Assembly: GCF_048268085.1 (NCBI RefSeq)
Contig: NZ_JBLWWF010000012.1
Span: forward strand, 19,909-83,908
DNA length: 64,000 nucleotides
Source of the DNA: Neptunicella sp.
GTDB taxonomy: Bacteria > Pseudomonadota > Gammaproteobacteria > Enterobacterales > Alteromonadaceae
Direction: 5' to 3'
How positions within the stretch are numbered: position 1 is the stretch's first letter; each line of letters starts with the position of its first letter. Position numbers and translations under genes: made by a program. Below the pieces are notes generated by a model. It made no database searches and was not told the DNA's origin. It saw only the letters and a list, made by a program, of their open reading frames with translations. Below are positions 1 to 64,000 of this stretch, piece after piece.

Positions 1-353
1 AAACAGAAGAACCAGACATATGGTTGCGTGAATATAACGACGATATCAAGTTATGGATCGATATTGGAGAGCCCACCGCAGAGCGGATGAAAAAAGCCTC
101 GCGCAGTGCGTCAAAAGCGCTGGTTTACAGTTTCAACTCAAAATCACCCGTATGGTGGCAATCGATTCAAAATAAAGTTAACAACTTGGATATAAGTGTC
201 TACCAATTATCTTGGGCCGGGATTCAGCAGTTAGCGCATTTGGTTGAACGGACGATGGATTTATCCGTAACCATTACCGGCGACTCGGCTTACATTGCGG
301 CTGCCAAAGGCGAATGTGAAGTAAGTTGGCTGGTACTGCAAGATAGCCAATAA
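1..353 (+). CDS. yaeQ: YaeQ family protein, C-terminal part (N-terminus lies upstream of the window)
   Basis: The reading frame is open from the window edge (codons from nt 3: T-E-E-P-D-I-W-L-R-E-Y...). The segment EPDIWLREYNDDIKLWIDIGEP...KASRSA resembles the YaeQ family as I remember it. Stop at 351-353. Confidence 0.8.
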   Translation, partial: TEEPDIWLREYNDDIKLWIDIGEPTAERMKKASRSASKALVYSFNSKSPVWWQSIQNKVNNLDISVYQLSWAGIQQLAHLVERTMDLSVTITGDSAYIAAAKGECEVSWLVLQDSQ

Positions 354-443
354 CTGCAGATAAATACATCCTCAGGATTTAATGGAAAATTCGGCATTGT
401 TCAACAACACTGTATGTCTGCTTATCCCACAAGATAGAATGCA

Positions 444-947
444 ATGTCACAAATGTTACGCCCATTATGCTCGTTACTTCAAAAATCCGCACAAATGGCC
501 ACGCTGGGGTTACTCGTTACATTACTGCTCAACGTAACAGGCTGTGCGGTTAAATTTGTATCAGATTATGATCCAGCGGTTAAAGAAGAGATTATCCGAG
601 TAGCGAAAGAAGTGGATCAGTTTTGGGGAGCATTGCTCGATACGGATCGAGCTCAGCGTAGCTACGACAATTTTGCAGAACAGTATAATCAGATTGAAAG
701 CGATATTCGTGCACTGGTGATGCGCAATGAGATTCGTTTAAACAATGCAGAATCAACCCGACAAGCCCAAATCGCATTGGAATTGTGGAGTGAGGATCGC
801 GCCTTGCACAAGCAAAACAACAATTTCAGTGATTTTGAGGCTAAAAATCATCGTCGCCAATTTACCCGGTTATTTACCACCATGGCCAAAGCTGAAGAAG
901 CCAAAAAAATGTCCTCGGTCACCAACTCCAACGGAGAAAATGAATGA
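444..947 (+). CDS. hypothetical lipoprotein
   Basis: The N-terminus has a hydrophobic stretch ending in a lipobox-like LNVTG-C. The rest is a helical, charged region with no family I recognise. Alternative start at 495. Confidence 0.6.
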   Translation: MSQMLRPLCSLLQKSAQMATLGLLVTLLLNVTGCAVKFVSDYDPAVKEEIIRVAKEVDQFWGALLDTDRAQRSYDNFAEQYNQIESDIRALVMRNEIRLNNAESTRQAQIALELWSEDRALHKQNNNFSDFEAKNHRRQFTRLFTTMAKAEEAKKMSSVTNSNGENE

Positions 948-1258
948 GTTTCGATATAAATCAAGTTTTAAAAGACATGACAACTGCCGTTATCGGGTGT
1001 GTTGATGAGGGTGGAAATGCAATTAAAACTGAAGTTAACGCTATTTTAACTACGGAAAAACAAGCCTTGATGGATATTGCCGAAGCCAGATTGCGCGGTG
1101 AAATAGATGACGACGTCGTGAAACGAGAAATAACGCGAGAAAAAAAGGTGGTTGAAGCGGAGCTATTAACTATTGTGGTGATGACCAAAGCCACCGCGCA
1201 ACGAGCAGTGAATGCCGCACTGGATGTATTTTTTGCCGCTTTACGCAATGCCATTTAA
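944..1258 (+). CDS. hypothetical small helical protein, translationally coupled to the upstream lipoprotein gene
   Basis: ATGA start/stop overlap with the 444..947 ORF. The 104-aa product has no signal peptide or TM segment and no family I recognise. Confidence 0.5.
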   Translation: MSFDINQVLKDMTTAVIGCVDEGGNAIKTEVNAILTTEKQALMDIAEARLRGEIDDDVVKREITREKKVVEAELLTIVVMTKATAQRAVNAALDVFFAALRNAI

Positions 1259-1271
1259 CCGCTGACGAGCG

Positions 1272-1760
1272 TTAGTCGCGGCTAGTACTTCTGCTATAGC
1301 TCTTAATTTTGGCGTGCACCCCCCGTCCCAATGCTTTTATATTTTTCTCGAGTAAGTCAACACCATACAAAATGGCTACCACTAGCAGTGACAACTTGAT
1401 CGCAGCGTGCAAATGCCCAATGGCGATAATGACGCCAATCGCGGCCAGAATCCAGATTGCAGCCGCAGAAGTCACACCAGCCACAGCGCCATCTTTGTTC
1501 ATCATAACTCCCGCGCCTAAAAAGCCGATACCGGTAATAACCTGGCCAATAACCCTTGATGGATCGATATGATCGCTTGTTAACCAAAAGGTGCTGGCCA
1601 GAAATAAATAGGTGCCGATGGTAATTAACGCAGAAGTGCGTATTCCTACAGGTTTGCCACGGAGTTGCCGCTCAAAACCGATAATACCTCCACAAAAAAT
1701 TGCCGTTAAAATAGACGGCCAATCATAGGGTGTAATATCAAAAATTTGCGTCATATCCAT
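1272..1760 (-). CDS. MgtC/SapB family membrane protein
   Basis: GFERQLRGKPVGIRTSALITIGTYLF and GFLGAGVMM motifs with about 4-5 TM segments are typical of the MgtC family. Confidence 0.85.
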   Translation of the reverse strand: MDMTQIFDITPYDWPSILTAIFCGGIIGFERQLRGKPVGIRTSALITIGTYLFLASTFWLTSDHIDPSRVIGQVITGIGFLGAGVMMNKDGAVAGVTSAAAIWILAAIGVIIAIGHLHAAIKLSLLVVAILYGVDLLEKNIKALGRGVHAKIKSYSRSTSRD

Positions 1761-1850
1761 GAGTTAGATTATTAAATAATAGTTCACGAAGTCTATTACC
1801 CATATTTAAACAGGATTTCTGCAACAGCAAGCAAAATATACTTGTTACAA

Positions 1851-1877
1851 AAATAAAAAAGCCCCAAACGGGGCTTT
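1851..1877 (-). terminator. intrinsic terminator after the DUF1338 gene
   Basis: Stem gcccc (1861-1865) pairs with ggggc (1870-1874), extended by aaa/ttt. On the minus strand it is followed by TTTTTTATTT (complement of 1851-1860). Confidence 0.75.
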
Positions 1878-1914
1878 AAAATGTAAGAGGCTCAACGCCT
1901 TATATCAATGTCTA

Positions 1915-2724
1915 TTACATAGCATTAGTACTTTCAAAGATTTTATCGGCCGAAGCAGCGACAAAACCTTTGTAGTAATTGCCATCTGCCATTTTGTAAC
2001 GCTGGGCGAACTCATAAAAACAGCTGGGAATTTCTACTGTTTTGTCGCTGAATTTGACCGGCATTTTATCCGCCATGGTCGAAGACTGGGCCAGACAGAC
2101 ATCGGCCCCGCCCTTAATTTCGCCACCAGAGGTATTCAACACAAAACCTGCCTCTTTCAGCGCAGCATTCACCTCGGTTAACTCGTTATAGCGAGTCAGG
2201 TAATTCACGCTGACAGTAAAGTGGTTGGCCCGGTAGCCCCAGGCTGACATCCACGCGGCATATTCCGATTCTGCTAATAACGCCTGATAATCTTCGCTGC
2301 TCACTTGCCAGTGGGTGCCGGAATACAGGAAATTATCCGCACTCGTCGCACCGGCGGGCACTTGCTCTACCATTTTATGTACAATAGCTTGTAACTCAGC
2401 TGAGCATTGTTCTAACAGTAACTCGCTAATAAATACTTTAGGCTTGGTATCATCAGGATGTTCAAAGTGTTTGGCTTTAAGCTTTTTTTGTTCAAAGTCA
2501 TACTGACCTTTTTCTTCATAGCCTAACGCCAAAAAGTGGGCGGCTAACTTATCCAGATTGACTTTTTCCAGATTAAAGGTCCGCAGCGCAATATGATCGT
2601 TAATAATATCATCGCCCTGGCCGAGTAACTGATGCACTTTTTGTGCTGAAGGGGTAATGGCAATGTAATCCTGCCAAAGATTGTCAAATAGGGTATCAAT
2701 ATTGTTATGCATGGCTTCTCTCAA
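1915..2724 (-). CDS. DUF1338 domain protein (YdcJ/HglS-like VOC-fold metalloenzyme family)
   Basis: The N-terminal DTLFDNLWQDYIAITPSAQKVHQLL...DHIALRTF pattern and length of about 270 aa match the DUF1338 family as I remember it. Confidence 0.7.
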   Translation of the reverse strand: MREAMHNNIDTLFDNLWQDYIAITPSAQKVHQLLGQGDDIINDHIALRTFNLEKVNLDKLAAHFLALGYEEKGQYDFEQKKLKAKHFEHPDDTKPKVFISELLLEQCSAELQAIVHKMVEQVPAGATSADNFLYSGTHWQVSSEDYQALLAESEYAAWMSAWGYRANHFTVSVNYLTRYNELTEVNAALKEAGFVLNTSGGEIKGGADVCLAQSSTMADKMPVKFSDKTVEIPSCFYEFAQRYKMADGNYYKGFVAASADKIFESTNAM

Positions 2725-2760
2725 ACATTTACTGACAAGATTATCAGTTGCTTAATCATA

Positions 2761-2793
2761 CAAAAAAGCACCAGAACGATATTGATCTGGCGC
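2761..2793 (-). terminator. intrinsic terminator between astD and the DUF1338 gene
   Basis: On the minus strand: GCGCCAGA-loop-TCTGGTGC (8-bp stem with one G-U pair) followed by TTTTTTG (complement of 2761-2767). Confidence 0.6.
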
Positions 2794-2801
2794 AACCATA
2801 A

Positions 2802-4268
2802 TTAAAACTTCAGACCTGGGCTTAAACTGCCAGGCATGGTGACTTTATCCAACTCGACTGAAGCTACCGGATAAGCGCAGTAATCGGCGGCATAATAGGC
2901 GCTAGCACGATGATTACCGCTTTCGCCGATACCACCAAAAGGAGCAGCACTACTGGCACCGGTGATAGGCCGGTTCCAGTTGACAATTCCGGCACGGATA
3001 CGGCTAAAGAAATGCTGATACAGCTCTTCGCTGTCTGACAATAAACCAGCCGATAATCCGAAAGCGGTATTATTGGCTTCATCAATTGCCGCATCGAAAT
3101 CGGTATAACGGATCACTTTAAGCAATGGTCCAAAATGTTCCTCATCCGGCATATCCGCCACAATATCGGTCACATCAATAATACCTGGTGTGACAAAACC
3201 GGTTTCCACGTCTTGATGTTGCATTTCGATTAAACTGGTCGCCCCCAGGTTTTGCAATTTTTGCTGGGCGGCAATCATCATTTTAGCCGCGTTAGCAGAA
3301 ATCATCGCGCCCATAAAAGGTTGGGGTTCGGCGGCATAATCACCCACCTGAATATTGGCCGTCACTTCCAGCAAGCGCGCTAAAATAGCATCACCTTGCG
3401 GATTATTTTCGATAAATAAACGACGGGAACAGGTACAACGTTGGCCGGAGGTAACGAAGGCCGACTGCACAATATCGTGCACCACCGCATCAACATCACT
3501 GGCATCTTTAACGATAAGCGGGTTGTTACCGCCCATTTCCAGCGCCAGAATTTTGCCTGGATGCCCGGCAAATTGCTCATGTAAAATTTTACCGGTACGA
3601 GAACTGCCAGTGAAAAACAAACCGTCAATATTGGCACTGCCAGCCAGCGCTTTACCGGTTTCAACTTCACCTTGTACCAGATTCAGCACGCCATCAGGCA
3701 AACCGGCTTTTTGCCAAAGTTGTACGGTTTTCTCTGCCACTAATGGGGTTAAATCGCTAGGCTTAAAAACAATGGTATTACCGGCTAAGAGCGCCGGTAC
3801 AATATGGCCGTTAGGTAAATGTCCGGGGAAGTTATATGGCCCAAATACCGCCACCACACCATGCGGTTTGTGACGAATAAAAGCCTTGCCAACGGGCATG
3901 GCATTTTCGACTGTACCGGTGCGCTCCTGATAGGCCCGCTCTGAGATGCCCACCTTACCGATCATGGCTGCCACTTCGGTGGCTGTTTCCCATAACGGTT
4001 TCCCAGTCTCTTGCGCGATAGTTAACGCCAATTCATCTTTATGTTGTGCCAACATCTCGGCAAAACGTTTTACAAACACTAAACGCTCGTCAAAACTAAA
4101 CTCACTCCAGGCGACAAACGCGGCACGGGCGGCACTGATTGCCTGCTCAACTTGGGCGGGGCTAGCAGCTTTTGCCTGCCAAAGCGTATTTTTTCTAGCT
4201 GAATCCACCGACGTCATTTCATGACCGTCACCGGACACCCATTGACCACCTATATAATGTGTTGTCAT
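2802..4268 (-). CDS. astD: succinylglutamate-semialdehyde dehydrogenase
   Basis: Near-colinear with E. coli AstD from memory: [72 protein letters not shown]. Confidence 0.95.
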
Positions 4269-4280
4269 TGCTTGAATTCC

Positions 4281-5297
4281 TTACAGTTTAATCGGTGCAA
4301 AACGCACCATATCGCCATCCTGCACATTAAGTGCCGTGGCCGCTGCTTCTGAAATGATGAGGTACTCATCTTGGACTAACGCGGGCACAGCCACCCCACG
4401 GAAGTCAGCGATTTGCGTATTAATGATAATTTTTACTTCGGCATGCTCTGGATGACCGATCTTCACTGCCAATTTCTGACTCGCCTGAGCGGTACGGATA
4501 TGTTGGACGTGGGCTTCAACCGTTGGACCGGCATCAAAAATATCTACATATCCACGACAACTGAACCCTTCCGAGTGCAATAATTGTAAAGCCGGTCGCG
4601 TTTTTTCATGCACTTTGCCGATCACCGCCTGTGCTTCTTTGCTCAACAAGCTGACATAAATCGGATATTTGGGCATTAATTCGGCAATAAAACCTTTCTG
4701 ACCAATGCCAGTAAGATAATCAACCGTCGGAAAATCCAGTGAGAAAAAATGCTCTTCCAACCATTGCCAAAAAGGCGAATTACCATTTTCATCGGAAACC
4801 CCACGCATTTCAGCAATTACCCGCTCTGAAAATCGCTGTGCATGTTCGGCAATAAATAGAAAACGGAATTTAGACAAAAATCGACCATTGTAACTTTTAC
4901 GTGCCTGTTCACGTAAAAACAAGGTACAAATTTCCGACACACCGGTGTAGTCATTACAGCAGGTTAAAATATCGATAGGGTTGTAGATATTTAACTCTCT
5001 CGACGTATGCACTACTTTACCCATATGGTAATGATAAAATGCATCATCCAGTCCGACCGCAGCCTGAATACCACTAGTCCCAACTACTTCATTACTGTGG
5101 GTATCTTGCATCACAAACAGGTAGCTTTCCGGCCCCGGTTTCTCAACATGATGAGTAAAAGAGCGAATCGATTGTTCGATTTTTTTATGCAGTAATTGTT
5201 CATTCACCGGCAGTGAAGTGAAACCCACTCCGGATTCCACTGCACACTGGTACAACGCCTCAAAATCGCTAGCCTGAATTGGCCTGATTACCATCAT
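4281..5297 (-). CDS. astA: arginine N-succinyltransferase
   Basis: MMVIRPIQASD... matches the E. coli AstA N-terminus (MMVIRPVERSD). VIAEMRGV.DE.G.SPFWQ and FIAELMPK.PIY are conserved. Start moved to the double ATG at 5297/5294 rather than the ORF-track start at 5333. Confidence 0.93.
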   Translation of the reverse strand: MMVIRPIQASDFEALYQCAVESGVGFTSLPVNEQLLHKKIEQSIRSFTHHVEKPGPESYLFVMQDTHSNEVVGTSGIQAAVGLDDAFYHYHMGKVVHTSRELNIYNPIDILTCCNDYTGVSEICTLFLREQARKSYNGRFLSKFRFLFIAEHAQRFSERVIAEMRGVSDENGNSPFWQWLEEHFFSLDFPTVDYLTGIGQKGFIAELMPKYPIYVSLLSKEAQAVIGKVHEKTRPALQLLHSEGFSCRGYVDIFDAGPTVEAHVQHIRTAQASQKLAVKIGHPEHAEVKIIINTQIADFRGVAVPALVQDEYLIISEAAATALNVQDGDMVRFAPIKL

Positions 5298-5322
5298 TGC
5301 TGCTTGCTCCGACACACAAATA

Positions 5323-6549
<1,227 letters not shown>

Positions 6550-6763
6550 TTAGGTTGTCCATTCAGGATGGAAAAAATTGCCGACATTATTCCAGAAGAA
6601 AACACGCTTGTCTCCTACTAGATAATTTACAGTATCGCTTAAAAATAAAGGGATGCAGGTATAATTGCAGAATTTATGAATAACTATTAGTAATTATTTA
6701 TTCTTTTTAAAGCAAATATACAGGAATAAATATATCACTTGCATAACTAAGCAGAAACTAAAT

Positions 6764-7942
6764 TTAATCTTGTTGTTCCGCACTTTGATTAAGAGTTAAA
6801 TCTAACTTGGACAGATTAGTCTGTTTGAGTAAGGCTAAAGAGCCTTTGGGCATGTTAAAGCAGCGCAAATAATCTTTTGCTTCTTCAGTATTAATTAATT
6901 TGAATTCTTTAAGGTTACGATATTTTGTGTATGCAGACGCCTGACTTAATACTTTTGCCATCGGTGACATTTCGCCAATGGGTAGTTGCTCGGCATACTC
7001 AGAAATAGCATGGCTAATATACACTCGTCGCATATCCATGCGTTTTATCATTTTACTTGAAAGTCCGGCACTGCGTTGCATAATTAGCTCACGCAAAAAA
7101 TCAGCATTAGGTTTTAGCTCGCGAAGTGCGTCGTATTCCTGTTTCTTTTGATGATCTTGCGCTTCTTTCAATGCGTCACGAAGCACCAGTTCAAACAGGC
7201 GAAAATAGAGTCTGACCACCACAATACTTCCAAGGTTTTTAAACATCCCCAAGGTAAAAGCCATACCTTTGTCTTGTCCTACCAACTCAGCTATTTTGCT
7301 ACAACTAATCGCTGTACCAATGGAGTTATCCCATAAACGTCCTTTAATCGACGGATAAGGATCGGTGATCTGTGGTAGCCAACGGCGCATCGCCATGGCG
7401 GGTATCACCATTTTTAAGTTTTCAATACCAATAAAACTCAATGCCATACGCAAACTTTCTACTGCAATACTCTTGCCCTTGCGATCGACACGACGGTATT
7501 TGGGCATATTAACCATTTTGATTAAGTCTTTAACTAACCAAGGCATAGTGGCAATGACCGGTTCAATCCGGCCGATTGAAGCGGCTTTAACACTGAGTAT
7601 ATCTAACACGTCCGGTAAGTTTTCATTAATACCCAATACTTTTCTATAGATCGTTTCTTCATCAAGTAACTCTGCGTCAAAACGAACCATTAATTCATCG
7701 TGGATATGTCCCAGCATCGAATCGAGCAGACTTTTTTTGGAACGATCATTCAATTCACGATCCCGTACCGCAATTTTCTCAATCCTCAGCAGCTCTCGTT
7801 TAGCCTTGTCTTCCGTCGATGAAGCGGCATCGGATAGCGCGTCATTTTCAGCATTGACGATATCTTTAATTTTACCAAGATCCATCATCATGGTATTGAT
7901 GCGAAAATCGATGTCAGTAATGATGGGAATTGTACTACTCAT
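6764..7942 (-). CDS. HDOD domain signalling protein with an uncharacterised N-terminal region
   Basis: The central and C-terminal part (ALSFIGIENLKMVIPAMAM...LWDNSIGTAISCSKIAE...FTLGMFKNLG) looks like an HDOD domain. The first 130 aa or so are coiled and charged with no family I recognise. Confidence 0.7.
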   Translation of the reverse strand: MSSTIPIITDIDFRINTMMMDLGKIKDIVNAENDALSDAASSTEDKAKRELLRIEKIAVRDRELNDRSKKSLLDSMLGHIHDELMVRFDAELLDEETIYRKVLGINENLPDVLDILSVKAASIGRIEPVIATMPWLVKDLIKMVNMPKYRRVDRKGKSIAVESLRMALSFIGIENLKMVIPAMAMRRWLPQITDPYPSIKGRLWDNSIGTAISCSKIAELVGQDKGMAFTLGMFKNLGSIVVVRLYFRLFELVLRDALKEAQDHQKKQEYDALRELKPNADFLRELIMQRSAGLSSKMIKRMDMRRVYISHAISEYAEQLPIGEMSPMAKVLSQASAYTKYRNLKEFKLINTEEAKDYLRCFNMPKGSLALLKQTNLSKLDLTLNQSAEQQD

Positions 7943-8054
7943 ATGAAGTTATATTATTTCTGATTTTTATCTTGTATCGGTATAAGTGACGAATCTTACA
8001 GTGAAATCTGTCAGATGTGGATAAAATTTATTAGTCTAATAACGCTAAACTTTT

Positions 8055-8651
8055 CTATATTTTTGCTATCTGTTTTAATTTCAGGAAGTTAGATAAAATC
8101 TGATGACCACTGGTAGTCATTACTGACTCAGGATGAAATTGCACCCCACACAACGGCATCTGTTTATGCTCTATTGCCATCACTGCCTCGGTTGAACCAT
8201 CCTGATAGACCGTTCTGGCCGTGATAGTAAAGTCATCCGATATACTATCGGGCTGTAAAACTAGCGAATGATAACGGGTGGCAATAAAAGGATCCGGTAC
8301 CCCTTCAAACAAAGCCGATTGACTGTGTTGCACTTGCGAGGTTTTACCATGTAAGACCTGATTGGCACGTACCACCTTAGCCCCAAACACCTGACCGATT
8401 GCCTGATACCCCAGACACACACCTAATATAGGAATGATACCGGCAAAATGCTTAATGGCAGCCAAGCTAATGCCCGCCTCATCAGGAGTACAGGGCCCCG
8501 GTGAAATGACTAGATAGTCGGGAGCCAATGCTTCGATTTGGGGCAATGATAGGCCATCATTGCGATACACCTCAACCTGTTGCCCCAATTCACCAAAGTA
8601 GCGCGCCAGATTATGGGTAAAGGAATCGTAATTATCGATTAACAACAGCAT
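8055..8651 (-). CDS. pabA: aminodeoxychorismate/anthranilate synthase glutamine amidotransferase component II
   Basis: MLLLIDNYDSFTHNLARYF..., GVCLGYQAIG (catalytic Cys) and GVQFHPES are class-I GATase signatures. The argD-pabA neighbourhood matches E. coli. Confidence 0.9.
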   Translation of the reverse strand: MLLLIDNYDSFTHNLARYFGELGQQVEVYRNDGLSLPQIEALAPDYLVISPGPCTPDEAGISLAAIKHFAGIIPILGVCLGYQAIGQVFGAKVVRANQVLHGKTSQVQHSQSALFEGVPDPFIATRYHSLVLQPDSISDDFTITARTVYQDGSTEAVMAIEHKQMPLCGVQFHPESVMTTSGHQILSNFLKLKQIAKI

Positions 8652-8684
8652 AAGGGCTTCATCGTCATTAAGAACCGCTACAAT

Positions 8685-9689
8685 TTATGGTCGTGGAATA
8701 AATCCCACTGATTGATAGACTTTACTTAATGTTTGCGCGGCTCTTTCACTAGCGGCTTCCGCGCCTACTCGCATTATACGATTTAACTCATCACGATTGT
8801 TACGCAAATCCTGATAGCGTTGCTGAATTGGCTCAATTAACGCCACTACTGCATCCGCGACATCACCTTTTAAATGTCCGTACATTTTGCCTTCATATTC
8901 TGGCACCAAATCAGCCACAGGTTTATTCAATGCACCGGAAAGTAATGTCAGTAAATTAGATACACCGGCTTTTTCTTTCGGATCAAAATAAATACGTGCC
9001 TGTTCATCTGAATCCGTTACCGCACGTTTTATCTTTTTGGCGATTTTCTTCGGTTCTTCCAGTAATCCAATAAAATTATTTGGATTATCATCTGATTTAG
9101 ACATTTTCTTGGCCGGATCCTGCAAACTCATAATCCGCGCACCAAATTCCGGTATGTAGGGCTCTGGGATGGCAAATACATCACCGTACAAATTGTTCAT
9201 GCGACTGGCCACATCCCGCGCCAACTCCAAATGCTGCTTTTGATCTTCACCAACAGGGACCTGATTGGCTTGATAAATTAAAATATCCGCTGCCATAAGG
9301 GCTGGGTAGGTAAATAATCCGGCATTAATATTAGAGACATTCTTAGCTGATTTATCTTTGAATTGAGTCATGCGGTTCAATTCACCCATTTGGGTGTAGC
9401 AGTTTAATATCCAGGCAAGCTGTGCATGCTCCGGCACATGAGACTGCATAAAGACGGTACTTTGTTCTGGATCAATGCCGCAAGCAATATATAAAGCCAA
9501 CCCATCTAAACAGGCTTCATGTAATATTTTAGGATCCTGACGCACCGTAATCGCATGTAAATCAACCAGCATATATAAGCAGTCGTAGTCTGGTTGCATG
9601 GCAACCCACTGTTTAAGCGCTCCCATATAATTTCCAATGGTAAGTTGTCCAGATGGCTGACAGCCGCTTAAAACGATAGGTTTACTCAT
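8685..9689 (-). CDS. trpS: tryptophan--tRNA ligase
   Basis: [17 protein letters not shown], the KMSKS motif (KKMSKSD) and [10 protein letters not shown]. Start set at ATG 9689 (MSKPIVL...). The ORF-track start at 9731 adds 14 unlikely residues. Confidence 0.95.
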
Positions 9690-9743
9690 GAGAAATACTT
9701 CTTCTATTGGGGTTGGCAATAAACTTACCAAACAATTAAATAA

Positions 9744-10415
9744 TTAACTTGCAGATGCCAATTTTGCACGCATTTCAGCAATGACTTGCGCATAATCTGC
9801 CTGTTCAAAAATAGCAGAACCGGCAACAAAGGTATCTACTCCGGCTTCCGCGATGGCGCGAATATTATCGACTTTTACGCCTCCGTCAATTTCTATCCGA
9901 ATTTGCTTGCCGCTGGCTGTAATTATTTGCTTAAGGTGGCGGACTTTATCCAATATAGACGGGATAAAAGACTGTCCACCAAAACCTGGATTAACTGACA
10001 TCAATAAAACGTGGTCGAGTCTATCCATTACATGATCCAAACAATTAAGGGAGGTGGCGGGATTAATTGCTAATCCAGCTTTACAGCCATGCTCCTTAAT
10101 GAGTTGCAAACTTCGATCAACATGTTGGGAAGCTTCGGGATGAAAACTAATCCAATCGGCTCCCGCTTCAGCAAAGGCACTGATCATGGCGTCGACTGGC
10201 TGCACCATTAAATGCACATCGATAGGGGCGGTAACACCATGCTGGCGCAGCGCTTTGCATATCATCGGACCAAAAGTCAGGTTGGGTACGTAATGGTTAT
10301 CCATGACATCAAAATGAATAATATCCGCACCTGCCGATAAGACATCATCAACCTCTTGGCCTAAGCGGGCGAAGTTGGCGGAAAGAATAGAGGGTGCAAT
10401 AAAAAATGATGACAT
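9744..10415 (-). CDS. rpe: ribulose-phosphate 3-epimerase
   Basis: [34 protein letters not shown] and [11 protein letters not shown] are canonical Rpe motifs. Confidence 0.95.
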
Positions 10416-10480
10416 AAATAAACCAGCAAAATTAAAGTCTTACTTTAACTAAATTTAACCTGCTAAAAAAGCTTTGTAAT

Positions 10481-10518
10481 TTGCACCATTAACACACATT
10501 AGGATCATACTGGTGCAA
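10481..10518. promoter_or_regulatory. inverted 8-mers TTGCACCA / TGGTGCAA (NtrC-half-site-like) upstream of the porin gene
   Basis: ttgcacca at 10481-10488 and tggtgcaa at 10511-10518 are exact reverse complements, 22 nt apart. Each matches one arm of the NtrC consensus TGCACC-N5-GGTGCA, but the spacing is not canonical. Confidence 0.25.
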
Positions 10519-10647
10519 AATAGATAGAACAGGCAATTTCCCAATCACTTAAATTTGTGCCATAAAAAACTTGATACATTCTATTTATTGTATATATATC
10601 AATAAATTAAGTGTTAATTGATAAAATTTATTTGACCAATAAACATT

Positions 10648-10665
10648 CAGGTATTGAATTTGCTC
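10648..10665 (+). promoter_or_regulatory. sigma-54-like -24/-12 element upstream of the porin gene
   Basis: cAGGtattgaattTGCTc: GG at 10650-10651 and GC at 10662-10663 with the canonical 10-nt gap. The -12 TTGC is perfect and the -24 box is weak. It lies about 35 nt upstream of the ATG at 10699. Confidence 0.3.
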
Positions 10666-10698
10666 TATCTTGGTTAATAACAATAAAGGAGACACAAC

Positions 10699-11370
10699 AT
10701 GATGAAAAAACTCAACTTAGTTCTATTAGCTGCACCATTATTAGCCGTTTCAAGCATGGCCAGTGCTGAATTTTCTACTAACTTTGGTGTGACCAGCAAC
10801 TACTTATGGCGTGGTGTAACACAAAGTTCAGATGCCCCTTCTGTATCTGGTGGTTTAGATGTGACTTCTGAGTCAGGTTTATATGCCGGTACCTGGATTG
10901 GCACCATTGACTGGGGACAAGGCGGTGGTTACGAAAATGACTACTACTTTGGCTATAGCGGCGAATCTGACGGTTTTGGTTACGATGTAGGTTATATCTA
11001 CTATGCCTATCCAGAACAAGAATATGATGATTCCAACTTTGGCGAACTTTATTTTAACGGTACGTTAGGCGCGTTTGGATTTGGCGTGGCTTACACTGTT
11101 AACAGCGATGCCGATGACGATGTTCCATTCGGCAAAGGCGATCTGTATTACAGTGTTAGCTATGGTTTTGAATTAGCGGATGATTATGGTCTGGGCTTTA
11201 CCTTAGGTCACTATGACTTTGATGTTCCCAGTTCTGCTGGCGATGTGGATTATACACATGTACAAGTTGACTTAACCAAAGGTGATTTTACGTTCAGCGT
11301 ATCTAAAGCCACTGAAGATTCTGGCGACGACGATATGAAAATCGCAGTAAGCTGGGGCGCAAGCTTCTAA
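10699..11370 (+). CDS. TorF-family (TIGR02001-like) putative outer-membrane porin
   Basis: Signal peptide ...SSMASA-EF, then FSTNFGVTSNYLWRGVTQSSDAPSVSGGLDV...GLYAGTW, the family signature as I remember it. Gly/Tyr/Asp-rich beta-barrel-like body ending in aromatic F. Confidence 0.7.
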   Translation: MMKKLNLVLLAAPLLAVSSMASAEFSTNFGVTSNYLWRGVTQSSDAPSVSGGLDVTSESGLYAGTWIGTIDWGQGGGYENDYYFGYSGESDGFGYDVGYIYYAYPEQEYDDSNFGELYFNGTLGAFGFGVAYTVNSDADDDVPFGKGDLYYSVSYGFELADDYGLGFTLGHYDFDVPSSAGDVDYTHVQVDLTKGDFTFSVSKATEDSGDDDMKIAVSWGASF

Positions 11371-11611
11371 TAAGCCAACTGCGCTAGTTAAGTGAATATA
11401 TCTATCAATCGGCACGGGTTTTAATTAACCCGATAATAATAAAGTTCTGTTATATAACAGCAATAAGCCGATTATAGATTGTTTAACTTGATATTTTTAT
11501 GTGCGTTTTAAGAATTTACGATAAACCGACTCTTTTTATCGACAAAGCTTATTGTTGATTATTTGAACTAGGTTATACTAGCTGCATGGTTATAAATGCA
11601 GATCTTTTATT

Positions 11612-11914
11612 ATGCTAAAAAAAATAAAAATGCCTATTGTCATTGCCGCTTTAATGCTGGTTGTGTCGGTAAGCTTTTCTAGCATATCTGCCCATAAACA
11701 ATTAGCATCATGCCTATGCACTGACAACGTGCAATTTAATAACCGACTGCCACAAAGTCACCCGGCTAATCGCTGCGCAACTCAGCAATCTACCGTTAGC
11801 TGGTCCTCATGGTTATTTGGTAGTGGCAATTCAAGACAGTTTCACTATCTCGATTTATTAGAATTATTGTCCCGCAGCTCCGATATTGTTGAACAAACAC
11901 CACATCAATCGTGA
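11612..11914 (+). CDS. hypothetical exported or membrane-anchored small protein
   Basis: N-terminal hydrophobic signal/anchor (PIVIAALMLVVSVSFSSISA) and three Cys. No family I recognise. Its stop overlaps the start of the next ORF (GTGA). Confidence 0.45.
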   Translation: MLKKIKMPIVIAALMLVVSVSFSSISAHKQLASCLCTDNVQFNNRLPQSHPANRCATQQSTVSWSSWLFGSGNSRQFHYLDLLELLSRSSDIVEQTPHQS

Positions 11915-12093
11915 AAAAATGGTGGCGAGTTATAAAAAGTGTTGCCGCTAGCGCTGTTGGTGTACAAAGCGAAGCAAACCGTCGATATGATTTCGAACAA
12001 AAATCAATAGTGCCTTATATTGTCGTCGGCGTGATTTTTGTGATGTTATTTATTGCCTCTATTATTACTATTATCAAACTTTCTCTCACTTAA
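11911..12093 (+). CDS. DUF2970-like small membrane protein
   Basis: VIKSVAASAVGVQSEANRRYDFE followed by one TM segment matches the DUF2970 pattern as I remember it. GTG start overlaps the upstream stop. Confidence 0.55.
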   Translation: MKKWWRVIKSVAASAVGVQSEANRRYDFEQKSIVPYIVVGVIFVMLFIASIITIIKLSLT

Positions 12094-12122
12094 TTTATGC
12101 CCCTTGGTTAGGCAATAAACGG

Positions 12123-12953
12123 TCATTCAGCCTGATACATTGCCAGCAATTCACCTACTTTTTTTCTGGTTTTTCCATTTTGACTGATAGTTCTGTTAAC
12201 CAATAAAGGCGTCAGAGAGGCATGCTGATATAGCTGACGAGTCATTTCGGTATCATGATTACTTAACAATACATGGATACCTTTACGTTGTGCGGTCTGT
12301 TGACATAACTGCGCTAGTTTTTTTTGATCATCTAACCCAAAACCGTTACCGGCATAACCGGTGAAGTTTGCAACACCATTAGGGCTAATGGGTGCATAGG
12401 GGGGATCGCAGTAGATTACTGAACCTTTCCGTGCCCGACCAAACACTTTGGTATAAGACTCACAAATAAACGTGGCATGCTGTGCCTTATTGGCAAAAAA
12501 ATACATTTCGCGCTCAGGAAAGTAAGGCTTTTTATAACGACCAAAAGGCACATTAAATCCGCCAGAAAGGTTGTAACGACATAAGCCGTTATAGCCATGG
12601 CGATTTAAATATAAGAACAATAGTGAGCGATGATAACTGTCTGTACTGAGATTAAATTCTGCGCGTAACGCATAGTAAGCGTCAGCCTGATTATTCGATG
12701 GTACAAAATATTTCTGTGCATCACCAATCAATTGGTCGGGCTGATGTTTGAGATGGTTATAAAGATTAATCAGATCGGGATTAATGTCATTCAACAAATA
12801 TTGGTCATAATCTGTATTCAGAAAAACCGAGCCGGCTCCAACAAAGGGTTCAATCAATTTTCGACCTTTGGGTAATAGCTGCCGAATGGCGCCCATCAAT
12901 GTGTATTTACCGCCTGCCCACTTTAAAAATGCACGGCTACTATTATTCTTCAT
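12123..12953 (-). CDS. dam: DNA adenine methyltransferase (GATC, orphan housekeeping type)
   Basis: FLKWAGGKY, EPFVGAGSVFLN and the DPPY motif (YCDPPYAP). Located in the classic rpe-dam-damX-aroB-aroK arrangement. Confidence 0.93.
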   Translation of the reverse strand: MKNNSSRAFLKWAGGKYTLMGAIRQLLPKGRKLIEPFVGAGSVFLNTDYDQYLLNDINPDLINLYNHLKHQPDQLIGDAQKYFVPSNNQADAYYALRAEFNLSTDSYHRSLLFLYLNRHGYNGLCRYNLSGGFNVPFGRYKKPYFPEREMYFFANKAQHATFICESYTKVFGRARKGSVIYCDPPYAPISPNGVANFTGYAGNGFGLDDQKKLAQLCQQTAQRKGIHVLLSNHDTEMTRQLYQHASLTPLLVNRTISQNGKTRKKVGELLAMYQAE

Positions 12954-13022
12954 TGTTAAACTACTGACTGACCCCGATTTAAGTTTGCGATTGTACCCGA
13001 AACAAATGGGTCTGTTGATCTT

Positions 13023-14552
13023 TTAGTTGGCGCTAATTTCTTGATGAACTTGCTGTGCCGATTTGGCAAAAGGTTCTTCTTTTCGCACGGATTCGGGCAA
13101 CTGCTCTGCGGCCAGCCGCGCTTGTTCAATAGTGTGGAAAAATTGATTCAACACGACCACGTACCATGTCCCACCGTAACGCTGAGTCTGATAAATCCAA
13201 ACCTTGCCCTCAAATTGATTATCCCGAATATATTCATCGAGGACTGAACGGCTACTCATACCTGATAATTGCAGATAAAAGCCATCGTCACTATGACTTA
13301 ACAAAAGTGCTTCATTAAAAGAATAGGTTGATGTTTGCTCTTCAGTGATGACGTCACGTTGAGGAAGCTGTTCCACACTAACGATATCTTCTACCGGATA
13401 ATCAATGGCCCCTTTTTCTTCACTCTGGGCCATTTCATCGGACTCTGTAAGTTCCGTGTTATCCGACACCCCCTCAACCAGCAGCTCATTATCTGGATTA
13501 TCTGCGTTATCTGCGTTATCTGCGTTATCTGCGTTATCTGCGTTATCTGCGTTATCTGCGTTATCTGCGTTATCTGCGTTATCTGCCAGAATTTTATCCC
13601 GATTTGATTCCAGTTTCGCAACCGCATTGGGCCAATCAGTCACTAAAAGTTGCTCACTATCTTCGGCGTCAGGTACGCTATCAGAGGGTAAAGTATTCTC
13701 ATCACTATTTGACGTTGCTGGAGGTTGGCTTTGCTCGATCTGTTCAGTTAACGACGGTTGAATGGCAACTGGTTGGGGAGCCGGTTCGAAAAACATCGAG
13801 TAGACGTCATTTATCAATACTTCGGTCTGTTTCCCATATTGCCATTCCATTAATCCCACAAAACAGCCTAAAAACACCATCGTAATTAACATTTTCGCCC
13901 ACCAAAAACTTAAAATTGGGCGCTTGTAAATGACTTTATTGCGCTGCTGGATGCGCATTTCAAATTGCTGTCGCTTCTCGCGGATCAAGGCTTCCAGCTC
14001 CGACTCGGTATGCAGAATTTGTTGCCGATTTGCCGGTAATGAATGATGACTAAGCAGTACCGGCTGATCACTATGATTGGTAGGCAACCACGACTTGGCC
14101 TGCTCTGCCCACTCATGCTCGGCAAACAATAGAATATTCATATGATGACGTTGGCGGGCAAAACGATTTTGCAGCACCAAATCCCATAATTCGAGTAAAA
14201 CCGGTTTAGGAAGGCAATCGGCCTGAGTCACCGCGATTAAGATAAATTGTTCTTGATTACCCAAGGCACGAGGCAAAATTTCGGTAAGAGGGCGTGAGTA
14301 GTCAATACGTAACTTACCCACTAACTGCTCAACAATGCGCTGCCGGTATTGAGCAATGGTTAACTTATTCGCAGCCCCTAGATAACCAATATTAGCAATA
14401 TCACTTTTCTTAGCCAGATAAGATTCAACAAAATCACGCTCAATACTAACCCCTTGGCCACTCACAAAAATCAATTGCGACGAATAGGTCACTAAATGAT
14501 CCAGTCGGTTGTGTAGGTCGGTATAACCATTTAGGTCAATATGATCTTGCAT
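13023..14552 (-). CDS. damX: DamX-like SPOR-domain cell-division protein
   Basis: Positioned between aroB and dam. One TM segment (ILSFWWAKMLITMVFLGCFVGL), an acidic low-complexity linker containing the ADN repeat, and a C-terminal SPOR-like segment (GFYLQLSGMSS...WYVVVLNQFFHTIEQARLA). Confidence 0.8.
   Translation of the reverse strand: MQDHIDLNGYTDLHNRLDHLVTYSSQLIFVSGQGVSIERDFVESYLAKKSDIANIGYLGAANKLTIAQYRQRIVEQLVGKLRIDYSRPLTEILPRALGNQEQFILIAVTQADCLPKPVLLELWDLVLQNRFARQRHHMNILLFAEHEWAEQAKSWLPTNHSDQPVLLSHHSLPANRQQILHTESELEALIREKRQQFEMRIQQRNKVIYKRPILSFWWAKMLITMVFLGCFVGLMEWQYGKQTEVLINDVYSMFFEPAPQPVAIQPSLTEQIEQSQPPATSNSDENTLPSDSVPDAEDSEQLLVTDWPNAVAKLESNRDKILADNADNADNADNADNADNADNADNADNADNPDNELLVEGVSDNTELTESDEMAQSEEKGAIDYPVEDIVSVEQLPQRDVITEEQTSTYSFNEALLLSHSDDGFYLQLSGMSSRSVLDEYIRDNQFEGKVWIYQTQRYGGTWYVVVLNQFFHTIEQARLAAEQLPESVRKEEPFAKSAQQVHQEISAN
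13489..13587. repeat. 9-bp tandem repeat (ttatctgcg), 9 perfect copies plus one degenerate copy at each end, in-frame inside damX
   Basis: Perfect copies span 13498-13578. The variants are ttatctgga (13489-13497) and ttatctgcc (13579-13587). On the coding strand the repeat reads GCAGATAAC = Ala-Asp-Asn. Confidence 0.95.
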
Positions 14553-14601
14553 GTTAAAGCCCGTATCCAGCCTGTTTAAAGTACTTCACCACTAATAGTG
14601 A

Positions 14602-15666
14602 TCAGTTTAGGATAGCTTTCAATGTCTCTTCTGTCAGTTCGGTGACGACCGCTTTACCAATCCCTTGGGGAATGATAAAGCGTATTTTTCCTGCTTTAAC
14701 TTTTTTATCGCGCTGCATATGCGCCATAAATGCGGAAAAATTCATTGCTGCTGGCGCAAGTAAAGGCAAATCAAATTGCTGCAATAGCTGTTGTATGCGC
14801 CAAACTTCTGACTCTGATAACCATCCTGTGTGTTTTGCAGCCAATGCAGCAAGATTCATACCAGTAGCGACCGCCTCGCCATGCAACCAATTCCCATAAC
14901 CTTGTTCCGCCTCGATAGCATGCCCAAAGGTATGTCCCAGATTAAGTAAAGCACGGAGTCCTTGCTCAGTTTCGTCCAATGCCACCACTTCGGCTTTAAT
15001 TTCACAGCTACGCTGAATGGCATGTGCCAGCGCATCAACGTCTTTGTGCTTAAGTCGCTGAGCGTTCTGTTCCAGCCACTGGAAAAACTCAGCGTCATAA
15101 ATAATTCCGTATTTAATCACCTCAGCCATTCCTGCAGCAAATTCACGATCGGGCAAGGTTTTCAGCGTAGAAATATCAATGAGCACCGCTTGTGGCTGAT
15201 AAAATGCGCCGATCATATTTTTACCTAACGGATGATTAACCGCCGTCTTGCCCCCTACGGAGGAGTCGACTTGTGCCAACAGTGTGGTCGGTATTTGAAT
15301 AAAAGGGATGCCACGCTGATAACATGCGGCTGCAAAACCGGTAATATCACCAATCACGCCGCCTCCTAAAGCGATAAGGGTCGTATCACGAGCTGCGCCA
15401 ATGGTGAGTAACTGACTCATAATTTGCTCAAAACTACTTAAGGTTTTGTATTGCTCACCATCAGGTAACACAATCCAGTGACAATCGAGATTAGCCAACA
15501 ATCCTTCAATGAGATCACCATACAATGGTTGAATGGTTTGATTAGTCACTACGACGACTTTACTGGTGGTTAAGTGTTGAGTCAGCGTATTAGGGTGTTG
15601 AAGCAAGTCGGAGTCGATATGGATAGGGTAGCTACGCTCACCCAAATCTACCGTTAAAATAGTCAT
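14602..15666 (-). CDS. aroB: 3-dehydroquinate synthase
   Basis: [45 protein letters not shown] and [12 protein letters not shown] are canonical AroB motifs. Confidence 0.95.
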
Positions 15667-15695
15667 GAGCGAAGCACCTCTATCGGGAGAATAGT

Positions 15696-16211
15696 TTACT
15701 GATTAATTTTTTCTATAATTTGATTAGCAACCGCACGGGCACTTTGATCATCGGTTTGTACCACATAATCTGCCACTTCTTCATATAGTGGGTTACGCTG
15801 TTCCGCTAAATCAATTAATACCTGTTCGGGATCGTCCGTTTGCAACAAGGGGCGTCTTTTATCACGCTGGGTGCGGGCAACTTGTTTCTCGATGGTGGTT
15901 TGTAAATAAACTACAATACCTCGAGCAGACAAACGGTTACGAATGCCTTTACTGATGATAGAACCACCACCGGTAGCTAATACGATACCTTGTTTGTCAG
16001 TGAGATCGGTGATGACACCTTCTTCTCTGATACGGAATCCTTCTTCACCTTCCAAATCAAAAACCCAAGCAATATCGGCACCAGTGCGGCGTTCGATTTC
16101 CTGATCAGAGTCATAAAATTCAAGATGAAGTTCGTCTGCGAGATGTCTGCCAATCGTGCTTTTACCTGCACCCATTGGTCCGACTAGAAAGATATTACGT
16201 TTTTCGGCCAT
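15696..16211 (-). CDS. aroK: shikimate kinase I
   Basis: [17 protein letters not shown] (P-loop), DSDQEIE and ATGGG. Directly upstream of aroB. Confidence 0.95.
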
Positions 16212-16348
16212 ATTCGTTTATGTACACAACTCTTAATTAATTAGTGATAGTCCAAACCCAAGTCGTTTTCAGGGGCGGGATTATCTCAGCTAAAACAGGA
16301 TTTATGCAAGCATTGATGACTTTAGAGAGGAGCAAAGCACGAAATAGC

Positions 16349-16381
16349 CTGGATATTGATGAAATTTCCATCAATATCCAG
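16349..16381 (-). terminator. strong hairpin after pilQ (probable terminator of the pil operon)
   Basis: Perfect 13-bp stem ctggatattgatg (16349-16361) / catcaatatccag (16369-16381) with a 7-nt loop. On the minus strand it is followed by a moderately T-rich GCTATTTCGTGCTTTG. Confidence 0.5.
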
Positions 16382-16396
16382 ACAGGTAATTGAATA

Positions 16397-18166
16397 TTAC
16401 AGCGAGTCAGTGATTATTTTTGGGGTAACAAATATCAGTAATTCACGTTTTTCGTTGATATTTTGGTTTTTCTTAAATAAATGCCCCAGTAACGGAATAT
16501 CACCTAATACTGGTACTTTAGTGGTGGTATTTGTGGCATTACGCTGGAAAATACCACCCAATACAATGGTTTCACCATTTTCGACCAATACTTGGGTACT
16601 GATTTCCTGAGTATCAATTGCCACTGCCGGTCCTGTCGACGTTTCTACTGTGTCACCGCGCGTATCCTGAGTGATAACTAAATCCAGAATAATCCGATTA
16701 TCCGGTGTAATATGCGGCGTCACTTTTAAACTTAATACCGCTTTTTTAAACTCAACGGATGTAGCACCACTTGATGTCGCTTGCACGTAAGGTATTTCGG
16801 TACCTTGTTCAATATAAGCATCATGCTGATTGGCCACGGTCAGTCGTGGACTGGCAATAATTTCGCCCTTATTTTCTTGCTCCATGGCGGACAACTCTAA
16901 ATCCAGAATTGTACCGTCAGCTAAGCGAGCAATATTAATTCCAAACCGTCCGGCCGCTCCTGTGACTGGTAAATTAACGTTCAATCTATCAGTCAGCGAC
17001 GGAATGGTGCCTCCGCCAATAGTCTGCGCTCCTTCCAATGAACCGGAATAGCCATCTGAACCTTGCTGATCGCTAACCCCCCAACGCACACCTAGTTCAT
17101 CAGTCACATTGTCCCGTACCGTTACCATACGAGACTCGATTAACACTTGTTTAACCGGAATATCCAAGGCATTGATCATGGTTCGGGCTTGTTCGATAGA
17201 ATCGGCGGTATCTTTAATAAGCACAATATTAGTCCGCTCATCCACTGACACCGTCCCACGAGAACTCAATATACCACCTTCGGTAGACTTAAGAATGGTG
17301 GCAATATCAGCCGCTTTAGCATAATTAATTTGGACATTGGCAGAAATCAATGGTGCCAGTTCGGCCACCTGCTGTTTGGATTGCAATTGCTGAGCTTCAC
17401 GAGCTGCCAGTTCTTCTGCCGGGGCAATTAATAAGATGTTACCTTGCAGACGTTTATCCAAACCTTTAATTTTCAGAATCATGCCTAACGCCTGATCCCA
17501 GGGTACATCGGTTAAACTAATTGTTACGTTACCCGTAACCGAATCGGTGGTTACCAAGTTAAAGCCATTTACCTGAGCAATAATCTGTAATACCTGGCGT
17601 ACCGGCACATCCTGAAAATCCAACGAAATAGGCGCACCTTCGTACTCAGACTGGACATTACCATTACTATCCGCCACAACCTCAGCCACAGGCTCAATTT
17701 CGATCATCAGACTGTTGTCAGTCACCTGCTGTAAAAAAGCGTAATTACCTTCAATATCAAACTCTACTCGAGCACCGGTTTCATCCTGAAAGGTTTCCAA
17801 TTGCGACACATTGGTACCAAAATCCAGTACATCCAAGGTATACAGGTGCTCCTTAGCCACTTCAACACCCGGTAAACTCACTTTCAATTTACCATCCTGT
17901 TTAGCGACGTGAGCGCCAGATTCGGGCTTGTCAAAGGTAAACACCGCGCTTGCTCCACCACTTTCAGTGCGGTGAAAACTAACATCGATTAATTTATTCT
18001 CTAAAACGGATGCCGCCACCTCTGCCGGATCAACCAATTTAACATCGCCTGACTCGTCCTGAGCCATCGCTTGATAGGCTATTAAAGACAAAACCAATAA
18101 AGACATCCAAGTCCAAACTCGGTTAGATCTGTTTAATTTTTTATTAAAAATGTACCGCTCAGACAT
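16397..18166 (-). CDS. pilQ: type IV pilus secretin
   Basis: C-terminal secretin domain (VLIESRMV...VPVLGDIPLLGHLFK......ELLIFVTPKI), N-terminal AMIN-like repeats, and last position in pilMNOPQ. Confidence 0.93.
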   Translation of the reverse strand: MSERYIFNKKLNRSNRVWTWMSLLVLSLIAYQAMAQDESGDVKLVDPAEVAASVLENKLIDVSFHRTESGGASAVFTFDKPESGAHVAKQDGKLKVSLPGVEVAKEHLYTLDVLDFGTNVSQLETFQDETGARVEFDIEGNYAFLQQVTDNSLMIEIEPVAEVVADSNGNVQSEYEGAPISLDFQDVPVRQVLQIIAQVNGFNLVTTDSVTGNVTISLTDVPWDQALGMILKIKGLDKRLQGNILLIAPAEELAAREAQQLQSKQQVAELAPLISANVQINYAKAADIATILKSTEGGILSSRGTVSVDERTNIVLIKDTADSIEQARTMINALDIPVKQVLIESRMVTVRDNVTDELGVRWGVSDQQGSDGYSGSLEGAQTIGGGTIPSLTDRLNVNLPVTGAAGRFGINIARLADGTILDLELSAMEQENKGEIIASPRLTVANQHDAYIEQGTEIPYVQATSSGATSVEFKKAVLSLKVTPHITPDNRIILDLVITQDTRGDTVETSTGPAVAIDTQEISTQVLVENGETIVLGGIFQRNATNTTTKVPVLGDIPLLGHLFKKNQNINEKRELLIFVTPKIITDSL

Positions 18167-18695
18167 TATTTTTCTCTCCTGCCGTTGAAGACCGGGTCAG
18201 TTTGGCTTCTTTAGTTTGCCAACAACCAGTGCCATCTGGCAGCATTTCAGTGATGAAAACTGCACCATGTGTTATTGATGTAACGCGCCCAAAGAACAAG
18301 CCAAGATGATCCCCGACTTTAACTTTATGCAGACTGCCGTTATTGGTTTGTATCAACGCCCATTTATCGCCTTTGGCGGTGAATGACCCACGAATTTCCA
18401 GGGCATCAATACCAAAACGTTCCAGAGGTTGTTTTTTACGTTTGAAGTCCGGCTGCAAACAATTTTTTTGCATTGTTTCCGGCACTTCGGTCACTTCCGA
18501 GCTTAAACGCTGAAACGGACTACGTTTATCTTGCGCCTGATATTCAAAAACCGGCATACGTTTAAATTCAGGATAAGGCTCAACTGTAACTGATGTATTT
18601 GCTTTAATTTCATCAACATGCAATTGCAAATCGGAAATATCAGGCTGACAAGCAGCTAACAGCGACGCACTGCAGACGAGTAACCACTTTTTCAT
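18159..18695 (-). CDS. pilP: type IV pilus assembly lipoprotein PilP
   Basis: Lipobox LLAAC. Positioned between pilO and pilQ, with an 8-nt overlap with pilQ. Confidence 0.85.
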   Translation of the reverse strand: MKKWLLVCSASLLAACQPDISDLQLHVDEIKANTSVTVEPYPEFKRMPVFEYQAQDKRSPFQRLSSEVTEVPETMQKNCLQPDFKRKKQPLERFGIDALEIRGSFTAKGDKWALIQTNNGSLHKVKVGDHLGLFFGRVTSITHGAVFITEMLPDGTGCWQTKEAKLTRSSTAGEKNNV

Positions 18696-19294
18696 TTCGC
18701 GGCTCCTCCTGTGGTTGCGGTTCGATATGTCTTGGCTTGAAGGGTTAATTTCAAAACATCGCCATCTTGCTTAATCGAAAAATCATGTACCGTTACAATA
18801 CGAGGCAATGCCGCGACATTGGAAACGAATCGTCCAAATTCGTGATAGGTACCTTCCACTTCCATCTGAATGGGCAATTCGGTGTAAAATTCTTTAGGAA
18901 TTTCCGGCTGCCAATTAAGCAACTTAAATTTTAACCCCGCAGAGGTACCAACATAAGTAATATCATCCAACAATCCTGGCGTTTCATCACTGGTAGGCAG
19001 GGATTTAAGCATCGAGGAAAAGTCTTGCTGCAATTGTGTCAATTGTTCCTGATAGGCTTGTAAATTGGCTGCAATACGATATTTAGCTTCGTAATTACGT
19101 TGCAATTCAATCTCGTTGGCTTGCTCCTTTTCCCATACTGGTAATTTATCGTCAATCAACAAGTAATAAGACAACACACCAATTAGGATAGCTTCAACCA
19201 GAGCTACGACAAATTTTACTTCAAAAGGCCAACTCGCAATCTGTTCAAAATCAAGATCGTTCATTTCCTTTAGTTTAGCGAAATCAAATTTCAT
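18692..19294 (-). CDS. pilO: type IV pilus assembly protein PilO
   Basis: One N-terminal TM segment, a coiled coil and a C-terminal alpha/beta domain. 4-nt overlaps with its neighbours, in the expected operon position. Confidence 0.85.
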   Translation of the reverse strand: MKFDFAKLKEMNDLDFEQIASWPFEVKFVVALVEAILIGVLSYYLLIDDKLPVWEKEQANEIELQRNYEAKYRIAANLQAYQEQLTQLQQDFSSMLKSLPTSDETPGLLDDITYVGTSAGLKFKLLNWQPEIPKEFYTELPIQMEVEGTYHEFGRFVSNVAALPRIVTVHDFSIKQDGDVLKLTLQAKTYRTATTGGAAK

Positions 19295-19872
19295 TTTTTG
19301 CCCTCCTCCGCAACGACTATTTCAGGAGAAACGCTGTGACTGATGTAAAAAGTCAGTTTGAAGTCGCTGACAGCACCACTATTACTGGTATTTGACACAA
19401 TAGAAGATAAATCTTCACGATCAAAAACCGTTGAGTTTTGCAACTGACGCATGAATTCAGCCAGTCGGTTATTTGACTCACTTTGTCCTTCCAGCTCAAT
19501 TTTATTTTTAGTCCGCACAAAACTTTTGAATGACACACCGGCCGGAACCAAATTGGCCAACTCATTAAGAATATGCGGTGCCACATTACGGCTGGCTTGT
19601 AATTGTTCAATGAGTGCCATTTGCTGTTCGATGGCATTTTTACGGGCTTTAATATCTTTTATTTCTGCTATCTGTTTATCCAGTCCATTGATCTCATTTT
19701 GCAGATAGTTATTTCTAAAGCGTTGATTATCAATCAGGCTATCCACTCCAACGCCGACAAACCAAAACAATCCAACTACCACAATAGCCACCAGACCTAA
19801 TATGCCTAAATAGTCTTTTTTCTGTTTCTGGCGCAATCCTTCACGCCATGGTAATAAGTTTATATGTGCCAT
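19291..19872 (-). CDS. pilN: type IV pilus assembly protein PilN
   Basis: The canonical N-terminus INLLPWRE followed by a TM segment. In the expected operon position. Confidence 0.87.
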   Translation of the reverse strand: MAHINLLPWREGLRQKQKKDYLGILGLVAIVVVGLFWFVGVGVDSLIDNQRFRNNYLQNEINGLDKQIAEIKDIKARKNAIEQQMALIEQLQASRNVAPHILNELANLVPAGVSFKSFVRTKNKIELEGQSESNNRLAEFMRQLQNSTVFDREDLSSIVSNTSNSGAVSDFKLTFYISHSVSPEIVVAEEGKK

Positions 19873-20942
19873 GGTGCAAATCCTCTGCTGGCCAAACCGG
19901 CAGCTAATGCCAATTGAGGGGCAAATTTTTCAACTCCCTGCTTAGTGGCTTTTTCACTCACCGTCATTTGAGCGAAGGGATTGAAAACATCAACTTGCAT
20001 GGCTAATTCTGCACTCAATTCTTCAGCCACACCTGCAAGTGCGGCCCCACCTCCACTAATTAAAATCCGTTTAGGCTGTTCATGACGGGTGGTAGACACA
20101 TACATTTGAATCGCACGACCAATTTGCTGACTCAAATTACTGATAAAAGGCGGCAATACGTCCTGGCGCCAAGTAGATGGTAATTCCTCGTTTAACAATT
20201 GTTGCTCTGCCTCTTGCTTGTCCAGTGCGTGAATGATGGCAATGTCCTGCAGTAACGCGTCCACCCCAAAATTATGCTCTTTGGTATAAGCAACCCGCTC
20301 GTCATCAAAGACACTGATTAGTAACTGGCTAAAACCGATATTAATACAGCATAAAGGAGCCGCCTGACCGTCTTCATCCACCTCAAATGCGCCAAATTCT
20401 TTTATGGCATTACCTAAAGCGTATCCTTCAACATCAACTACTTTTGGCTCAAACTCGACTTCTCTTAACAGGGTTACTCTTGAATCAACCATATCGCGGT
20501 GTGCTGCACTAAGCAGCACATCGACCTTTTCAGAATGAGCGGCACTTGGACCGAGCTCTTCAAAGTCAACGTAAACTTCATCAAGGGGATAAGGGATTAA
20601 ACTATCGGCTTCAATTTCTATCTGGCTTTCCAATTCAATATCGCTTTGGTCAGGATCCATAAACACCACTTTGGAAATAACAGTAGAACCGGATACCGCC
20701 ACTGCTACATCTTTTGATTTTATTTTAAGCGCCAGTTTTACTTTACGAATGGCATTACTTACCGCATCAAAATCTTTTATATCCCGATCGACAAATGCAT
20801 TACCAACAATCGCCTCACAAGCAAAATCCTGTACACTACAATGCTCTCCATCCTTGCCTAACAGCACGGCTTTAACATAACGCGTACCAATATCCAGACC
20901 TAAAATCTGTGGTACTTTCTTACTAAAAAGATCTTTTAACAC
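19860..20942 (-). CDS. pilM: type IV pilus assembly ATPase-like protein PilM
   Basis: Actin-like fold motifs (LGLDIGTRYVKAV, ILISGGGA). First gene of pilMNOPQ, with a GTG start. Confidence 0.9.
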   Translation of the reverse strand: MLKDLFSKKVPQILGLDIGTRYVKAVLLGKDGEHCSVQDFACEAIVGNAFVDRDIKDFDAVSNAIRKVKLALKIKSKDVAVAVSGSTVISKVVFMDPDQSDIELESQIEIEADSLIPYPLDEVYVDFEELGPSAAHSEKVDVLLSAAHRDMVDSRVTLLREVEFEPKVVDVEGYALGNAIKEFGAFEVDEDGQAAPLCCINIGFSQLLISVFDDERVAYTKEHNFGVDALLQDIAIIHALDKQEAEQQLLNEELPSTWRQDVLPPFISNLSQQIGRAIQMYVSTTRHEQPKRILISGGGAALAGVAEELSAELAMQVDVFNPFAQMTVSEKATKQGVEKFAPQLALAAGLASRGFAPWHI

Positions 20943-21077
20943 TATGATGTCCCACGGCCGATTAGCTTAACTTATTACCATTATTAACTATTTTTCCTTT
21001 AAAAAGGGTTCTAATAAAGGTACATAGGTATAAAATATAAATCATTTCAACAAATTTGCGCTGTTATCATCTATTTT

Positions 21078-23723
21078 GTGAAGTATCTCAAACCCTTAAT
21101 AATCATATTGTTGGTATCTGTATTACTAGGTATAGCGACTATCGCTTCGTTCTACATTTACCTGAAACCTCAATTGCCTAGTGTCGACGTTTTAAAAGAT
21201 GTCCACTTGCAAACTCCTATGAAAATTTATTCACAGGATGGCAAGCTGATCTCCCAATTTGGGGTAAAACGGCGAATTCCCCTATCAATTGAACAAATTC
21301 CACCGCAATTAATCAATGCTGTATTAGCCACCGAGGATAGTCGATTCTATGATCATCCGGGTATTGATATTATCGGCGTTTTCCGCGCAGCCGTTAATTT
21401 GATTACCACCGGTGAGAAAGGCCAAGGGGCCAGTACCATTACCATGCAATTAGCTCGGGGGTTTTTCTTAACCCGGGAAAAAGCTTATATCCGTAAAATT
21501 AAAGAAATCTTTATCGCCTGGCATATTGAACAAGTACTGACCAAGAATGAAATTCTTGAGTTGTATATGAATAAAATCGAACTGGGCCATCGTGCCTTCG
21601 GTTTTGGCGCCGCCGCACAAGTGTATTACGGCAAAGAGGTAAATGAACTCAATCTGGCACAAATCGCCACGCTAGCCGGATTACCTCAAGCCCCGTCAGT
21701 ACTTAATCCTATCAGTCGCCCCGAGCGTTCTTTAGCCCGGCGTCGCATTGTCCTGTTACGTATGCTGGATGAAAACTATATTAATCAACAACAATTCGAT
21801 CAGGCATTACAACAGCCGGTTACCGCTAAGTTACATGGCGCTGAAATCGAATTGCATGCACCTTATATTGCCGACATGGCCTATAACGAGATGATTGAGC
21901 GCTATGGTAAAGAAGAAGCCGAAACCCGTGGTTTTAGCGTTTACCTCACCACCCCGTCTGATTTGCAACGGGATGCGCAGCAAGCCGTAGTCAGAAACCT
22001 GCATGATTATGATGAACGCCATGGTTATCGCGGCCCAATTCGTCAATTATGGCAAGAACCTGAAGCTCCCCAAGCTGCTGAAACAGAAAATAGTGATACA
22101 TTCCAGGATGACTCTGCTAACCATGATTCGTTGTTAGCCAATACCACACTGGCCCAGCCCAGCAATGCCTGGTCGGAAGAGCAGATGCTGCAAGCACTTA
22201 ATTCACAAATAACTTATGCGCCATTAGAGCCGGCGATTGTCACTCATACCGAAGAGCGCTCAATTCAGGTCTTTAATGCCCAAGGGCAATATTTGGATAT
22301 TGATTGGGACGGTATTGCTTGGGCTCGTCCTTTTATTAATGATTCTAGACAGGGGCCCGACCCGCAAGTCGCCACTGACATAGTTAGCACCGGCGCACTA
22401 GTTTATATCCGTAAACGGGACGATGATTCTGGTCAATGGCAACTGAGCCAAATCCCAGATGTCAGTGGTGCCTTTGTGGCGCTTAATCCTGAAAATGGCG
22501 CTATTCAAGCATTAGTTGGTGGGTACAGCTTTTATCAAAGCCAGTTTAACCGCGCGACGCAAGCAAAACGGCAGGTTGGTTCGAACATCAAACCATTCGT
22601 TTATTCAGCCGCTTTAGATGCCGGTTACACCTTAGCCAGTGTGATCAATGACGCCCCGATCAATCAGTCTGACCGTGATTCGGGCACCGCCTGGCGTCCT
22701 CAAAATTCTGATCATACCTACGATGGCCCCATTCGCATGCGGGTCGGCTTGGGTAAATCAAAAAACATGGTATCGATTCGATTACTGCGCGGGGTAGGAC
22801 TGGACAATGTGATTCAACATCTTGCCCGCTTTGGTTTTAATCCCAAAGAATTGCCTCACGATGAAACCTTGGCAATTGGTTCTGCATCGTTAACACCGAT
22901 GGAGGTTGCCACTGGTTTTGCCATTATCAACAATGGGGGGTTTGCGGTAAAACCTTATCTGATAGAGCGAATTGAAGATTTACAGCAGCAGAAAGTCTGG
23001 AATGCCAATCCCATGGTGGCCTGTCGCAGCTGCCGTAATAAACCTCTGGATAGCTTGCCAGCTGAAACATTGCCAGAAGGAATTGAAGCTCCGCAAGTCA
23101 AATTAGCACCGCAAGTACTGGATTCACAAAATGCCTTTCTGGTCACCGAAATGATGCGCACCGGTTTACGCGCCAATGGTAGTTGGACCTATAAAACCTA
23201 TTGGCAAGGTACCGGCTGGCGAGCACGCAACATTTTACAGCGCGAAGATATCGCCGGTAAAACCGGAACGACAAATGATGCCAAAGATACCTGGTTTAGT
23301 GGTTTTACTCCCGATTTAGTTGCCACTGCCTGGGTTGGCTTCGATGATATGAGTCGCTCATTGGGTCGCACCAGTCCTAACCAATACCTGTTAAACAAAA
23401 ACCCTGAAAAATATAACTGGTTAGGTAACGCCATGGTCGGTGGTGAAGATGGGGCCCGTGCTGCTCAACCTGCATGGATCCGTTTTATGCAAAAAGCCTT
23501 ACAAAACGTACCTGAACGTCCCTTTTATATTCCTGAAGATATTGTCACCGTGCGTATTGACCGTACCACCGGTAAATTAACCCAGCGTACTGACCATACA
23601 TCACGTTTTGAATACTTTAAAAAAGGCACTGAACCCACTCAATATGTGCGTGAGGACGAACTGGTTGACCCTTATTTAGAGCAACAAGGTCAAACGCAGC
23701 AAGAACCGGAAGATATTTTTTAA
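21078..23723 (+). CDS. mrcA: penicillin-binding protein 1A (bifunctional glycosyltransferase/transpeptidase)
   Basis: GT51 motifs (ATEDSRFYDHPGID, GASTITMQLAR), transpeptidase motifs SxxK (GSNIKPF), SDH-like and KTGTTND. Divergent from pilM as in other Gammaproteobacteria. Confidence 0.93.
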   Translation: MKYLKPLIIILLVSVLLGIATIASFYIYLKPQLPSVDVLKDVHLQTPMKIYSQDGKLISQFGVKRRIPLSIEQIPPQLINAVLATEDSRFYDHPGIDIIGVFRAAVNLITTGEKGQGASTITMQLARGFFLTREKAYIRKIKEIFIAWHIEQVLTKNEILELYMNKIELGHRAFGFGAAAQVYYGKEVNELNLAQIATLAGLPQAPSVLNPISRPERSLARRRIVLLRMLDENYINQQQFDQALQQPVTAKLHGAEIELHAPYIADMAYNEMIERYGKEEAETRGFSVYLTTPSDLQRDAQQAVVRNLHDYDERHGYRGPIRQLWQEPEAPQAAETENSDTFQDDSANHDSLLANTTLAQPSNAWSEEQMLQALNSQITYAPLEPAIVTHTEERSIQVFNAQGQYLDIDWDGIAWARPFINDSRQGPDPQVATDIVSTGALVYIRKRDDDSGQWQLSQIPDVSGAFVALNPENGAIQALVGGYSFYQSQFNRATQAKRQVGSNIKPFVYSAALDAGYTLASVINDAPINQSDRDSGTAWRPQNSDHTYDGPIRMRVGLGKSKNMVSIRLLRGVGLDNVIQHLARFGFNPKELPHDETLAIGSASLTPMEVATGFAIINNGGFAVKPYLIERIEDLQQQKVWNANPMVACRSCRNKPLDSLPAETLPEGIEAPQVKLAPQVLDSQNAFLVTEMMRTGLRANGSWTYKTYWQGTGWRARNILQREDIAGKTGTTNDAKDTWFSGFTPDLVATAWVGFDDMSRSLGRTSPNQYLLNKNPEKYNWLGNAMVGGEDGARAAQPAWIRFMQKALQNVPERPFYIPEDIVTVRIDRTTGKLTQRTDHTSRFEYFKKGTEPTQYVREDELVDPYLEQQGQTQQEPEDIF

Positions 23724-23775
23724 CGAGTAAATGTAAGGTGTGTTCAATCGTCCAGATAAATAAAGCTTATTGATG

Positions 23776-24774
23776 CTAAAAAATATCCATGGTTCTTTCA
23801 ATAAACCAATAGCTGGACAACACACCGACACTAAGCGGCACATATCGCATAGAAATTAGCGAATTATTTGCAAAATATTTTTTCCCTATTTTGCAAATCA
23901 TCAAAATACAAATGACAAACAGGAGTTGGCCCAACTCAATCCCTACGTTGAAGAAAAAGAGTGAGATCGGGATTGAGTCTTCACCTATCCCAATATCATT
24001 TAACGCGGTCGCAAAACCGAATCCGTGTAACAAACCAAATCCAAATGCAGCTAGCCAGGGCCAGCGATGAATAGTCCCGACTTTTCCTTTTTGAGCCTGA
24101 ATAACTTCTGCTGCGAGAAATGCAATAGATAGTGCAATAGACGCTTCTACCGGTGCTGTCGGGAGATGAACCCAACCTAATGTTGTACCTATTAGTGTAA
24201 TTGAGTGTGCAATGGTAAAAGCGGTAATCGCCCCTAACAATTGTCTGCGACTTTTAATTATCAGAATAAGGCAAAAAACAAATAAAAGGTGGTCAATGCC
24301 CGCAAGTATATGGGTAACGCCAAAACCTAAGTAAGTTTTAGCTGCAATCCAGCCGTGTCGTTTAATTGGAATGTGAGCATAAGGTGCTGACCCTAATATG
24401 CGTAATGTCAGTCCTTCGCCAACTAAAGGCTCGTATTGAAGTAGCGCATCCGTTAGGCTCGCTTCAAGATTTTCAATATAAATTGTTTTACCAAGCAACC
24501 CACCATCACACTGACTTCGCCAAGTTTGAACTGCTGCACCTTTAACTTTTGTTGTACGCACCATTCCGGTGATATGGCATTCATGCGGAAGAATAACATT
24601 GAGATTCAAACGCATATCTCCTTGAGCCGGGGTTTTCCAAAGGAAATCATAAGTTGTCGATGTGATTTCACGAACATCAAGATAGGCAGGGCGAACTTCA
24701 TGGGCTGAGACGGTAGAAGCGAAACCAGTGAAATAAATTAACACTGCCAATAACGAGTACGCCCTCACGTTCAT
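23776..24774 (-). CDS. HupE/UreJ-family membrane protein with an N-terminal periplasmic domain
   Basis: Signal peptide, a soluble domain of about 140 aa, then 6 TM segments containing the HILAGIDHLLF signature typical of HupE/UreJ-type proteins. Start overlaps the upstream stop (TAATG). Confidence 0.72.
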   Translation of the reverse strand: MNVRAYSLLAVLIYFTGFASTVSAHEVRPAYLDVREITSTTYDFLWKTPAQGDMRLNLNVILPHECHITGMVRTTKVKGAAVQTWRSQCDGGLLGKTIYIENLEASLTDALLQYEPLVGEGLTLRILGSAPYAHIPIKRHGWIAAKTYLGFGVTHILAGIDHLLFVFCLILIIKSRRQLLGAITAFTIAHSITLIGTTLGWVHLPTAPVEASIALSIAFLAAEVIQAQKGKVGTIHRWPWLAAFGFGLLHGFGFATALNDIGIGEDSIPISLFFFNVGIELGQLLFVICILMICKIGKKYFANNSLISMRYVPLSVGVLSSYWFIERTMDIF

Positions 24775-25694
24775 TACTCCGTATTCCCAGAAAAGCGATG
24801 CGAATCAGTTGACGATATACTCCCTTGCATGGTCGATGTCGGCCAATCAACTTCTACCGAATAACGTTGACGAATTCGCGCTAAATAGTTCTTGGCGGCT
24901 TCCTCTCTTTTTGCTTCTATCCAGTCTACTTTCAGTTTGTCTTTGATTTCACTAAATTCAGGATCGATAGACGGTTCGCGTTGCGTAATAAATACGAGGT
25001 GAATACCCAAAGGTGAAGATACCGGACCAAACCATTTACCTTCCACACCAGCAAAAATACTTGATGCAAAGTTTTCTCCAAATAACGAGCTAATGCGTTG
25101 CTTGGATAAATGTGACAATTTTGCCGGTATCACTGATGGATCGCCCATTGATTCAGGCTTGGCACCGGCTTGCAGGTTTAACAAACCTTGCTGCGCATCT
25201 GAGATGGCTTGCTCTCCTCTGAGATCCTGACTAATCAGAACGTGACGAAAAGATATTCGCGCGGGAAACCGATATTCCAACCGTCGTACTTTAAACCAGT
25301 CTAACAATTGAGCATCACTAGGGTCTTCACTGGAAGCGGTATCTTGCGCAAGAAAAGTTAACTTTTGCTTCATTCGTCTTCGAACTATCGTGTCATCTTC
25401 ATCAAGACCAATTGCGATTGCTTCTCGATAAAATACCTCTTCGTTGACGAAGTCATCCACTAACGCACGTAACTCTTGTTTTGATGGTAAACGACCGGCG
25501 ACGAGACGATATTGATTAGATATTTGTTCTATTTGACCTTGAGTAACGACTATTTGTTGTGTTGCGCCTGATTTTTTCGCTCCGTTGATAAACAAGTTGA
25601 GTATAAATAATAACAACGCTATGAGCATAAATTGTAAAATGGGCTCTCGCAGCATTTTCGCAATAATACCACCAGCACGATTGCGATTATTCAT
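24774..25694 (-). CDS. membrane-anchored PpiC/SurA-like peptidyl-prolyl isomerase family protein
   Basis: N-terminal TM anchor (ILQFMLIALLLFILNLF), a SurA-N-like helical region (FVNEEVFYREAIAIGLDEDD.IVRRRM) and a short rotamase-like segment (WFGPVSSPLGIHLVFI). Start set at ATG 25694, which overlaps the DUF3604 stop as ATGAATAA. The ORF-track start at 25787 would give a 100-nt overlap. Confidence 0.62.
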   Translation of the reverse strand: MNNRNRAGGIIAKMLREPILQFMLIALLLFILNLFINGAKKSGATQQIVVTQGQIEQISNQYRLVAGRLPSKQELRALVDDFVNEEVFYREAIAIGLDEDDTIVRRRMKQKLTFLAQDTASSEDPSDAQLLDWFKVRRLEYRFPARISFRHVLISQDLRGEQAISDAQQGLLNLQAGAKPESMGDPSVIPAKLSHLSKQRISSLFGENFASSIFAGVEGKWFGPVSSPLGIHLVFITQREPSIDPEFSEIKDKLKVDWIEAKREEAAKNYLARIRQRYSVEVDWPTSTMQGSISSTDSHRFSGNTE

Positions 25695-27600
25695 CGGCAG
25701 GCTCAAACCAAATGGGTGACGTATAAGCGCGTTCCTGCACTGTTTTAGCAACATTAGGATTAGGTTCACTATTTGCGCGTATTGCATCCCATGTAGACCA
25801 ACGACATGTTGGGTTTTCTAATACACGGGCATAGTAAAATGCTCTTTGCGCAGCATCGAATTCAGGATCCAGCCACTGTGCACGTAATTCAGCATCACCT
25901 ACTCCTTGAGTCATTTCGCAGGTCTGGGTATTAACTGCTGCGCCATTATCCGCACAACGGTGGGTTTCGGGATTGATCGATCCATTATCGGAACAGGCAA
26001 CATCGTAAACTTTTTCATGAGATTGCCCCTCACTATCCAGCCAGCCCTTAATAATTTGCACACGTTGTAACGGGGCGGAATTAACATCACGAATAGCCAT
26101 CACCACAAAATTGAGGGGCGTGTTGGTTACATTGACGATTTCTCCCCCCATAGGTACGCCGTTGGCGTAAAGTCGTGCCAGTCCTTCAGCCGTGGTTAAA
26201 TCATCTGCATTCAGGTTTTTCCCGGCGAACAGTCGAACTTTTATTCTTGGCCCTGTCGTACTAAAGGTTTCTTTGCGACGCATAGCCGAAAACAATGACT
26301 CACGGGTATTCGATTCCGCCCAAACACCAGCCAGACCAGCTGAGCCCCATGCCAACGTTAAACGCGAAGGTCTGCCATCCGCATAGTATTCATTCCAGTC
26401 TTTAAATTCCGGGCCGGGAACTGAACCTCTTTTTGCAGGTGTTCCGTCGAGTACACCGGCCTTAGAAAAATAATTATCCTCTTCATAGGGCCCGGCTGAA
26501 TCATGACCATCGCTCCCCGAAACGAAACCCAATTTATAGGGATTTACACCCGTCGTATTTTCAATCTCCAAACCGCGTTTAAGCGCATCTCTCACATAGC
26601 CGCCTGCAAATTTAGTGATAGGTTTCAAGGACCCAATATAAGAGGTCATAAGTTCAAACCCGGCAAACTCATCGTTGGGAGAAAGTAATGGCATCGTCTC
26701 CGATTGCCCCTTCACTTGCGACACTTCTACTAAAGGTTCATTTCGAGCGCGCAATTGAGCGTATGCCTCATCAATTGGCTGACCATTCCACATGGTTCTT
26801 TCAAACATGGTGCCGTCAGAAGCATTGGAGTTATGTGGTATAGCCAATGAATCGATTCCCTGAGCACGCAGTTTATCCAACCAACGCCACAAGTCTTCAG
26901 GATTTTGCGAATCCAGAGCAGTGTATGGCAGTTCTGGTACCTTATTATTGGCAAAGATAACATTACGGTGCAGATTTCGCTTACCGGGTAATGAGGTAAA
27001 TTCGTATCCCACAAAGGTAGTGAATACACCGGGATTATTGTGCCGTTCAGCACTATCAATCTCGTCCTGCCATGCGGACTTCGTCACACGCGTATCACTG
27101 AACTCCGGCAAAACTTGACTTTCAAGCATACTATTAACAAAACGAGAAAAAGCACCTAGTACTTCTTTACGATTAGTGGAAAAAAGGTCCTTGGCATAAG
27201 GCACCTTGGAATATTCTGTACCCGGCGTCGCAATTTCAGCTAACACGCCAAGGTATTCGGCATGATCAGTCACCGCAAGAAAATCGAGAGGTGGAGAGTG
27301 CAATTTAAGGTCATAACCTAAAGGATGTTTGATGGTTTTTCCTTTAGCGTAGTTGTAAGCGTCATCCGGTGAGGTACGCACATTGAACAAGTATGCATCA
27401 TATGAATGACGGGTATGGATATGAAGATCACCAAAATAGGCGTTACGTATGGGGTTGACGGCAACGGTCTTTTTTTGCGCCATCTGATTACTAGCAGGTG
27501 CGCTTGACGCAACAACGGTCTCTGATGTCGACTCAGAGTCACAAGCAGATACAATAACGCAGCTAACTATTAGGAGCGTAATGGTTCGAAGTGTGGCCAT
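25687..27600 (-). CDS. DUF3604 family protein (PHP-like metal-dependent hydrolase fold), probable lipoprotein
   Basis: YFGDLHIHTRHSYDAY near the mature N-terminus (HxH, PHP-like) and a length above 600 aa fit DUF3604 as I remember it. The preferred start at 27600 gives MATLRTITLLIVSCVIVSA-C (lipobox). Alternative starts at 27687 and 27651. Confidence 0.72.
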   Translation of the reverse strand: MATLRTITLLIVSCVIVSACDSESTSETVVASSAPASNQMAQKKTVAVNPIRNAYFGDLHIHTRHSYDAYLFNVRTSPDDAYNYAKGKTIKHPLGYDLKLHSPPLDFLAVTDHAEYLGVLAEIATPGTEYSKVPYAKDLFSTNRKEVLGAFSRFVNSMLESQVLPEFSDTRVTKSAWQDEIDSAERHNNPGVFTTFVGYEFTSLPGKRNLHRNVIFANNKVPELPYTALDSQNPEDLWRWLDKLRAQGIDSLAIPHNSNASDGTMFERTMWNGQPIDEAYAQLRARNEPLVEVSQVKGQSETMPLLSPNDEFAGFELMTSYIGSLKPITKFAGGYVRDALKRGLEIENTTGVNPYKLGFVSGSDGHDSAGPYEEDNYFSKAGVLDGTPAKRGSVPGPEFKDWNEYYADGRPSRLTLAWGSAGLAGVWAESNTRESLFSAMRRKETFSTTGPRIKVRLFAGKNLNADDLTTAEGLARLYANGVPMGGEIVNVTNTPLNFVVMAIRDVNSAPLQRVQIIKGWLDSEGQSHEKVYDVACSDNGSINPETHRCADNGAAVNTQTCEMTQGVGDAELRAQWLDPEFDAAQRAFYYARVLENPTCRWSTWDAIRANSEPNPNVAKTVQERAYTSPIWFEPADE

Positions 27601-27701
27601 TGTTGAACGCGAATCAGCTTTTATTTTGCATATAAAAAGTGGCTTCATCATTTTATGTCCTGATTCATAAGAGATATTGGATGTCACAGTTAAAACAAAT
27701 A

Positions 27702-27728
27702 TAAAAAGGTGGGAGCGCTCCCACCTTC
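27702..27728 (-). terminator. perfect GC-rich hairpin plus T-run between the TonB receptor gene and the DUF3604 gene
   Basis: aaggtgggagc/gctcccacctt palindrome (27707-27728). On the minus strand it is followed by TTTTT (complement of 27704-27708). Confidence 0.7.
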
Positions 27729-27741
27729 CGGATCCCCCTAG

Positions 27742-30700
27742 CTAAAACGTATATTTAGCACTGACTTCAAAGGTACGACCTAGTGGATTAGCCATCCACG
27801 GATCGTAACCAAACTCCTCTTGCGCTGGCGGTGGATCACGATCCAATATATTAGCGGCAGTGGCGCTGATAGAAAGCTCATCATTAACTTCTACGAGATA
27901 GGTGAAGTTAACCGTCACCCAATTTTCACCGTTTTCGCCGTACTGAATATCAGGTCGTTCGTCAGTAACTGCAGAAACATAGTTTATACCTAGTCGGAAA
28001 TTCTGATAATCCAGTTGATAATTGATCCCCAAATTGGCCCGCCACTCGGGTGCAGCCTGTGCAAAAGTTGCAAAGTTTAAGGTGCCTAGTCTATCGTCGC
28101 CGGTAGAAACAACTACCCCATCCAATTCAGTAGAACCCGTTTTTAACTCTGTCACTTTGGTCGCGGTTAAATCCAGTTTCAAAATGCCAGTGTCAAACGG
28201 CATCTCATACTTTGCTTGAATATCAAAACCATTGGTCATTTGGCCCGGACCATTACCGTAGCGGGTCGAGATGGCTGAAAACGCGCCAATGGCGCTCATT
28301 CCCACCGTACAGCCGTTGCTAAAGGTCACACGATTTAACAAAGGTTGTTCATTTGCGTCACAAGTCGTAATTGTGCCACCTTCACCGTTAAAAACCAGAC
28401 TGGCAACTTGATTAGGATCCGCGACTTCACCAATTTGATCTTTTGTCTCAATATCAAAGTAATCAACGATGAGTTGAAAATCGTGATCCTCTGAAAAACC
28501 TCGGCTTTGCCAAATAGCACCGACATTCCACGATGTGGCGGTTTCTGGCTTAAGGTTCTCATCCGTAATAAATTGTGCTGCTAGCCAATTATTTGCTGCA
28601 ACCGTATACGTTCTAGCCCCCACACTTACCGCCCCAGGTATTACGCCAACAGGTGGAGTTTGATAATTGGTTCCGTAAGAACCACGGAAGATTAGTGAAT
28701 CGGTTGCCCGCCATTTACCGGCAAATTTATACACTGTAGCCCCTAAGCCTCCTGAAAATTCTTCATTACGCACTGCGGCCTGAAAGTCCACTGTATCGGT
28801 GACAGGTAACTGAAACTCGGCAAATAAGGAATATTGTTCACGTTCAGCGGCGTCAGCTGGATCCGGCGCAAAAAGCACATAGGGACCAGGGCCATCGGGT
28901 GTACATCCTCGGAAATCGGGATCGGTTGTCGATACCGGATTAGCTTCAAGGTTGGGTGATCCTTCACCATTTGCACTAGTGTAACCATCTGGCCAGGCGC
29001 AAGGTGTACTACCATCCATGAAAGGACTGTCAACTTTTTCTCGGCTAGAGAAATTTCGGTATTGTAGGCCTGTTGCCCACTTAATTTCGCCACCCGGCAA
29101 TTCAATGCCTGAACCTCCATTAAAAACTAAATCGAAAGTGAGGCTATTACTAACGGTTTCTATCGCGCGTTGGTCAAAGAGCCAACGAGTTAATTCTTCG
29201 TTGTTTTCACTGCCGGAGATATAGTTAGGATTACTTAAATTTTGCATCGGGTTTTTAGCAAAAGAACTGGAGAAAGGATTCCACCACATACAACCATTTT
29301 GACCTGCCGCAGACGGATTTTGTGTACCAAATCGGCTAGGATCCAGATCAACGGCGCTACAGTTTGGTCCGCCAAAACCATAAAGCGCTTCTTGTAAACG
29401 GTAACCAATCGTATCGGCGTGAGTACTGGATGAGATTGCCTGATTAAACGTCAGCGCCATATCAAACCCGATATCTTTAGCCCGCCCTGCCCAGTCACCC
29501 AATTCTCCGTTGAGCACAGCAGATACCCGCCAAACCTTATTCTGGATATCATCGGCGACCCCATAACCATCACCACCAGAAATAAAATCATTGCCGCCGT
29601 GAGCTAATAATCGGTAGGTGAGAGGAGTAAAACCTGCTGCTGATGAAAGCCCGTTATTGGCAGCAAACTCAGCCGCATAAGGATTACTAATAGGAATATA
29701 AAACTGATCAAGCAGAGTGGGCGAAAGTGCTGGCCCCCTTATTACCGGTTGTGCCGGAGATCCCATAACTTGTGGCACTGTGACTTGTCCGTAAGATGCA
29801 TCAAAATGAAAATCAATACTGTCGGTCACTTCAGCATTGAGCTGGGCATAACCTCGGAAAATATCCTGATTTTCGACCAATCGATAGAATTGAATATAAT
29901 TGTAGGCACAAGTATAGGCATTGTCATAGCGCCCCCCTACCGCGGCACAAGACTCAGGCGTGAAATCGGACGCAAATCCCACAGGGGCGCCCCATTCACC
30001 ATTGGCTGTCGCATCAGGAACTGACGGTAACGGCCCTCTGGCTGTCCAACCGGCGAGATTGGTTAGTGTTGACCAGGGAGCAGGATTATATCCTTCTTTG
30101 GTTGAATCGAGTGAAGCTTTAGAAAAATCTCTATCTAAGGTACTGAGACGGGAACGATGTTCATACTCCGCAGACCACATAAAATTAACTTTATCCTCGC
30201 CGAAGCCACCCAATAAGCCGATTGAATAATCACCATCAGACGAGTCAATCAATTTGTATTGTGCATTGGCTTCAAAACCAACAAATTCTTTACGGGTAAT
30301 AAAATTAACCACACCACCGGTTGCATCCGCGCCATAGATAACGGCAGCACCATCTTTGAGTACTTCAGTGTGGCTCAACGCAATCGAAGGAATATTAGAG
30401 GTATTCAGGTTCATTCTGCGGCCATTGAGCAAAATAAGGGTTTTATCTGAGCCTAGGCCACGTAGATTGTAATTAACCGAACCGGTCAGTGCGGGGCCAC
30501 CAAAGTAATAGGATTCCCCTGTGGTAGGCCCAGAAATAGTCAAGCTTTTAGCAAATTCCAGCGCCGATGGTGAACCTTGCTTTTCAAGATCCGCCTGATT
30601 GTAAACTTCAACGGGAAGGGCTGCATCGAGCGGGGTTCCCTTTATATAGGATCCCGTGACAATGATTAGCTCTACATCTTTCGTATCGGTCTTTGTCTCA

Positions 30701-30792
30701 CTATCTGCTTCTTGACCCCAGCTGCAAGGAGTGGTTAAAGCAATGCCTATTAATATTGCAAGGCGGGTTTTATTACACCGTTCAATCTCCAT
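27742..30792 (-). CDS. TonB-dependent outer-membrane receptor (1016 aa)
   Basis: Signal peptide, plug region (IIVTGSYIKGTP...ALEFAKSL...LILLNGRRM...EVLKDGAAVIYGADATGGVVNFITR), a long beta-barrel and a terminal ...KYTF. Confidence 0.9.
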   Translation of the reverse strand: MEIERCNKTRLAILIGIALTTPCSWGQEADSETKTDTKDVELIIVTGSYIKGTPLDAALPVEVYNQADLEKQGSPSALEFAKSLTISGPTTGESYYFGGPALTGSVNYNLRGLGSDKTLILLNGRRMNLNTSNIPSIALSHTEVLKDGAAVIYGADATGGVVNFITRKEFVGFEANAQYKLIDSSDGDYSIGLLGGFGEDKVNFMWSAEYEHRSRLSTLDRDFSKASLDSTKEGYNPAPWSTLTNLAGWTARGPLPSVPDATANGEWGAPVGFASDFTPESCAAVGGRYDNAYTCAYNYIQFYRLVENQDIFRGYAQLNAEVTDSIDFHFDASYGQVTVPQVMGSPAQPVIRGPALSPTLLDQFYIPISNPYAAEFAANNGLSSAAGFTPLTYRLLAHGGNDFISGGDGYGVADDIQNKVWRVSAVLNGELGDWAGRAKDIGFDMALTFNQAISSSTHADTIGYRLQEALYGFGGPNCSAVDLDPSRFGTQNPSAAGQNGCMWWNPFSSSFAKNPMQNLSNPNYISGSENNEELTRWLFDQRAIETVSNSLTFDLVFNGGSGIELPGGEIKWATGLQYRNFSSREKVDSPFMDGSTPCAWPDGYTSANGEGSPNLEANPVSTTDPDFRGCTPDGPGPYVLFAPDPADAAEREQYSLFAEFQLPVTDTVDFQAAVRNEEFSGGLGATVYKFAGKWRATDSLIFRGSYGTNYQTPPVGVIPGAVSVGARTYTVAANNWLAAQFITDENLKPETATSWNVGAIWQSRGFSEDHDFQLIVDYFDIETKDQIGEVADPNQVASLVFNGEGGTITTCDANEQPLLNRVTFSNGCTVGMSAIGAFSAISTRYGNGPGQMTNGFDIQAKYEMPFDTGILKLDLTATKVTELKTGSTELDGVVVSTGDDRLGTLNFATFAQAAPEWRANLGINYQLDYQNFRLGINYVSAVTDERPDIQYGENGENWVTVNFTYLVEVNDELSISATAANILDRDPPPAQEEFGYDPWMANPLGRTFEVSAKYTF

Positions 30793-30880
30793 CGTTTCCC
30801 CCTAATTATTGTTATAATTTTGTTAAGTTAATTAACATGAGAGTGAGTATTATTCCTTGTGATAATTTTGTCAATCAGAT

Positions 30881-30899
30881 TTGCACAAACTTTGTGCAA
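30881..30899. promoter_or_regulatory. perfect 19-bp palindrome upstream of the 1016-aa TonB receptor gene
   Basis: ttgcacaaa-c-tttgtgcaa has 9-bp perfect arms. It lies 89-107 nt upstream of the start at 30792. Confidence 0.35.
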
Positions 30900-31085
30900 C
30901 ATTGAAAGGCGGAATATCCAATGAAGTGTGGGCCAATTAACTTGAATTAAGAGCATCAAGCATGAGGGATTATCAAAATAGCGTGGTAAAGGCATTACGC
31001 CCTGGAACCTGGGAGTCCAGCTTTAATTGGAAAGAAAAGAAAAAGTATGAGTGGAAACGAGTTAACCCGTTAGGTCTTTTTAACA

Positions 31086-31114
31086 GCTATCGAGTTAACA
31101 AATAACTCGATAGC
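31086..31114 (-). terminator. 12-bp perfect hairpin downstream of the SDR gene
   Basis: gctatcgagtta (31086-31097) / taactcgatagc (31103-31114) with a 5-nt loop. There is no clean U-tract, so the terminator call is tentative. Confidence 0.4.
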
Positions 31115-31142
31115 GTGCCGAAGTATGAATACAACACTTATT

Positions 31143-32057
31143 TTATTCTGCCTGTTGTGATGCCAACGCTTTTTCAACAAATTTAGTAGTTTGTTCATCA
31201 CCGCGTATAAACATTTTTTGTTTTGACACATCGACAATTTGATCAATATGAATTGCCACATTTTCTGCAGTTTGTTGTTCCGGAGGCAAGTAAATACCGT
31301 CCGTTTCAAAAATTTGTGTGGCCGCATATCCACCCGCACCAGCACACAATATCAATCGAGAAGGCGATTCATCGCTAGCTAAATAGACCAGTCCAGCAGA
31401 AACACTCTCGACTGTGAGCACTTCACTGGCTTGCTGATCTATTAATCCATCCATCATTCGGGTGGCAGCACATGGCGATATCGCATTCACTTTGATACCG
31501 TACTTCTTCCCCTCAATGTCCAACACATTCATTAGACCGACGACGCCCATTTTTGCGGCACCGTAATTAGATTGTCCAAAATTGCCATACAGCCCGGAAG
31601 ACGATGTTGTCATAATGATTGTGCCCTGTTGCTGTTCGCGCATGGTAGGCCACACTGCTTTAGAACAATTCGCAGCACCCATTAAATGCACATCCACCAC
31701 CAACTTAAAATCATCAAGGCTCATATTGGCAAAACTTTTATCCCGTAAAATCCCGGCATTGTTAACCAAAATATCGATCCTTCCCCATTGGGCTAACGTA
31801 TCAGAAACCATTTGATTGACTTCTTCAATGCTGGTGACATTAGCGCCATTAGATATGGCTTCACCACCAGCGGCCTTAATTTCCTTTACGACTTGTTCCG
31901 CGGCAGACAAGTCTCCACCTTCGCCACTGACACTACCGCCTAAATCATTGACAACCACTTTTGCTCCACGTGCCGCTAAGGCTAAAGCATGAGAGCGACC
32001 AAGACCGTTACCAGCTCCTGTAACAATAGCGACTTTTCCTTCAAATCTAATGTTCAT
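31143..32057 (-). CDS. SDR-family 3-hydroxyacyl-CoA dehydrogenase (MFE-2 dehydrogenase-domain-like)
   Basis: FEGKVAIVTGAGNGLGRSHALALAARGAKVVVNDLGG... and YGAAK (YxxxK) closely resemble the N-terminal dehydrogenase domain of type-2 multifunctional enzymes. Confidence 0.82.
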   Translation of the reverse strand: MNIRFEGKVAIVTGAGNGLGRSHALALAARGAKVVVNDLGGSVSGEGGDLSAAEQVVKEIKAAGGEAISNGANVTSIEEVNQMVSDTLAQWGRIDILVNNAGILRDKSFANMSLDDFKLVVDVHLMGAANCSKAVWPTMREQQQGTIIMTTSSSGLYGNFGQSNYGAAKMGVVGLMNVLDIEGKKYGIKVNAISPCAATRMMDGLIDQQASEVLTVESVSAGLVYLASDESPSRLILCAGAGGYAATQIFETDGIYLPPEQQTAENVAIHIDQIVDVSKQKMFIRGDEQTTKFVEKALASQQAE

Positions 32058-32234
32058 ACTGCAACCTTTATCGTTGTTCCCCCTTCACTATTGAGCGAGG
32101 AATTTAATTTCACTTGCCTATGGCAATCTCAGCCGATGTCTTCCTGTGATTACTGTTTTTCGACAATCACCTAGGTCGTTTTTCAATCAAACATTCTTCA
32201 ATTTAGTTGTACTCGATACTGAATTTAAAAATAT

Positions 32235-32268
32235 TGTGACAACATTTTATATTATCACACAGTATAAT
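32235..32268 (+). promoter_or_regulatory. imperfect dyad TGTGACAAC-N7-ATTATCACA followed by a consensus TATAAT
   Basis: The arms at 32235-32243 and 32251-32259 match 7 of 9 as an inverted repeat. tataat is at 32263-32268. It lies in the divergent SDR/TonB-receptor intergenic region. The same half-site, tgtgataat, occurs at 30858-30866. Confidence 0.3.
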
Positions 32269-32436
32269 GTTAATTATTGCAATAGTTTATGTTGACATTT
32301 ATTATAGTTTTGTTAAAAGTGTTACAGCTTTGTTGCTTTTAGTTGTAAGCCAAACACAGTGAACAACGCATGTACTTGCAGATGCTTTCGGGTTTCTTCG
32401 GGTTCAGGCCCACGACGGGATAGAGGAGAACTAACA

Positions 32437-34602
32437 ATGATAAGTCTTACCAAGAATAAAAAAGCGAAATTAAGCTTATTGGTGCTTTCTATGGGATTGA
32501 GTACACACTCAATTGCACAGGAAGAAGAAGTTGAATCCAAAAAGCCGAAAGAACATACCTTAGAAACCATTGAAGTCACTGCAGAACGACGTGTAGAAAA
32601 TATTCAAAAATCGCCGCTCGCTGCGTCAGTAATACAGGGTGATGAAATCAGCAAATTGGGGATTACGAAAGTAGATCAGCTACAATTTGCCATGCCCTCA
32701 GTGGTCGTCAATAACTTTGGCCAAGGCGTTGATTTTAATATCCGCGGTATTGGTAAGGCCGAGCACAATACACAAACAACTACCGGGGTTATAACCTATC
32801 GCGATGGTGTTGCAACCTTTCCTGGCTATTATACCGCTGAGCCTTACTATGACATCGCCAGAGTAGAAGTCTTACGTGGCCCGCAAGGAACATTCGCAGG
32901 CCAGAATGCAACCGGGGGGGCCGTATTTGTAAATTCGAACAATCCTGAAATTGGTGGCACTTATTCCGGTTATCTGCTCGGACAAGTCGGCAATTATCGT
33001 GACGTTGCTACACAAGGAGCGTTGAATATTCCAATTAGTGACACGTTCGCTGCTCGTATAGCGTTTAATACGGAAAACCGTGACAGTTTCTACGATATAG
33101 AAGGCCCTTACACCGGTGATGATGGTATTAGTATGCAAAGTGGAAGACTCAGTTTGCTTTGGGAACCCAGCGATTCACTATCAGTACTATTTAAATCTGA
33201 CTACAATTATCAGGATTTGAGTGCTTATCCCACTGACCCTGTCAATTCGCCAAATGATATGTTTGAAACCACGGCGAACGCAGACTTGGCGGCCCGAGAT
33301 AAATTTTCACGTTCAGTACTAAAAATTGATTATACCTTTGCCGGCGGTACCATTCTGCGCTCAGTTTCGGGCTATCAATCTGGTAAAAGCCTGTTTAAAG
33401 CCGATCTTGATGGCACGAGTGTTGGTATCAGGACTTTTCGAGATGAAGTAGAAGAGCGAATTTTCTCGCAAGAGCTTAACCTGATTTCACCGGATAATGA
33501 CGGCTTTAACTGGATCCTTGGTGCGTACTTTCAAAATGATGATATTACATTCCCACCAGGTCAGTTCGTAACAGGGTTACCTGAGGGTAATCCGGCTACC
33601 GAATACCGACTGGAAGGCGAAAACCCCAAAGAAACCAGAGCCGTTTTTGGTCAGGTCACCCTAGATTTATCTGAAGGTCTAGAATTGCAAGTAGGATTAA
33701 GACATTCAAGAAGCAATACCGAAAACCAAATTGATATCGTTCAATATGGCCTTCCTCTAGAGAGTTACCAAAAAGCGGAATACTCCAAGACCACAGGTAA
33801 AGTATCGTTAAACTGGGATGTTAATACCGACCACTTTCTATATGCCTTTGCGGCAACGGGCTACAGACCTGGTGGACTTAACGTTAATGTAGGGCTCGGT
33901 TTGCCTGAACCTTTTGATCAAGAAGAAGTCACCAGTTATGAATTCGGTTGGAAAGCGTCATGGCTCGACGATCACTTGCGTACTCAATTGACCGGCTTCC
34001 ATAATGACTATGATAATTTCCAGGTCAGAATTGGTTATCCGGATATTCCTACCTTCGCATTTCAGCTGAATACACCTGAAACCACCAAGATAACCGGTAT
34101 GGAAGCGCAACTTCAGGGCGTATTTGGGGATTTCTCAATTAATGCAGGTATGTCGATAATGCGCAGCAAATTAGGCGAATTTTATGCGACAGATCCACGT
34201 GTTCCTGCACCGGGTACGACTTGTGACCCAATAAGTGGACCAGAAACCATCTCATGTATTGCTTTAGAAGGGCGTGACCAGACCTATGCGCCTGACGTTA
34301 CTTTCAACTTTTCCATGCAGTATGAGTTTATGTTGGATAAAGGAACACTCACTCCTAGATTAAACTTCGGCCATGTATCCGAACAGTGGGCAACTTTATT
34401 CCAGAATGAAGCACTGGGAGATCGAATCGAAAGTCGAAATATAATGGGTGGTCAAGTTGCCTGGCAATATCAAGACTGGACAGTGACCCTGTACGCCACC
34501 AACTTGACAGATAGACGCTATGTTTCCGCTATCAATTCTGGCCTGCGACTGGCCGGCTTACCACGTCAGTATGGTTTGCGCGTGATGAAAACATTTTTCT
34601 AG
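32437..34602 (+). CDS. TonB-dependent outer-membrane receptor
   Basis: ATG at 32437 is preceded by aggaga (32424-32429). Signal peptide ...STHSIAQ, plug (IEVTAERR.ENIQKSP...VEVLRGPQGTFAGQNATGGAVF) and terminal ...VMKTFF. The ORF-track start at 32359 adds an implausible Cys/Arg-rich extension. Confidence 0.9.
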   Translation: MISLTKNKKAKLSLLVLSMGLSTHSIAQEEEVESKKPKEHTLETIEVTAERRVENIQKSPLAASVIQGDEISKLGITKVDQLQFAMPSVVVNNFGQGVDFNIRGIGKAEHNTQTTTGVITYRDGVATFPGYYTAEPYYDIARVEVLRGPQGTFAGQNATGGAVFVNSNNPEIGGTYSGYLLGQVGNYRDVATQGALNIPISDTFAARIAFNTENRDSFYDIEGPYTGDDGISMQSGRLSLLWEPSDSLSVLFKSDYNYQDLSAYPTDPVNSPNDMFETTANADLAARDKFSRSVLKIDYTFAGGTILRSVSGYQSGKSLFKADLDGTSVGIRTFRDEVEERIFSQELNLISPDNDGFNWILGAYFQNDDITFPPGQFVTGLPEGNPATEYRLEGENPKETRAVFGQVTLDLSEGLELQVGLRHSRSNTENQIDIVQYGLPLESYQKAEYSKTTGKVSLNWDVNTDHFLYAFAATGYRPGGLNVNVGLGLPEPFDQEEVTSYEFGWKASWLDDHLRTQLTGFHNDYDNFQVRIGYPDIPTFAFQLNTPETTKITGMEAQLQGVFGDFSINAGMSIMRSKLGEFYATDPRVPAPGTTCDPISGPETISCIALEGRDQTYAPDVTFNFSMQYEFMLDKGTLTPRLNFGHVSEQWATLFQNEALGDRIESRNIMGGQVAWQYQDWTVTLYATNLTDRRYVSAINSGLRLAGLPRQYGLRVMKTFF

Positions 34603-34617
34603 TTAACGACGCACATT

Positions 34618-34660
34618 GCAGCCAATTCAGCTGAATTGGCTGCGTATCCTTTTATTTTTA
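34618..34660 (+). terminator. intrinsic terminator after the TonB receptor gene
   Basis: 13-bp perfect palindrome arms gcagccaattcag/ctgaattggctgc (34618-34643) followed by a T-rich ccttttattttta. Confidence 0.65.
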
Positions 34661-34673
34661 TTCAGATAGAGCC

Positions 34674-36269
34674 ATGCAATCATATTCACTTACCGTAGAT
34701 AAGTTCCTTGACCATGCTGCTAAGTGGCTAGGAACACAAGAAGTTGTTTCTGTCCATCATGGAACAGAAGTGACGCGTATTAACTATGCTCAATTGAGAC
34801 AACGCAGTAATCAGTTTTCAGGGGCACTGCGGGCAATTGGCCTTAACTTTGGAGACAGGATTGGAACACTGGCCTGGAATACCCAGCACCATATGGAAAT
34901 GTACTACGCCACGATGGGAATTGGATTGATATGTCACACGCTTAATCCTCGCTTTAGTGCTAGTCATCTTGCCACTATTATCAATGAGGCTGAGAACCGT
35001 GCGCTAGCAGTTTCGGCCAATCTATTGCCCTTATTACAAGAACTACTGCTACTCTGCCCATGTATCGAACATGTCATTCTGATGGATGAAGATGATGTTG
35101 AACTCGCCGCTATCAATACACAAAGTGTGAGTGTTTGGCGTTATGAAGAGCTGTTAAGTAATAAAGGTCAACCTGTTGAATGGGGTGAATTCGATGAAAA
35201 CACCCCCGCGGGGCTATGTTATACGTCGGGTACAACCGGCAAACCCAAAGGCGTACTTTATACACATCGCTCAAACTATTTACATACACTTTGCACCTTA
35301 CAAACCGGCGGTATCGCGTTGAGAAGTAACGACGTTCTGCTGGTTGCCGTACCAATGTTTCATGCCAATGGCTGGGGTTTACCCTTTTCTGCCCCGGCAA
35401 TTGGTTCAAAAATGGTTTTGCCTGGTCGCAATGCAGATGGCGCAAGTTTAGCGACATTAATGCGTAATGAACGCGTAACAGTAGCAGCTGCAGTACAAAC
35501 AGTATGGTTAGGACTAGTTGAACATCTCGATGAATGTGGCGGTGAGTTACCTGATCTGGAGCGTATTTTGATAGGTGGATCAAAATGTCCTGACGCATTA
35601 ATCAAACGTATTGAAGATCGCCTTGGCGCACGTGTTCAAACCAGTTGGGGAATGACTGAGCTTTCCCCTCTAGGCACGGTGACAGCACTATTCGAGTCCA
35701 ATACAGACTCTCGTACTGCAGGCCGGCCCCTTATGGGAATTGATCTAAAACTCACAGATGCTCAGGGCAATACTTTAGAAGATCAACGCGGTGTGGTTGG
35801 ACACTTAAAAGCAAAAGGCGCGAGCGTGGTAGATCGCTATTATCAAGCCGAGCATGACTCACTAGATGAGCAAGGCTATTTTGATACAGGTGATTTGGCG
35901 ATGATCGATGAACGAGGTCACTTGAGTATTTGTGGCCGTTCAAAGGATCTGATTAAATCAGGTGGGGAATGGATAAACCCTGCAGAAATAGAAGATATTA
36001 TTGGCCAAATTGACTCTGTTGGACAAGTTGCAGTCATCGGAAAGCCGGATGAAAAGTGGGGAGAGCGGCCGATACTCATCGTTGAAGCCAATGCTGGTGA
36101 AGTGATTGACTCGAGTACTTTATTGAATCAATTACGTGGAAAAATACCTGACTGGTGGATACCCAAAGACGTTATAATGATTGATACTATGCCATTAGCA
36201 GCAACCGGCAAAATAGACAAACTTTGGTTAAAAGGTAATTACAAAAGTTTAAATCTTTCATCGATTTAG
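34674..36269 (+). CDS. long-chain fatty-acid--CoA ligase (AMP-dependent synthetase family)
   Basis: AMP-binding motif YTSGTTGKPKGV, plus GYFDTGD and the KSGGEWI region. Length of about 530 aa. Confidence 0.88.
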   Translation: MQSYSLTVDKFLDHAAKWLGTQEVVSVHHGTEVTRINYAQLRQRSNQFSGALRAIGLNFGDRIGTLAWNTQHHMEMYYATMGIGLICHTLNPRFSASHLATIINEAENRALAVSANLLPLLQELLLLCPCIEHVILMDEDDVELAAINTQSVSVWRYEELLSNKGQPVEWGEFDENTPAGLCYTSGTTGKPKGVLYTHRSNYLHTLCTLQTGGIALRSNDVLLVAVPMFHANGWGLPFSAPAIGSKMVLPGRNADGASLATLMRNERVTVAAAVQTVWLGLVEHLDECGGELPDLERILIGGSKCPDALIKRIEDRLGARVQTSWGMTELSPLGTVTALFESNTDSRTAGRPLMGIDLKLTDAQGNTLEDQRGVVGHLKAKGASVVDRYYQAEHDSLDEQGYFDTGDLAMIDERGHLSICGRSKDLIKSGGEWINPAEIEDIIGQIDSVGQVAVIGKPDEKWGERPILIVEANAGEVIDSSTLLNQLRGKIPDWWIPKDVIMIDTMPLAATGKIDKLWLKGNYKSLNLSSI

Positions 36270-36344
36270 CCAAGTTGACTGTCTGATTGTTAGTATTTAG
36301 GATTAAGCCATATCTCCGTCGATCATAATAAGTTGGATAACAAC

Positions 36345-37013
36345 ATGACACAGGAATCACCAAGGCGCTCAAGGCGCAGTAAAGCTGAGCAACGAGCTGA
36401 AAGTATAGAGCTAATCCTTGATGAAGCAGAATACCTGTTTTCCAAAAATGGACTTTATGGTGTCACACTGCGAGATGTCGCCAAACGCGTTGGTATACAT
36501 ACAACATTAGTGCACTATTACTTCAAGGATAAGCAAAATTTATTTGAAGAAGTATTTTCCCGTCGCGCAGGTGTCACCAGTAGTCGCCGTATGGCTGCGT
36601 TGCAACAATATGAAGTTGAGGCCGGTGATAATCCAACCGTGGAAGGGGCGTTGCACGCATTTCTCGATACCGACTTAGACCTGTATTACGACGGTGGTGA
36701 AAACTGGATGAATTACGCCGCCTTTTGCGCGCGGGTCAGTAATACGCCTGAAGGTGCCGAACTAATGGATAAACATTTTGATCCCGTCGTTCTTAAGTTA
36801 ATTGGGATTTTGAAAAAGGCTTTACCAGATTATTCAGATGAAGATATTTTCTGGGGGTATCATTTTGTCACCAGTTCGCTAATGAGTACGTTAGCCAGAA
36901 CTGGCCGTATCGATCGGTTATCTGATGGCGTATGCCATTCAGATGATTTCCCTGCCGTTAAAAAACGGATAGCCAAGTTTATGTCAGCGGGATTTTTGGC
37001 TCTGAAAGAGTAA
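36345..37013 (+). CDS. TetR/AcrR family transcriptional regulator
   Basis: N-terminal HTH (ILDEAEYLFSKNGLYGVTLRDVAKRVGIHTTLVHYYFKDK). Start placed at ATG 36345; the ORF-track TTG is at 36333. Confidence 0.85.
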   Translation: MTQESPRRSRRSKAEQRAESIELILDEAEYLFSKNGLYGVTLRDVAKRVGIHTTLVHYYFKDKQNLFEEVFSRRAGVTSSRRMAALQQYEVEAGDNPTVEGALHAFLDTDLDLYYDGGENWMNYAAFCARVSNTPEGAELMDKHFDPVVLKLIGILKKALPDYSDEDIFWGYHFVTSSLMSTLARTGRIDRLSDGVCHSDDFPAVKKRIAKFMSAGFLALKE

Positions 37014-37015
37014 AA

Positions 37016-37036
37016 GGGAATCGTCTGGCGATCCCC
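37016..37036 (-). terminator. hairpin downstream of the esterase gene, just 3' of the TetR stop codon (37011-37013)
   Basis: gggaatcg (37016-37023) / cgatcccc (37029-37036) pair at 7 of 8 positions. On the minus strand it is followed by TTTTAC. Confidence 0.4.
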
Positions 37037-37072
37037 TGATAGGTCAAAGTCATATTTAGTCGATACTATTAA

Positions 37073-37981
37073 TTAATGTCGACTGAAAAAATCCCAAAAT
37101 ACTTCAGCCACATTAAGCGAGGTCGCCCCATAGGTAATATGAGGTGCCTCTAACTCGCAATAACTTACAGATACACTACATCCCGTATATTCTCGACACC
37201 AACTGGTACCAGAAGAAAAGGTTTCAACATAAGAACTTGGATAACCACTACAACTATTTCGCGATGCGTAAATGGCCATCGTATCCGCGGTGCTAAGCAT
37301 ATATTCACCGGCTACATCAGATGATCCACCAATAGGCTGGGTGGTATCGTTTCTACCGTGCATGTACAAGATAGGCCTTACATAAGCAGGATTACAATTT
37401 TCCCAGGATTCAGACAACGCAGCGGAGGTAGTTGCATAGGCGTCGAATTCTTCTGGTGCCTCACAAAGAACCCGATGCCCCATATAAGATCCATTTGATA
37501 AGCCTGTTAAATAGTTTTTATTAATATTTAGTTTTGCAGCGACATCATTTTTCACGGCCACCAACAACGCAACATCGTCCCAATTCTGTGAAGATGGCGT
37601 CCCACAGCAACCAGGAGAGATATAAGAGTCAGAGCCATTAAAGCCTTTGGCTAACCAACCTCCTCCTTTTGCAGGACCACCTCGCGGATAAGCGACCGCA
37701 AAGTTTTCAATATCACTTAACTCATACATTCCTGATAGATTACGCTGATTTTCTGGCGTATGTGCAAAGCCATGCACATCAACAACTAATGCAATTGGAG
37801 TACCGTCATAACCATCGGGGACATGCAGTAAATACTCCCGCGAACGGCCATCCACCGTGATAGAAAATTCGCAATCAACTCCAGCCTGAATGGTACAGGG
37901 TGCAGCTATTGCGGATGATAAAGGGAATAAACTACCAACCAATGCAATAAAGGTTAGTAATGCCTTAGGTAGTGCTTTCAT
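37073..37981 (-). CDS. secreted esterase of the PHB-depolymerase/feruloyl-esterase-like alpha/beta hydrolase family
   Basis: Signal peptide (...LSSAIAAP), VVDVHGF...AYPRG and the nucleophile elbow GLSNGS, with many Cys residues. ATG 37981 is preceded by the SD aaggtga. An alternative GTG is at 37990. Confidence 0.68.
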   Translation of the reverse strand: MKALPKALLTFIALVGSLFPLSSAIAAPCTIQAGVDCEFSITVDGRSREYLLHVPDGYDGTPIALVVDVHGFAHTPENQRNLSGMYELSDIENFAVAYPRGGPAKGGGWLAKGFNGSDSYISPGCCGTPSSQNWDDVALLVAVKNDVAAKLNINKNYLTGLSNGSYMGHRVLCEAPEEFDAYATTSAALSESWENCNPAYVRPILYMHGRNDTTQPIGGSSDVAGEYMLSTADTMAIYASRNSCSGYPSSYVETFSSGTSWCREYTGCSVSVSYCELEAPHITYGATSLNVAEVFWDFFSRH

Positions 37982-38475
37982 AAACTTCACCTTGGTTTTT
38001 ACAAAGTCTTAGTGAATCTAAGAATTGCTGTATTTACGTTAATCAAAAGAATGACCACTGATCTTTAAAGGTCCTTCTCTTGTTCAATGTATAACAACCA
38101 GCAGTTTCTAGGACTCAACCACAAGCAACTACATCTTCCAATTAAACTACTATATACCATTATAATAATACATTAATTTTACACATAGTTAACATAAATT
38201 ATATTTATAGTTAATATTATTTCTTTAGATAATAATATTAAACTGAAAGGCTTTTAGGTGAATGAATTGTGCCTGACATTAGGCATCATAATTGAGTCAG
38301 GCGTCCGGCAATATTCCATGTTTTTTTAATGTTGAATTAAGTTAAATGCGTATTCAGTCAAGTGTATTGCGGGAAGTTCAGTGAGGGAAAAGTCTAATGT
38401 TGGTGTCTGGCTTTATCGATGCCAGTAAGACTTAATTCAGCTACGCCATAAATTAAGCCTTACTGATACCGTCGA

Positions 38476-40119
38476 TTATAAACAGCCCTCGGAGGGTTTA
38501 GTGAGTACCGGTGAGATTAGGCCGGTATTCCAGTGCCAGGGAAATTGACCACTTTGCTTACGACGACAAACCGTTTCATCATGCAATTCATACATGCCGG
38601 GAAACAGGTTCTCCTGTGGTTTTGGTGTTTCGCCAAATAACATATAAGCTTGCTCGGCCCCATATACGGGCCAATCCGGCTGCTTATTAGCTTTGGGTTT
38701 ACCGGTTTTAGCGAAACTACTCCAGTACTCTGTCATTGCCGTTGAAAAGGCATGCTCTTCGACGGTATCTGGGTTTTTAGGCCACAATTCAGGGGTACGA
38801 TCAAAGGTGCCAAAAACATAAGGTAGTTCGCTCGCATGAAAAGCATGTAACCCGGCATTATCAGCAGCAGGATACCCATGATCAAATAAATATAAATATG
38901 ACGGCTGGCCGATTGCCTGTTGGCTTTTAGCCATTTTTTCAGATGTCCAGCCGTATAAGGCATCCCGAGTTGTTGCATAAATACTTTCTTGCATATCTGA
39001 GCTGGGATACAAACGGAGAAACTTATCTGCCAAATCCAGATAACGGGAGCGAATAACTTTCTCATATTCCTCCGCTGACGACGGAACCGGTGGTGCCAAC
39101 ATTTTCAATGAACGAATTTCACCACTATTAAACCCAACCAACAACGGCACTGGTGCTTGCTTCCCCTGATCAAAAATATCGACCATTTGCCCAAATAATG
39201 TTTTACCGTCTACATTGGGAATGGGGAAATAATGTTCAGCTGCAGCGCCATTTGTCAAAGCTTGCGCATCCATGGCCCGTAAAGCCGCCAGATCCTTCGC
39301 CCCCACTTTGTTGGCAATATATGAGCCAATAGCTTCAGCAGAAAACTGACCGAACTGAGCATTTTTTAAATTGGGTATTGAAACCATATAAGCACTTTGT
39401 GCAATAGCTTTGGTGAATAAGCCACGTGCCGCAGGCGCTGCCATTAGGTGCATAACACTTAACGCTCCAGCTGACTCACCGGCGATGGTGATGTTCGCGT
39501 TATCCCCACCAAAAGCTTGGATATTATTCTGAATCCACCGCAACGACTCGATTTGATCAAGTAAGCCGTAATTGCCGGAGATATTATCGGCTGATTCAGC
39601 GCTTAACGCTGGATGAGCCAAATAACCAAGCACTCCCAGACGATAATTTATCGATACAACCACCATCCCCTGTTCAGCCAATGCCGTACCATCGTAGGAC
39701 GGTTCTTTACTTGAGCCCGCAGTAAGCGAACCACCGTGAATCCACACAAACACCGGTAAGTTTTTAGCATCTTTGGGCGCCCAGATATTGAGCGTTAAAC
39801 AGTCTTCACTGCTTGGACTAATATCATTTGCGTAAATACTGGCAACTTTGCGGGTTGGTTGAATACATGCATCGCCAAAAGTTTGTGCCATTTTTACATC
39901 TGACCAAGGTGTTACCGGCACCGGAGGTTTCCAACGAGCCTGGCCTACGGGCGGTTGAGCATAAGGAATTCCCTTAAACACGCTTAACGCCCCTTCATAA
40001 CTACCTTCAACTTTACCTATCGGCGCCTCTACAACGGGGTCTGTAGCTGCAGAAGCAGGTACAGACATCATGCTAAAGGCTAACGAACTTACCGCTATCA
40101 ATACTTTTATCTGTTTCAT
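38476..40119 (-). CDS. secreted type-B carboxylesterase/lipase (paralog 1)
   Basis: Signal peptide. FKGIPYAQPP, EDCLTLNIWAP, VWIHGGSL, GNYGLLDQ..L.W and the catalytic GESAGA. Start overlaps the MFS stop (ATGA). Confidence 0.88.
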   Translation of the reverse strand: MKQIKVLIAVSSLAFSMMSVPASAATDPVVEAPIGKVEGSYEGALSVFKGIPYAQPPVGQARWKPPVPVTPWSDVKMAQTFGDACIQPTRKVASIYANDISPSSEDCLTLNIWAPKDAKNLPVFVWIHGGSLTAGSSKEPSYDGTALAEQGMVVVSINYRLGVLGYLAHPALSAESADNISGNYGLLDQIESLRWIQNNIQAFGGDNANITIAGESAGALSVMHLMAAPAARGLFTKAIAQSAYMVSIPNLKNAQFGQFSAEAIGSYIANKVGAKDLAALRAMDAQALTNGAAAEHYFPIPNVDGKTLFGQMVDIFDQGKQAPVPLLVGFNSGEIRSLKMLAPPVPSSAEEYEKVIRSRYLDLADKFLRLYPSSDMQESIYATTRDALYGWTSEKMAKSQQAIGQPSYLYLFDHGYPAADNAGLHAFHASELPYVFGTFDRTPELWPKNPDTVEEHAFSTAMTEYWSSFAKTGKPKANKQPDWPVYGAEQAYMLFGETPKPQENLFPGMYELHDETVCRRKQSGQFPWHWNTGLISPVLTKPSEGCL

Positions 40120-41480
40120 TGGATAACCTCATGAGTTTGCTCGGATTCCTTGCGTAACACTCGTGCAAGCCACAGAAAGAGTGCAATAGCCAGGAAATAA
40201 AACGGAACTAAAGAATACAATGCCATTTGCAAGGAATTGTCAGGAAAACTAGCGCGGAAAAAGTCGCTAGCCATTCCCACAAAGGTTGGCCCGAAACCTA
40301 ATCCAATCAAATTCATGATTAATAACAACAACGCACCTGACATTACTCGCTGATTGGGTTTAACTTCCTGCTGGACTAACGCTACCGCTGACGATAAATA
40401 AAAGTAGTTGAGGAATGTGGGGCCAATAAGAAAAGCTAACGAAACCTGCCAGGAAGGAGCCCAGACAAATCCAATATAAAACGGGATAGCAATAGCTAAT
40501 GAAATGGCCGGTAATAATGCATAGGCTTGTTTAGAGCGCTGGGTAAACCGATCGATTAATCGACCAGATACGAAAATCCCCGCACTCATACCTATCCCAA
40601 CCAACAACGAGTAATAAATACCAATTTCACCCAATGTCATGCCTTTTTCACGCATTAAAAACAATGTTGTGAAATTGACCAAACCATAGGTGACAAATTG
40701 CGTGGCACCGCTACCAAATGCGATAAGCATTAATGACCGGGTTGAGAAAAACATTTTAAGTGTTTCAAAAAAAGCGGCTTGTTGATAATCGTCAGTAGCA
40801 GGAGCGCCCGGCTTGTCTTGAGGAAGCGTATCTAACCCTCCTCGCTTAGGTTCTCTTACGACAAGTATTAATGCTAATGCGGCAACAATGCCAGCAATAC
40901 CAAGCACAATAAAGGCGTGCCGCCAGCTGTAGGTAGCCGCAATTGCTGCCCCAAATGCAATACCTAAAGCGGCACCAATGGGTGGCCCCAGATTGAAAAT
41001 CCCTAATGCTGTCCCACGACGTCCCGGGGGGAAGTAATCGGTAATGATTGCATAAGAAGGCGGCACCCCACCTGCTTCACCAATACCAACCGACATTCGA
41101 CTAATCACTAGCTGGGGATATGTTTTCGCTAGCCCACAAGCTACCGTTGCAGCGCTCCATATTGTGCATGCAATTGCGAGAACTCGCACCCGATTGGTTC
41201 TATCAGCCAACCACCCAACAGGTATTGCAATAAAACAGTAAAAGAGTGCGAAATAAAGACCACTAATCAACCCTAGTTGGCTATCAGAAATATGCAGACT
41301 GTCCTGAATCGGCTTAGCCAGTATGGAAAGCAATTGACGATCCAGGAAGTTCAATACATAAATGAAACACAGCATCCCCAGTGCAGTCCAGGCTCTTGCG
41401 TCCGGCACACTAGGGGAAATATGAGGTGAGCTACTCTTTTTAACCTTTATTGTTGTTTCCGATATATTATTTGTTGGCAT
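40116..41480 (-). CDS. MFS transporter (Spinster-like subfamily)
   Basis: 12 predicted TM segments, LNFLDRQLLSILAKPIQ and the GWLADR motif. ATG at 41480 is preferred over the ORF-track TTG at 41495. Confidence 0.87.
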   Translation of the reverse strand: MPTNNISETTIKVKKSSSPHISPSVPDARAWTALGMLCFIYVLNFLDRQLLSILAKPIQDSLHISDSQLGLISGLYFALFYCFIAIPVGWLADRTNRVRVLAIACTIWSAATVACGLAKTYPQLVISRMSVGIGEAGGVPPSYAIITDYFPPGRRGTALGIFNLGPPIGAALGIAFGAAIAATYSWRHAFIVLGIAGIVAALALILVVREPKRGGLDTLPQDKPGAPATDDYQQAAFFETLKMFFSTRSLMLIAFGSGATQFVTYGLVNFTTLFLMREKGMTLGEIGIYYSLLVGIGMSAGIFVSGRLIDRFTQRSKQAYALLPAISLAIAIPFYIGFVWAPSWQVSLAFLIGPTFLNYFYLSSAVALVQQEVKPNQRVMSGALLLLIMNLIGLGFGPTFVGMASDFFRASFPDNSLQMALYSLVPFYFLAIALFLWLARVLRKESEQTHEVIQ

Positions 41481-41738
41481 TGAATAGTGTCCCAATTTAT
41501 TGAATTACATGTTGATGGTTGCAAACCAAAAACTATTAAAATATTGTTTTATAAAGAAATTAAATACGGTTTTTACAATATTATTGTTACTCTAAAACTA
41601 AGCTTGAAAGCTCACAAAGTAAGCAACCAGCCACTATCCTAACATTCACTATCACGTGTGTTAACATTTATTTCACGTATAATTTACAAATATTTTGCCG
41701 TTTTTTGTACAACGAACAATCTGACTCTGTCTTGCCAA

Positions 41739-43394
41739 CTAACGGCACTGATCCACTAATTTAGTCAGAACGGGGGATCGCAACCCGGCATTCCCGCGCC
41801 ACGGAAGTTGTCCACTATTTTTGCGACGACAAACAGACGCTTCATGCAATTCATACATGCCGGGAAACAGGTTGGTCATGGGTTGAGGTGTTACACCAAA
41901 TAGCATATAGGCTTTTTCGTCGCCGTATGCTGGCCAGTCTGGCTGGTTCTCCGCGCGAGGCGTACCAACTTTGGCAAATTCACTCCAATATCCCATCATC
42001 GCAGCTGAAAACGCCTGCTGCTCTTTTGTAGTTGGAATCTTGGGCCACAGTGCAGTCGTGCGCTCAAATGACCCAAATACAAAAGGAATTTCGCTGCCGT
42101 GGAACGCATGCAATCCGGCCTTATCAGCCGCAGGATAACCATGGTCAAATAAGTACAAATACGCTGGCTGACCAATTGCCTGTTGGCTTTTTGCTATTTT
42201 TTCAGATGCCCAACCAAACAGGGCATCACGGGCTGTGGCGTAAATACTCTCTTGCATAGCGCTACTGGGATAAAGGCGCAAAAACGGGTCAGCCAAATCA
42301 AGATAACGGGAACGGATGATCTTTTCGTATTCCGCCGACGATTGAGGAACGGGAGGTACCAGCATCTTTAATGAGTGTATTTCACCACTATTAAACCCAA
42401 CCAATAAGGGCACCGGTGCTTGTTCGCCGCTAGCAAACGTATCAATCACCTGCCCTGTTATTACATTGCCGTCTACCACGGGCTGGGCCAGGTAACGTGC
42501 GGCTGCCGCACTATTGGCTAATTGTTGGGGATCCATCGCTCGTAATGACGCCAGGTTTTTTGCACCTACTTTTTTGGCGATATACGTGCCAATCTTCTCG
42601 GCAGAAAACTGTCCGTATTTATCCTGTTTTAATTCCGGCGTTGAGGACAGGTGAGCACTTTGCACAACGGCTTTAGCAAATAAACCGCGGGCAACCGGAG
42701 ATGCCATCAAATACACGACGCTCAGCGCACCGGCGGATTCCCCGGCAATCGTAATATTAGAAACATCTCCACCAAAGGCAGCAATATTGTTATGCAACCA
42801 GCGTAATGATTCGATTTGATCGAGCAAACCATAATTACCGGATATTTTATCGGCCGATTCGGCACTTAATTCCGGATGAGCCAAATAGCCCAGTACGCCT
42901 AGACGGTAATTGATTGTTACCACTATCATGCCCTGTTCAGCCAACTTGCTACCATCATAAAACGGCTCTTTACTCGCTCCAGCAGTAAGCGCCCCACCAT
43001 GTATCCACACAAATACCGGTAATTGTTGCGCTTGTTTAGGTGCCCAGATATTTAATGACAGACAGTCTTCACTGCTGGGGCTGATATCACTGCTGTAAAT
43101 GCCGATTGTTTTTCGACTTGGTTGAATACATGCGTCCCCATAGCTGTGAGCGACTTTTACATCTGACCAGGGGGCAACGGGAACCGGCGGTTTCCAACGA
43201 CGTTCCCCGATAGGAGGTTGGGCGTACGGTATACCCCTGAATACGTTCAAGGCTCCTTGGGATACACCTTCAATTTTGCCTATGGGTGCATCAACGACCG
43301 GGACGGCTTGACTTGCCGTCTCGGCATTACACATCAGCAATAAGTGTGCGATGGCGAGTGTGATTATTGCGATCACGATTTTAAACTGTTTCAT
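41739..43394 (-). CDS. secreted type-B carboxylesterase/lipase (paralog 2)
   Basis: Same motifs as 38476..40119 (FRGIPYAQPP, EDCLSLNIWAP, GESAGA). By eye, roughly 70% of residues are identical to paralog 1, and there are shared exact nucleotide runs such as gcaattcatacatgccgggaaacaggtt. Confidence 0.88.
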   Translation of the reverse strand: MKQFKIVIAIITLAIAHLLLMCNAETASQAVPVVDAPIGKIEGVSQGALNVFRGIPYAQPPIGERRWKPPVPVAPWSDVKVAHSYGDACIQPSRKTIGIYSSDISPSSEDCLSLNIWAPKQAQQLPVFVWIHGGALTAGASKEPFYDGSKLAEQGMIVVTINYRLGVLGYLAHPELSAESADKISGNYGLLDQIESLRWLHNNIAAFGGDVSNITIAGESAGALSVVYLMASPVARGLFAKAVVQSAHLSSTPELKQDKYGQFSAEKIGTYIAKKVGAKNLASLRAMDPQQLANSAAAARYLAQPVVDGNVITGQVIDTFASGEQAPVPLLVGFNSGEIHSLKMLVPPVPQSSAEYEKIIRSRYLDLADPFLRLYPSSAMQESIYATARDALFGWASEKIAKSQQAIGQPAYLYLFDHGYPAADKAGLHAFHGSEIPFVFGSFERTTALWPKIPTTKEQQAFSAAMMGYWSEFAKVGTPRAENQPDWPAYGDEKAYMLFGVTPQPMTNLFPGMYELHEASVCRRKNSGQLPWRGNAGLRSPVLTKLVDQCR

Positions 43395-43472
43395 TAATTA
43401 CCTTACTCCTGTTGCCACTTTTTACATAACCCCCTTTAACATCAAGGGTTGCCATGCTTAAGCAGAATTAAC

Positions 43473-45269
43473 CTAGAAAGAAAAGGCTTCCTCAGATAAC
43501 GCCATTAAATTTTGCGAGCCGGATCGGATGATGCTGGCAATACTGTGAGTGCGCGGCAATATGCGCTCAAAATAAAATTGTGCCGTAATCAGTTTGGCTT
43601 GATAGAAACTTTTATCAGCCATTTTTTTATCCAGTCTCTGTTCTGCTTTTACCGCGCTTAACGCCCAAAAATAGGCCAATACAACATAACCTGAGTACAT
43701 AAGGTAATCATATGCAGCCCCATTAATTTCATCCGCGTTTATTTTACCGGCACTCGTTTTAGCCATTTCGCTAACATCTTTCGTCAGCTCCTGCCATTGC
43801 TGAATAGACTGTGATAACTGCTGTGGAAACTTGCCTGGGTAATCCCTACAGAACTGTTGCATCAGTTCAAGTAACGGCTGCATGATTTGAGCATTACTGG
43901 CAATAATTTTTCGACCAAGTAAATCCAGTCCCTGAATGGTGTTGGTTCCTTCATAAATTGTCGTTACGCGGGTATCGCGATAGTGCTGTTCTTGACCGGA
44001 CTCTCGAATAAAACCATGCCCACCCAGGATCTGAATACCATTACTGGTGGCTTCCAGACTGACTTCCGTTAAAAAACCTTTAGCAATCGGCGTTAACAGT
44101 GCCAGTAATGCTTCTGCCTGCTGTTGCTGCTCCTTGTTCTTGCTGCGATGAACAATATCCACTTGCTGGGCACAGAAATAATTGAGTAATCGTCCCCCTT
44201 CAGCGAATGCTTTTTGGGTTAACAGCATTCGCCGTATATCGGCATGCACAATGATCGGATCAGCCGGTTGTTGAGGGTCGATTCGTACCCGACCACGCAT
44301 TTGAGTACGTTGCTTGGCATAAGCCAACGCATTTTGAAATGACGCTTCAATATGACCATGGCCTTCTTGAGCCACACCTAAACGTGATTCATTGATAAAG
44401 GTAAACATGGCGCTCATACCTTTATGCGGCTGGCCAAGCAAATATCCTGTTGCACCATCGAAGTTCAGTACGCAGGTGGCATTGCCATGGATACCCATTT
44501 TTTCTTCGATAGAACCGCAACTAACATTATTGTCCGGGCCAAGTGTGCCATCGGAATGCACTTGTATTTTGGGTACCGCAAACAAAGAAATGCCCTTAAT
44601 TCCTTGGGGTGCATCAGGAAGACGCGCCAAGACAATATGAACAATGTTTTCACATAAGTCGTGATCACCGGCAGAAATAAAAATCTTATTGCCCGTAATA
44701 TGGTAACTGCCATCAGAATTCGGTTGCGCTCTGGTTCGCAATAAACCCAAGTCGGAACCACAATGTGCTTCAGTCAGGCACATTGTGCCACTCCACTTGC
44801 CAGTAATGAGATGAGGTAAAAAACGCTGTTTAATGTCCTCACTGGCATGAGTATCTATGGTTGAAATCGCCCCACCAGACAAACTGGTATACTGGCACCA
44901 GGCATGGTTTGCCGAGGTCATTAATTCTTTAACCACAATAGCCAACGATTTGGGTAACCCCTGCCCGCCATATTCAGGCCGATGTGCGAGTCCAACCCAG
45001 CCACTTTCAGTGTACAAATTATATGCCTGCTTGAATCCCTCCGGTGTAGTGACCTTGCCATTACGCCAATGGCAACCTTGTTTGTCACCAATCTGATTTA
45101 AGGGCGCAACGACGTTGTCTGCTAATTTGGCTGCTTCTTCAATAATAGTCTGTACCATGTCTTCGCTGGCATCTTCAGTATCAGGTAACCTGTTGTAATG
45201 GCGGTTGAAATCCAACACCTCGTTAAAAGCAAATTGAATATCCCGTAACGGCGATTGATATGATTGCAT
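43473..45269 (-). CDS. long (about 600 aa) FadE-type acyl-CoA dehydrogenase
   Basis: GLAHRPEYGGQGLP, TMCLTE..CGSDLG, ENIVHIVLAR and YRD.R...IYEGTN, plus a C-terminal extension typical of the 600-aa class. Confidence 0.9.
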   Translation of the reverse strand: MQSYQSPLRDIQFAFNEVLDFNRHYNRLPDTEDASEDMVQTIIEEAAKLADNVVAPLNQIGDKQGCHWRNGKVTTPEGFKQAYNLYTESGWVGLAHRPEYGGQGLPKSLAIVVKELMTSANHAWCQYTSLSGGAISTIDTHASEDIKQRFLPHLITGKWSGTMCLTEAHCGSDLGLLRTRAQPNSDGSYHITGNKIFISAGDHDLCENIVHIVLARLPDAPQGIKGISLFAVPKIQVHSDGTLGPDNNVSCGSIEEKMGIHGNATCVLNFDGATGYLLGQPHKGMSAMFTFINESRLGVAQEGHGHIEASFQNALAYAKQRTQMRGRVRIDPQQPADPIIVHADIRRMLLTQKAFAEGGRLLNYFCAQQVDIVHRSKNKEQQQQAEALLALLTPIAKGFLTEVSLEATSNGIQILGGHGFIRESGQEQHYRDTRVTTIYEGTNTIQGLDLLGRKIIASNAQIMQPLLELMQQFCRDYPGKFPQQLSQSIQQWQELTKDVSEMAKTSAGKINADEINGAAYDYLMYSGYVVLAYFWALSAVKAEQRLDKKMADKSFYQAKLITAQFYFERILPRTHSIASIIRSGSQNLMALSEEAFSF

Positions 45270-45296
45270 AAAATTACTCTGGTTAAATTTATCTGC

Positions 45297-46067
45297 TTAA
45301 ATACCGCAGGCATGGATGGCGCCATCAACGGGCAACACAGCACCATTGACAAACGAACCCGCATCACTGGCCAGCATGATAATCGGGCCGATAAGCTCCT
45401 CTAATTGACCTAAGCGCCGAGCAGGCATCCGCTGGATATATTCTTGTCCAGCCTGGGTCTCAAAGTACGCGTCATTGATTTCCGTTTTAAACCACCCCGG
45501 TGCCACCGCATTAACCCGTATATGATGTTTCATCAAATCAACAGACAATGCGCGAGTGAGCTGGATAACAGCGCCTTTAGATGCACAATATGCACTCTGT
45601 CCCGGTTTGCTGGTCAACCCCAAAATGGAGGCAATATTAATAATACTGCCAGGCTGCTGCGCTTCTACTAATCGCCGACCAGCCTCCTGTGCCACGTTCC
45701 AAACACCATTAAAATTAGTGCTCATCACAAAATCTCTGGATTGGTCTGTGATTTTTAGGAAATTGTTGGTATCCGCAACACCGGCATTGTTGACGATGAC
45801 ATTAATCGTCCCAACTTGTGATTCAGCTGTTTCGAATGCGGAATTAACGCTGTCACGATCTGTCACGTCCATCGTCACCGCAAGAGCTTTACCGCCGGCC
45901 TTGTCAATTTCGGATACCAACGCATGTAAGCGTTCAGTGCGGCGGGCAGCCACAACAACCGTGGCGCCTGCAGCAGCCAAACCTTTCGCTACGCAATGTC
46001 CTATTCCACTTGATGCGCCTGTCACTAAAGCCACTTTTTCGGCTAATGAGAAGATGTTCTGATCCAT
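45297..46067 (-). CDS. SDR family oxidoreductase (3-oxoacyl/3-hydroxyacyl reductase-like)
   Basis: VALVTGASSGIG, NNAG and YCASKGA (YxxxK). Confidence 0.87.
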   Translation of the reverse strand: MDQNIFSLAEKVALVTGASSGIGHCVAKGLAAAGATVVVAARRTERLHALVSEIDKAGGKALAVTMDVTDRDSVNSAFETAESQVGTINVIVNNAGVADTNNFLKITDQSRDFVMSTNFNGVWNVAQEAGRRLVEAQQPGSIINIASILGLTSKPGQSAYCASKGAVIQLTRALSVDLMKHHIRVNAVAPGWFKTEINDAYFETQAGQEYIQRMPARRLGQLEELIGPIIMLASDAGSFVNGAVLPVDGAIHACGI

Positions 46068-46119
46068 AAAATTACCTTAATAAAAACCAAGTCAGGGCAT
46101 CACGCCCTCAACGTGTGTA

Positions 46120-47304
46120 TCAGGCTACTTCAAATAACCCGGCCGCCCCCATGCCTCCACCAACACACATGGTCACCACCACATATTTAATCCCTCGACG
46201 CTTACCTTCAATCAATGCGTGAGCGACCAACCTTGAGCCTGTCATTCCGTAGGGATGACCAACTGAAATACCACCACCGTTGACATTATAAATACTTGGG
46301 TCGATGCCCAAGTGATCACGACAATACAAGGCTTGAACAGCAAAGGCCTCATTGAGCTCCCACAAGCCAATATCGTTGACCGTTAAACCATGTTGCTTGA
46401 GCAACTTAGGGACCGCATAAATAGGACCAATGCCCATTTCTTCAGGAGCATTACCTGCGACCATCATGCCTCGGTATATCCCCAGCGGCTGTAATCCACG
46501 TTGTTCCGCAAGTTTGCTTTCCATCACAACCACTGCCGAAGCGCCATCCGAAAGCTGGCTGGCGTTACCTGCTGTGATCACACCATTGTCAACCACGGGA
46601 TTTAAACCTTGCAGGCTTTCATAAGTGGTTGAAGGACGATTCCCCTCATCTTTGCTGAGTGTCACCTGTTCAAAGGATTGTTGATTAGATTGCTTATCAA
46701 TAATGACTTTGGTGGTGCTGAACGGCACAATTTCGTCGTCAAACTTCCCGGAGGCTTGAGCCGCCGCTGTCCGCTGCTGAGATTGCAATGCGTATTGGTC
46801 CTGTGCTTCCCGCGATATATTGTATTTTTTTGCCACATGCTCTGCGGTGAGCAACATCGGCATATAAGCGTGCTGAGCATGGTTAATGACATTGGGATCT
46901 TGAGACTTTCCGACCCAATCAAAATAGGCTTGCTGGATTTCAGAAATGTTTTCCTGCCCACCAGCGACAACCACATTCATGCCATCAACAATAATTTGTT
47001 TGGCTGCAGTGGCAATGGCCATTAAACCCGACGAACATTGGCGATCAATAGTTTGCCCAGAAACGGTCACCGGCAATCCCGCGGCGAGTGACGCCATGCG
47101 GCCTATATTCATTCCCGCACTGCCACTGTTTAGTACCGAACCAATGATGACATCGTCAATTTCTGATTTATCGATGCCTGAGCGTTCAACGGCATGTTGA
47201 ATGGCATGGGCCATTAATGTAGGCGATTTGGTATTGTTAAACGCGCCTCGGTAAGCTTTACCAATCGGGGTACGTGCAGTGGAAACGATAACGGCTTCTT
47301 TCAT
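46120..47304 (-). CDS. acetyl-CoA C-acyltransferase (thiolase)
   Basis: [18 protein letters not shown], the active-site QCSSGL, NEAFA, and [10 protein letters not shown]...CVGGGMG. Confidence 0.93.
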
Positions 47305-47352
47305 TGTTCCTGTTCCTTGTCGATTTTATTTGTGTAAAGGGATAACACAAAG

Positions 47353-49482
47353 TCAGTGTGATTCATTATTTATGTATGTTTTGAACGATTTGCCCTCGGC
47401 TACCAATTTTTCTAGCAGGGGGGCCGGTGTAAACCATTGTCGCCCATATTCTCCCAACTCAATTTGGTATCGGTTAATAGCACTGAGGATGTTGTCCAGA
47501 CCAATTTCATCCGCATATTGCATCGGCCCACCACGAAAAGTGGGGAATCCGTATCCATTACAATAAACCGTATCGATATCGCTGGAACGACATGCGATCC
47601 CTTCATCAAGCACCTGAGCCCCTTCGTTTACTAGCATGTAGAGGGTGCGCTGCAAAATTTCCTGATCCGGGATTTGACGCTGTTTAATTCCATACTGTTG
47701 AGCCAGTTGTGCAGCTAACTGAGTAACCTGTGTGTTGGCGCGCTTGTCGCGGCCATCATAAAGATAAAATCCCCGCGCTGTTTTTTGTCCGTGGTGACCC
47801 AGCTCATATAGCTTGTCACAAATAGCGGCATAACTGGGATCACGAGCGTAAAACGCTTGTTTATTACCCTGACGGGTCAGATAGCCAACATCAATTCCGG
47901 CCAGATCGATCATGCTGGGAAAACCCATTGCCATACCAAATTGACACAGAACATTGTCAATTTGCTCGGGACTGGCACCTTCAAGTATCAAACGTGACGC
48001 TTCACGGGCATAAGGTTCTAACATACGATTACCGATGAACCCCCAGCATACTCCAGCCACGACCGGTACTTTGTTAATACGCTGGGCCATACTAATCATG
48101 GACACAATGACATCATCGGCGGTGTGTTTGCCACGCACAATTTCCAGCAAACGCATCACATTGGCCGGACTAAAAAAGTGTAAACCGATCACATCGGACG
48201 GACGTTGCGTTACCGCGGCAATGTCGTTTACATCGAGGGTGGATGTATTGGTTGCCAATATCGCACCGGCCTGGCAGATTTCATCAAGCTTTTTAAACAC
48301 ACGTTGCTTAATTTGCATCTCTTCAAAAACGGCTTCGATAACCAGATCGGCGTCCTGAATGTCATTATAATCTGTGCTAACCGCAAGCTTTGACAAGCAC
48401 TGTTCCATCTGTGCTTCTGTCAATTTTCCTTTTTGTACACTAGCCAGATAATGACTTTTAATCGTATTAAGGCCCCGCTCTAGTGCTTGTTCGCTCAGAT
48501 CCAGTATTAGGGTAGCGATACCGGCACTGGCAAAATTCATTGCAATGCCTCCTCCCATCGTGCCGGCGCCAATCACCGCCACTTTATTTATGTCACGACT
48601 GGCGGTGCCAGGCTTGATACCCGGTACTTTTTTGGCTGCTCGTTCAGCAAAAAAGATATGTTGCTGAGCTCTGGCTTGGGGTGATTGTATGCACTCCTGA
48701 AAAAGCGAGGCTTCGAGTTGTAATCCTGCTGAAAAAGGTAATTCACAAGCGGCCTGTACACATTGAATAATCTTTTCTGGCGCCATAAATCCGCGACTAC
48801 GACGGGCAATGCTGGCGCGAAAACCACTGAAAAAATTGTCTGGCAGTTGGCTTGTATCAACCTTTAGCCTGGCACAATTTCGTAATACTATATCGGCATC
48901 GATCAAGTGCTGCGCATAACCGATTGCCATATCAATAAAATCACTTTCGCCAGCATGAACGCAATCGACAATCCCTGCAGCTAACGCTTTTTCTGCCGAA
49001 ATGGGGGTGCCCGAGATCATCATTTGCAACGCCAGTTCTGCACCCGCAATGCGTGGTAAACGCTGAGTTCCCCCGGCTCCGGGCAAAATGCCCAGTTTGA
49101 CTTCAGGTAGACCAAATTGTGCTTGTGGTAGTGCAATAATAAAGTCACAGGCGAGTGTCAACTCAAAGCCACCACCCAGTGCCATGCCGTTGACCGCCGC
49201 AATAACCGGTTTGCTTGAGTCCTCTATTACATGGCATAAATCCGGCAGACTGGGAGAAGCCAGTGCCTGCTCGGTACCAAATTCACTAATATCCGCCCCG
49301 GCACAAAAAACATTCGCCGTTGAAGCGATAACAATAGCTTCAACTTTGCTGTCTTTACTGGCTTGCAGGTAAGCGTTAAAAATCGCTGCCCGTAGCCTTT
49401 GGCCTAATCCGTTTACCGGTGGACTCTGTAAACTGATTACAGCAATATTTTCTTCAACAGAGTAATTAATCAGCGCCGTCAT
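47353..49482 (-). CDS. fatty-acid oxidation multifunctional protein (enoyl-CoA hydratase / 3-hydroxyacyl-CoA dehydrogenase, FadB/FadJ-like)
   Basis: An N-terminal crotonase fold (FCAGADISEF, AAVNGMALGGGFEL) and a C-terminal NAD-binding HCDH domain (VAVIGAGTMGGGIA). Start set at ATG 49482 (MTALINY...). Confidence 0.92.
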   Translation of the reverse strand: MTALINYSVEENIAVISLQSPPVNGLGQRLRAAIFNAYLQASKDSKVEAIVIASTANVFCAGADISEFGTEQALASPSLPDLCHVIEDSSKPVIAAVNGMALGGGFELTLACDFIIALPQAQFGLPEVKLGILPGAGGTQRLPRIAGAELALQMMISGTPISAEKALAAGIVDCVHAGESDFIDMAIGYAQHLIDADIVLRNCARLKVDTSQLPDNFFSGFRASIARRSRGFMAPEKIIQCVQAACELPFSAGLQLEASLFQECIQSPQARAQQHIFFAERAAKKVPGIKPGTASRDINKVAVIGAGTMGGGIAMNFASAGIATLILDLSEQALERGLNTIKSHYLASVQKGKLTEAQMEQCLSKLAVSTDYNDIQDADLVIEAVFEEMQIKQRVFKKLDEICQAGAILATNTSTLDVNDIAAVTQRPSDVIGLHFFSPANVMRLLEIVRGKHTADDVIVSMISMAQRINKVPVVAGVCWGFIGNRMLEPYAREASRLILEGASPEQIDNVLCQFGMAMGFPSMIDLAGIDVGYLTRQGNKQAFYARDPSYAAICDKLYELGHHGQKTARGFYLYDGRDKRANTQVTQLAAQLAQQYGIKQRQIPDQEILQRTLYMLVNEGAQVLDEGIACRSSDIDTVYCNGYGFPTFRGGPMQYADEIGLDNILSAINRYQIELGEYGRQWFTPAPLLEKLVAEGKSFKTYINNESH

Positions 49483-49539
49483 GAATAAGCCTTTTGATTG
49501 GAATGATGAGGTGTGGTTAAACAACAAAAGAGCAACATA

Positions 49540-51345
49540 TCAAAACCACTCGTCCTGCATTTGGTAGGGTATCTGGTTGAATCCTTTTAATAACGCTACT
49601 TGGTGGTAGATTTTGGGTAACTCCCATTGCATGTAATAGCGTGCCGCTTGCAACTTGCCGCGATAAAAACGGTGGTCATTTTCATGCAGCGTTTTGGTGG
49701 TCAAGGCTTCAGTGGCTTTTAATGCCTGTCTAAGCCATATCCAACTGGCGACAACACAGCCAAACACATCCAGATAAACCGTCGCATTAGCAAGCGTTAA
49801 ATCAGGTGATTCGGCTAATTCGGCCGACAATATGCTGGTTACATCATTTAGCGCGTTTAGCGCCTTTGACAGTGCAAAGGCCAGAGGCGCGGTTTGATCC
49901 AGATTATTTGCCTTGTTGATTGTGGTTAAAATTTCATTGCTCAATAACGTTAAGCCCTGGCCATTATTGACAATGACTTTTCGTCCCAGCAGGTCGAGGC
50001 CATGAATGGCTTCAGTGCCTTCATGAATCGGATTTAGGCGATTGTCGCGGTAGTATTGCTCCACCGGATATTCCCGAATGTAGCCGGAACCACCCAATAC
50101 CTGAATGGCCAATTCATTGGCTTTTAAACAATATTTAGCGGTCCAGGATTTCACTATTGGTGTAATAAGATCAAGTATTAAACCAGCCCGCTGGCGCTGC
50201 TGTTGATTGTCGGCAGTATGTATATCTTCAAATAACGAGCTGGCGTAAAGACACATCGCCAGTGCCCCTTCACTGTAAGCCTTTTGTGCTAGCAGCATAC
50301 GGCGCACATCAGCATGTTGAATAATATTTACTTGCCTGGATTGTGGGTTTTTATTTGAAGGTAAACGCCCTTGCGGTCTCTCCCGAGCAAAATTGAGTGA
50401 GCAGTTAAAACCTTGATAACCTAAAGCGGCAGCGCCAAGCCCAACACCAATCCGCGCTTCATTCATCATTTGAAACATATAAAAAAGGCCGTGGTGTGGT
50501 TCCCCAATCAAATACGCTACTGCCCCTTGTTTTTCGCCGAAATTTAATACGGTGGACGTAGTATTTCGATACCCCATTTTATGCAGTAAACCGGCCAGCG
50601 AAACATCATTGCGTTGCCCCAATGTGCGATCGTCATTAACCAGATATTTGGGACATATAAAAAGAGATATACCTTTAGTACCTGCGGGCGCACCTTCTAT
50701 TTTTGCCAACACCAGATGAACAATATTTTCAGTGATATTTTGATCACCACCTGAAATAAACATTTTTTGGCCAAAGAGTCGATAACTGCCATCCTCGGCC
50801 AATTTTGCCGTGGTTTTAATATCAGCAAGTGCAGAACCTTGGCCAGGTTCAGTTAACGCCATAGTACCTGCGTAAATTCCTGCCTGCATTGGGGGGAGAA
50901 ACAAGGACTTCTGTTGTTCGCTTCCAAATGCATTAATCAAGTTTGCCGCACCAATACTAAGAAAGGGATAACCGGTTGTTGCGATATTGGCGGCCGAGAA
51001 ATAAGCCATACAGGCACGCAGGATAACCTCGGGAAGCTGCATCCCGCCCTGCTCAAAGTCATAGTGTGCAGCTAAAAAACCGGCTTCAGCAAATGCATCC
51101 CAGGCTTCTTTCGTTTCTGGCAACATGGTGAGATTCTGTCCATCAAATGACGGTTCGTTGGCATCCCCCATACTGTTGTGATTAGCAAAATATCTTTCCG
51201 CAATAGTGCAGGCAGTAGCTAAAGTGGCATCAAATATTTCCCTCGAATGCTCTTGATAACGCGGTCGATGCAACAGTCCCTCAGTGTCGAGGAATTCGTA
51301 GAGTAAAAATTCAATATCGCGAAGATTTAACAGTTTTTGGTTCAT
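49540..51345 (-). CDS. long (about 600 aa) FadE-type acyl-CoA dehydrogenase, paralog of 43473..45269
   Basis: Same architecture (MALTEPGQGSALAD, ENIVHLVLAK, YRDNRLNPIHEGTE). The N-terminus MNQKLLNLRDIEF parallels MQSYQSPLRDIQF of the paralog, so ATG 51345 is preferred over GTG 51363. Confidence 0.9.
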   Translation of the reverse strand: MNQKLLNLRDIEFLLYEFLDTEGLLHRPRYQEHSREIFDATLATACTIAERYFANHNSMGDANEPSFDGQNLTMLPETKEAWDAFAEAGFLAAHYDFEQGGMQLPEVILRACMAYFSAANIATTGYPFLSIGAANLINAFGSEQQKSLFLPPMQAGIYAGTMALTEPGQGSALADIKTTAKLAEDGSYRLFGQKMFISGGDQNITENIVHLVLAKIEGAPAGTKGISLFICPKYLVNDDRTLGQRNDVSLAGLLHKMGYRNTTSTVLNFGEKQGAVAYLIGEPHHGLFYMFQMMNEARIGVGLGAAALGYQGFNCSLNFARERPQGRLPSNKNPQSRQVNIIQHADVRRMLLAQKAYSEGALAMCLYASSLFEDIHTADNQQQRQRAGLILDLITPIVKSWTAKYCLKANELAIQVLGGSGYIREYPVEQYYRDNRLNPIHEGTEAIHGLDLLGRKVIVNNGQGLTLLSNEILTTINKANNLDQTAPLAFALSKALNALNDVTSILSAELAESPDLTLANATVYLDVFGCVVASWIWLRQALKATEALTTKTLHENDHRFYRGKLQAARYYMQWELPKIYHQVALLKGFNQIPYQMQDEWF

Positions 51346-51366
51346 TCGGATGTTCAACACCAAATA

Positions 51367-51388
51367 AGTAAGGGTATACCCCTACTTT
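51367..51388. promoter_or_regulatory. 22-bp near-perfect palindrome in the divergent beta-oxidation/sensor-kinase promoter region
   Basis: aagtaagggta|tacccctactt pairs at 10 of 11 positions. The core taagggtata recurs at 51433-51442. Confidence 0.35.
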
Positions 51389-51471
51389 ATGTAATTCACT
51401 AATCTTGATCAAGTCTAAAAATGTAATAATATAAGGGTATATACTTAATTATTACCTTCTGCGGGATTCTA

Positions 51472-52980
51472 TTGACTAAAAAAATAAGAGAAATCAATAC
51501 GTTGGATCTTAGTGATGAGCGTTACCGATTTTTAGTTGAACAGTCAGGAGATTTGATCAGTACGCATCGCCCTGGCGACTGGGCTTATACTGCGGTCAAT
51601 CCCGCGGTGAAAGTCGTTTGTGGTTATCAGCCTGAAGAGATCATGGGTAAACCGGCTTATGATTATTTTCACCCGGATGATGCTGAAGCGATGAAAAACA
51701 AGCTAATTCCGGCAATTTATCGACATGGTATTCGCACCTTTCGTTACCGACACCGACATAAGAATGGTAAATATTATTGGGTCGAGAGCACCCACCGTTC
51801 AATCCGGGATGACAATAGTGGCGAATTACAAGAAATCATCGCGGTAACCCGGGATATCAACGCCCAGGTCGAAGCCCAGGAAATGAGTCAACGTTTAGCC
51901 AAAGTAGTGGAGGCATCGTCGGATCTACTGGTTTTTTGCAACCAGAGTTATCAAATCACTTATATGAATCCTTCTGCGTTGCGATTTTTTGATGTCGCCA
52001 AACAATCGACACCAATAGATTTGAGTCATTTATTTTCCGCCCAAAGCGTCCAGAAACTGACAGCATTGGCCGCAGACATTGCCCAGTCCAGCGACAACTG
52101 GCGCGGTAACTTACCGATTAAATCCAGCCAGTTCTCTGAACGATTCATTGTGTTGCAAGAGCTATTAATCCACTCCCAGCAAAGTACCAATGAGACCGGT
52201 GATCACTATGTTTTCATTTTTAAGGACATTAGCGCTCAAAAGCGGGCAGAACAGGAAAAACATCAACATCAGGCAGAAATTGCCCATGCATCCAGATTGA
52301 TGACAATGGGAGAAATGGCATCCGGATTGGCGCACGAAATTAACCAGCCATTGGCCACGACGCTAAATTATGCGCGCGGAGCGTTAAGGCATCTAGAGCA
52401 TGGTACGTTAGATGATATTGAGAAAGTCCGCTCCGTGTTTGATAATATTGTGCGCCAAACCCAACGAGCCGCAGATATTGTCAAGCGGTTGAGAACGTTG
52501 GTAAAAAAAACGCCTTATCAACGTTCCAAAGTTTCGCTCAATGTTCTATGCCGGGACGTGGTATTTTTTCTGCAACATGAACTACAGGATAGCCAAACCA
52601 CGGTTCAACTGGACTTGGCTTCGGATATACCAGAAATTGATGCCGACAACGTGCAGATTGAACAAGTGCTAATCAATCTGTTACGTAACGCAATAGATGC
52701 TTATAGCAACATTTCAGCTGAAGAAAAGTGTGTTCATATCCAAACCCGGTATGATGCGCAAACAGTATCACTCTTGGTGACAGATCACGGGCGAGGCATA
52801 GCTGACAGTTTGATCCAGTGTTTATTTGATCCCTATGTCAGTGATAAACCAACGGGTTTAGGGATGGGATTATCGATTTCCCGTACCATTATTGAAGCCC
52901 ATGGTGGTGAGATTTCCGTTAAATCCGACAAAAGTACATTCACCACTTTTCAAGTGATTTTGCCGCGTCCCATATCATGA
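51472..52980 (+). CDS. PAS-domain sensor histidine kinase (FixL/DctS-like, cytoplasmic)
   Basis: Two PAS-like segments, an H-box SGLAHEINQPL, and an ATPase with N (LINLLRNAIDA) and G boxes (DHGRGI, GLGMGLSIS). There are no TM segments. TTG start. Confidence 0.85.
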   Translation: MTKKIREINTLDLSDERYRFLVEQSGDLISTHRPGDWAYTAVNPAVKVVCGYQPEEIMGKPAYDYFHPDDAEAMKNKLIPAIYRHGIRTFRYRHRHKNGKYYWVESTHRSIRDDNSGELQEIIAVTRDINAQVEAQEMSQRLAKVVEASSDLLVFCNQSYQITYMNPSALRFFDVAKQSTPIDLSHLFSAQSVQKLTALAADIAQSSDNWRGNLPIKSSQFSERFIVLQELLIHSQQSTNETGDHYVFIFKDISAQKRAEQEKHQHQAEIAHASRLMTMGEMASGLAHEINQPLATTLNYARGALRHLEHGTLDDIEKVRSVFDNIVRQTQRAADIVKRLRTLVKKTPYQRSKVSLNVLCRDVVFFLQHELQDSQTTVQLDLASDIPEIDADNVQIEQVLINLLRNAIDAYSNISAEEKCVHIQTRYDAQTVSLLVTDHGRGIADSLIQCLFDPYVSDKPTGLGMGLSISRTIIEAHGGEISVKSDKSTFTTFQVILPRPIS

Positions 52981-53005
52981 CAATTGACAAAAAAGAGTAT
53001 ATGCC

Positions 53006-53626
53006 TTGAATACAATGACAATTTATATTGTGGACGATGATGCCGCCTTTCGAGAGTCTCTGGTTTGGTTGCTGGAAGGAGCTGGCCATATTGTTAGTGC
53101 ATATGAAAGTGGCGAGGCTTTCTTACACGCTTGTACAGACAATAAAGATTCAATACAGGGATGTTTGTTACTTGATGTCCGCATGAACGGAATGAGCGGG
53201 CTGACCTTGCAACAAGAGTTAAACCAACGCGCTATTACACTCCCGGTCATTATCGTCACCGGCCATGCAGATGTCGCTATGGCAGTACAAGCGATGAAAA
53301 ATAAGGCCGTTGATTTTATTGAAAAACCCTTTGATGACGATAAATTATTAAGGTTGATTGACCGGATACTCGGTGATTTATCACAACAAAGTACTATAGA
53401 GAAACAACAAACACAGCATATTGAACGATGGCGTTCATTGACCAAACGGGAGGAACAGGTGGCTCAGTTGGTCATTGCTGGGCGAGTAAATAGAGAAATT
53501 GCTGAACAACTCGGTATTAGTATCAAAACCGTTGAAATTCATCGCAGTCGTGTCATGAGCAAAATGCAGGCGCGGAATATTGCGGAATTAATAAAACAAC
53601 ACGTCGATCTTCAGCCCTCTATATAA
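53006..53626 (+). CDS. FixJ/LuxR(NarL)-family response regulator
   Basis: Receiver domain (IYIVDDD...LLLDVRMNGMSG...TGHADV) plus a C-terminal GerE HTH (LTKREEQVAQLVIAGRVNREIAEQLGISIKTVEIHR). Either the TTG at 53006 (SD aagag upstream) or the ATG at 53015. Confidence 0.88.
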   Translation: MNTMTIYIVDDDAAFRESLVWLLEGAGHIVSAYESGEAFLHACTDNKDSIQGCLLLDVRMNGMSGLTLQQELNQRAITLPVIIVTGHADVAMAVQAMKNKAVDFIEKPFDDDKLLRLIDRILGDLSQQSTIEKQQTQHIERWRSLTKREEQVAQLVIAGRVNREIAEQLGISIKTVEIHRSRVMSKMQARNIAELIKQHVDLQPSI

Positions 53627-53729
53627 TTAAATTAAGCTCGAAAAGGTGGCTCTACTCTTTTAGTAGCCAACATTTAGCGCACAAATTACCATCTAACAAC
53701 TGACCTTTTATTTTTTGGAGAGCCCATAA

Positions 53730-54419
53730 ATGCTGCAACTATACATTGCTAACAAAAATTACTCGTCATGGTCACTACGGCCATGGGTTTTGATGCAGCA
53801 GCTGGGCATTGAGTTCGAAGAAATATTGGTGCCTTTTGGACTGTCAAAGGATCCAGCCGGTTTTCATGCTTTCTCGCCTACCGGTAAAGTGCCCTGTCTG
53901 GTTGATAATGGCACCACCATCTGGGACTCGTTGGCAATTATCGAATATCTGGCAGAATCACATGCGACAGTTTGGCCTGCGAATAAAGTAGCAAGAGCCT
54001 GGGCGCGCAGTGCCAGTGCGGAAATGCATTCCGGTTTTGGTCAAATCCGCAATATTTGCGGCATGAATTGCGGCTTACGAGTGAAGTTGTATGCCCCCGA
54101 AGCTGAGCTGCTGACAGAATGGCAACGAGTTGACCAGTTATGGTGTGAAGGACTGGATAAATTCGGTGGACCTTTTTTGGCTGGTGATCATTTTACTGCC
54201 GTTGATGCGTTTTACGCCCCGCTAGCTTTTCGGGCACAAACTTATACGCCGGCATTATCAGAACAAGCCAATCAATATGTACAACGCCTATTGGCATTAG
54301 CGCCAATGCAGCAATGGTATCAAGCTGCATTAGCAGAAGGTTGGCGTGATGATGCTCACGAGGAAGAAGCCAAAGCAGTGGGTGAGTGGTTAGCCGATTT
54401 TCGCAGCGAAGCAGACTAA
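53730..54419 (+). CDS. glutathione S-transferase family protein
   Basis: N-terminal thioredoxin-like fold (LYIANKNYSSWSLRPW...GKVPCL.D....IWDSLAI.EYL) and a helical C-terminal domain. Confidence 0.85.
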   Translation: MLQLYIANKNYSSWSLRPWVLMQQLGIEFEEILVPFGLSKDPAGFHAFSPTGKVPCLVDNGTTIWDSLAIIEYLAESHATVWPANKVARAWARSASAEMHSGFGQIRNICGMNCGLRVKLYAPEAELLTEWQRVDQLWCEGLDKFGGPFLAGDHFTAVDAFYAPLAFRAQTYTPALSEQANQYVQRLLALAPMQQWYQAALAEGWRDDAHEEEAKAVGEWLADFRSEAD

Positions 54420-54481
54420 AATGTATTGCACTTGGCAATATGGATGTTAAAGGGATGACTTTTGCAGGTATTGGCAGACAC

Positions 54482-54508
54482 AAAAAAGGCGCTTAACGCG
54501 CCTTTTTT
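54482..54508. terminator. bidirectional intrinsic terminator between the GST gene and rpmE
   Basis: aaaaaa-ggcgc-ttaac-gcgcc-tttttt: the stem is flanked by an A-run and a T-run, serving the convergent genes. Confidence 0.8.
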
Positions 54509-54524
54509 AACAAATGCTGTCAGC

Positions 54525-54740
54525 TTACTTCTTAGAAGAAAGACCACCGAAGCGTTTGTTGAATTTCTCGATACGACCACCGCTATCAACGTTACGTTGT
54601 TTACCAGTATAGAACGGGTGACATTCTGAACATACGTCCAGGAACAAATCATTCTTACAAGTAGAACGGATAGTCATTTTGTTACCACAAGAACAGTTTG
54701 CAGTAATTTCGTTATATTCCGGGTGTATACCTTCTTTCAT
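54525..54740 (-). CDS. rpmE: 50S ribosomal protein L31 (Zn-ribbon type A)
   Basis: MKEGIHPEY...CSCG...[12 protein letters not shown] is the canonical L31 with both Cys pairs. Confidence 0.96.
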
Positions 54741-54943
54741 GGGATAGCCTCTTTATTTTGGCCCGTATCGCAATCCGGCCCGTAGCCAAACACCATACGT
54801 GTTTTACAGTTAACAACCTGCTGGTTGCATTTTTTGGAGGCGGGATTCTAAAGTATGCCACCGCTACAGGCAAGTACTATTTGTGGTTTTAATAACCGAT
54901 TTCAATAAAACATTTATCACGCCAAGGCGCAAAGATCACAGAG

Positions 54944-54987
54944 GGAAAGATAATTCAGCAACGAGTGGCGAGCTTCGAGCGACGAGC
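54944..54987. repeat. left arm of an imperfect inverted repeat bounding the AT-rich island
   Basis: ggaaagataattcagcaacgagtggcgagcttcgagcgacgagc. The 12-mer cgagtggcgagc (54963-54974) is the exact reverse complement of 57936-57947. The whole block is about 70-75% similar to the reverse complement of 57936-57978 by hand alignment. Confidence 0.5.
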
Positions 54988-55190
54988 TAAAGAAAAACAC
55001 ACTGGACCCCGTTCCGGCTCAAAGGATTACCGGTATGACGAAGACTACCGGGGTGACAAATAAAACAACACGTGGGGATAACAGATAAAAATATAATCAC
55101 CACAACAGTCCAAAGAATGGATAAGAAAGGGTGGACTAATCTATTCAATCGGAGTAAAAAGACAACTAATAAAACGGAATTTATTAGAAC

Positions 55191-55895
55191 ATGGATGTAT
55201 TTATTTCAGATTGTTTCTCTCAATTGGTTCAAAATTTAACTTTTTCATTAAGTTGTCGTCAATTATTCCATAAGCTAAACGACATTGTTCAATATTTGGG
55301 GTTTGACTATTATGCATATAGTGTTCATGCGGCTTTTCCTGTAAGTAATCCAAGTTTTGTATTTTATAGTAATTACCCTGATGAATGGAAAAAAAAGTAC
55401 GCAAAGAATAACTACCCTATAGAAGACCCAACGATAATACACGGCCTTAAAACTTCACTTCCTCTCATATGGAGAGCTAATGAGGTAACTAAACAAAAGA
55501 ATTTCTGGGAAAATGCATTTACTCACAAGATTAGGTGTGGATGGACTCAATCTGCCGTACTGAATCCTCATAATACTGCCGTTTTTACTATGGCATGTAA
55601 AAAGCAAATTGATGTTTCACACCAGTTACAATCTCACCTGCTTACTTTGAGCGCTACGTTCCATAATTTATACACTAAAGTGGTGCTTGCTGAAGTGCCA
55701 GATATAAATCTAACAAAAAGAGAAATTGAAATCCTAAAATGGTGTTCTGATGGAAAAACATCCGAAGAGATCGCCATGATACTTAATGTCAAAAAGCGCA
55801 CAATTAGTTTTCATATAGCGAATGCGATAAATAAGCTTAATGTAAATAATAAAACATCTGCTGCTGTTAGAGCCGTTCAATTGAAAATTCCATAA
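55191..55895 (+). CDS. LuxR-family acyl-homoserine-lactone-type receptor/transcription factor (no cognate synthase in the window)
   Basis: Autoinducer-binding pattern YPDEWKKKY......EDP...........LIW....CGW, equivalent to TraR W57, Y61, D70, P71, W85 and G113. C-terminal GerE HTH (LTKREIEILKWCSDGKTSEEIAMILNVKKRTISFHI). Confidence 0.85.
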   Translation: MDVFISDCFSQLVQNLTFSLSCRQLFHKLNDIVQYLGFDYYAYSVHAAFPVSNPSFVFYSNYPDEWKKKYAKNNYPIEDPTIIHGLKTSLPLIWRANEVTKQKNFWENAFTHKIRCGWTQSAVLNPHNTAVFTMACKKQIDVSHQLQSHLLTLSATFHNLYTKVVLAEVPDINLTKREIEILKWCSDGKTSEEIAMILNVKKRTISFHIANAINKLNVNNKTSAAVRAVQLKIP

Positions 55896-56497
55896 AACAT
55901 TCAGCTTTTGAACATAATCTGACCGAGCCGAGATCATAAAATCATCAGTCCGGCTTCAGCTTAAAACACTTAGGCTCATGCTCTTGTTCTGGTGTTTAAG
56001 TTAACCCTCTCATTTATCGTCAATAGTATTTCTGCACATAACCAATGGTTCCCGGCAACTTATTGCCTAGTGTAGGAAAGCTTTGGGTGATAAATAGTTT
56101 AAAAAATTAACCTTCTTAGCATAAATACTTCATTGATCACATCCGGATCAGTTTTTGGATAGCAAGTATTTGAAATATATACAATATTAGGTTCTCATAA
56201 ATAAATTTATATGTTGCAGATGCTTTTGCAGACTTATGACCAGACAGCTGATTTACCCTGTCATTTATGCCAGTTTTTAATCGGCTAGATGTCTGATTTA
56301 ATCTTTCTGACGGGAATTACATGCTCTTTAAATAATCGTTTCAAATCAATGGTGTTATATAAGTTAATGATATTTAACATAAAATATTTTCAGCGTGAGT
56401 TGATTGATTGTGAGTAAAGAGCATTTTGTCTTTAGTCAACATTCTTAATTCATTGAAAGGATAACTGTAATGAAAACTTAAAAAAATATTAAACATA

Positions 56498-56911
56498 TTG
56501 GTTTTATTTTCTCTATTAGGTGCAACTTCAGCATATGCTCAAACAGGTTCTTGGGAAGAGGAAAGGCCTCGTTATACAATTTATGGAAGTGGTGGGTATG
56601 CTGAAACCCTGTTTTATAATTTGCAGACACCAAGAACAGGCATCCACATTACAAATGTAGAATGGAATTGGGTTGGTTATAGCAATGGATTTGATTCGCA
56701 AACAGTGGAAATTTGTTATAGAACACCTAGCGGCTACAATGACGTACTATGTTTTGATATATCAGACCTCCAAACAGGTCAATTAAGCGGCTTTAATGGA
56801 TATGACCCCAGAGGAACAATAGTGCTACGTTATACCCTGGTTGGTGGCACGTATTATGCCTATGGAACTAGTGGAGCTGACGACATAATAACAGTCACTT
56901 ATAGCGATTAA
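56498..56911 (+). CDS. hypothetical secreted beta-rich protein with an ambiguous or disrupted 5' end; possible FlhE-like fold
   Basis: The ORF begins in the middle of a signal peptide (VLFSLLGATSAYA-QTG). A good SD (aaagga) and ATG at 56470 lie one nucleotide out of frame. The mature part is rich in Gly, Tyr and Thr, with 2 Cys. The order of GSW, W.W, C...C, VGG and V.Y resembles FlhE as I remember it (weak). Confidence 0.5.
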   Translation: MVLFSLLGATSAYAQTGSWEEERPRYTIYGSGGYAETLFYNLQTPRTGIHITNVEWNWVGYSNGFDSQTVEICYRTPSGYNDVLCFDISDLQTGQLSGFNGYDPRGTIVLRYTLVGGTYYAYGTSGADDIITVTYSD

Positions 56912-56930
56912 GATAAAATTAGGGGGTAGG

Positions 56931-57704
56931 ATGCTAATAGATACCGACAAAGTTACTATTGATTCAAGAGCCATAGTCTCAAAAGATGTGATTGACAAAG
57001 AGGCGGTCGGAGACTATCAAGTTGAATTATCTGAAATTACACTTAGTCAAACTGGGCAAGACATTAATGATCTTTATCAAAAGGTTTTACAGGTCGCAAA
57101 AGAGCATCCATCCCCTATTTATATATCAGTAGATAAACGCTTTGAGTTGTTGGAAAAGACGGCAAGTATGATCGCTGCGAAATCAGATATTAGTTATACA
57201 TCTGAGCAAATCCATAGGGCTTCACAAGATGTTGGGAAAGAGCTAAATATTACTGAAATTCCCCCCGGAGATATAAGCGCCGGAGGGGGAAATGTATTTT
57301 CTTTTCTAAGCCAAGAAGATAAAACTCGTTTAGGCGAGGCTTATCAACATGCACTGGATAACAACTCCGATCTGAAAGACGTAAACACTGTTGCTTTTAC
57401 TTTAGCTATTGCTAAATTTAGGGAAGAAAAAATTGCTTCTGGGACTATCTACGGAACTTTTAGTAAAGAAGAAAGAGAAAGTCTCTATGAGCTTAACAAT
57501 AAATTAGAAGCTCCTTCTGATGAAATAAAACAATCAGGAAGAGATTTCGTTGAAGTATTGAAAAGCGAGTTAGAGGGGAATGATCTATTTTCTTCAAATC
57601 CTTTTTTAAAAACATTAATTCAACGTGATAGTATTTTTGATATATTAGAAGCAAGAGACCCAGACTACTTTAATAAAAATATCCGTAAAAAGTTTTTCAC
57701 TTAA
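56931..57704 (+). CDS. hypothetical protein (257 aa, acidic, no signal peptide or TM segment)
   Basis: Strong SD (aggggg) 5-6 nt before the ATG, 19 nt after the upstream stop. Coding-like periodicity. No family I recognise. Confidence 0.55.
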   Translation: MLIDTDKVTIDSRAIVSKDVIDKEAVGDYQVELSEITLSQTGQDINDLYQKVLQVAKEHPSPIYISVDKRFELLEKTASMIAAKSDISYTSEQIHRASQDVGKELNITEIPPGDISAGGGNVFSFLSQEDKTRLGEAYQHALDNNSDLKDVNTVAFTLAIAKFREEKIASGTIYGTFSKEERESLYELNNKLEAPSDEIKQSGRDFVEVLKSELEGNDLFSSNPFLKTLIQRDSIFDILEARDPDYFNKNIRKKFFT

Positions 57705-57935
57705 TTTGTAAGCTTTTTTGCTGATTCTGACACAAAAATAGGTTGTTTGAGCAGAGTCGAAAGTGAGCTGTTTTTTTACAGATAATAGAGTACTATTTTT
57801 TCACAGAATACATTAATGGAAAGTTAGTAATATATTTGAGTACTACTTTGTCGTTGTGAATTTTTCGATCGACGAGCTTTAAATTCCTTTCTCCGTGCCC
57901 CTGTGGTCAATAAGCTTTTTCTTTTTTTGCTTTTG

Positions 57936-57978
57936 GCTCGCCACTCGAAGTCCGCTGCTCGCTGCTATTACTATTTCC
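57936..57978. repeat. right arm of the imperfect inverted repeat bounding the AT-rich island
   Basis: gctcgccactcgaagtccgctgctcgctgctattactatttcc. See the left arm at 54944..54987. Confidence 0.5.
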
Positions 57979-58071
57979 TATTCTAATTAAATCGAATACA
58001 TGACCTGACGCGGCAGTTACTTTATAGTAATAAGCCTGTAATGTTAGTTTGCCTCTACTACCTGAGATCCT

Positions 58072-60258
58072 ATGGCCTGTACTATTGCTGATGTAGCCAT
58101 TGGCGTTCCTAAACGTACCTTATTTGATTACCTCATTGCTGACACCGTGCCAGAGATTGGTGCGCGGGTACTAGTACCATTTGGACGGCGCAAACTGGTG
58201 GGTATTGTATTAGGTCTCAAAGAGCAATCCAACTGGCCGGTTGATAAATTAAAACCAATCGAACAAGTATTAGACCAACAGCCGGTGTTTAGCCCCGCCA
58301 TGCTAACCATGCTTAAGTGGGCTAGCCAATATTATCAACACCCTATTGGTGACGTGTTGCAATCCGCCTTGCCGGTATTATTACGCAACGGCAAATCCAG
58401 TCAGATGCCAGCTATTTTAATCTGGCAATGTAGCGAATCGGGTCAACAAACCGACGAGGCTGAGTTAAAACGTTCGCCTAAACAGCAGCAACTACTGTTG
58501 TTGTTAAAACAACAGCCGATGCCAGACAGCGAACTAAAACAACAATTTAGTAGCGCCATTATTAACGCACTGCATAAAAAAGCATTGATTGAACAACAAC
58601 ATATTATCCCTGAGCTGGAAAATTACTGGCATCATCAATTACAAATATCGTCAGGCCCCAACCCGGGAATTGAACAATCGCTGGCGATTACCGGTATCAC
58701 CAGTCACCTAGATCGGTTTCATCCAGTTTTACTCGAAGGCGTAACTGGCAGTGGTAAAACCGAAGTCTATTTACAAGCCATTGAGCCACTATTAAAACAG
58801 GCCAAACAGGTATTGATTCTGGTACCGGAGATAGGACTCACGCCACAAACAGTACAACGCTTTAAAACACGTTTTAATGCCCCGGTGGGATTATTGCATT
58901 CCAATCTGACCGATAACGAACGACTGGCGGTATGGCGTCAGGCCAAAGAAGGTCAACTCGCCATTGTTATTGGTACCCGTTCGGCGATTTTTACCCCTTT
59001 TAAACAGCTGGGGATGATTATCGTTGATGAAGAGCATGATAATTCCTATAAACAGCAGGACGGTTTCCGTTATCACGGACGGGATTTGGCGGCTGTCCGC
59101 GCTCGCCAACAGAATATTCCGCTACTATTAGGCAGCGCCACACCCTCGTTGGAAAGCTTACACAACGCCTTAAGCAACAAGTATCAACATTTTCAATTAC
59201 AACAGCGCGCGGGTGTCGCTCAAATTGCCCGTCAGCAGGTGTTTGATATAAAAAATCAGCCTCTGCAATTCGGCATCGCCAAAGGCATGCAAGATCGCAT
59301 GGCGGCACACTTGCAACAGGGTAATCAGGTGATGGTGTTTATTAACCGACGCGGATTTGCCCCCAGTTTGTTATGCCATCATTGCGGTTATGTAGAGATG
59401 TGCCATCGCTGTGATAAAAGCTATACCCTGCATAAAGGACTGAATAAACTGCAATGCCATCACTGCGGTGATGCTAAACATATTCCCCAGCATTGTCATG
59501 ACTGCCAATCTCCCCAATTGATCAGTATGGGAGTCGGCACCGAACAGCTAGAACAGGGTTTAAATCAACTTTTTCCTGCTTACAAAAGTATCCGTATTGA
59601 TAGCGACAACATCCGCAGTAAAAGCCGTTTTCACCAGATGCTGGAAGATATTAATCAGGGTGAATATCAGATCTTGATTGGCACGCAAATTTTAGCCAAA
59701 GGCCATCATTTCCCCAAGGTAACCTTAGTACTGATAGTGGATGTGGATGGCGCATTATTCAGTATGGATTTTCGCGCGGCGGAAAATTTATCCCAGTTAA
59801 TAACCCAAGTAGCCGGGCGGGCTGGTCGAGCTGAACAACCAGGCGAAATGTGGTTACAAAGTCATCATCCCGAACATCCGTTATTACAAGACTTGCTCAA
59901 TAACGGCTACGGCCACTTTGCCCGTTATGCTTTGCAGGAACGTAAACTGGCACAACTCCCCCCTTTTAGCTTTCAGGCATTAGTTCGTGCTGAAGCCAAT
60001 TCAGCCAATAAGGCTCATCAATTTTTGCAACTGGCACAGCAGTATTTTATCGATGCCAACGAAGTTATCAGTATGGGCCCCTTCCCCGCCCTAATGGAGA
60101 AACGTCAGGGTCGTTACCGCATGCAGTTACTGCTACAAAGTCCCAATCGAGCCAGCTTGCAAAAAGCCCTCTTTAATGCGATCCCTCAGATTGAAAATCG
60201 TCCTGAAAGCAGCCAAATTCGCTGGTCAGTCGATGTGGATCCGCAAGATTTCACATAA
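58072..60258 (+). CDS. priA: primosomal replication restart helicase PriA
   Basis: Walker A (LLEGVTGSGKTEVY), DEEH box (IIVDEEHD), the Cys-rich zinc region (CHHCGY...CHRCD...CHHCG...C.DC) and GTQILAKGHHFP. Confidence 0.96.
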   Translation: MACTIADVAIGVPKRTLFDYLIADTVPEIGARVLVPFGRRKLVGIVLGLKEQSNWPVDKLKPIEQVLDQQPVFSPAMLTMLKWASQYYQHPIGDVLQSALPVLLRNGKSSQMPAILIWQCSESGQQTDEAELKRSPKQQQLLLLLKQQPMPDSELKQQFSSAIINALHKKALIEQQHIIPELENYWHHQLQISSGPNPGIEQSLAITGITSHLDRFHPVLLEGVTGSGKTEVYLQAIEPLLKQAKQVLILVPEIGLTPQTVQRFKTRFNAPVGLLHSNLTDNERLAVWRQAKEGQLAIVIGTRSAIFTPFKQLGMIIVDEEHDNSYKQQDGFRYHGRDLAAVRARQQNIPLLLGSATPSLESLHNALSNKYQHFQLQQRAGVAQIARQQVFDIKNQPLQFGIAKGMQDRMAAHLQQGNQVMVFINRRGFAPSLLCHHCGYVEMCHRCDKSYTLHKGLNKLQCHHCGDAKHIPQHCHDCQSPQLISMGVGTEQLEQGLNQLFPAYKSIRIDSDNIRSKSRFHQMLEDINQGEYQILIGTQILAKGHHFPKVTLVLIVDVDGALFSMDFRAAENLSQLITQVAGRAGRAEQPGEMWLQSHHPEHPLLQDLLNNGYGHFARYALQERKLAQLPPFSFQALVRAEANSANKAHQFLQLAQQYFIDANEVISMGPFPALMEKRQGRYRMQLLLQSPNRASLQKALFNAIPQIENRPESSQIRWSVDVDPQDFT

Positions 60259-60383
60259 ACAACCTGCCACTTTCAATTTCATTCTATAATTCAGTAAGTT
60301 GTACACACATATCAGTGCAAATTTAACTCACAAAATACTGATTCGATACGATATATAAAGACTAAGTAAAAAAGGATATAAAT

Positions 60384-62507
60384 ATGAGTTGGCAAAATCG
60401 TTACCAAAATTTCAGTATTAGCACTAAATTATTAGCGTTAATCGTTAGTTTAGTTTTGCTATGTGTATTGCTGCTGTCTTATTTTTCTTCTTCCAGCTTA
60501 AATAAAATATCCAAAGAACAGCTTACCGCCACGGAAGTGCAATTAAAGCAATCGGTACTGGCCGCCATGCAACTAACCGGTGAAAATGCCGCCGCTAAAG
60601 TGCAGGCTTTACTCAATCAGTCTTTCACCGTACCAGTTTCATTAGCCAATATTCTCAAGAACAGCGCCTATCCCAATCAACCACTTAGCCGCAGTGCCGT
60701 CAAAGAGCTGGATCGTTCCATGTTGGAAGCCAACCCGCAAATCAGCTCTATCTATTCACAGTTTGAAGCCCAGGGATACGACAACCGGGATGCAGAATAT
60801 GTGGGTAATCTGGAGCATAGCAGTAACAGCGGAACCATGGAGATTTACTGGGTTCGTGAAGATGGCAAGCTGGTTTACTATCCGGTAGATGATCCGGAAG
60901 AAAAACATTTGGATAGCGTTAATGAACTCGGTATACGCGAAGCCGAATGGTATTTATGTGGTCGCGATACCTTGGCTCCCTGCGCATTGGATCCCTATTT
61001 GTACGAAATTGAACCGGGCAATGAAGTCTTGATGACCACGCTGGCCGCTCCGGTAGTGGTCAATGGCCAGTTCCGCGGCACAGTAGGAATTGATATCAAT
61101 TTACCCGTCATCCAGCAATGGATCAGCCAACAGGCTAAAAGCTTCTATAATGGTCAATCCCGTTTAACTCTGGTAAGCCAACGGGAGTTGCTGGTCGCCT
61201 CCAGTGAATTTCCCCAACAACTCAGCCAACAGCTAAAAAATGTCTCGCCAGAATTAAAAAAGGTACTGGATAGTGCCGACCATACTATTTCCGACGATAA
61301 ATTCTGGCATGTTAAAGTGCCGATTAATATTGCTCAGGCCAACACTCAATGGCAATTACTGGTCTCGGTGCCAGTTGATGTGGCCATGGCTCCGGTGGCC
61401 AAAATGGCCAAAGTGGCCAACGATACCTTTTCCTCTGAACGGGCTAACTTTATTTATGTTGCGTTAATATTGCTGGTCGTTGCCATTGTTCTGGTGGTGT
61501 GGCTGGCTCGTTCTATTTCTCGGCCGATTGAAACCGTATCAGGCGCGATTGCGTTACTATCCAGTAATGAAGGCGATCTCACCCAAGAAATTAATGTCCG
61601 TAATCATAAAGAATTGATTGAAGTGTCCGACGGACTAAACCGCTTTATGGAAAAACTGCGGGATATGATCATCTCGCTTAAATCCGAAGCCACCGAGCTT
61701 AATAGCCAAGTAACTGAACTGGATGGTAAAGCTTTATCCATGCGGCATGAAACGGATGAACAGGAATCCAATCTGGATAATGTGGTTGCCGCGATTAACC
61801 AAATGGCCGCTACCGCCACCGAAGTCGCAAATCTGGCCAGTGGTACCGCCGATAGCTCGAATAAAAGCGCTACGATGTTAACCGAGACCCAGAACAGCTT
61901 CCGCCAAAATGTCGACGAGGTGAATTCTCTGGCCACTCAAATCCAATCGTCTGCGGATAAAGTGTCTGAGGTGGCGCATCGTAGTCAGGACATCACCAGT
62001 ATTGTCGTTACTATTCAAGCCATTGCCGAACAAACTAACCTATTGGCATTAAACGCCGCCATTGAAGCTGCCCGCGCTGGTGAACAAGGCCGTGGCTTTG
62101 CCGTGGTTGCCGATGAGGTACGCAGTTTGGCGGCCAGAACCCAATCATCAACCCAAGAAATCGGAGACTTAATCCAGAACTTGCAACAAGAAGTAAATCA
62201 GGCCGTTACTTCACTGGGACAAATTCAAACATCTGTCACCAGTACCGTAGATAAGACCCATGTGAGTTTTGAACAACTATCCGAGGTGTTAGTCAGTATT
62301 AACGATATTAACGATAATGCCGCGCAAGTCGCTACTGCCGCTGAAGAGCAAAGCCAAGTCAGTGAAGATATTAATCGCCGTATTGTCGCCATCGGTGATG
62401 GCAGTAAACAATTATCAACGCTGGGTGATGAACTCAAAGCATTAAGCCAAGTGGTCCATTCCGTTGTTGAATCAATGAATAAACAATTAGGACGTCTTAA
62501 ATCGTAA
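60384..62507 (+). CDS. methyl-accepting chemotaxis protein with a periplasmic Cache-type sensor
   Basis: Two TM segments flank a periplasmic domain of about 330 aa, followed by a HAMP domain and the highly conserved MCP signalling hairpin ([37 protein letters not shown]). Confidence 0.92.
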
Positions 62508-62524
62508 CGACAGTGAATATTGGA

Positions 62525-62568
62525 GGTTAACCTCAGAACGATTGGACGGATCCGTTCTGACGTTAACC
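62525..62568 (+). other. long imperfect hairpin downstream of the chemoreceptor gene
   Basis: ggttaacctcagaacg (62525-62540) / cgttctgacgttaacc (62553-62568) pair at 15 of 16 positions with a 12-nt loop. There is no U-tract. It could be a terminator or a REP-like element. Confidence 0.35.
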
Positions 62569-62701
62569 TAATCCAACTAACCGTCCCTCACTACATCATT
62601 CTTCATGACTTTGTGGCATACTATGCGCCAAATTTTAGCCGGGCCATATAGATTCGTTGCTTCGGCCTATTTCTTTGTATCGCTAATCCGGAATTAAGAC
62701 A

Positions 62702-64000
62702 TTGTTAACAGCTTCTAATATCACCATGCAATTTGGCGCCAAGCCATTATTTGAAAACGTCTCGGTTAAATTTGGCGAAGGTAATCGCTATGGTTTAATC
62801 GGTGCTAACGGCTGTGGTAAATCCACGTTTATGAAAATTCTTGGCAGTGATTTAGAACCGTCTTCCGGCAATATATCCAAAGATCATAATGAACGTATTG
62901 GTAAATTAAAGCAGGATCAATTTGCCTATGAGAAATTTTCGGTAGTGGATACCGTCATTATGGGTCACGAAGAATTGTGGGCCGTAAAATCCGAGCGTGA
63001 TGCCATTTATGCCAAAGCAGAAATGAGCGAAGAAGATGGTATGCGAGCTGGCGATCTTGAATCTGAATTTATGGAAATGGACGGATATACCGCCGAAGCT
63101 CGAGCCGGGGAACTATTAGCCGGGTTAGGCATTCCGGTAGAACAACATTTTGGCCCGATGAGCGAAATAGCCCCGGGCTGGAAACTGCGGGTGTTATTGG
63201 CTCAGGTACTGTTCTCCGATCCGGATATTATGTTACTCGATGAGCCCACCAACAACCTCGATATCAACAGTATCCGTTGGTTGGAAGATATTCTCAATGC
63301 GCGTAACTGCACCATGATCATTATCTCGCACGACAGACACTTTCTGAACAGTGTATGCACTCACATGGCTGATTTGGATTATGGTGAACTACGTTTGTTC
63401 CCGGGCAATTATGATGAATATATGACTGCTGCGACTCAGGCTCGTGAACGTTTGTTATCCGATAATGCCAAGAAAAAAGCCCAGATTGCCGAACTTAAAA
63501 CCTTCGTTAGCCGCTTTTCGGCAAATGCATCAAAATCCAAGCAGGCCACTTCACGTGCCAAGCAAATTGATAAAATCGAATTGGCCGAAGTCAAACCTTC
63601 AAGTCGCCAAAATCCATTTATTCGTTTTGAGCAAACTAAAAAGCTGCATCGCCAGGCTTTGGAAATTGAAGGACTGGCCAAAAGCTTCGACGAGCAGTTA
63701 TTTTCCGGCTTTAACTTAATGGTCGAAGTAGGCGAACGCATCGCGGTTATTGGTCCAAACGGGATTGGGAAATCAACCTTGTTAAAATGTTTAGTGGGCG
63801 ATTTAGAGCCTTCTGCAGGTATGATTAAGTGGTCTGAAAACGCTAATATTGGTTATTACGCGCAAGATCACGCTCATGAGTTTGAACAAGACATGAACCT
63901 GATGGACTGGATGTATCAATGGGCTCAGGAAGGTGACGATGAGCAGGTGATGCGTGGCACGTTAGGGCGTTTGCTGTTTTCTCAAAACGAGATCACTAAA
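62702..64000 (+). CDS. ybiT: ABC-F family ATPase YbiT-like (3' end beyond the window)
   Basis: It is not in the ORF track because no stop lies in the window. Translating from TTG 62702 gives [48 protein letters not shown]..., near-colinear with E. coli YbiT from memory. The frame stays open to nt 64000 (...[12 protein letters not shown]). Confidence 0.9.

Follow-up and report, generated by a model that had tools for sequence, protein, structure and literature searches.

Genes and signals at the locus

The window, that is the whole stretch of 64,000 nucleotides of Neptunicella sp. DNA that was analysed, carries on its minus strand four open reading frames that encode a TonB-dependent receptor, a DUF3604 lipoprotein, a PpiC-like protein and a HupE/UreJ_2 membrane protein (Table 1). 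The first-pass annotation had placed four frames at these coordinates, and domain matches confirm both their positions and the identity of each gene. Also correct is its description of a set of products spanning the envelope, and the motifs that it cited are present, namely the HxH-containing segment DLHIHTRHSYDA and the lipobox IVSAC in the DUF3604 protein and HILAGIDHLLF in the HupE protein. The two start/stop overlaps that it had pointed out are real: the ATG of the PpiC-like gene lies inside GATGAATAA and overlaps the DUF3604 stop by 8 nt, and the HupE start shares TAATG with the PpiC-like stop, which makes an overlap of 1 nt. The likely DUF3604 start is preceded by AGGA; an alternative ATG occurs at 27600.

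Table 1. Features of the locus, with positions counted from the first letter of the window
Feature	Position	Strand	Basis or remarks
HupE/UreJ_2 membrane protein	23776..24774	-	PF13795 E 4e-47; HILAGIDHLLF
Membrane-anchored PpiC/PpiD-like protein, putative periplasmic foldase	24774..25694	-	Rotamase_2 E 9e-12
DUF3604 lipoprotein, putative catalytic component	25687..27651	-	PF12228 E 5e-220; likely start ATG at 27651; whole ORF 25687-27687
Terminator-like hairpin and T-run	27704..27729	-	11-bp stem, -16 to -17 kcal/mol
TonB-dependent outer-membrane receptor, 1016 aa	27742..30792	-	Plug and TonB_dep_Rec_b-barrel domains
Operator-like conserved element	30828..30853	-	Overlaps the receptor promoter at its -10 region and transcript start
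Sigma-70-type promoter candidate, TTGACA-17-AATACT	30846..30874	-	Upstream of the receptor gene
Perfect 19-bp palindrome TTGCACAAAcTTTGTGCAA, second candidate regulator site	30881..30899		Directly upstream of the -35 hexamer
Lipid-ester catabolic island (context)	31143..49527		Pfam domains, signal peptides

The receptor scores above the cutoffs of both PF07715 and PF00593, and has a signal peptide and a TonB-box-like segment, VELIIVTGS. Against the substrate-specific models of NCBIfam its best score is 71 bits, to be compared with cutoffs of 300-1200, and no siderophore, haem, B12 or metal model is matched. Its gene does not overlap that of the DUF3604 protein, and the gap of ~90 nt from the receptor stop to the start of DUF3604 contains a hairpin that may be a terminator or an attenuator. 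The fold of this hairpin is not stronger than that of shuffled sequence (z -1.3), the hairpin is absent from the same junction in Alteromonas (locus L010) and Steroidobacter (locus L006), and no consensus promoter was found between it and the DUF3604 gene.

Upstream of the receptor gene, the TTGACA of the candidate promoter is kept in the orthologous Steroidobacter region. The operator-like element aligns across the window, L010 and L006, and is related to the palindrome TTAACTCAC-NN-GTGAGTTAA, which is perfect beside the tetR orthologue of locus L005 and has two mismatches in L004 and L006. The window copy has five mismatches, a number expected by chance when this copy is taken alone, and a scan of the window returned no match with three mismatches or fewer. 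Since matches with four to five mismatches occur at chance frequency, positional conservation is the only ground on which the window copy is regarded as operator-like. The palindromic element of the receptor promoter is common to the TetR-containing lipid-ester island. The second candidate site is unique in the window, and a different palindrome occupies the same position in L006. Scanning of the promoter regions for Fur, Zur and NikR boxes, as the first-pass annotation had suggested, gave best consensus matches of 13/19, 15/23 and 8/12, all within the window-wide background, and an Rfam search over the region detected no metal or cofactor riboswitch, cobalamin and NiCo included.

The lipid-ester catabolic island comprises an SDR, a second TonB receptor (747 aa), an acyl-CoA-ligase-type enzyme and a TetR protein (TetR_C_30), followed in our inventory by three esterases or hydrolases bearing signal peptides, an MFS transporter, an acyl-CoA dehydrogenase, another SDR, a thiolase and a FadB-like protein. 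Orthologues of the SDR, TetR, ligase, esterase and MFS genes adjoin the DUF3604, PpiC-like and HupE genes also in L004, L005 and L010, and the 747-aa receptor has a clear orthologue in L010 only.

Co-conservation of the DUF3604, PpiC-like and HupE genes

The DUF3604 family is large: a protein search gives more than 8000 homologues, and a collection of species genomes contains at least 600 stretches that match, among which the 80 loci closest to the query were surveyed. The order DUF3604, PpiC-like, HupE/UreJ_2 occurs in 51 of these 80 species-level loci (the best 80 of at least 600), distributed over Alpha- and Gammaproteobacteria and Acidobacteriota, and the PpiC-like gene follows that of DUF3604 in 53 of the 80. 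Within the same set, 34 of 44 loci show an overlap of 1 or 4 nt between the PpiC-like gene and the HupE gene, and the distance from the DUF3604 gene to the PpiC-like gene is within 20 nt at 39 of 44. Recurrence in 51 of 80 loci is far more than chance would produce for neighbours such as the three downstream genes, and the supposition that they are not co-conserved elsewhere, which the first-pass annotation had offered as a possible refutation, fails for these three. A search seeded with the HupE protein found the same trio on replicons of Sinorhizobium, Rhizobium and Pseudoalteromonas, and the rhizobial plasmids carry it with no receptor nearby. The trio is also present with a distant 783-aa DUF3604 subfamily in Acidobacteriota. 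In the flanks of the surveyed trio loci no other gene recurs, metal-homeostasis genes included. The trio is not known to have been studied as a set.

Tandem DUF3604 genes (three in locus L029, two in L085) are accompanied in each case by one PpiC-like/HupE pair. Additional DUF3604 copies were found in L025, L047, L054 and L077, and copies linked to the pair and those unlinked to it form separate sequence clusters. About one-third of the surveyed loci, again among the best 80 of at least 600, have no such pair nearby, so that DUF3604 proteins are apparently able to exist without adjacent helpers; inspection of the neighbours of unlinked copies revealed no consistent partner. Two reading frames in which Rotamase_2 and HupE domains appear fused were not retained as evidence of fusion, since the internal signal peptide is preserved and the frames are probably frameshift or read-through artefacts.

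The conserved unit is made of three genes, and the receptor is an occasional add-on outside this core. Of the 51 trio loci (from the best 80 of at least 600), 11 have a TonB receptor within 1 kb of the trio, and receptor genes number 11 in this zone versus 2 in the zone at 5-10 kb. They are co-directional and upstream, as here, in about three loci, and two-thirds of the trio loci have no receptor within 5 kb. Orthologues of the 1016-aa receptor stand beside a trio only in L006 (66% identity) and L010 (76%). What had been described as one four-gene unit holds for the three downstream genes but not for the receptor, which lies across the hairpin gap and, in this lineage, accompanies the trio as an accessory. 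That all four genes are functionally unrelated neighbours brought together by accident is very improbable: although the receptor is set apart by the terminator-like hairpin and is not conserved with the trio, the other three genes recur in order, with overlapping start and stop codons, in two phyla and on plasmids. Accidental adjacency is refuted for these three and keeps some probability only for the receptor.

Predicted properties of the three proteins

The DUF3604 protein matches PF12228 over its full length (732 bits, cutoff 20.4; profile positions 2-591 of 591). Among close homologues, a lipobox is present in 94 of 105 and Tat-like motifs are rare (9/109 and 2/95), and the protein is predicted from these signals to be exported by the Sec/lipoprotein route. 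As the first-pass annotation had supposed, the searchable literature assigns no activity to DUF3604, and queries for DUF3604, PF12228 and PF13795 returned no relevant paper. No solved relative was found in the PDB with the single sequence or with two profiles, and a tblastn search against phages gave no match.

A structure run with 18 similar sequences was discarded (pLDDT 50); after deepening of the alignment via the homologues of a distant paralogue, AlphaFold2 produced a model with a pLDDT of 91 and a pTM of 0.90. The predicted layout consists of a PHP-like multi-metal hydrolase domain at residues ~50-440 (637-aa form) and a C-terminal beta-sandwich. In a fold search the model has a single significant match, to a phage protein with a PHP domain (E 2e-6, probability 1.0, TM 0.43), and nothing was found among PDB folds at E<=1e-3. 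The resemblance of the beta-sandwich to RhoGDI/UNC119 (E ~7e-3, TM ~0.4) was weak and was not used to propose lipid binding. PHP motifs I and II correspond to DLHIHT (58-63) and VTDH (110-113), and hhalign aligned both (DxHxHT...TDH) to a YcdX-family alignment with an E-value of 1.1e-3 and a probability of only 21%; the final D-x-H, GSDGH at 362-366, was aligned at low probability to GSDSH (190-194) of YcdX. The Pfam PHP family gave no match at E<=10. Across 141 sequences, no variation occurs at His62, Asp68, His113, Glu200, His211, His256, Asp364 or His366, and conservation of His60 is at least 90%; many Arg and Lys residues are invariant as well. According to the model, Glu200 ends strand 193-201, His211 immediately precedes strand 212-216 and His256 immediately follows strand 251-255, and no tool aligned these three residues to YcdX ligands. 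Together with weak profile hits, the model suggests a multi-metal hydrolase of the PHP type, for which, by analogy, phosphoester-type cleavage is the most likely chemistry.

The PpiC-like protein has an N-terminal membrane helix and matches PF13145 (Rotamase_2) at residues 126-253 with 46 bits (cutoff 27). The catalytic residues of active parvulins are not kept among its orthologues: at the position of the first parvulin His, 34 of 53 have His and 19 have Gln, and no conservation is seen in the central motif. Judged by these residues, the protein looks like a chaperone rather than an isomerase. It resembles PpiD, SurA and PrsA in combining an N-terminal membrane anchor with a periplasmic parvulin-type domain, and PpiD also in that catalytic residues are not conserved. 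However, it is about half the size of PpiD, matches neither SurA_N nor a PpiD-type chaperone domain, and is encoded as a client-specific partner, whereas PpiD, SurA and PrsA are housekeeping factors.

The HupE protein scores 160 bits against PF13795 (cutoff 24.5) and 34.8 bits against PF04955 (cutoff 23). Its predicted cleavage between A and HEVRPAY would leave His as the first mature residue, followed by a periplasmic domain of ~115 residues and then the permease domain. Invariant in 51 of 51 sequences are His25, Glu26, Pro29, His155, Asp161, His162, His190 and His250, and the membrane helices hold an invariant His/Asp/His/His/Glu set. The N-terminal domain has 890 relatives, and most of those among the matches listed begin at residue 20-27, right after the signal peptide; it matches no Pfam family, and no PDB chain, 9GCE included, at E<=10 with phmmer and a 61-sequence profile. 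By sequence, the architecture is of the anglerase type, since Ang-1 and Ang-2 (Nat Commun 2025, PMC12537917; PDB 9GCE) likewise consist of a signal peptide, His1, an extracytoplasmic domain and a PF13795 domain. Furthermore, the 7- and 28-residue spacing of His155, His162 and His190 equals that of the predicted three-His site of MmAng-2a (PMC12537917). The N-terminal domain is shorter than in these permeases and has no sequence match to 9GCE, and on these grounds would belong to a different N-domain clade. The earlier label of a Ni/Co-type permease is borne out as far as HupE/UreJ family membership goes, but Ni/Co is a family name only, and the sole characterised relative of this architecture shows stronger binding of Cu2+ than of Ni2+ (PMC12537917). 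The anglerase study reports neither a DUF3604 nor a PPIase partner, and in its supplementary counts of neighbours Rotamase_2 appears three times and DUF3604 not at all (PMC12537917). More distant HupE/UreJ_2 proteins adjoin other exported proteins that lack a known function, for example DUF4331 in Marinobacter HP15.

Proposed metal loading of an exported enzyme and competing explanations

In the preferred reading, to which we give a probability of roughly 40%, folding of the exported DUF3604 hydrolase and its loading with metal would be the task of the two membrane proteins. The DUF3604 protein would be the payload, exported via Sec and Lol, usually lipid-anchored and provided with a PHP-type multi-metal site; as it would cross the inner membrane unfolded, both its folding and its loading with metals would have to take place in the periplasm. 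The PpiD-like protein, whose parvulin domain is degenerate, would act as a foldase or holdase at the membrane, and the HupE/UreJ_2 protein would capture a divalent transition metal through its N-terminal His domain and its invariant three-His membrane site, and then supply or buffer this metal for DUF3604. Gene order, coupling, co-conservation, export signals, conserved residues and the lack of metal-regulator sites are observed directly, whereas the PHP chemistry, the direction of metal flow and the identity of the metal are, like the chaperone role and the substrate, what we infer. A more specific version, in which maturation would be client-specific and an anglerase would hand its metal to a newly translocated PHP-type hydrolase held by a dedicated parvulin chaperone, is tentative and carries lower odds. 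In this genome and a few other lineages the module would have been recruited into the lipid-ester catabolic island, probably under a common TetR-type regulator, with the large TonB receptor importing a substrate that the periplasmic esterases and DUF3604 would process.

Parts of this scheme have counterparts in known systems. In E. coli, YcdY is the maturation chaperone of the PHP zinc phosphatase YcdX and is needed for cofactor loading (PMC4464133); the two genes are adjacent, and, as would be the case in the trio, a PHP-type multi-metal hydrolase is encoded beside a cofactor-loading helper. YcdX is, however, cytoplasmic and 245 residues long, whereas DUF3604 is exported, has ~640 residues and contains large insertions and the extra beta-sandwich; YcdY is a TorD-family chaperone, whereas the DUF3604 partners are a parvulin-like protein and a permease. 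MeeF and MeeY, TerC proteins of Bacillus subtilis, metalate Sec-exported enzymes (PMC10550928) and resemble the proposed HupE role as integral membrane metal transporters supplying enzymes exported unfolded, but they belong to an unrelated family, act as general factors for many clients, are not encoded with one client and are Mn-specific. Urease/UreJ and [NiFe]-hydrogenase/HupE operons contain, as the trio would, a HupE/UreJ-family permease within the operon of the metalloenzyme served (PMC2667541). There, nickel is loaded in the cytoplasm by dedicated GTPase chaperones that have no equivalent here, and the permeases are of the PF04955 type proper, without an N-terminal His1 domain.

Several points weigh against metal loading by the helper pair. 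Characterised HupE/UreJ proteins are importers for enzymes assembled in the cytoplasm, and the anglerase study proposes uptake rather than delivery to a periplasmic client (PMC12537917). In addition, some DUF3604 loci lack the pair nearby, as described above, and the PHP assignment is statistically weak. A dedicated metal-acquisition route, one of the two functions put forward in the first-pass annotation, is nevertheless less likely, and unlikely in its own right. The receptor would import a metal chelate or a metal-bearing organic compound, DUF3604 would hydrolyse the carrier, and the His1 domain would catch the ion for import by the permease. Periplasmic esterases that free iron from siderophores are an established precedent for such a route. 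It also draws on HupE/UreJ family membership, on the enrichment of TonB receptors close to the trio, and on the anglerase architecture, which is proposed to fish metal ions for uptake and for which Cu2+ and Ni2+ binding was measured (PMC12537917). Yet most trio loci, and also the copies on rhizobial plasmids, have no receptor close by, the 1016-aa receptor fits no siderophore or metal receptor model, and neither regulator boxes above background, metal riboswitches nor recurring metal-homeostasis genes accompany the module. Tandem DUF3604 paralogues with a single permease would be hard to explain, and the local setting is one of esterases, a CoA ligase, beta-oxidation genes and TetR. The other function initially envisaged, a metal-dependent periplasmic scavenging pathway, fits the window better.

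Rated below metal acquisition is a catabolic complex at the membrane. Here the HupE-like protein would not transport metal for the enzyme but would be an anchor or an inner-membrane channel for product uptake, and the PpiC-like protein would be a structural subunit. Tight translational coupling suggests a stoichiometric complex, the DUF4331-type neighbours of distant HupE/UreJ_2 proteins agree with it, and the invariant Arg and Lys of DUF3604 would suit an anionic substrate or product; however, the invariant N-terminal His and the His/Asp/His/His/Glu set of the membrane helices are typical of metal sites, and the three-His spacing is identical to that of the metal site predicted in a characterised relative (PMC12537917). 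Lower again stands metal homeostasis for self-protection, in which the permease would remove or buffer local metal, or import it for an unrelated cytoplasmic need, and would be linked to DUF3604 by co-regulation only, with no physical hand-off. Operons often pair a metalloenzyme with a metal importer that does not contact it, examples being urease with UreJ and hydrogenase with HupE. But import into the cytoplasm would not help to load DUF3604, because this protein would be exported unfolded, and the membrane-anchored foldase conserved between the two genes would be left without a role.

The supply of metals to exported enzymes is a poorly answered question, for which a compact, widespread and plasmid-borne trio offers a clean genetic test system, present in genera that can be cultivated, for instance Sinorhizobium, Rhizobium, Alteromonas and Pseudoalteromonas. 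The HupE/UreJ-2 permeases of the anglerase type gain a concrete candidate client, and the DUF3604 family now has a model of high confidence and a set of residues that are candidates for catalysis. If the more specific, client-specific version of maturation is true, DUF3604 would be the first physiological client of the anglerase class, its permease would be the first HupE/UreJ-family protein to serve an enzyme outside the cytoplasm, and the family would represent new exported PHP hydrolases, possibly acting on lipid-linked phosphoesters. In this organism the module probably takes part in degrading an imported lipid-type ester in the periplasm, which bears on marine carbon turnover.

Trio of overlapping genes and its conservation

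The four minus-strand open reading frames described in the first-pass annotation are present where it placed them, and the motifs that it quoted (DLHIHTRHSYDA, the lipobox IVSAC and HILAGIDHLLF) are all found. The 1016-aa protein carries Plug and TonB-barrel domains (Pfam), the DUF3604 protein matches PF12228 from end to end (E 5e-220), the PpiC-like protein has a Rotamase_2 match (E 9e-12) preceded by an N-terminal membrane helix, and the last protein belongs to HupE_UreJ_2 (PF13795, E 4e-47), with a weaker match to HupE_UreJ. The claim that all four form one tightly coupled unit holds for the trio of DUF3604, PpiC-like and HupE/UreJ_2 genes, where both proposed overlaps are confirmed: the ATG of the PpiC-like gene falls within GATGAATAA (8 nt shared with DUF3604) and that of the HupE gene within TAATG (1 nt shared with the PpiC-like gene). 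It does not extend to the receptor, which overlaps no partner and whose stop codon is separated by ∼90 nt from the best DUF3604 start, an ATG with AGGA just 5′. This gap contains a hairpin, not present at the equivalent junction of two orthologous loci.

DUF3604 is a very large family (>8000 homologues at E 1e-10), in which the closest non-self match to the window protein is 67% identical. A pattern scan, with each species represented by one genome, gave at least 600 matching stretches, and the best 80, those nearest the query, were kept with 10-kb flanks; their genes were called by a simple ORF heuristic and six-frame ORFs were searched with the window proteins. The three genes occur in identical order and orientation in 51 of the 80 loci; a few more are interrupted by contig ends, and in three Caulobacteraceae loci the HupE gene is divergent and upstream. 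The loci come from Hyphomonadaceae, Caulobacteraceae, Sphingomonadaceae, Steroidobacteraceae, Alteromonas, Pseudomonadales and Acidobacteriota. The DUF3604–PpiC-like junction measures at most 20 nt in 39/44 loci, and in 34/44 the closest in-frame start of the HupE gene shares 1 or 4 nt with the stop of the PpiC-like gene. The 4-nt overlap accounts for 30/44 loci, against ∼5% expected by chance; always choosing the closest start biases the estimate, but the excess is nonetheless large. The trio, with a 4-nt overlap, is also present in an Acidobacteriota genome encoding a distant 783-aa DUF3604 subfamily.

A reverse search from the HupE side (tblastn against plasmids, 97 records) agrees with this co-conservation. 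The inspected full-length matches (39–44% identity), on a conjugative accessory plasmid of Sinorhizobium meliloti, a plasmid of Rhizobium leguminosarum and a Pseudoalteromonas chromid, lie directly 3′ of a ‘peptidylprolyl isomerase’ gene and one or two DUF3604 genes, and no TonB receptor was found near the trio in these plasmid and chromid matches. More remote matches, confined to the membrane domain, have different exported partners, for example DUF4331 in Marinobacter HP15. In sequence, DUF3604 copies linked to the pair cluster apart from those that are not (nearest-neighbour concordance 65/72). Extra paralogues are often arrayed in tandem 5′ of one PpiC-like/HupE pair, with three copies at locus L029 and two on the S. 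meliloti plasmid; the pair is missing from a third of the DUF3604 loci surveyed, and no consistent neighbours were found there.

Several individual loci deserve mention. In S. meliloti USDA1021 (plasmid accessoryA), two tandem DUF3604 genes, the PPIase and HupE/UreJ genes and a 201-aa hypothetical gene are cargo of the conjugative plasmid, flanked by type IV secretion genes and traA/mobC. In R. leguminosarum (L086) the trio is followed by a small gene resembling this hypothetical one, which may represent a fourth component in rhizobia. On the chromid of Pseudoalteromonas sp. JSTW, a second short HupE/UreJ gene (231 aa), a hypothetical gene and a DUF6488 gene are divergent from the trio. Plasmids of Marinobacter adhaerens HP15 (L089) and Skermanella (L090) encode distant HupE/UreJ_2 proteins with differing N-terminal regions, 3′ of exported uncharacterised proteins (e.g., DUF4331), which hints at a general pairing of this family with exported clients. 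Contig_2 of ERZ26166944 is another hydrolase-rich DUF3604 context: an unlinked 735-aa member has a pentameric ligand-gated ion-channel-like gene directly 3′, a sulfatase/phosphodiesterase-family gene ∼1.4 kb upstream, and S15 peptidase and patatin genes farther upstream. Two metagenomic proteins (P0463, P0390) joining Rotamase_2 and HupE/UreJ_2 in one ORF were rejected as true fusions; they retain the internal HupE signal peptide, and an artefactual frameshift or read-through at the 4-nt overlap is their most likely origin.

The probable exported enzyme and its membrane partners

Ninety per cent of close DUF3604 homologues carry a lipobox, the remainder having Sec signal peptides, and Tat-like motifs are rare, so the protein is predicted to be exported unfolded. 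AlphaFold2 reached a pLDDT of 50 with 18 sequences and of 91 (pTM 0.90) with 141 sequences from two subfamilies; the resulting model has two parts, an alpha/beta catalytic domain and, C-terminal to it, a beta-sandwich. Searches of the PDB returned no structure at E≤1e-3 for the model and no match for the sequence, and the sole significant fold match is a phage ‘polymerase/histidinol phosphatase N-terminal domain’ protein (E 2e-6, probability 1.0). Comparison with a YcdX-family profile, assembled from E. coli and plasmid homologues, aligns residues 55–114 of the 637-aa protein (profile 52–111) with YcdX 2–41 (profile 5–44) across DxHxHT and ITDH (E 1.1e-3, probability 21%), while single-sequence comparison aligns DUF3604 GSDGH with YcdX GSDSH. 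Nine residues (His60, His62, Asp68, His113, Glu200, His211, His256, Asp364 and His366) are invariant or nearly so in the 141 sequences, and presumably correspond in number and order to the nine metal ligands of the YcdX structure. Seven of these nine YcdX positions are invariant in the YcdX-family alignment, as is the non-ligand Asp5, and YcdX His15 aligns with DUF3604 Asp68. Given the fold match, the alignments and the conserved residues, DUF3604 is treated here as a divergent exported hydrolase of the multi-metal PHP (polymerase/histidinol-phosphatase-like) type, an assignment that is likely but not proven, its statistical support being weak. Fold matches of the beta-sandwich (residues ∼450–637) to the lipid-binding domains of RhoGDI and UNC119 are weak (E ∼7e-3, TM 0.37–0.45). 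Cys 536, 549, 561 and 599 are conserved in the window-like subfamily and replaced in the 735-aa subfamily.

In the PpiC-like protein, the first parvulin His is replaced by Gln in 19/53 orthologues and the central parvulin motif is not conserved in the orthologue alignment, so that it appears to resemble inactive parvulin chaperones (PpiD domain) more than an isomerase. The HupE signal peptide ends at Ala24, leaving the predicted mature N-terminus HEVRPAY, in which His25, Glu26 and Pro29 are invariant in 51/51 orthologues, as are His155, Asp161, His162, His190, Ser191 and His250 in the membrane helices. The 115-aa N-domain corresponds to no Pfam family. Its relatives among 50%-identity clusters number 890, and in most of those listed the domain begins directly after a signal peptide. 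This architecture is exactly that of the ‘anglerases’ described in 2025, in which a HupE/UreJ-2 permease carries, as a fusion, a His1 beta-sandwich domain with the proposed function of fishing metal ions into the channel (PMC12537917). The predicted three-His site of MmAng-2a (positions 194, 201 and 229) has the same spacing, 7 + 28 residues, as HupE His155/His162/His190 (PMC12537917). Ang-1 (PDB 9GCE) binds Cu2+ with a Kd of 74 nM and Ni2+ with one of 220 nM (PMC12537917), but the HupE N-domain has no sequence match with it. The anglerase study reports neither a DUF3604 nor a PPIase partner (PMC12537917).

The receptor, the lipid-ester island and their possible control

Receptor genes were sought with a generic TonB-receptor HMM iterated to convergence on the locus ORFs, which recovered both Pfam-annotated receptors of locus L001. 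Of the 51 trio loci, 11 have one at a distance of at most 1 kb and 17 at a distance of at most 5 kb; it is co-directional and upstream, as in the window, in about three (Steroidobacter gossypii, Alteromonas sp. and L059). Counted by distance, 11 receptor genes fall at 0–1 kb, 9 at 1–5 kb and 2 at 5–10 kb; the association is thus real and confined to a minority of loci. Orthologues of the 1016-aa receptor occur only in S. gossypii (66%) and Alteromonas sp. (76%). Pfam counts over two genes on either side of the trio give TonB receptors (∼10/90 genes) and acyl-CoA dehydrogenases (4) as commonest upstream, and GGDEF proteins, histidine phosphatases, alpha/beta hydrolases and MFS transporters (3–5 each) downstream, with no other recurrent partner and no metal-homeostasis gene.

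Orthologues of the SDR, TetR, ligase, esterase and MFS genes of the island, a lipid-ester catabolic cluster, adjoin the trio in differing arrangements in Alteromonas sp. (L010), Hyphococcus (L005) and a MAG (L004); for its 747-aa receptor, Alteromonas alone has a clear orthologue. The island genes are nearest to Alteromonas (60–85% identity), whereas the window trio shares 66, 46 and 54% identity with alphaproteobacterial versions and 59, 32 and 40% with the Alteromonas trio, a contrast which suggests replacement or exchange of the whole three-gene module inside a conserved island.

Coordinates of features in the window and in related loci
Feature	Position	Description
Trio	23776-27651 (-)	DUF3604, PpiC-like, HupE/UreJ_2
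DUF3604 start	27651	best ATG
Hairpin	27704-27729	receptor–DUF3604 gap; 11-bp GC-rich stem, then T-run
Receptor	27742-30792 (-)	1016 aa
Operator-like element	30828-30853	overlaps receptor -10 region; related to TTAACTCAC-NN-GTGAGTTAA
Palindrome TTGCACAAAcTTTGTGCAA	30881-30899	perfect, 19 bp, just upstream of receptor -35 hexamer; unique in window
Inverted repeat GCTATCGAGTTA / TAACTCGATAGC	31086-31114	perfect, 12 bp, just 3′ of SDR gene stop
Island	31143-49527	SDR, 747-aa TonB receptor, acyl-CoA-ligase-type enzyme, TetR_C_30 regulator; two signal-peptide-bearing (periplasmic) type-B carboxylesterases, one exported alpha/beta-hydrolase-like protein; OATP-like MFS transporter; FadE-, FadA-, FadB-like enzymes
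Weaker TTAACTCAC-NN-GTGAGTTAA copy	41645-41664	5′ of MFS gene
asponA match	21075-21344 (-)	antisense to PBP1A gene 5′ end
Perfect TTAACTCAC-NN-GTGAGTTAA palindrome	L005 1924-1943	Hyphococcus, beside tetR orthologue
Palindrome, 2 mismatches	L004 2090-2109	MAG
Palindrome, 2 mismatches	L006 6873-6892	S. gossypii
Plasmid cargo genes	L085 4297-10598	S. meliloti
Genes divergent from trio	L088 3240-4875	Pseudoalteromonas chromid
Unlinked DUF3604 context	L091 3978-10396	contig_2 of ERZ26166944

In the promoter regions, consensus scans for Fur, Zur and NikR boxes yielded nothing beyond the window-wide background, and Rfam gave no riboswitch at 19–50 kb. The sole Rfam match in that interval, to asponA (anti-ponA RNA), is sub-threshold (21 bits versus a gathering score of 113, E 0.018) and probably noise. 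The receptor has a good candidate for a sigma-70 promoter (TTGACA-17-AATACT). Steroidobacter has a different palindrome at the position that TTGCACAAAcTTTGTGCAA occupies relative to this promoter. The operator-like element at the -10 region keeps its position in Alteromonas and in high-GC Steroidobacter. For the related TTAACTCAC-NN-GTGAGTTAA, ∼0.0025 two-mismatch copies are expected per locus by our estimate. Weaker copies, in the window and in the receptor–DUF3604 divergent regions of the MAG and Hyphococcus, rest on position only since, at an estimated ∼7 chance matches per 64 kb, each is at chance level. Adjoining tetR/SDR orthologues and also found upstream of the 1016-aa receptor, this palindrome is a candidate operator of the island TetR. 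The repeat beyond the SDR gene probably ends its transcription unit, separating it from the receptor promoter.

Maturation or metal uptake

The components of the trio come from known superfamilies and enzyme-plus-accessory operons are already known; no description of the trio as a specific widespread set was found in the searchable literature, and no DUF3604 protein has been characterised. The known function of HupE/UreJ proteins is import, which favours a metal-uptake route for the module and speaks against a role of the two partners in maturing the enzyme. The authors of the anglerase study likewise propose uptake (PMC12537917), and the maturation model is further weakened by the third of surveyed DUF3604 loci that are without the pair. 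We nevertheless lean tentatively (probability about 0.4) towards maturation, in which the partners would fold and metal-load the exported hydrolase, because the enzyme follows a Sec/Lol export route, one pair serves several enzyme paralogues, the trio is independent of TonB receptors and metal regulation is absent. The same observations make uptake improbable, and other readings are lower still. There are precedents in Sec-exported enzymes metalated by TerC proteins (PMC10550928) and in YcdY, a chaperone of the PHP phosphatase YcdX (PMC4464133).

Of the two envelope-spanning readings in the first-pass annotation, the metal-acquisition route finds no metal regulation behind it and its receptor lies near a minority of trios; the metal-dependent periplasmic scavenging pathway fits the window better. 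Under the maturation model, the module would be self-contained, an exported PHP-like hydrolase with two co-translated inner-membrane partners that may fold it and handle its metal, and in this Neptunicella genome it is joined to a receptor and to an island for periplasmic ester hydrolysis and beta-oxidation.

Follow-up and report, generated by a model that had tools for sequence, protein, structure and literature searches.

In the polysaccharide utilisation loci of Bacteroidota, as in the "CUT" loci known from Xanthomonas and Caulobacter, a TonB-dependent receptor, hydrolases, an MFS importer and a regulator lie together. In E. coli, LplT/Aas serves lysophospholipid uptake and re-acylation by pairing an MFS lipid transporter with an AMP-forming acyl-activating enzyme, and the known route for 3-hydroxybutyrate leads through 3-hydroxybutyrate dehydrogenase to acetoacetate. 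SAR86 receptor genes adjoin esterases, lipases and beta-lactamase-fold proteins, an arrangement read as uptake of amphipathic lipids above the porin limit, likewise on genomic inference only (PMC3358033). A TonB receptor for a hydrophobic or amphipathic substrate is not unprecedented; a preliminary description of the present DNA considered its use for a hydrophobic one the unusual part. Judged by its sequence, the locus of the marine bacterium Neptunicella sp. analysed here (31143-53626 of the window, that is, of the whole 64-kb stretch of DNA studied) seems to serve the uptake of a bulky ester across the outer membrane, its periplasmic cleavage and the oxidation of the acid set free.

The grouping of these genes is not due to chance. 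The locus is quite probably an enlarged copy of a widespread, TetR-controlled "import, hydrolyse, activate" class without earlier characterisation, whose core comprises a TonB-dependent receptor, a Spinster-like MFS transporter, a secreted type-B carboxylesterase, an acyl-CoA ligase and TetR, often joined by an MFE-2-type (3R)-hydroxyacyl-CoA dehydrogenase and a thiolase (Table 1). Gene identities were obtained from Pfam and NCBIfam scans, PDB relatives by bit score and fold comparison, and the scans recovered every gene of the preliminary description at its coordinates.

Table 1. Genes and predicted regulatory elements of the locus and its leftward extension (positions in the window)
Feature	Position	Strand	Basis or remark
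HupE/UreJ-2-like permease	23776-24774	-	Pfam
PpiC-type protein	24774-25787	-	Pfam
DUF3604 hydrolase	25687-27687	-	Pfam
TonB-dependent receptor, 1016 aa	27742-30792	-	plug and barrel domains
Predicted TetR operator, 6-nt spacer (ATTAAC ATGAGA GTGAGT)	30831-30848	.	matrix scan
MFE-2-type (3R)-hydroxyacyl-CoA dehydrogenase (SDR, 304 aa)	31143-32057	-	divergent from 721-aa receptor operon
Degenerate operator-like sequence (TATCAC-N10-GTTAAT overlapping GTTAAT-N6-AATAGT)	32253-32286	.	divergent SDR/721-aa receptor promoter
TonB-dependent receptor, 721 aa	32437-34602 (ORF as listed 32359-34602)	+	profile scan
AMP-forming acyl-CoA ligase, DmdB/Thermus long-chain ligase type	34674-36269	+	Pfam, PDB relatives
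TetR-family repressor (TetR_N and TetR_C_30)	36333-37013	+	Pfam
Cys-rich single-domain esterase, 305 aa, PHB-depolymerase family	37073-37990	-	NCBIfam, fold match
24-nt element, copy of kinase-promoter element	38151-38174	-	161-184 nt upstream of PHB-depolymerase-like gene
Type-B carboxylesterase CE547 (COesterase)	38476-40119	-	Pfam
Spinster-like MFS transporter	40116-41495	-	profile scan, PDB relatives
Predicted TetR operator, 10-nt spacer (GTTAAC ACACGTGATA GTGAAT)	41644-41665	-	before MFS gene
Type-B carboxylesterase CE551 (COesterase)	41739-43394	-	Pfam
Beta-oxidation operon (ACAD607, FadB/FadJ-type, thiolase, SDR, ACAD598 in transcription order)	43473-51363	-	
ACAD598, large acyl-CoA dehydrogenase with Acyl-CoA_dh_C	43473-45269	-	Pfam
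SDR of beta-oxidation operon	45297-46067	-	profile scans
Thiolase	46120-47304	-	profile scans
FadB/FadJ-type enzyme	47353-49527	-	profile scans
ACAD607, large acyl-CoA dehydrogenase with Acyl-CoA_dh_C	49540-51363	-	Pfam
Divergent promoter region (22-bp palindrome 51366-51387, 24-nt element 51420-51443)	51366-51443	.	sequence comparison
PAS histidine kinase	51472-52980	+	Pfam/NCBIfam
FixJ/NarL-type response regulator	53006-53626	+	Pfam/NCBIfam

Comparative genomics, proposed earlier as a check, finds the core in three classes, the Alpha-, Beta- and Gammaproteobacteria. Its genes keep their synteny in over 25 loci of other taxa, at 52-84% identity in Lysobacterales, Pseudoxanthomonas, Steroidobacteraceae, an Alcaligenaceae MAG, Alteromonas, Shewanella, Hyphomonas and Phenylobacterium. 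Among 20 loci from 14 genomes, picked by TetR similarity alone, the genes adjoining TetR encode a receptor (18/20), a Spinster-like MFS (13/20), a type-B esterase (13/20), a ligase (9/20), a (3R)-dehydrogenase (4/20) and an ACAD607-type dehydrogenase (3/20), and a genome may hold up to four TetR copies. The (3R)-dehydrogenase and thiolase are absent from many alphaproteobacterial loci. Unbiased neighbour clustering of 26 loci revealed no further family in more than three of them, no recurrent enzyme that would handle a separate alcohol or head-group moiety, and no recurrence of phosphoesterases, glycosidases or sulfatases. The core operon (38476-41495, minus strand) begins with the MFS gene, which overlaps that of CE547 by 4 nt, and the MFS-esterase order is kept in most loci.

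Of all proteins of the system TetR is conserved most strongly, with 65-84% identity in other classes; its relatives at E<=1e-40 number 5,747, the best 120 of which are at least 80% identical. Twelve loci have a TetR of 61% identity or more; in 10 of them a predicted operator with the consensus ATTCAC-N6/10-GTGAAT is found with at most one mismatch, in every case immediately 5' of a receptor or MFS gene, the expected number of such sites being about 0.09 per 20 kb. With matrices built solely from sites in other genomes, the window left out, the MFS and 1016-aa receptor promoters rank first in the 64 kb. The MFS operator, the window's top match at 28.1 bits (null maximum 14.2), overlaps a -35-like hexamer, with a promoter-like site at 41664-41636, and its footprint is also found in G023. 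The receptor site lies 39-56 nt 5' of the start codon and is the top match for its matrix at 21.1 bits (null maximum 17.0); comparable sites lie before the orthologous receptor genes of L053 and L076. The operator-like element at the divergent SDR/721-aa receptor promoter, recognised by visual comparison with an alignment of the orthologous G023 and L053 promoters, is weak, as it falls outside the top 12 matches of either matrix. The conserved predicted operator at receptor and MFS promoters supports co-regulation of the core across three proteobacterial classes. The earlier proposal of an ester utilisation locus with the logic of a polysaccharide utilisation locus is borne out by the conservation of this receptor/MFS/secreted carboxylesterase/ligase/TetR unit.

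The true start of the 721-aa receptor is probably the ATG at 32437, since translation from there provides a signal peptide; its orthologues (52-68% identity) in Lysobacterales, Pseudoxanthomonas, Steroidobacteraceae, an Alcaligenaceae MAG and Alteromonas lie invariably within the core. The left boundary originally drawn at 31143 proved too narrow, as the 1016-aa receptor beyond it carries a predicted operator and replaces the core receptor elsewhere: orthologues with 69-76% identity hold the receptor slot in Shewanella sp. A25 (L076), Phenylobacterium (L085) and Hyphomonas (L086), and one sits within the locus of Alteromonas sp. D210916BOD_24 (L053). It is a predicted second outer-membrane importer of the system. 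The DUF3604/PpiC/HupE group directly downstream (23776-27687, minus strand) is probably co-transcribed with it and is tentatively included in the system; the receptor-DUF3604 order recurs inside the core locus of the same Alteromonas and Hyphomonas.

The 22 kb, initially presented as one unit, comprise at least two predicted regulatory modules. The beta-oxidation operon, the PAS kinase/FixJ pair, the second type-B esterase and the PHB-depolymerase-like esterase are, to judge by sequence comparison, genome-specific additions: none has a TetR operator according to the operator matrices in the 64-kb window, and a search of three congeners found no ACAD607 homologue. The flanks of the core are wholly different in Neptunicella sp. 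and a congener. The operon appears to be under separate control of the adjacent kinase and regulator; no membrane segment was found in the kinase, which is therefore predicted to be cytoplasmic, and no paralogue of the pair in the genome. The palindrome and the 24-nt element of their promoter region have a common core, TAAGGGTATA, and the second copy of the element, identical at 21 of 24 positions (0 matches in 100 shuffles), links the kinase promoter to that of the accessory esterase. The operon, in which the core thiolase is here embedded, is the genome's third such set, with fadBA-like and fadIJ-like pairs on other contigs and FadL encoded elsewhere; FadL and the two other FadB/thiolase pairs argue that the locus is not the housekeeping fatty-acid route. 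Both its acyl-CoA dehydrogenases are about 600 aa long, and these FadE-type enzymes resemble Pseudomonas and mycobacterial ones. The suggested coupling of the locus to beta-oxidation holds insofar as a set of the same type (ACAD607-type, SDR, FadB, thiolase) adjoins the core in at least one unrelated genome (L091), with ACAD607-type genes beside the core in L098 and L100, but not as an integral feature, the operon here being an addition without the TetR operator.

Each of the three esterases bears one hydrophobic segment at its N-terminus, closed by an AXA-type sequence, in agreement with the signal peptides first reported, and on the evidence of these peptides the enzymes would be periplasmic. 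CE551 and CE547 are paralogues (72% identity; GESAG, HGG and EDCL kept in both). The CE551 gene closes the beta-oxidation operon, 78 nt beyond the preceding gene, and no consensus terminator or promoter was found in between. Relatives of the type-B enzymes include pyrethroid and fumonisin hydrolases. The 305-aa esterase, with the nucleophile motif G-L-S-N-G, gives nothing in Pfam at E<=0.001 and 77.7 bits with the NCBIfam "extracellular type 1 scl-PHA depolymerase catalytic domain" (cut-off 150); its top fold matches are the Lihuaxuella PHB depolymerase structures 9byu/8daj (E 1e-13, TM 0.59), in a fold family that also takes in feruloyl and acetyl-xylan esterases. PHB depolymerases normally bear a substrate-binding domain, which this protein does not have. 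An orthologue (76%) follows directly after the MFS-esterase pair in Shewanella sp. A25.

The MFS transporter has as its best solved relative the Hyphomonas Spinster homologue 6e8j (232 bits; human SPNS2, about 80 bits). The ligase scores 430 bits with DmdB 6ihk, 356 with 1ult and 223 with the acyl-ACP synthetase 8hsy, and remains under the NCBIfam cut-offs for DmdB (524 vs 822, equivalog) and the long-chain ligase subfamily. The best solved relatives of the 304-aa SDR are MFE-2 (3R)-hydroxyacyl-CoA dehydrogenases (2et6, 393 bits; 1gz6, 222 bits), and its orthologues (50-75% identity) adjoin the TetR or receptor gene in many loci; that of L072 adjoins a MaoC R-hydratase. The one MaoC protein of the Neptunicella sp. 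genome is encoded outside the locus.

From protein families and gene order, the following mechanism may be proposed. One or both receptors would draw into the periplasm an amphipathic ester whose size or scarcity puts it out of reach of porins, and there the Sec-exported type-B carboxylesterases would cleave it; the Cys-rich esterase probably acts earlier, extracellularly. The released acid or partly deacylated product would cross the inner membrane through the Spinster-like MFS, be converted to a CoA ester by the ligase and be shortened by the (3R)-dehydrogenase and thiolase, with the two large acyl-CoA dehydrogenases, FadB-type enzyme and SDR of the added operon completing beta-oxidation in this genome. 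TetR would repress the receptor and MFS promoters at its predicted operator until released, presumably, by a pathway product.

The earlier statement that the substrate cannot be read from the sequence is upheld. Our leading guess, plausible yet still short of probable, is (R)-3-hydroxyalkanoate oligomers, that is, breakdown products of polyhydroxyalkanoates, or similar hydroxy-acid polyesters. The R-specific dehydrogenase and the thiolase are the core's only oxidative enzymes, and with the ligase they would form a complete route for (R)-3-hydroxy acids without acyl-CoA dehydrogenase or hydratase; the absence of a recurrent alcohol or head-group enzyme fits a homo-oligomer of hydroxy acids. The predicted PHB-depolymerase-like fold of the accessory esterase also speaks for this guess, as do the beta-lactamase-fold proteins that flank the core or that esterase in other loci and are read as family-VIII esterases, one enzyme of this type having published polyesterase activity (PMC13533575). 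Against it count the missing binding domain and feruloyl/acetyl-xylan kin of the 305-aa esterase; the degenerate operator of the 721-aa receptor and the exporters among the Spinster relatives (PMC9440201) count against the proposed mechanism. Given the loci devoid of dehydrogenase and thiolase, the hydroxy-acid argument covers a subset only, and the MaoC proteins of L072 and of this genome mean that the R-hydroxyacyl-CoA could derive from ordinary enoyl-CoA.

The same mechanism would serve an acyl lipid (intact polar lipids or lysolipids of plankton and bacteria, triacylglycerols, wax esters or biosurfactants), with the receptor importing the lipid, the esterases freeing fatty acids, the MFS moving lysolipid or fatty acid, and ligase and beta-oxidation burning the chains; this substrate we consider rather unlikely. 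Lysolipids are among the cargo of Spinster relatives, the bacterial homologue is presumed to have a lipophilic native substrate (PMC9440201), and SAR86 receptor loci with lipid-degrading enzymes have been read as serving polar lipids (PMC3358033). Cross-class TetR conservation would suit an effector present everywhere, a fatty acid or acyl-CoA for instance, TetR is distantly related to PsrA (2fbq, 46 bits; NCBIfam PsrA model, 47.8 bits vs an equivalog cut-off of 300), the added set with FadE-type dehydrogenases is complete, and L058 holds a lysophospholipase-like hydrolase. However, head-group enzymes do not recur in the 26 loci, free fatty acids are already served by FadL and need no MFS, the core's sole oxidative enzyme is R-specific, and the ligase is closest to short/medium-chain DmdB-type enzymes.

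That TetR and the MFS constitute drug or xenobiotic efflux, with esterases inactivating toxic pyrethroids, carbamates or plasticisers beside an unrelated receptor and ligase, is quite improbable. Efflux systems classically pair a TetR with an MFS, a Spinster homologue of mycobacteria provides drug resistance (PMC9440201) and the type-B family holds the hydrolases mentioned above; yet receptor and ligase are conserved in the locus equally with the MFS, the predicted operator is located at receptor promoters, and ligase, dehydrogenase and thiolase point to assimilation. Even less probable is an ordinary fatty-acid degradation operon placed by chance beside unrelated receptor and esterase genes: the differing flanks, the missing ACAD607 in congeners and the operon's own regulator pair without a TetR operator would fit it, but the core synteny, the core thiolase inside the operon and the esterase copy at its end, the similar genes beside the core in L091, L098 and L100, and the shared 24-nt element all contradict it. 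Iron/siderophore uptake with esterase-mediated iron release, or catabolism of DMSP-derived methylmercaptopropionate, is scarcely credible: the 721-aa receptor's best NCBIfam model is a siderophore receptor family and its sole PDB match the pesticin/yersiniabactin receptor, and ligase and ACAD607 match DmdB and DmdC (322 bits), but the scores lie under curated cut-offs (124 vs 223.5 bits for the siderophore family, and that for DmdB given above), control is by TetR, the locus has no periplasmic binding protein, ABC importer, DmdA or DmdD, and esterases, receptor and MFS play no part in the DMSP route.

Like polysaccharide utilisation and CUT loci, the locus brings together, under joint control, a receptor, hydrolases of the periplasm or cell surface, a predicted MFS importer of the inner membrane and a dedicated regulator, and several paralogous loci may occur per genome; unlike them, it has carboxylesterases instead of glycoside hydrolases, CoA ligation as the first cytoplasmic step, a TetR repressor and no SusD-like lipoprotein. 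With SAR86 it shares receptor genes beside esterases, whereas the SAR86 sets are variable (patatin, rhodanese/beta-lactamase, oxidoreductase), and a conserved TetR/Spinster-MFS/type-B esterase/ligase core or an operator was not defined there (PMC3358033). HnSpns of Hyphomonas neptunium (6e8j; PMC9440201), the transporter's closest solved relative, is a paralogue and not an orthologue: the related MFS of the L086 Hyphomonas locus scores 219 bits against it. PsrA-type repressors of fatty-acid degradation in Pseudomonas and Vibrio are likewise TetR-family repressors of acyl-CoA metabolism genes, with weak similarity, a different operator and, here, a regulon centred on receptors and transporter. 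Extracellular PHA depolymerase/oligomer hydrolase systems resemble the locus in a secreted esterase of PHB-depolymerase fold (8daj/9byu) and an R-specific downstream route, and the further esterases could serve as oligomer hydrolases; the 305-aa esterase scores under the family cut-offs, and the known 3-hydroxybutyrate route is replaced by a CoA ligase and an MFE-2-type dehydrogenase. We know of no TonB-dependent uptake of hydroxyalkanoate oligomers. As in LplT/Aas, an MFS is paired with an AMP-forming enzyme, here one resembling acyl-ACP synthetases (8hsy), but the acyltransferase domain is absent, and the receptors, esterases and degradative enzymes argue for catabolism rather than recycling.

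Every gene named in the preliminary description was found at the coordinates it gave (see the table), and the true start of the 747-aa receptor reading frame is probably the ATG at 32437, which would give a product of 721 aa. A 304-aa short-chain dehydrogenase gene (SDR304) is opposed to an operon of receptor, ligase and TetR genes, with which the 305-aa esterase gene converges from the far side. After a 485-nt gap come the MFS gene and that of the 547-aa type-B carboxylesterase (CE547), overlapping by 4 nt, and after a further gap of 243 nt those of the 551-aa type-B carboxylesterase (CE551), the acyl-CoA dehydrogenase ACAD598, SDR256, a thiolase, FadB and the acyl-CoA dehydrogenase ACAD607, all on the minus strand and spaced by 12-78 nt. 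The beta-oxidation operon and the kinase-regulator pair are divergent. Each of the three esterases has a single hydrophobic segment, at its N-terminus, and the PAS kinase has none.

Features of the ester-utilisation region and its surroundings (positions in the window)
Feature	Position	Strand	Remark
1016-aa receptor with the trio behind it	23776-30792		DUF3604, PpiC-like, HupE-like
1016-aa receptor	27742-30792	-	
TetR operator, matrix match	30831-30848		before 1016-aa receptor; 21.1 bits, null maximum 17.0
Perfect 19-bp palindrome	30881-30899		TTGCACAAACTTTGTGCAA
SDR304	31143-32057	-	
721-aa receptor	32437-34602	+	
305-aa esterase	37073-37990	-	
24-nt element	38151-38174		upstream of 305-aa esterase
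CE547	38476-40119	-	
Spinster-like MFS	40116-41495	-	
TetR operator, matrix match	41644-41665		before MFS gene; 28.1 bits, null maximum 14.2
CE551	41739-43394	-	
Beta-oxidation operon	43473-51363	-	ACAD598 to ACAD607
Palindrome and repeat	51366-51443		core TAAGGGTATA
24-nt element	51420-51443		before kinase gene
Kinase-regulator pair	51472-53626	+	
Glutathione S-transferase	53730-54419		

Comparison with other genomes separates a conserved core from genes added around it. The closest congener carries thiolase, SDR304, receptor, ligase, TetR, SDR, esterase and MFS genes at 60-81% identity, in genomic surroundings wholly different from those of the window and without the second esterase, the 305-aa esterase, the kinase pair or the beta-oxidation operon; no ACAD607 homologue was found in the three congeners searched. 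Using the 721-aa receptor as a query, a colinear (SDR)-receptor-MFS-esterase-ligase-TetR-SDR304-thiolase operon was recovered at 52-83% identity from Steroidobacteraceae, an Alcaligenaceae MAG, Lysobacterales, Pseudoxanthomonas yeongjuensis and an Alteromonas. The most conserved member is TetR: a search gave 5,747 relatives at E<=1e-40, and identity is at least 80% throughout the top 120, among them proteins of Phenylobacterium, Hyphomonas, Steroidobacteraceae and Shewanella. When loci were drawn by TetR similarity alone from about 400 sampled genomes of the phylum, 14 were positive, with up to four copies each, and among the 20 loci fetched the regulator gene neighboured a TonB-dependent receptor in 18, a Spinster-like MFS transporter and a type-B carboxylesterase in 13 each, an acyl-CoA ligase in nine, the (3R)-dehydrogenase in four and an ACAD607-type dehydrogenase in three. 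Unbiased clustering of neighbours over 26 loci recovered the same families, any other family occurring in at most 3 of the 26. In one locus (L091), thiolase, ACAD607-like, SDR and FadB genes flank the core, as they do in the window; the whole beta-oxidation operon was rejected as a conserved cassette, only FadB-thiolase-ACAD-SDR recurring, in two loci (L074 and L075). No orthologue of either receptor was scored among the best two candidates per genome in 400 class-level and 300 order-level genomes, figures that are floors rather than absences.

The core also has a recognisable operator. Aligned promoters share a footprint, ATTCAC-N6 or N10-GTGAAT, lying over the -35 box. Allowing no more than one mismatch, 10 of the 12 loci with a TetR of 61% identity or higher have one or two copies, each immediately ahead of the receptor or MFS gene, against a chance expectation of about 0.09 sites per 20 kb, and the footprint is absent from all loci in which TetR is only 42-50% identical. 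A plain consensus scan of the window was undiscriminating (10 matches vs 6.4 expected), so that matrices built solely from other genomes' sites were required; run over the 64 kb, these gave their best matches before the MFS gene and before the gene of a 1016-aa receptor, while the promoter of the 721-aa receptor bears only a degenerate version (32253-32286). Several genomes (G1114, G1080, G1096 and G1138) hold two to four paralogous TetR-receptor-MFS loci, and the more distant paralogues, with TetR at 42-50% identity, lack the operator and often the esterase too, which suggests a locus family with differing substrates.

Regulation of the added genes appears to follow other signals. Run over the whole window, the matrices place no operator ahead of the beta-oxidation operon, CE551, the kinase gene or the 305-aa esterase gene. 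The gap between the ACAD607 and kinase genes holds a palindrome and a repeat, and a 24-nt element ahead of the kinase gene has a second copy, matching at 21 of 24 positions, upstream of the 305-aa esterase gene (0 in 100 shuffles); neither the TTAACAT motif nor the 10-mer TAAGGGTATA alone is enriched. Since the added genes lack the TetR operator and share these other signals, the region contains at least two regulatory modules. In our reading, both the palindrome and the 24-nt element look like heptamer-type sites of the NarL/FixJ family, and the 206-aa response regulator may control a small regulon that includes the 305-aa esterase. The initial interpretation of the region as a single ester-utilisation locus thus stands for the conserved, TetR-controlled core, and does not extend to the beta-oxidation and esterase genes, an extension added in this genome and apparently under kinase control.

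The left boundary of the locus had been drawn too tightly, missing a second receptor, of 1016 aa, that carries the TetR operator. Orthologues of this receptor (69-76% identity) belong to core loci elsewhere: in Shewanella sp. A25 the orthologue is the core receptor, the order being MFS-esterase-305-aa-esterase, receptor-TetR-ligase, SDR304-thiolase and a second esterase; in Phenylobacterium and Hyphomonas it occupies the core receptor's position, and in Alteromonas it lies between TetR and esterase. A DUF3604 hydrolase follows the 1016-aa-type receptor in the window, in Alteromonas (L053) and in Hyphomonas (L086), the pair lying inside a core-type locus in the latter two, and may be an additional exported hydrolase of the ester system in some lineages. 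Behind the receptor in the window, DUF3604 forms a trio with PpiC-like and HupE-like genes. The promoter of the 1016-aa receptor also contains, 33 nt upstream of the TetR operator, the perfect palindrome TTGCACAAACTTTGTGCAA, which is unlike the TetR site, so that a second regulator may act there.

Both type-B enzymes are full-length COesterase proteins (PF00135; 350.7 and 355.2 bits, cut-off 27), 72% identical to each other, with PDB 8WDM as the best esterase match. The GESAG nucleophile elbow, the HGG oxyanion motif and the EDCL disulphide motif are present in both, a check made at the level of motifs. The 305-aa esterase is more divergent and falls under all curated family cut-offs: it has no Pfam match at E<=0.001, Esterase_PHB (PF10503) included, and scores 77.7 bits against NCBIfam e_dPHAscl_type1 (cut-off 150) and 32 bits against TIGR01840 (cut-off 107.85). 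PF10503 is carried by its distant homologues, the G-L-S-N-G nucleophile motif is invariant in its alignment, and its structural model (pLDDT 78.9) is closest in fold to a single-domain Lihuaxuella PHB depolymerase (9byu/8daj, E 1e-13, TM 0.59), with feruloyl and acetyl-xylan esterases, which share that fold family, ranking next. It consists of the catalytic domain alone and lacks the linker and polymer-binding domain that true extracellular PHB depolymerases possess. The family is small (24 matches), and among eight other contexts a homologue lies within the core in one (Shewanella), adjoins a receptor-TetR-ligase set in one, a 626-aa type-B esterase in one and a 625-aa beta-lactamase-fold protein in two. 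An aldo-keto reductase gene without counterpart in the window lies near the homologue on three unrelated contigs, one from Shewanella sp. A25 (L076) and two metagenomic (L077 and L080).

Judged by sequence, SDR304 is of the MFE-2 (3R)-hydroxyacyl-CoA dehydrogenase type, with predicted R-stereospecificity; its nearest solved relatives are MFE-2 dehydrogenase domains (2et6, 393 bits; 1gz6, 222; 1zbq, 221), against only about 150 bits for FabG-type proteins. Orthologues of SDR304 (68%) and of the thiolase (73%) also cluster in an unrelated gammaproteobacterium (L072; G310:C42, 1407-10272) with a MaoC R-hydratase, a thioesterase, an Fe-alcohol dehydrogenase and two acyl-CoA dehydrogenases, and without receptor or esterase, in what looks like a split MFE-2-type, putatively R-specific beta-oxidation cluster. 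A glutathione S-transferase gene borders the acyl-CoA dehydrogenase cluster of L072; in the window, such a gene lies 103 nt after the response regulator gene. DmdB (430 bits) and, after it, a Thermus long-chain ligase (356 bits) are the nearest matches to the ligase, which lies under both equivalog cut-offs; its identification as DmdB was rejected (524 bits vs an NCBIfam equivalog cut-off of 822). Likewise, the large acyl-CoA dehydrogenases, closest to Pseudomonas-type FadE, DmdC and mycobacterial FadE5, were not accepted as DmdC (6ijc, 322 bits, below Pseudomonas-type FadE, 348 bits). The multifunctional enzyme is a single chain with ECH, 3HCDH_N and 3HCDH domains and, with 494.6 bits for FadB and 488.8 for FadJ against cut-offs of about 870, appears to have the FadB/FadJ architecture while being the orthologue of neither. 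TetR exceeds the gathering scores of both TetR_N (47 bits) and TetR_C_30 (111.3 bits). Bacterial Spinster homologues serve as structural models for the human SPNS transporters, and the window's MFS protein is, by its matches, Spinster-like rather than of other MFS families: HnSpns (6e8j) leads the PDB matches with 232 bits, followed by SPNS1 (90), SPNS2 (about 80) and then DgoT (74). The idea that HnSpns is orthologous to the transporter of the locus was rejected; according to PMC9440201, it is not known what the solved bacterial Spinster homologue naturally transports.

The conserved parts would fit a route in which an ester is imported with TonB-derived power and hydrolysed by the exported esterases, the product being taken up by the MFS transporter, ligated to CoA, oxidised as its CoA ester by the R-specific dehydrogenase and cleaved by thiolysis. 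Because FadL and two further FadB/thiolase pairs are encoded elsewhere in the genome, the locus is not the general fatty-acid route. Esters of (R)-3-hydroxy acids, in the simplest case polyhydroxyalkanoate oligomers, are favoured as the substrate on three grounds: such an acid has a complete path through ligase, (3R)-dehydrogenase and thiolase that calls for neither an acyl-CoA dehydrogenase nor a hydratase, both of which the core lacks; the 26 clustered loci show no recurrent enzyme that would act on a separate alcohol or head group; and polyesters are known targets of hydrolases of the accessory kinds (PMC13533575). Against this reading, the dehydrogenase and thiolase are missing from many alphaproteobacterial loci, the 305-aa enzyme has no polymer-binding domain, a MaoC hydratase stands beside the dehydrogenase orthologue in L072, and one MaoC protein is encoded elsewhere in the window's genome; acyl lipids are a serious alternative. 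A tblastn search (E<=1e-3) with the L072 hydratase itself matched nothing in this genome or in those fetched loci that were searched. It is tempting, if distinctly speculative, to regard the family as widespread, undescribed ester-utilisation loci that take up (R)-3-hydroxyalkanoate oligomers through TonB receptors, hydrolyse them in the periplasm and process the monomers by ligase, (3R)-dehydrogenase and thiolase under one conserved TetR and operator. Such oligomers are breakdown products of bacterial storage polyesters, and if they are indeed the substrate, the import of hydroxy acids would be the first physiological role assigned to bacterial Spinster-like transporters.

Where the substrates are polysaccharides, TonB-dependent utilisation loci are well understood; those for esters, lipids and polyesters have, to our knowledge, been deduced solely from genomes. 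The receptor, Spinster-like MFS transporter, type-B esterase, CoA ligase and TetR with its precise operator define a compact, conserved and testable unit whose relatives number in the thousands among particle-associated and soil Proteobacteria. The identity of its substrate would fill a gap in our picture of how Gram-negative bacteria take up polyester and lipid breakdown products, with bearing on carbon cycling and bioplastic degradation, and would supply a natural function for bacterial Spinster homologues. A TonB receptor for a non-polar substrate, singled out at first as the unusual part, is in principle not new, as SAR86 carries receptor genes beside lipid-degrading enzymes, read as polar-lipid uptake (PMC3358033); no description of the conserved gene combination or its operator was found in the literature. 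The resemblance to a Bacteroidota-type polysaccharide-utilisation locus is one of logic only, there being no SusD-like gene and the SusC/RagA signature reaching 20 bits on the 1016-aa receptor vs a cut-off of 46. The locus thus has its logic in common with polysaccharide-utilisation and CUT loci, but differs from them in its esterases, CoA ligase and TetR regulator and in the absence of SusD.

What the first reader, a model, noticed from the sequence alone, without database searches (positions are those of the whole stretch)
54944..57978. AT-rich 3-kb insertion splitting the rpmE/priA pair, bounded by inverted repeats and lacking mobility genes
rpmE and priA are divergent immediate neighbours in E. 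coli and many other Gammaproteobacteria. Here their start codons are 3.3 kb apart.

Composition: the intervening DNA is visibly AT-rich. My hand counts on single 60-nt lines give 23% and 33% G+C at the start of the luxR-type ORF, against about 40% at the start of priA.

Content: three same-strand ORFs (an AHL-type LuxR and two orphans) are separated by unusually long non-coding spacers of about 600 nt and 370 nt.

Boundaries: the block is bracketed by inverted sequence. cgagtggcgagc (54963-54974) is the exact reverse complement of gctcgccactcg (57936-57947), and these sit inside 43-44-nt blocks that align at about 70-75% in inverted orientation. Weaker similarity seems to continue inward (tgacc...cgg...aaagga(a)tt on both sides).

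I see no integrase, transposase or tRNA. The block looks like a non-autonomous cassette, a decayed element, or a pair of oppositely oriented copies of a dispersed repeat that mediated the insertion.
Basis: partly seen in the sequence, partly recalled or inferred. Interest (0 to 1): 0.72.

Follow-up and report, generated by a model that had tools for sequence, protein, structure and literature searches.

The report
Foreign gene islet between rpmE and priA
A marine Neptunicella bacterium has picked up about 3 kb of AT-rich foreign DNA between two normally adjacent housekeeping genes; it is an ordinary, immobile and partly decayed gene islet, and the inverted repeats around it are short heptamer arrays older than the cargo, not the ends of a mobile cassette.

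Summary
rpmE and priA start 3,331 nt apart, against a median of 250 nt in 73 related loci. The DNA between them is 35% G+C against 44% for the rest of the window, and it carries a LuxR-type gene plus two unannotated genes.

The inverted repeat is real (0 of 1000 shuffles reach its score). It consists only of four tandem heptamers (NNCGAGC) on each side.

- **Arms predate the cargo.** Both arms are orthologous in the sister species N. plasticusilytica. There they enclose unrelated, gene-less DNA of host-like G+C.
- **AT-rich core is inset.** It starts 60-80 nt inside the arms.
- **No transposon or cassette signs.** I found no target duplication, no other arm copies, no attC and no transposase or integrase remnants.

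The cargo is a mosaic. The LuxR gene has an intact ligand pocket, but its nearest relatives sit beside rsaM and luxI, and neither is here. The two unannotated genes form a conserved pair: a secreted beta-rich protein and a helical protein. This pair recurs on a Glaciecola plasmid and in regions rich in transposases or toxin-antitoxin genes. Here its first gene has a frameshifted start.

Verdict: a small, lineage-specific, horizontally acquired islet at a variable intergenic site. Interest is low to moderate.

The parts
54525..54740 (-). rpmE (ribosomal protein L31), left host flank
   Evidence: Pfam Ribosomal_L31, E 3e-32.
54747..54799 (-). L31 ribosomal-protein leader, intact, outside the insertion
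   Evidence: Rfam RF03157, 38.3 bits against a gathering score of 33.2.
54944..54997 (+). Left inverted-repeat arm. Its core, 54960-54987, is four tandem heptamers: AACGAGT GGCGAGC TTCGAGC GACGAGC.
   Evidence: Best inverted local alignment, score 37, reached by 0 of 1000 shuffles. The heptamer array is unique in the window, with 0.01 expected. It is orthologous to L002 7100-7151.
55004..55062 (+). Short GC-rich hairpin-type element of host-like composition. It is the only interior sequence shared with the sister species, where it lies inverted; the exact 19-mer is 55041-55059.
   Evidence: 19/19 match to L002 7400-7382, score 38, reached by 0 of 300 shuffles.
55078..57865 (.). AT-rich foreign core (about 2.8 kb) defined by the G+C change points
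   Evidence: CUSUM of G+C; 35% against 44% G+C and GC3 of 26-27%.
55191..55895 (+). LuxR-family AHL-receptor gene (234 aa) with no luxI or rsaM partner nearby
   Evidence: Autoind_bind 4e-24 and GerE 1e-19. QscR 3szt matches at 2e-39, with W66, Y70, D79, P80, W94 and G117 conserved. The nearest relatives are 41% and 37% identical, and both sit beside DUF4902 + LuxI. No luxI or DUF4902 trace is found in the window.
55896..56469 (.). 574-nt non-coding spacer, 32% G+C, with no recognisable gene remnant, RNA family or lux-box-like dyad
56470..56911 (+). ORF2, a small secreted beta-rich protein with two conserved Cys. The ancestral ATG at 56470 is out of frame by +1 (atg aaa act TAA), and the open frame restarts at TTG 56498.
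   Evidence: The translation from 56474 aligns with the signal peptides of its homologues. It is 68% identical to the A. stellipolaris protein P0004 (146 aa). The AF2 model is all-beta but poor, pLDDT 48. No family hit.
56931..57704 (+). ORF3, a 257-aa all-helical protein without a signal peptide. It is the conserved partner of ORF2.
   Evidence: 40 cluster representatives at E <= 1e-3 among 1.84 billion. An ORF2-like gene lies directly upstream in 7 of 8 distinct loci examined. No Pfam, PDB, PADLOC, NCBIfam or PHROGs hit.
57864..57877 (+). Fifth copy of the 14-mer (TTCGATCGACGAGC), a direct repeat of 54974-54987. It sits exactly at the right G+C change point.
   Evidence: (D8). It is not significant on its own: 69 of 1000 shuffles reach its score.
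57925..57978 (-). Right inverted-repeat arm. Its core, 57936-57963, is four heptamers: GCTCGCC ACTCGAA GTCCGCT GCTCGCT.
   Evidence: It is orthologous to L002 7875-7918, 80% identical over 44 nt.
58000..58028 (+). Promoter-like site for priA (ATGACC-17-TATAGT), outside the insertion. The TATAGTA element is conserved in N. marina and N. plasticusilytica.
   Evidence: sequence comparison.
58072..60258 (+). priA, right host flank
   Evidence: PriA domains in Pfam. 88% identical to Neptunicella sp. SCSIO 80796.

Best explanation
This is a small, lineage-specific, horizontally acquired islet, now immobile and partly decayed. It sits in the divergent promoter region between rpmE and priA of a Neptunicella species.

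The history has at least two layers:
1. After N. marina split off, the common ancestor of this species and N. plasticusilytica acquired a short element in the rpmE-priA spacer. Its remains are two inverted arrays of four NNCGAGC heptamers and a small GC-rich hairpin element (inferred).
2. Later, about 2.8 kb of AT-rich foreign DNA entered between these arrays in this lineage only. The sister lineage accumulated other, gene-less DNA there, including a dispersed 220-nt repeat (inferred).

The cargo is a mosaic of two units:
- A LuxR-family AHL receptor gene. Its ligand-binding residues are intact, but it has been cut off from the rsaM-luxI partners that accompany its closest relatives, so locally it is a LuxR 'solo'.
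- A conserved two-gene module of unknown function: a small secreted beta-rich protein followed by a 257-aa helical protein. This module travels among plasmids and accessory regions of Alteromonadaceae. Here its first gene has lost its start and signal peptide through a +1 frameshift.

The heptamer arrays are not the transposition ends of the present cargo. At most they mark a fragile or recombinogenic spot, a former palindrome, that favoured insertion by illegitimate recombination (inferred, not shown). Both host promoters and the L31 leader lie outside the insertion and stay intact.
For: **Insertion into a tight pair.** 73 of 80 related loci have rpmE divergent from and next to priA, with a median gap of 250 nt and a maximum of 1,352; this window has 3,331. 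N. marina has a 243-nt empty site.

**Foreign composition.** 35.1% against 44.3% G+C, GC3 of 26-27% against 42-44%, and the lowest 2.9-kb stretch in the window.

**Arms older than the cargo.**
- Both arms are orthologous in N. plasticusilytica.
- Its 1.09-kb spacer has no genes, no remnants of the three genes, and 48% G+C.
- That spacer contains a dispersed 220-nt repeat.
- The AT-rich core starts 60-80 nt inside the arms.

**Mosaic cargo.**
- ORF2+ORF3 occur together on the Glaciecola plasmid pGLAAG01, between IS4, Tn3 and integrase genes.
- They occur together in A. stellipolaris next to tyrosine recombinases and a Tn3 fragment.
- They occur together in metagenomic contigs among toxin-antitoxin pairs.
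- None of these copies has the luxR gene.
- The closest LuxR relatives sit beside DUF4902 (RsaM) + LuxI (arrangement reviewed in PMC10710839). No trace of either gene is found here.

**Decay and immobility.** ORF2 has a frameshifted start. There is no tRNA and there are no transposase or integrase remnants.
Against: - The order of events is inferred from only three Neptunicella genomes. The sister species could instead have lost the same cargo and refilled the site.
- A 14/15 direct repeat (54974-54988 and 57864-57878) brackets most of the block, and its right copy coincides with the G+C change point. This could indicate recombination at a heptamer array rather than random illegitimate insertion.
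- The whole genome could not be scanned for further arm copies, so a low-copy repeat family is not excluded.
- The ORF2 frameshift lies in an A-run and could be a sequencing error.
- No function is shown for any of the three genes, and no link between the LuxR protein and ORF2/ORF3 was found.
Confidence: 0.62

Rival explanations
1. The block is a non-autonomous transposon or cassette. The ~55-nt inverted arms are its terminal inverted repeats, mobilised in trans, and the cargo is exchangeable between lineages.
For: - The inverted repeat is significant.
- The arms lie close to the ends of the segment that N. marina lacks.
- There are no mobility genes inside.
- The sister species has the same arms with different content.
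Against: - There is no target-site duplication at the ends (sequence).
- Similarity is confined to low-complexity heptamers and is at chance level outside them.
- There is no other copy in the 64-kb window or in 1.4 Mb of related loci.
- The AT-rich core is inset by 60-80 nt.
- The arms are at the same chromosomal site in both species, so nothing shows that they ever moved.
- The module's other copies have no such arms or shared flanks.
Confidence: 0.15
2. The whole 3-kb block, arms and genes together, entered the common ancestor in one event. The sister species later deleted the genes and filled the gap with repeats.
For: - The arms and one 19-nt interior element are shared by the two species.
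- Gene loss plus repeat invasion is common in intergenic DNA. The sister interior does contain a dispersed repeat.
Against: - No remnant of any of the three genes is found in the sister spacer, even by sensitive tblastn.
- The sister interior has host-like G+C, while the window's cargo is still strongly AT-rich and unameliorated.
- The stretches just inside the arms are host-like in G+C.
Confidence: 0.15
3. The inverted arms define an invertible or regulatory segment, or a structure that regulates rpmE or priA, rather than a relic of insertion.
For: - The inverted repeats flank a segment placed between two divergent promoters.
- One interior element has opposite orientation in the two species.
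Against: - No invertase or recombinase gene is found in the island or in the 64-kb window among those tested.
- A 2.9-kb gene-bearing interior is atypical for a promoter switch.
- The arms are only about 75% complementary.
- In the sister species the left arm has degraded and its two arms are no longer significantly complementary.
Confidence: 0.04

Closest known systems
LuxR 'solos' (orphan AHL receptors such as QscR of P. aeruginosa and SdiA of E. coli)
   Same: It has the same two-domain architecture. QscR is the best solved relative (E 2e-39), and all six hallmark ligand-pocket residues are conserved. No luxI is found within the 64-kb window.
   Different: It is only 37-41% identical to its nearest relatives. 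Those belong to luxR / rsaM-luxI loci, so this looks like a fragment of such a locus rather than an old dedicated solo. The absence of luxI from the whole genome is untested.
Small genomic islets at intergenic hot spots, lacking the integrase and tRNA of classical genomic islands
   Same: It has a sporadic distribution, deviant G+C and codon use, and orphan genes. Its cargo is also seen on plasmids and next to transposases.
   Different: It has no tRNA, no integrase and no direct-repeat att sites of a recognised kind. It lies between the promoters of two housekeeping genes.
MITEs and non-autonomous transposons with terminal inverted repeats
   Same: Inverted repeats bracket DNA that has no transposase.
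   Different: There is no target duplication and no other copy in the available sequence. The repeat is only a heptamer array, and the arms stay at the same site in a sister species with different content.
Integron gene cassettes
   Same: The genes are AT-rich, promoter-poor, orphan and unidirectional, with no mobility genes. Distant ORF2/ORF3 pairs lie in arrays that have repeated intergenic elements and toxin-antitoxin pairs.
   Different: The island has no RYYYAAC...GTTRRRY pair of attC spacing. No integrase related to those tested is found in the window.

Membership tests
LuxR-family AHL receptor | N-terminal autoinducer-binding domain plus C-terminal GerE/LuxR helix-turn-helix domain | tested here: met
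   PF03472 4e-24 and PF00196 1e-19.
LuxR-family AHL receptor | Conserved pocket residues (TraR W57, Y61, D70, P71, W85, G113) | tested here: met
   W66, Y70, D79, P80, W94 and G117 align with QscR W62, Y66, D75, P76, W90 and G113 in the phmmer alignment. The mapping to TraR numbering rests on established knowledge.
LuxR solo | No cognate luxI in the genome | not testable with these tools
   tblastn with the two LuxI proteins of the nearest relatives finds nothing in the 64-kb window. The rest of the genome is not available.
Transposon / MITE | Terminal inverted repeats | tested here: inconclusive
   The inverted repeat is significant. It is limited to four heptamers per arm and is at chance level outside them.
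Transposon / MITE | Target-site duplication flanking the ends | tested here: not met
   No direct repeat abuts the outer ends of the arms. The only nearby direct repeat is internal (54974-54988 and 57864-57878).
Transposon / MITE / REP | Multiple dispersed copies in the genome | tested here: not met
   No further copy is found in the 64-kb window or in 82 loci. The whole genome could not be scanned.
Transposon | Transposase gene or a remnant of one | tested here: not met
   No Pfam hit in the block's ORFs. tblastn with IS4, Tn3, integrase and other mobility proteins from the module's other contexts finds nothing.
Classical genomic island | Insertion next to a tRNA or tmRNA gene, with an integrase and att direct repeats | tested here: not met
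   No tRNA in the window and no integrase.
Classical genomic island | Deviant composition and sporadic distribution among relatives | tested here: met
Integron gene cassette | attC site (R''/L''...L'/R' with RYYYAAC and GTTRRRY) at the 3' end | tested here: not met
   No such pair with 50-150 nt spacing exists on either strand of 54741-58071.
Invertible DNA segment | Inverted repeats plus a nearby site-specific invertase | tested here: not met
   Inverted repeats are present. No recombinase is found among the neighbouring genes.

The most novel reading that the evidence does not exclude
Two readings remain open.
- Short inverted arrays of GCTCGNN/NNCGAGC heptamers also occur as compact palindromes in unrelated bacteria. 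They could be a general class of fragile 'landing pads' that capture foreign DNA at their centre.
- The ORF2-ORF3 pair could be a new mobile two-gene system, for example a secreted toxin or effector with a cytoplasmic partner. In this genome it may have come under the control of a captured LuxR receptor.
Probability: 0.1. Interest if true: 0.6.

Novelty: new member of a known kind. Interest (0 to 1): 0.3.

Why it matters
The result shows how a tight pair of housekeeping genes can become a variable site. It also shows that inverted repeats around foreign DNA need not be the ends of a mobile element: here they are older, low-complexity heptamer arrays.

Two by-products may be useful:
- A rare, uncharacterised two-gene module (about 40 cluster representatives among 1.84 billion) that moves among plasmids and accessory regions of marine Gammaproteobacteria.
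- A divergent LuxR receptor, cut off from its synthase gene, in a genus where quorum sensing has not been described.

Neither changes current understanding.

Tried and rejected
**Arms as a dispersed repeat.**
- The 12-mer, the 14-mer and the heptamer arrays were searched in the window and in 82 loci. They occur only at this locus and its orthologue.
- A metagenome scan with a degenerate arm pattern gave 28 hits. All are unrelated heptamer microsatellites in varied G+C backgrounds, with no extended homology.
- The viral collection gave 0 hits.

**Extended inverted repeat.** Inverted similarity outside the heptamer core is at chance level.

**Decayed quorum-sensing locus.** There are no luxI or DUF4902 remnants.

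**LuxR control of ORF2/ORF3.** There is no CTG-N10-CAG or other 16-20-nt dyad in the spacers.

**Integron cassette.** There is no attC-type box pair. The generic regex is uninformative on other loci.

**Function of ORF2 and ORF3.**
- Pfam, NCBIfam, PHROGs and PADLOC gave nothing.
- A PDB profile search gave nothing.
- The AF2 models were poor (pLDDT 48 and 61).
- Foldseek against the PDB gave no match with E <= 0.001.

**Other searches that led nowhere.**
- ncRNA in the spacers: only the L31 leader.
- Plasmid DNA search with the whole island: no match.
- Exact-sequence look-ups of the window's own proteins: not on record.
- Literature on rpmE/priA islands and on LuxR solos in Alteromonadaceae: nothing found.
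- A second putative module copy on pGLAAG01 (L113 2158-3449): not homologous.
Full report
**Source and setting.** The PriA protein of the window is 88% identical to that of Neptunicella sp. SCSIO 80796 (locus L002) and 72% identical to that of N. marina (L001). L002 is the type strain of N. plasticusilytica (PMC12366299). The window therefore comes from a third Neptunicella species (Alteromonadaceae). Its island proteins are on record in NCBI as 'Neptunicella sp.'.

**Anatomy of the locus.**
- rpmE lies at 54525-54740 (-).
- An intact L31 leader lies at 54747-54799 (Rfam RF03157).
- priA lies at 58072-60258 (+).
- Between them, all on the + strand, are:
  - a LuxR-type ORF at 55191-55895;
  - ORF2, with open frame 56498-56911 and ancestral start at 56470;
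  - ORF3 at 56931-57704.

**Checking the observation: spacing and composition.**
- The two start codons are 3,331 nt apart.
- In 73 of 80 loci recovered with PriA, rpmE lies divergent from and directly upstream of priA. The median gap is 250 nt and the maximum 1,352.
- The block 54998-57924 is 35.1% G+C against 44.3% for the rest of the window. It is the lowest 2.9-kb stretch in the window.
- GC3 of the three ORFs is 26-27%, against 42-44% in the flanking host genes.
- There is no tRNA in the whole window.
- tblastn with transposases and integrases from other contexts of the cargo finds nothing.

**Checking the observation: the inverted repeat.**
- It has 42 matches in 56 columns and a score of 37. 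In 1000 dinucleotide shuffles the mean is 20.4 and the maximum 30.

**What the arms are.** Each arm is a run of four tandem heptamers with consensus NNCGAGC.
- Left arm: AACGAGT GGCGAGC TTCGAGC GACGAGC (54960-54987).
- Right arm, reverse complement: AGCGAGC AGCGGAC TTCGAGT GGCGAGC (57936-57963).

This explains why the exact 12-mer match is in a register shifted by 14 nt from the best long alignment. With the heptamer cores removed, the outer flanks and the inner flanks show no inverted similarity above chance: 356 and 374 of 1000 shuffles reach the observed score. The 'weaker similarity continuing inward' is not supported.

Arrays of this kind are otherwise absent from the 64-kb window, where 0.01 are expected. 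They are also absent from 78 other Alteromonadaceae loci totalling about 1.4 Mb.

A metagenome scan with a degenerate arm pattern gave 28 hits. These are unrelated GCTCGNN heptamer microsatellites in organisms of 37-70% G+C and have no extended homology to the arms. Some form compact inverted pairs only 3-35 nt apart (L088, L091, L100). So heptamer-array palindromes do exist as small intergenic units elsewhere.

**Comparison with relatives.**
- N. marina has an empty site of 243 nt. Relative to it, the extra DNA in the window spans roughly 54900-57985 and includes both arms.
- N. plasticusilytica has a 1,091-nt spacer with no gene.
- Homology to the window runs through the left arm, to about 54980. 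It resumes at the right arm: 57925-57968 matches L002 7875-7918 at 80% identity.
- The interior of the sister spacer is unrelated:
  - its G+C is 48%, which is host-like;
  - it contains a 220-nt dispersed repeat, with a second copy 3.8 kb away;
  - it has no remnant of any of the three genes by tblastn.
- The only significant interior similarity is a 19-nt exact match in inverted orientation, within a small GC-rich hairpin element (window 55041-55059 = L002 7400-7382).
- In the sister species the left arm has degraded, and its own two arms are no longer significantly complementary.
- A G+C change-point analysis puts the AT-rich core at 55078-57865, which is 60-80 nt inside the arms.

Together these results mean the arms belong to an older layer shared by the two species. 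They are not the termini of the present cargo.

One detail does not fit neatly. The right change point coincides with a fifth copy of the 14-mer (57864-57877). This copy forms a 14/15 direct repeat with 54974-54988. The repeat is not significant on its own, since 69 of 1000 shuffles reach its score. It could still mark recombination at a heptamer array.

**The cargo: the luxR gene.**
- The protein has an autoinducer-binding domain and a GerE domain.
- Its best solved relative is the orphan receptor QscR (E 2e-39).
- The six hallmark pocket residues are conserved: W66, Y70, D79, P80, W94 and G117.
- Its closest relatives among 5.8 billion proteins are only 41% and 37% identical.
- Both relatives lie divergent to a DUF4902 (RsaM-type) gene followed by luxI. 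This is the arrangement reviewed in PMC10710839.
- In the window neither gene, nor any remnant of either, is detectable.
- Locally this is a LuxR without a synthase, most simply a fragment of such a locus.

**The cargo: ORF2 and ORF3.** These form a conserved pair. An ORF2-like gene ends 20-65 nt before an ORF3-like gene at each of these places:
- A. stellipolaris (L081), next to tyrosine recombinases and a Tn3 fragment, with a partial tandem second copy;
- the Glaciecola plasmid pGLAAG01 (L113), between an IS4 transposase and transposase, integrase and Tn3 genes;
- several metagenomic contigs (L082, L115, L116-118, L119/120), the last ones among toxin-antitoxin pairs.

In all, 7 of 8 distinct ORF3-family loci examined show the pairing; L114 is the exception. 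None of these copies has the luxR gene next to it, and their flanks share no DNA with the window.

The ORF3 family is rare, with 40 representatives at E <= 1e-3 among 1.84 billion clusters. Neither protein matches Pfam, NCBIfam, PHROGs, PADLOC or PDB sequences.

The structure models are poor:
- ORF2 is all-beta with pLDDT 48.
- ORF3 is all-helical with pLDDT 61.
- Foldseek finds nothing.

In the window the ancestral ORF2 start (ATG 56470) is out of frame: 'atg aaa act taa'. The frame that aligns with the homologues' signal peptides begins with an in-frame stop. The gene has therefore lost its start and the n-region of its signal peptide, unless the extra A is a sequencing error.

**How it most likely works.**
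- Shown:
  - this is an insertion into an ancestrally tight gene pair;
  - its composition is foreign;
  - its cargo is a mosaic also found on mobile DNA;
  - the arms predate the cargo or are at least independent of it;
  - it has no mobility functions.
- Inferred:
  - a short element with inverted heptamer arrays, possibly a palindrome, arose in or entered the spacer in the common ancestor of two Neptunicella species;
  - the site then became variable;
  - the AT-rich luxR + ORF2/ORF3 DNA was captured between the arrays in this lineage by illegitimate or array-mediated recombination;
  - it is now fixed and decaying.

Both host promoters and the L31 leader lie outside the arms, so the housekeeping genes are probably unaffected. 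No lux-box-like dyad was found upstream of ORF2 or anywhere in the spacers. A regulatory link between the LuxR protein and the module is therefore unsupported.

**Rivals.**
- A non-autonomous transposon with exchangeable cargo remains possible. It lacks a target duplication, further copies and similarity beyond the heptamers.
- A single ancestral insertion followed by loss in the sister species is possible. It leaves no remnants, and it does not explain the host-like G+C just inside the arms.
- An invertible switch is unlikely because there is no recombinase.

**Site variability elsewhere.** Other Alteromonadaceae have independently placed single unrelated genes in the same spacer (L064, L065). 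The site tolerates insertions.

**Verdict.** This is an ordinary small genomic islet with one oddity (the heptamer-array arms) and one uncharacterised mobile gene pair. It is a new member of a known kind, and its interest is low to moderate.

Noticed in passing
window 56470-56500: The ancestral ATG of ORF2 is followed by 'aaa act taa'. Removing one A restores MKLKKILNILVLFSLLGATSAYA, a typical signal peptide like those of the homologues. This is a frameshift in an A-run: real decay, phase variation or a sequencing error.
   Followed up: partly
L091 ~900-990; L088 2850-2910; L100 ~1560-1663; L096 8693-9132: GCTCGNN/NNCGAGC heptamer arrays occur in intergenic DNA of unrelated bacteria (37-70% G+C). 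Some are compact inverted pairs 3-35 nt apart. In one TARA contig they recur about every 48 nt over 440 nt. I do not know of a described family.
   Followed up: partly
window 54974-54988 and 57864-57878: A 14/15 direct repeat, TTCGA(G/T)CGACGAGCT. Its right copy sits exactly at the G+C change point of the AT-rich core. It could be a recombination footprint, but it is not significant on its own.
   Followed up: partly
L002 3543-3765 and 7582-7801: A 220-nt dispersed repeat (83-84% identical, inverted) in N. plasticusilytica, with one copy inside its rpmE-priA spacer. No copy is found in the 64-kb window.
   Followed up: partly
L081 9328-9636: Downstream of the A. stellipolaris ORF2-ORF3 pair there is a partial second copy: the 3' end of ORF2 followed by a 70-aa start of ORF3. 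This suggests tandem duplication of the module.
   Followed up: no
L116 3983-4171, 5004-5039, 6994-7118, 8211-8248, 8617-8725, 9536-9639: The contig carrying a distant ORF2/ORF3 pair has repeated 40-190-nt intergenic elements between small genes and two Gp49/HTH_3 toxin-antitoxin pairs. This looks like a cassette array. Canonical attC boxes were not confirmed.
   Followed up: partly
L064 6796-7755; L065 7080-7544: Glaciecola sp. XM2 and Ningiella sp. W23 each have one unrelated gene (319 aa and 154 aa) inserted between rpmE and priA. The spacer has been hit independently in several lineages.
   Followed up: partly
L050, L055, L057, L058, L060, L063, L075; L045: In seven Pseudidiomarina loci rpmE lies about 1.6-2 kb upstream of priA on the same strand, not divergent. 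In Pseudidiomarina sp. YC-516-91 priA is on a 415-kb record labelled as a plasmid.
   Followed up: no
window 53006-53626: A response regulator with a GerE-type helix-turn-helix domain lies 1.6 kb upstream of the island. It is a host gene unrelated to the island's LuxR protein apart from the shared DNA-binding domain.
   Followed up: no

Follow-up and report, generated by a model that had tools for sequence, protein, structure and literature searches.

FlhE, encoded in the flhBAE operon of enteric bacteria, has been proposed to act as a periplasmic chaperone (Halte et al. 2024, Nat Commun 15:5921, PMC11247099). The flagellar flhE gene follows flhB and flhA (PMC11247099), and the protein was shown to be a recent arrival in the flagellum (Halte et al. 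2024, PMC11247099). FlhE-domain proteins also occur away from flagellar genes, including in genomes that lack flagella, and their role there is not known (PMC11247099). In Supplementary Dataset 1 of that study, the neighbourhood of many Alteromonadaceae entries is given as 'unknown'; Glaciecola and Fibrobacter are absent from the list, and the survey mentions no partner gene (Halte et al. 2024, PMC11247099).

Here we describe a two-gene locus from the window, the whole 64,000-nucleotide stretch of a Neptunicella sp. contig that was analysed. Gene 1 encodes a small FlhE-like protein and gene 2 a larger acidic one (Table 1). Our preferred reading, with a probability of roughly one half, is that the two genes form a cassette acquired by horizontal transfer, which encodes an FlhE-like envelope binder and its client.

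Table 1. Features of the islet and of the two genes, in positions of the window
Feature	Position	Strand	Basis
Low-GC islet, about 2.95 kb, between rpmE and priA (approximate borders)	54981..57925		GC, congener alignment
LuxR solo (autoinducer-binding domain and GerE HTH)	55191..55895	+	Pfam Autoind_bind 4e-24, GerE 1e-19
SD and ATG of a 3-codon ORF (ATG AAA ACT TAA)	56456..56481	+	SD aaagga 56456-56461, ATG 56470
Signal-peptide-coding part of gene 1, body frame	56474..56539	+	aligned with signal peptides of relatives
Mature FlhE-fold domain of gene 1 and stop codon	56540..56911	+	AF2 model, Foldseek, hhalign
Shine-Dalgarno AGGGGG of gene 2	56921..56926	+	sequence; GGGRG-type purine-rich sites also precede the partner gene in related loci
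Gene 2, 257-aa acidic protein, all-helical in the model	56931..57704	+	unnamed family, AF2 model
N-terminal region of gene 2, residues 1-38, low confidence (probably disordered)	56931..57047	+	pLDDT 46-52 over residues 1-30
Conserved core of gene 2, F125-R162	57303..57416	+	F-L-x3-D-[KR]-x2-L-x2-A-Y-x-[YH]-A-x-[DN]-N ... D-V ... A-F-x-L ... R
C-terminal motif LFSSNPFL of gene 2	57585..57608	+	LF-x-x-NP-x-L in most family members

The pair lies in a low-GC islet shared with a LuxR solo

The GC content of the islet is 0.30-0.39, versus 0.44-0.48 in its flanks. In alignment, the sequences at its two edges (54741-54980 and 57925-58071) match the rpmE-priA spacer of one congener (G003), and in two others (G001 and G002) this spacer measures merely 216-243 bp; the islet is absent from three congeners. 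A perfect 12-bp inverted repeat surrounds it (54962-54973 and 57936-57947). A promoter and terminator scan of the locus yielded no signal beyond the chance level of shuffled sequence, and the sole match of an Rfam search was the L31 leader of rpmE.

The LuxR solo stands 575 nt upstream of the pair, on the same strand and within the same islet, and an earlier note on this DNA had proposed that the pair is a quorum-responsive secreted factor with its partner, under this regulator. This proximity favours the proposal, but no other locus with the pair has a LuxR-type gene nearby: tblastn searches with the LuxR solo against all the other pair loci gave no match, and the gene lists of the long pair contigs contain no Autoind_bind or GerE gene adjoining the pair. 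Any link would thus be specific to this islet, and we consider quorum control of the pair very improbable. Judged by the compared sequences, the LuxR solo is a co-resident of the islet, outside the conserved module.

Gene 1 encodes a remote relative of FlhE

Downstream of the AYA-QTG junction, the product of gene 1 comprises 123 aa, with a pI of 4.3 and two cysteines. A template-free AF2 model of this mature part (pLDDT 85.6, pTM 0.78) predicts an eight-strand beta sandwich with the cysteine pair C73/C85. The best PDB match of the model found with Foldseek was the crystal structure of FlhE, 4QXL (E 2.6e-5, TM 0.70/0.83, rmsd 2.4 A), and the chains that followed reached a TM of 0.55 or less. 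At the profile level, hhalign aligned the gene 1 family with three FlhE proteins whose genes lie downstream of flhA (79%, E 1.6e-5, 121 columns), in an alignment taking in both cysteines and the C-terminal V-x-Y strand. The Pfam FlhE model (PF06366) was matched by six of ten relatives of gene 1, with a best value of 3.8e-5. The gene 1 product itself scored 14.6 bits (E 0.035), under the gathering cut-off of 25 bits, and its ORF was absent from the FlhE matches of a whole-genome Pfam scan at E<=1.

The relatives carry either canonical or lipoprotein signal peptides. The earlier description of a secreted, beta-rich protein of about 120 mature residues with two cysteines agrees with the model and, as to secretion, with the signal peptides of the relatives, and its suspected resemblance to FlhE is borne out by the fold, the profile-profile alignment and the Pfam matches across relatives; the spacing of the cysteines, given there as C-x12-C, is C-x11-C. 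Genuine FlhE genes directly follow flhA, whereas gene 1 is not positioned after flhB and flhA. Its neighbours are the LuxR solo, rpmE and priA, and flagellar genes are missing from its surroundings, as had been noticed before. Its sequence and modelled fold place gene 1 on a distant branch of the FlhE superfamily that is not flagellar.

The start of gene 1 is out of frame

The body of gene 1 is a 137-codon ORF (56498-56911, forward strand), the frame of which is open back to 56474, after the preceding stop. Gene 2, a 257-codon ORF, begins 19 nt past its end, behind a strong SD, and the two ORFs are real, as the earlier note had them. The start that it had given to gene 1, ATG 56470, is off-frame with respect to the body, the interval 56470-56911 being 442 nt long and not divisible by 3. 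The first standard start in the body frame is TTG 56498, which would give MVLFSLLGATSAYA, a leader without a charged n-region. Removing one A from the A4 run at 56473-56476 produces the reading MKLKKILNILVLFSLLGATSAYA directly before QTG, resembling relatives whose start is in frame (MKAFKIL.. in L001 and MRFINKL.. in L023), and the body can be reached only via TTG 56498 or by this loss of one A. By comparison with these starts, gene 1 originally began at the SD-ATG at 56470, which today lies one base out of frame. Four of six close relatives have a signal-peptide SD-ATG that is off-frame relative to the mature domain.

With the normal start off-frame, less of the small protein, or none, may be exported in this strain, where the cassette may be part-inactive. 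Taken further, the pair could be decaying cargo here: the start of gene 1 would have been lost by a 1-nt insertion, leaving no export or no product, and the pair would have no role in the strain. Such decay would fit an SD-ATG that runs into a stop after three codons, the foreign base composition of an islet that three congeners lack, and promoter and terminator signals at chance level. However, neither stops nor frameshifts interrupt the 123 codons of the mature part or the 257 codons of the partner, the partner retains its strong SD, and the A run may be a sequencing error. Moreover, the same sort of 5' offset arose independently in three related loci whose gene bodies are intact, which argues for tolerated or regulated expression over decay. 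We regard decay as unlikely.

Gene 2 belongs to an unnamed family

The product of gene 2 has a pI of 4.7 and no cysteine, and its highest 19-residue Kyte-Doolittle mean (0.52) indicates that it contains no hydrophobic segment. Its AF2 model (pLDDT 84.5, pTM 0.73) is composed of 11 helices. Foldseek searches with this model gave a best E of about 1, with TM<0.25, against the PDB and nothing above noise against BFVD. No covering family was found in Pfam, NCBIfam, PADLOC, PHROG or the PDB sequences, in agreement with the earlier statement that the protein has neither a TM segment nor a recognisable family, and the PADLOC defence models gave no significant match with the gene 1 product, the gene 2 product or six relatives. 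DUF3243 was considered for the family and rejected, its matches being weak, sub-threshold and confined to three long relatives.

Among 1.84 billion proteins, the family numbers 43 representatives at E<=1e-3; as far as these sequences indicate, it is small, unnamed and undescribed. In the family alignment L126 and G171 are invariant and F125, D130 and R162 nearly so, and longer relatives contain the core motif once or twice. The N-terminal region closes with a conserved V/I-x-L/I-S motif (ITLS in gene 2), the serine of which, S39, hardly varies across 28 sequences.

The N-termini of the partner proteins (ML[IV]N-x-[DE]KL ... V-x-L-S-x-x-[AG]) are like those of FlgM from this genome and its relatives (MAININ-L ... 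DSVSLTQSAQ), and hhalign aligns the V-x-L-S motif and the next two helices of the gene 2 family with FlgM. The helical protein might leave the cytoplasm by the flagellar type III gate via an FlgM-like N-terminus and be received or restrained in the periplasm by the FlhE-like protein, the mobile element thereby tuning flagellar assembly or sigma-28 control. The homology of gene 1 to FlhE would suit this scheme, as would a host that has FlgM and FlgO and lacks an FlhE of its own. In one locus (L024) a 44%-identical partner gene lies directly 3' of three FlgO genes, with FlgT close, and in another (L040) a fragment of a longer relative adjoins FlgO and FlgT. Yet the alignment of the N-terminal region with 12 FlgM sequences (at the DSVSLT motif) reaches a probability of just 16% and E 1.6e-3, and Pfam FlgM (PF04316) matches none of 38 family members. 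The remaining loci have no flagellar gene beside the pair, and the FlgO trio of the Neptunicella genome is not followed by a partner-family gene. In addition, one pair is on a Fibrobacter-like contig, and Fibrobacteraceae have no flagella (PMC4704652). A flagellar role for the pair is, in our judgement, doubtful.

The two genes are inherited together and move as a unit

The small gene is directly upstream of the partner gene in about 13 loci: the window, L001, L002, L017/18, L019, two pairs on one Tn3-flanked contig, L022, L023, L025, L026, L027, L033 and the Glaciecola plasmid pGLAAG01. The gap between the two genes is 9-64 nt (241 nt in L027). The pairwise identities of both proteins are correlated (Mantel r 0.93), a value equalled by 0 of 5,000 permutations. 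This adjacency and common evolutionary history support the suggestion in the earlier note that the genes are functional partners, and since the pair is found beyond this genome, that part of its proposal survives. The label 'orphan' used there goes too far, both proteins having relatives and the arrangement being recurrent. The partner family is present without the small gene in about eight loci (L015/16, L020, L021, L024, L028, L038, L039 and L041), which points to a function of its own and counts against the binder-client reading.

Neighbours of the pair include Tn3 transposases and resolvases, IS4 and IS91 transposases, and integrases. One Fibrobacter-like MAG contig bears the pair, and the product of a neighbouring gene on it shares 90% identity or more with a Fibrobacter sp. 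protein. The pair was missing from the 60 relatives and 300 family genomes examined, pattern scans of GTDB species genomes with both alignments detected no relative, and none was found on viral contigs. A second seeming pair of a small and a large gene on the Glaciecola plasmid, Glaag_4387/4388, proved unrelated. Judging from these sequence contexts, the pair moves horizontally as a unit, on plasmids, Tn3- or IS-flanked segments and islands.

A sporadic, mobile distribution and an export signal on the small protein only could also befit an effector-immunity pair of interbacterial competition, in which the signal-less helical protein would be a toxin acting in the periplasm of the target and the exported small protein the periplasmic immunity factor. 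The two tandem pairs on one transposon-flanked contig point the same way, as do the teneurin/RHS/YD-shell genes adjoining the Fibrobacter-like pair and the surroundings of L026, which lies amid short paired ORFs of toxin-antitoxin-like appearance. On the other hand, residues of catalytic type are not conserved in the gene 2 family (conservation is limited to S39, F125, L126, D130, R162 and G171), and its product, acidic and hydrophilic, does not resemble a pore-former, which counts against a toxin. The partner often occurs without the putative immunity gene, and an immunity gene first in order would be unusual. The type VI sheath VipB/TssC (PF05943) was not found in the Neptunicella genome (99.98% complete), and the PADLOC and Pfam toxin models were silent. 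An effector-immunity function is quite unlikely.

Discussion

Our best guess at function, drawn from the analysis as a whole, is an FlhE-like envelope binder and its client. Gene 1 would encode a Sec-exported protein, in some relatives a lipoprotein, that adopts the beta-sandwich fold of FlhE, and gene 2, translated from its own strong SD, a protein with a probably disordered N-terminus and no export signal. The premise is the proposal that exported rod/cap proteins are held by flagellar FlhE, acting as a chaperone in the periplasm. On this analogy, the role of binder or guard on the envelope side would fall to the small protein, and that of client to the product of gene 2 or a complex containing it. 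To be the client of an envelope binder, the gene 2 product would need some way other than Sec to exit the cytoplasm; lacking an export signal, it may stay inside and never come into contact with a binder in the periplasm. The data show the fold, the homology, the pairing, the mobility and the lack of a conserved LuxR link; any physical interaction of the two proteins, the location of the gene 2 product and the cellular process that they serve are inferred.

A bolder scenario, which we consider improbable, is that the FlhE superfamily was originally the envelope half of a mobile module, with a helical non-Sec partner of unseen fold, that flagellar FlhE was a later recruit, and that export is switched by frameshift-prone starts. 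The switch would work by phase variation, or by programmed slippage on runs of A or of T in the opening codons of the signal peptide, and would account for the off-frame SD-ATG that precedes an intact gene in close relatives. If the recurrent off-frame start is biological, it could reveal a switch governing the export of a small protein. Whatever its role, this rare cassette supplies FlhE-type proteins from outside the flagellum together with a conserved, co-inherited partner gene, offering a route to study what these proteins do. The fold of gene 2 is confidently predicted and unmatched among solved or viral structures, and a structure would add a new family.

Among the closest known systems is FlhE (PF06366, 4QXL). 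Both proteins have a mature beta sandwich of about 115-125 aa, which in FlhE and in relatives of gene 1 stands behind a Sec signal, and the likeness extends to the superposition (TM 0.70/0.83, rmsd 2.4 A) and to a full-length profile alignment that includes the Cys pair. Gene 1 differs in its 19% identity, in its score below the Pfam cut-off (14.6 versus 25 bits) and in a seven-residue insertion between the two cysteines; it is also mobile, is not downstream of flhB-flhA and has a dedicated partner gene behind it, which flagellar FlhE lacks. FlgM, an anti-sigma-28 factor that leaves through the flagellar type III system, resembles the gene 2 product in a polar, probably disordered N-terminus, a [DS]-x-V-x-[LI]-[ST] motif and helices, with a weak hhalign match; in contrast, the gene 2 product is 2.5 times longer, has an unrelated conserved core and does not match Pfam FlgM. 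The non-flagellar FlhE-domain proteins of Halte et al. (2024) resemble the gene 1 subfamily in lying outside flagellar operons and in their sporadic occurrence, but the gene 1 subfamily is farther from the Pfam model and is accompanied by a conserved downstream partner.

Gene layout and the start of gene 1

At a probability we put at roughly 85%, the two genes encode an FlhE-superfamily protein and a partner dedicated to it, and travel as a mobile module. The earlier note had described two adjoining ORFs, and this was largely right (19 nt separate them, with AGGGGG ahead of the second), whereas the frame of the first start was not. The ATG proposed there (56470), preceded by a good SD (aaagga), reads ATG AAA ACT TAA, and the gene body, open from 56474, lies in the +1 frame. 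With one A less in the adjacent A4 run, gene 1 would begin MKLKKILNILVLFSLLGATSAYA followed by QTG, a textbook signal peptide. As sequenced, the first standard in-frame start is the TTG at 56498, whose leader lacks a charged n-region. The mature protein has 123 aa, a pI of 4.3 and two Cys (C-x11-C); the gene 2 protein contains neither Cys nor a hydrophobic segment and has a pI of 4.7.

Positions of the features in the window and in related loci
Locus	Feature	Position	Strand	Remark
Window	Gene 1	56498-56911	+	137-codon ORF counted from TTG
Window	Gene 2	56931-57704	+	257-codon ORF
Window	AGGGGG	56921-56926		
Window	A4 run	56473-56476		
Window	Out-of-frame start	56456-56500		MKT-stop; A4; shift to body +1
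L026	Out-of-frame start	4395-4415		MKLKKK-stop; A6; shift to body -1
L002, Logan contig	Out-of-frame start	1032-1040		MF-stop; T4; shift to body -1
L025	Out-of-frame start	662-720		MKFIRMLFPSALFALF..., open 94 codons; body in other frame
Window	LuxR solo	55191-55895		Autoind_bind and GerE
Window	Inverted repeat	54962-54973 / 57936-57947		Perfect, 12 bp
Window	L31 leader (Rfam L31-Gammaproteobacteria)	54747-54799	-	38.3 bits, E 4.7e-6
Window	rpmE-priA comparison	54741-58071		
L012, third congener	rpmE-priA filler	7331-8421		
L001, Alteromonas stellipolaris	Stretch 3' of pair	9328-9398		
L001	HU-type and PAS-GGDEF-EAL genes	10049-12966		
L058, Glaciecola plasmid	HU-type and PAS-GGDEF-EAL genes	1-718		
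L028	Two adjoining partner-family genes	459-2270		
L024	FlgO trio, partner, FlgT	2845-5705, 9091-10287		
L040	Fragment of longer relative	2-3100		
L045, own genome	FlgO trio	39000-51000		Contig C6; span of the whole of L045
L059, same-family genome	FlhE-domain gene	918-3109		42.6 bits

Gene 1 is a remote homologue of FlhE

The window protein scores 14.6 bits against the Pfam FlhE model (cut-off 25), with positions 23-105 of the 106-position model matched, and among ten relatives drawn from related loci, six match it (best E 3.8e-5). Reference FlhE genes were taken from three Enterobacteriaceae-type genomes, each immediately 3' of flhA; hhalign paired them with the gene 1 family profile at 79% probability (E 1.6e-5, 121 columns), in an alignment that starts in the signal peptide, extends as far as the C-terminal strand and matches both Cys. 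A confident AlphaFold model (template-free, ten-sequence alignment; pLDDT 85.6, pTM 0.78) has eight strands, and the closest of 350,542 PDB chains is FlhE itself (4QXL; E 2.6e-5, TM 0.70/0.83, rmsd 2.4 Å), all other chains reaching a TM of at most 0.55. The resemblance to FlhE raised in the earlier note is thus confirmed by Pfam matches among relatives, by profile and by structure, which make gene 1 a remote homologue. It is not the flagellar orthologue, since it does not follow flhB-flhA. Flagellar genes (FlgM and three FlgO) are present in its own genome, which has no second FlhE-like gene.

Gene 2 belongs to a small family without a name

When 1.84 billion representative proteins were searched exhaustively with a profile, 43 family members emerged at E≤1e-3, and 26 of these also passed E≤1e-10. 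No member has an above-noise Pfam match, and NCBIfam, PADLOC, PHROGs and PDB sequences gave none for the family. Three elements are conserved in a 28-sequence alignment: an N-terminus, polar and variable, with V/I-x-L/I-S at its end; a core, F-L-x3-D-[KR]-x2-L-x2-A-Y-x-Y-A-x-x-N ... D-V ... A-F-x-L ... R, present once or twice in longer relatives (310-455 aa); and a C-terminal LF-x-x-NP-x-L. The AlphaFold model is all-helical and confident (pLDDT 84.5, pTM 0.73; residues 1-38 low), and Foldseek found nothing like it in PDB (best E about 1, TM<0.25) or BFVD.

The pair is a unit found in mobile contexts

The small gene lies immediately 5' of the partner in the window, in A. stellipolaris (L001), a Logan contig (L002), a Fibrobacter-like contig (L017/L018) and its relative L019, a same-family genome (L033; partner 449 aa) and the related loci L022, L023, L025, L026 and L027, as well as on plasmid pGLAAG01 of Glaciecola sp. 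4H-3-7+YE-5 (Glaag_4385/4384). Spacing is 9-64 nt, except in L027 (241 nt). The identity matrices of the two proteins, compared across nine pairs, are correlated (r 0.93, a value that none of 5000 permutations reached), and the small protein is the less diverged.

The partner family also occurs without the small gene in about eight loci. Such frequent solo partners weaken a reading of the pair as effector and immunity protein, as do the lack of catalytic-type conserved residues in the gene 2 family, its acidic, hydrophilic sequence and the failure to find a type VI sheath gene in the own genome.

Neighbours of the pair elsewhere include IS4, IS91 and Tn3 transposases, resolvases and integrases, and one further contig carries two complete pairs between Tn3 transposase/resolvase genes. 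The pair was not found in 60 relatives or in 300 genomes of the family. In the window, it shares with the LuxR solo a low-GC stretch between rpmE and priA (0.30-0.39 versus 0.44-0.48), flanked by the inverted repeat; homology to the spacer of a congener stops near 54980 and restarts near 57925. The rpmE-priA distance is 216-243 bp in two congeners and 1.09 kb, with unrelated repeat-rich filler, in a third; in the window it accommodates the islet of ~3 kb. The spacer looks like an insertion hot spot. The L31 leader 5' of rpmE is intact, barely outside the islet border.

Tandem duplication of the module is seen in L028 and on the Tn3-flanked contig. In A. stellipolaris, a 71-nt stretch 3' of the pair may be the remnant of a second copy; it shares 76% identity with the 3' end of the window small gene. 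An HU-type gene and a PAS-GGDEF-EAL gene lie close to the pair in the A. stellipolaris island and again on the Glaciecola plasmid, which suggests a common mobile context.

A link to quorum sensing, also proposed in the earlier note, is not supported. Homology searches and neighbour gene lists placed no LuxR-type gene near the pair in any other locus; the association is confined to this islet, and regulation by the LuxR solo in this strain is possible, with no comparative support.

Recurrent out-of-frame starts

Of the six loci in the clade to which the window belongs, four have the signal-peptide SD-ATG out of frame with an intact mature domain, with A or T runs at the site in three. Starts are in frame in L001, L023, L033 and the Fibrobacter-type genes. 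The offsets vary in position and direction between independent assemblies, and the remainder of each offset small gene, like each partner gene, is unbroken. The pattern may stem from repeated loss of export, from phase variation or programmed slippage, or from reinitiation after a short leader ORF.

Possible function and comparison with FlhE

Halte et al. 2024 (PMC11247099) conclude that the FlhE of flagella acts as a chaperone in the periplasm, where it stabilises the rod cap while the rod grows. The study also reports FlhE-domain proteins of unknown function scattered over a dozen phyla, for the most part outside flagellar operons, some of them in genomes that lack flagella altogether. Neither Glaciecola nor Fibrobacter appears in its table, which names no partner, and our literature search found no further paper on non-flagellar FlhE-domain proteins. 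In the simplest extension of the chaperone role, which we hold tentatively and consider rather doubtful, the small protein would be a binder located in the envelope, with the protein encoded by the co-inherited gene downstream as its client.

A flagellar variant of this mechanism has some support. Partner N-termini resemble those of FlgM (hhalign pairs V-x-L-S with DSVSLT, at only 16%), the L024 partner (44% identical) directly follows three tandem FlgO lipoprotein genes with FlgT nearby, and in L040, from another genome, a fragment of a longer relative lies between FlgO genes and FlgT. However, the other pair loci have no flagellar neighbours, and one pair sits on a contig where the gene next to it shares at least 90% identity with a protein of Fibrobacter sp., from a family, Fibrobacteraceae, without flagella (PMC4704652).

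The L024 gene is a solo, without the small gene. The own genome has a tandem trio of FlgO-family genes behind glyA; next come two secreted proteins of ~215 aa and a chaperone-like gene, with no partner-family gene there. In L059, a Pfam-positive FlhE-domain gene adjoins a resolvase; the two small proteins flanking it are unnamed and have polar N-termini, and one of them contains DTVSIS, a motif similar to that of the partner family and of FlgM.

As a whole, this locus represents a known protein superfamily in a new form, remote and mobile, that is coupled to a partner without a known fold.
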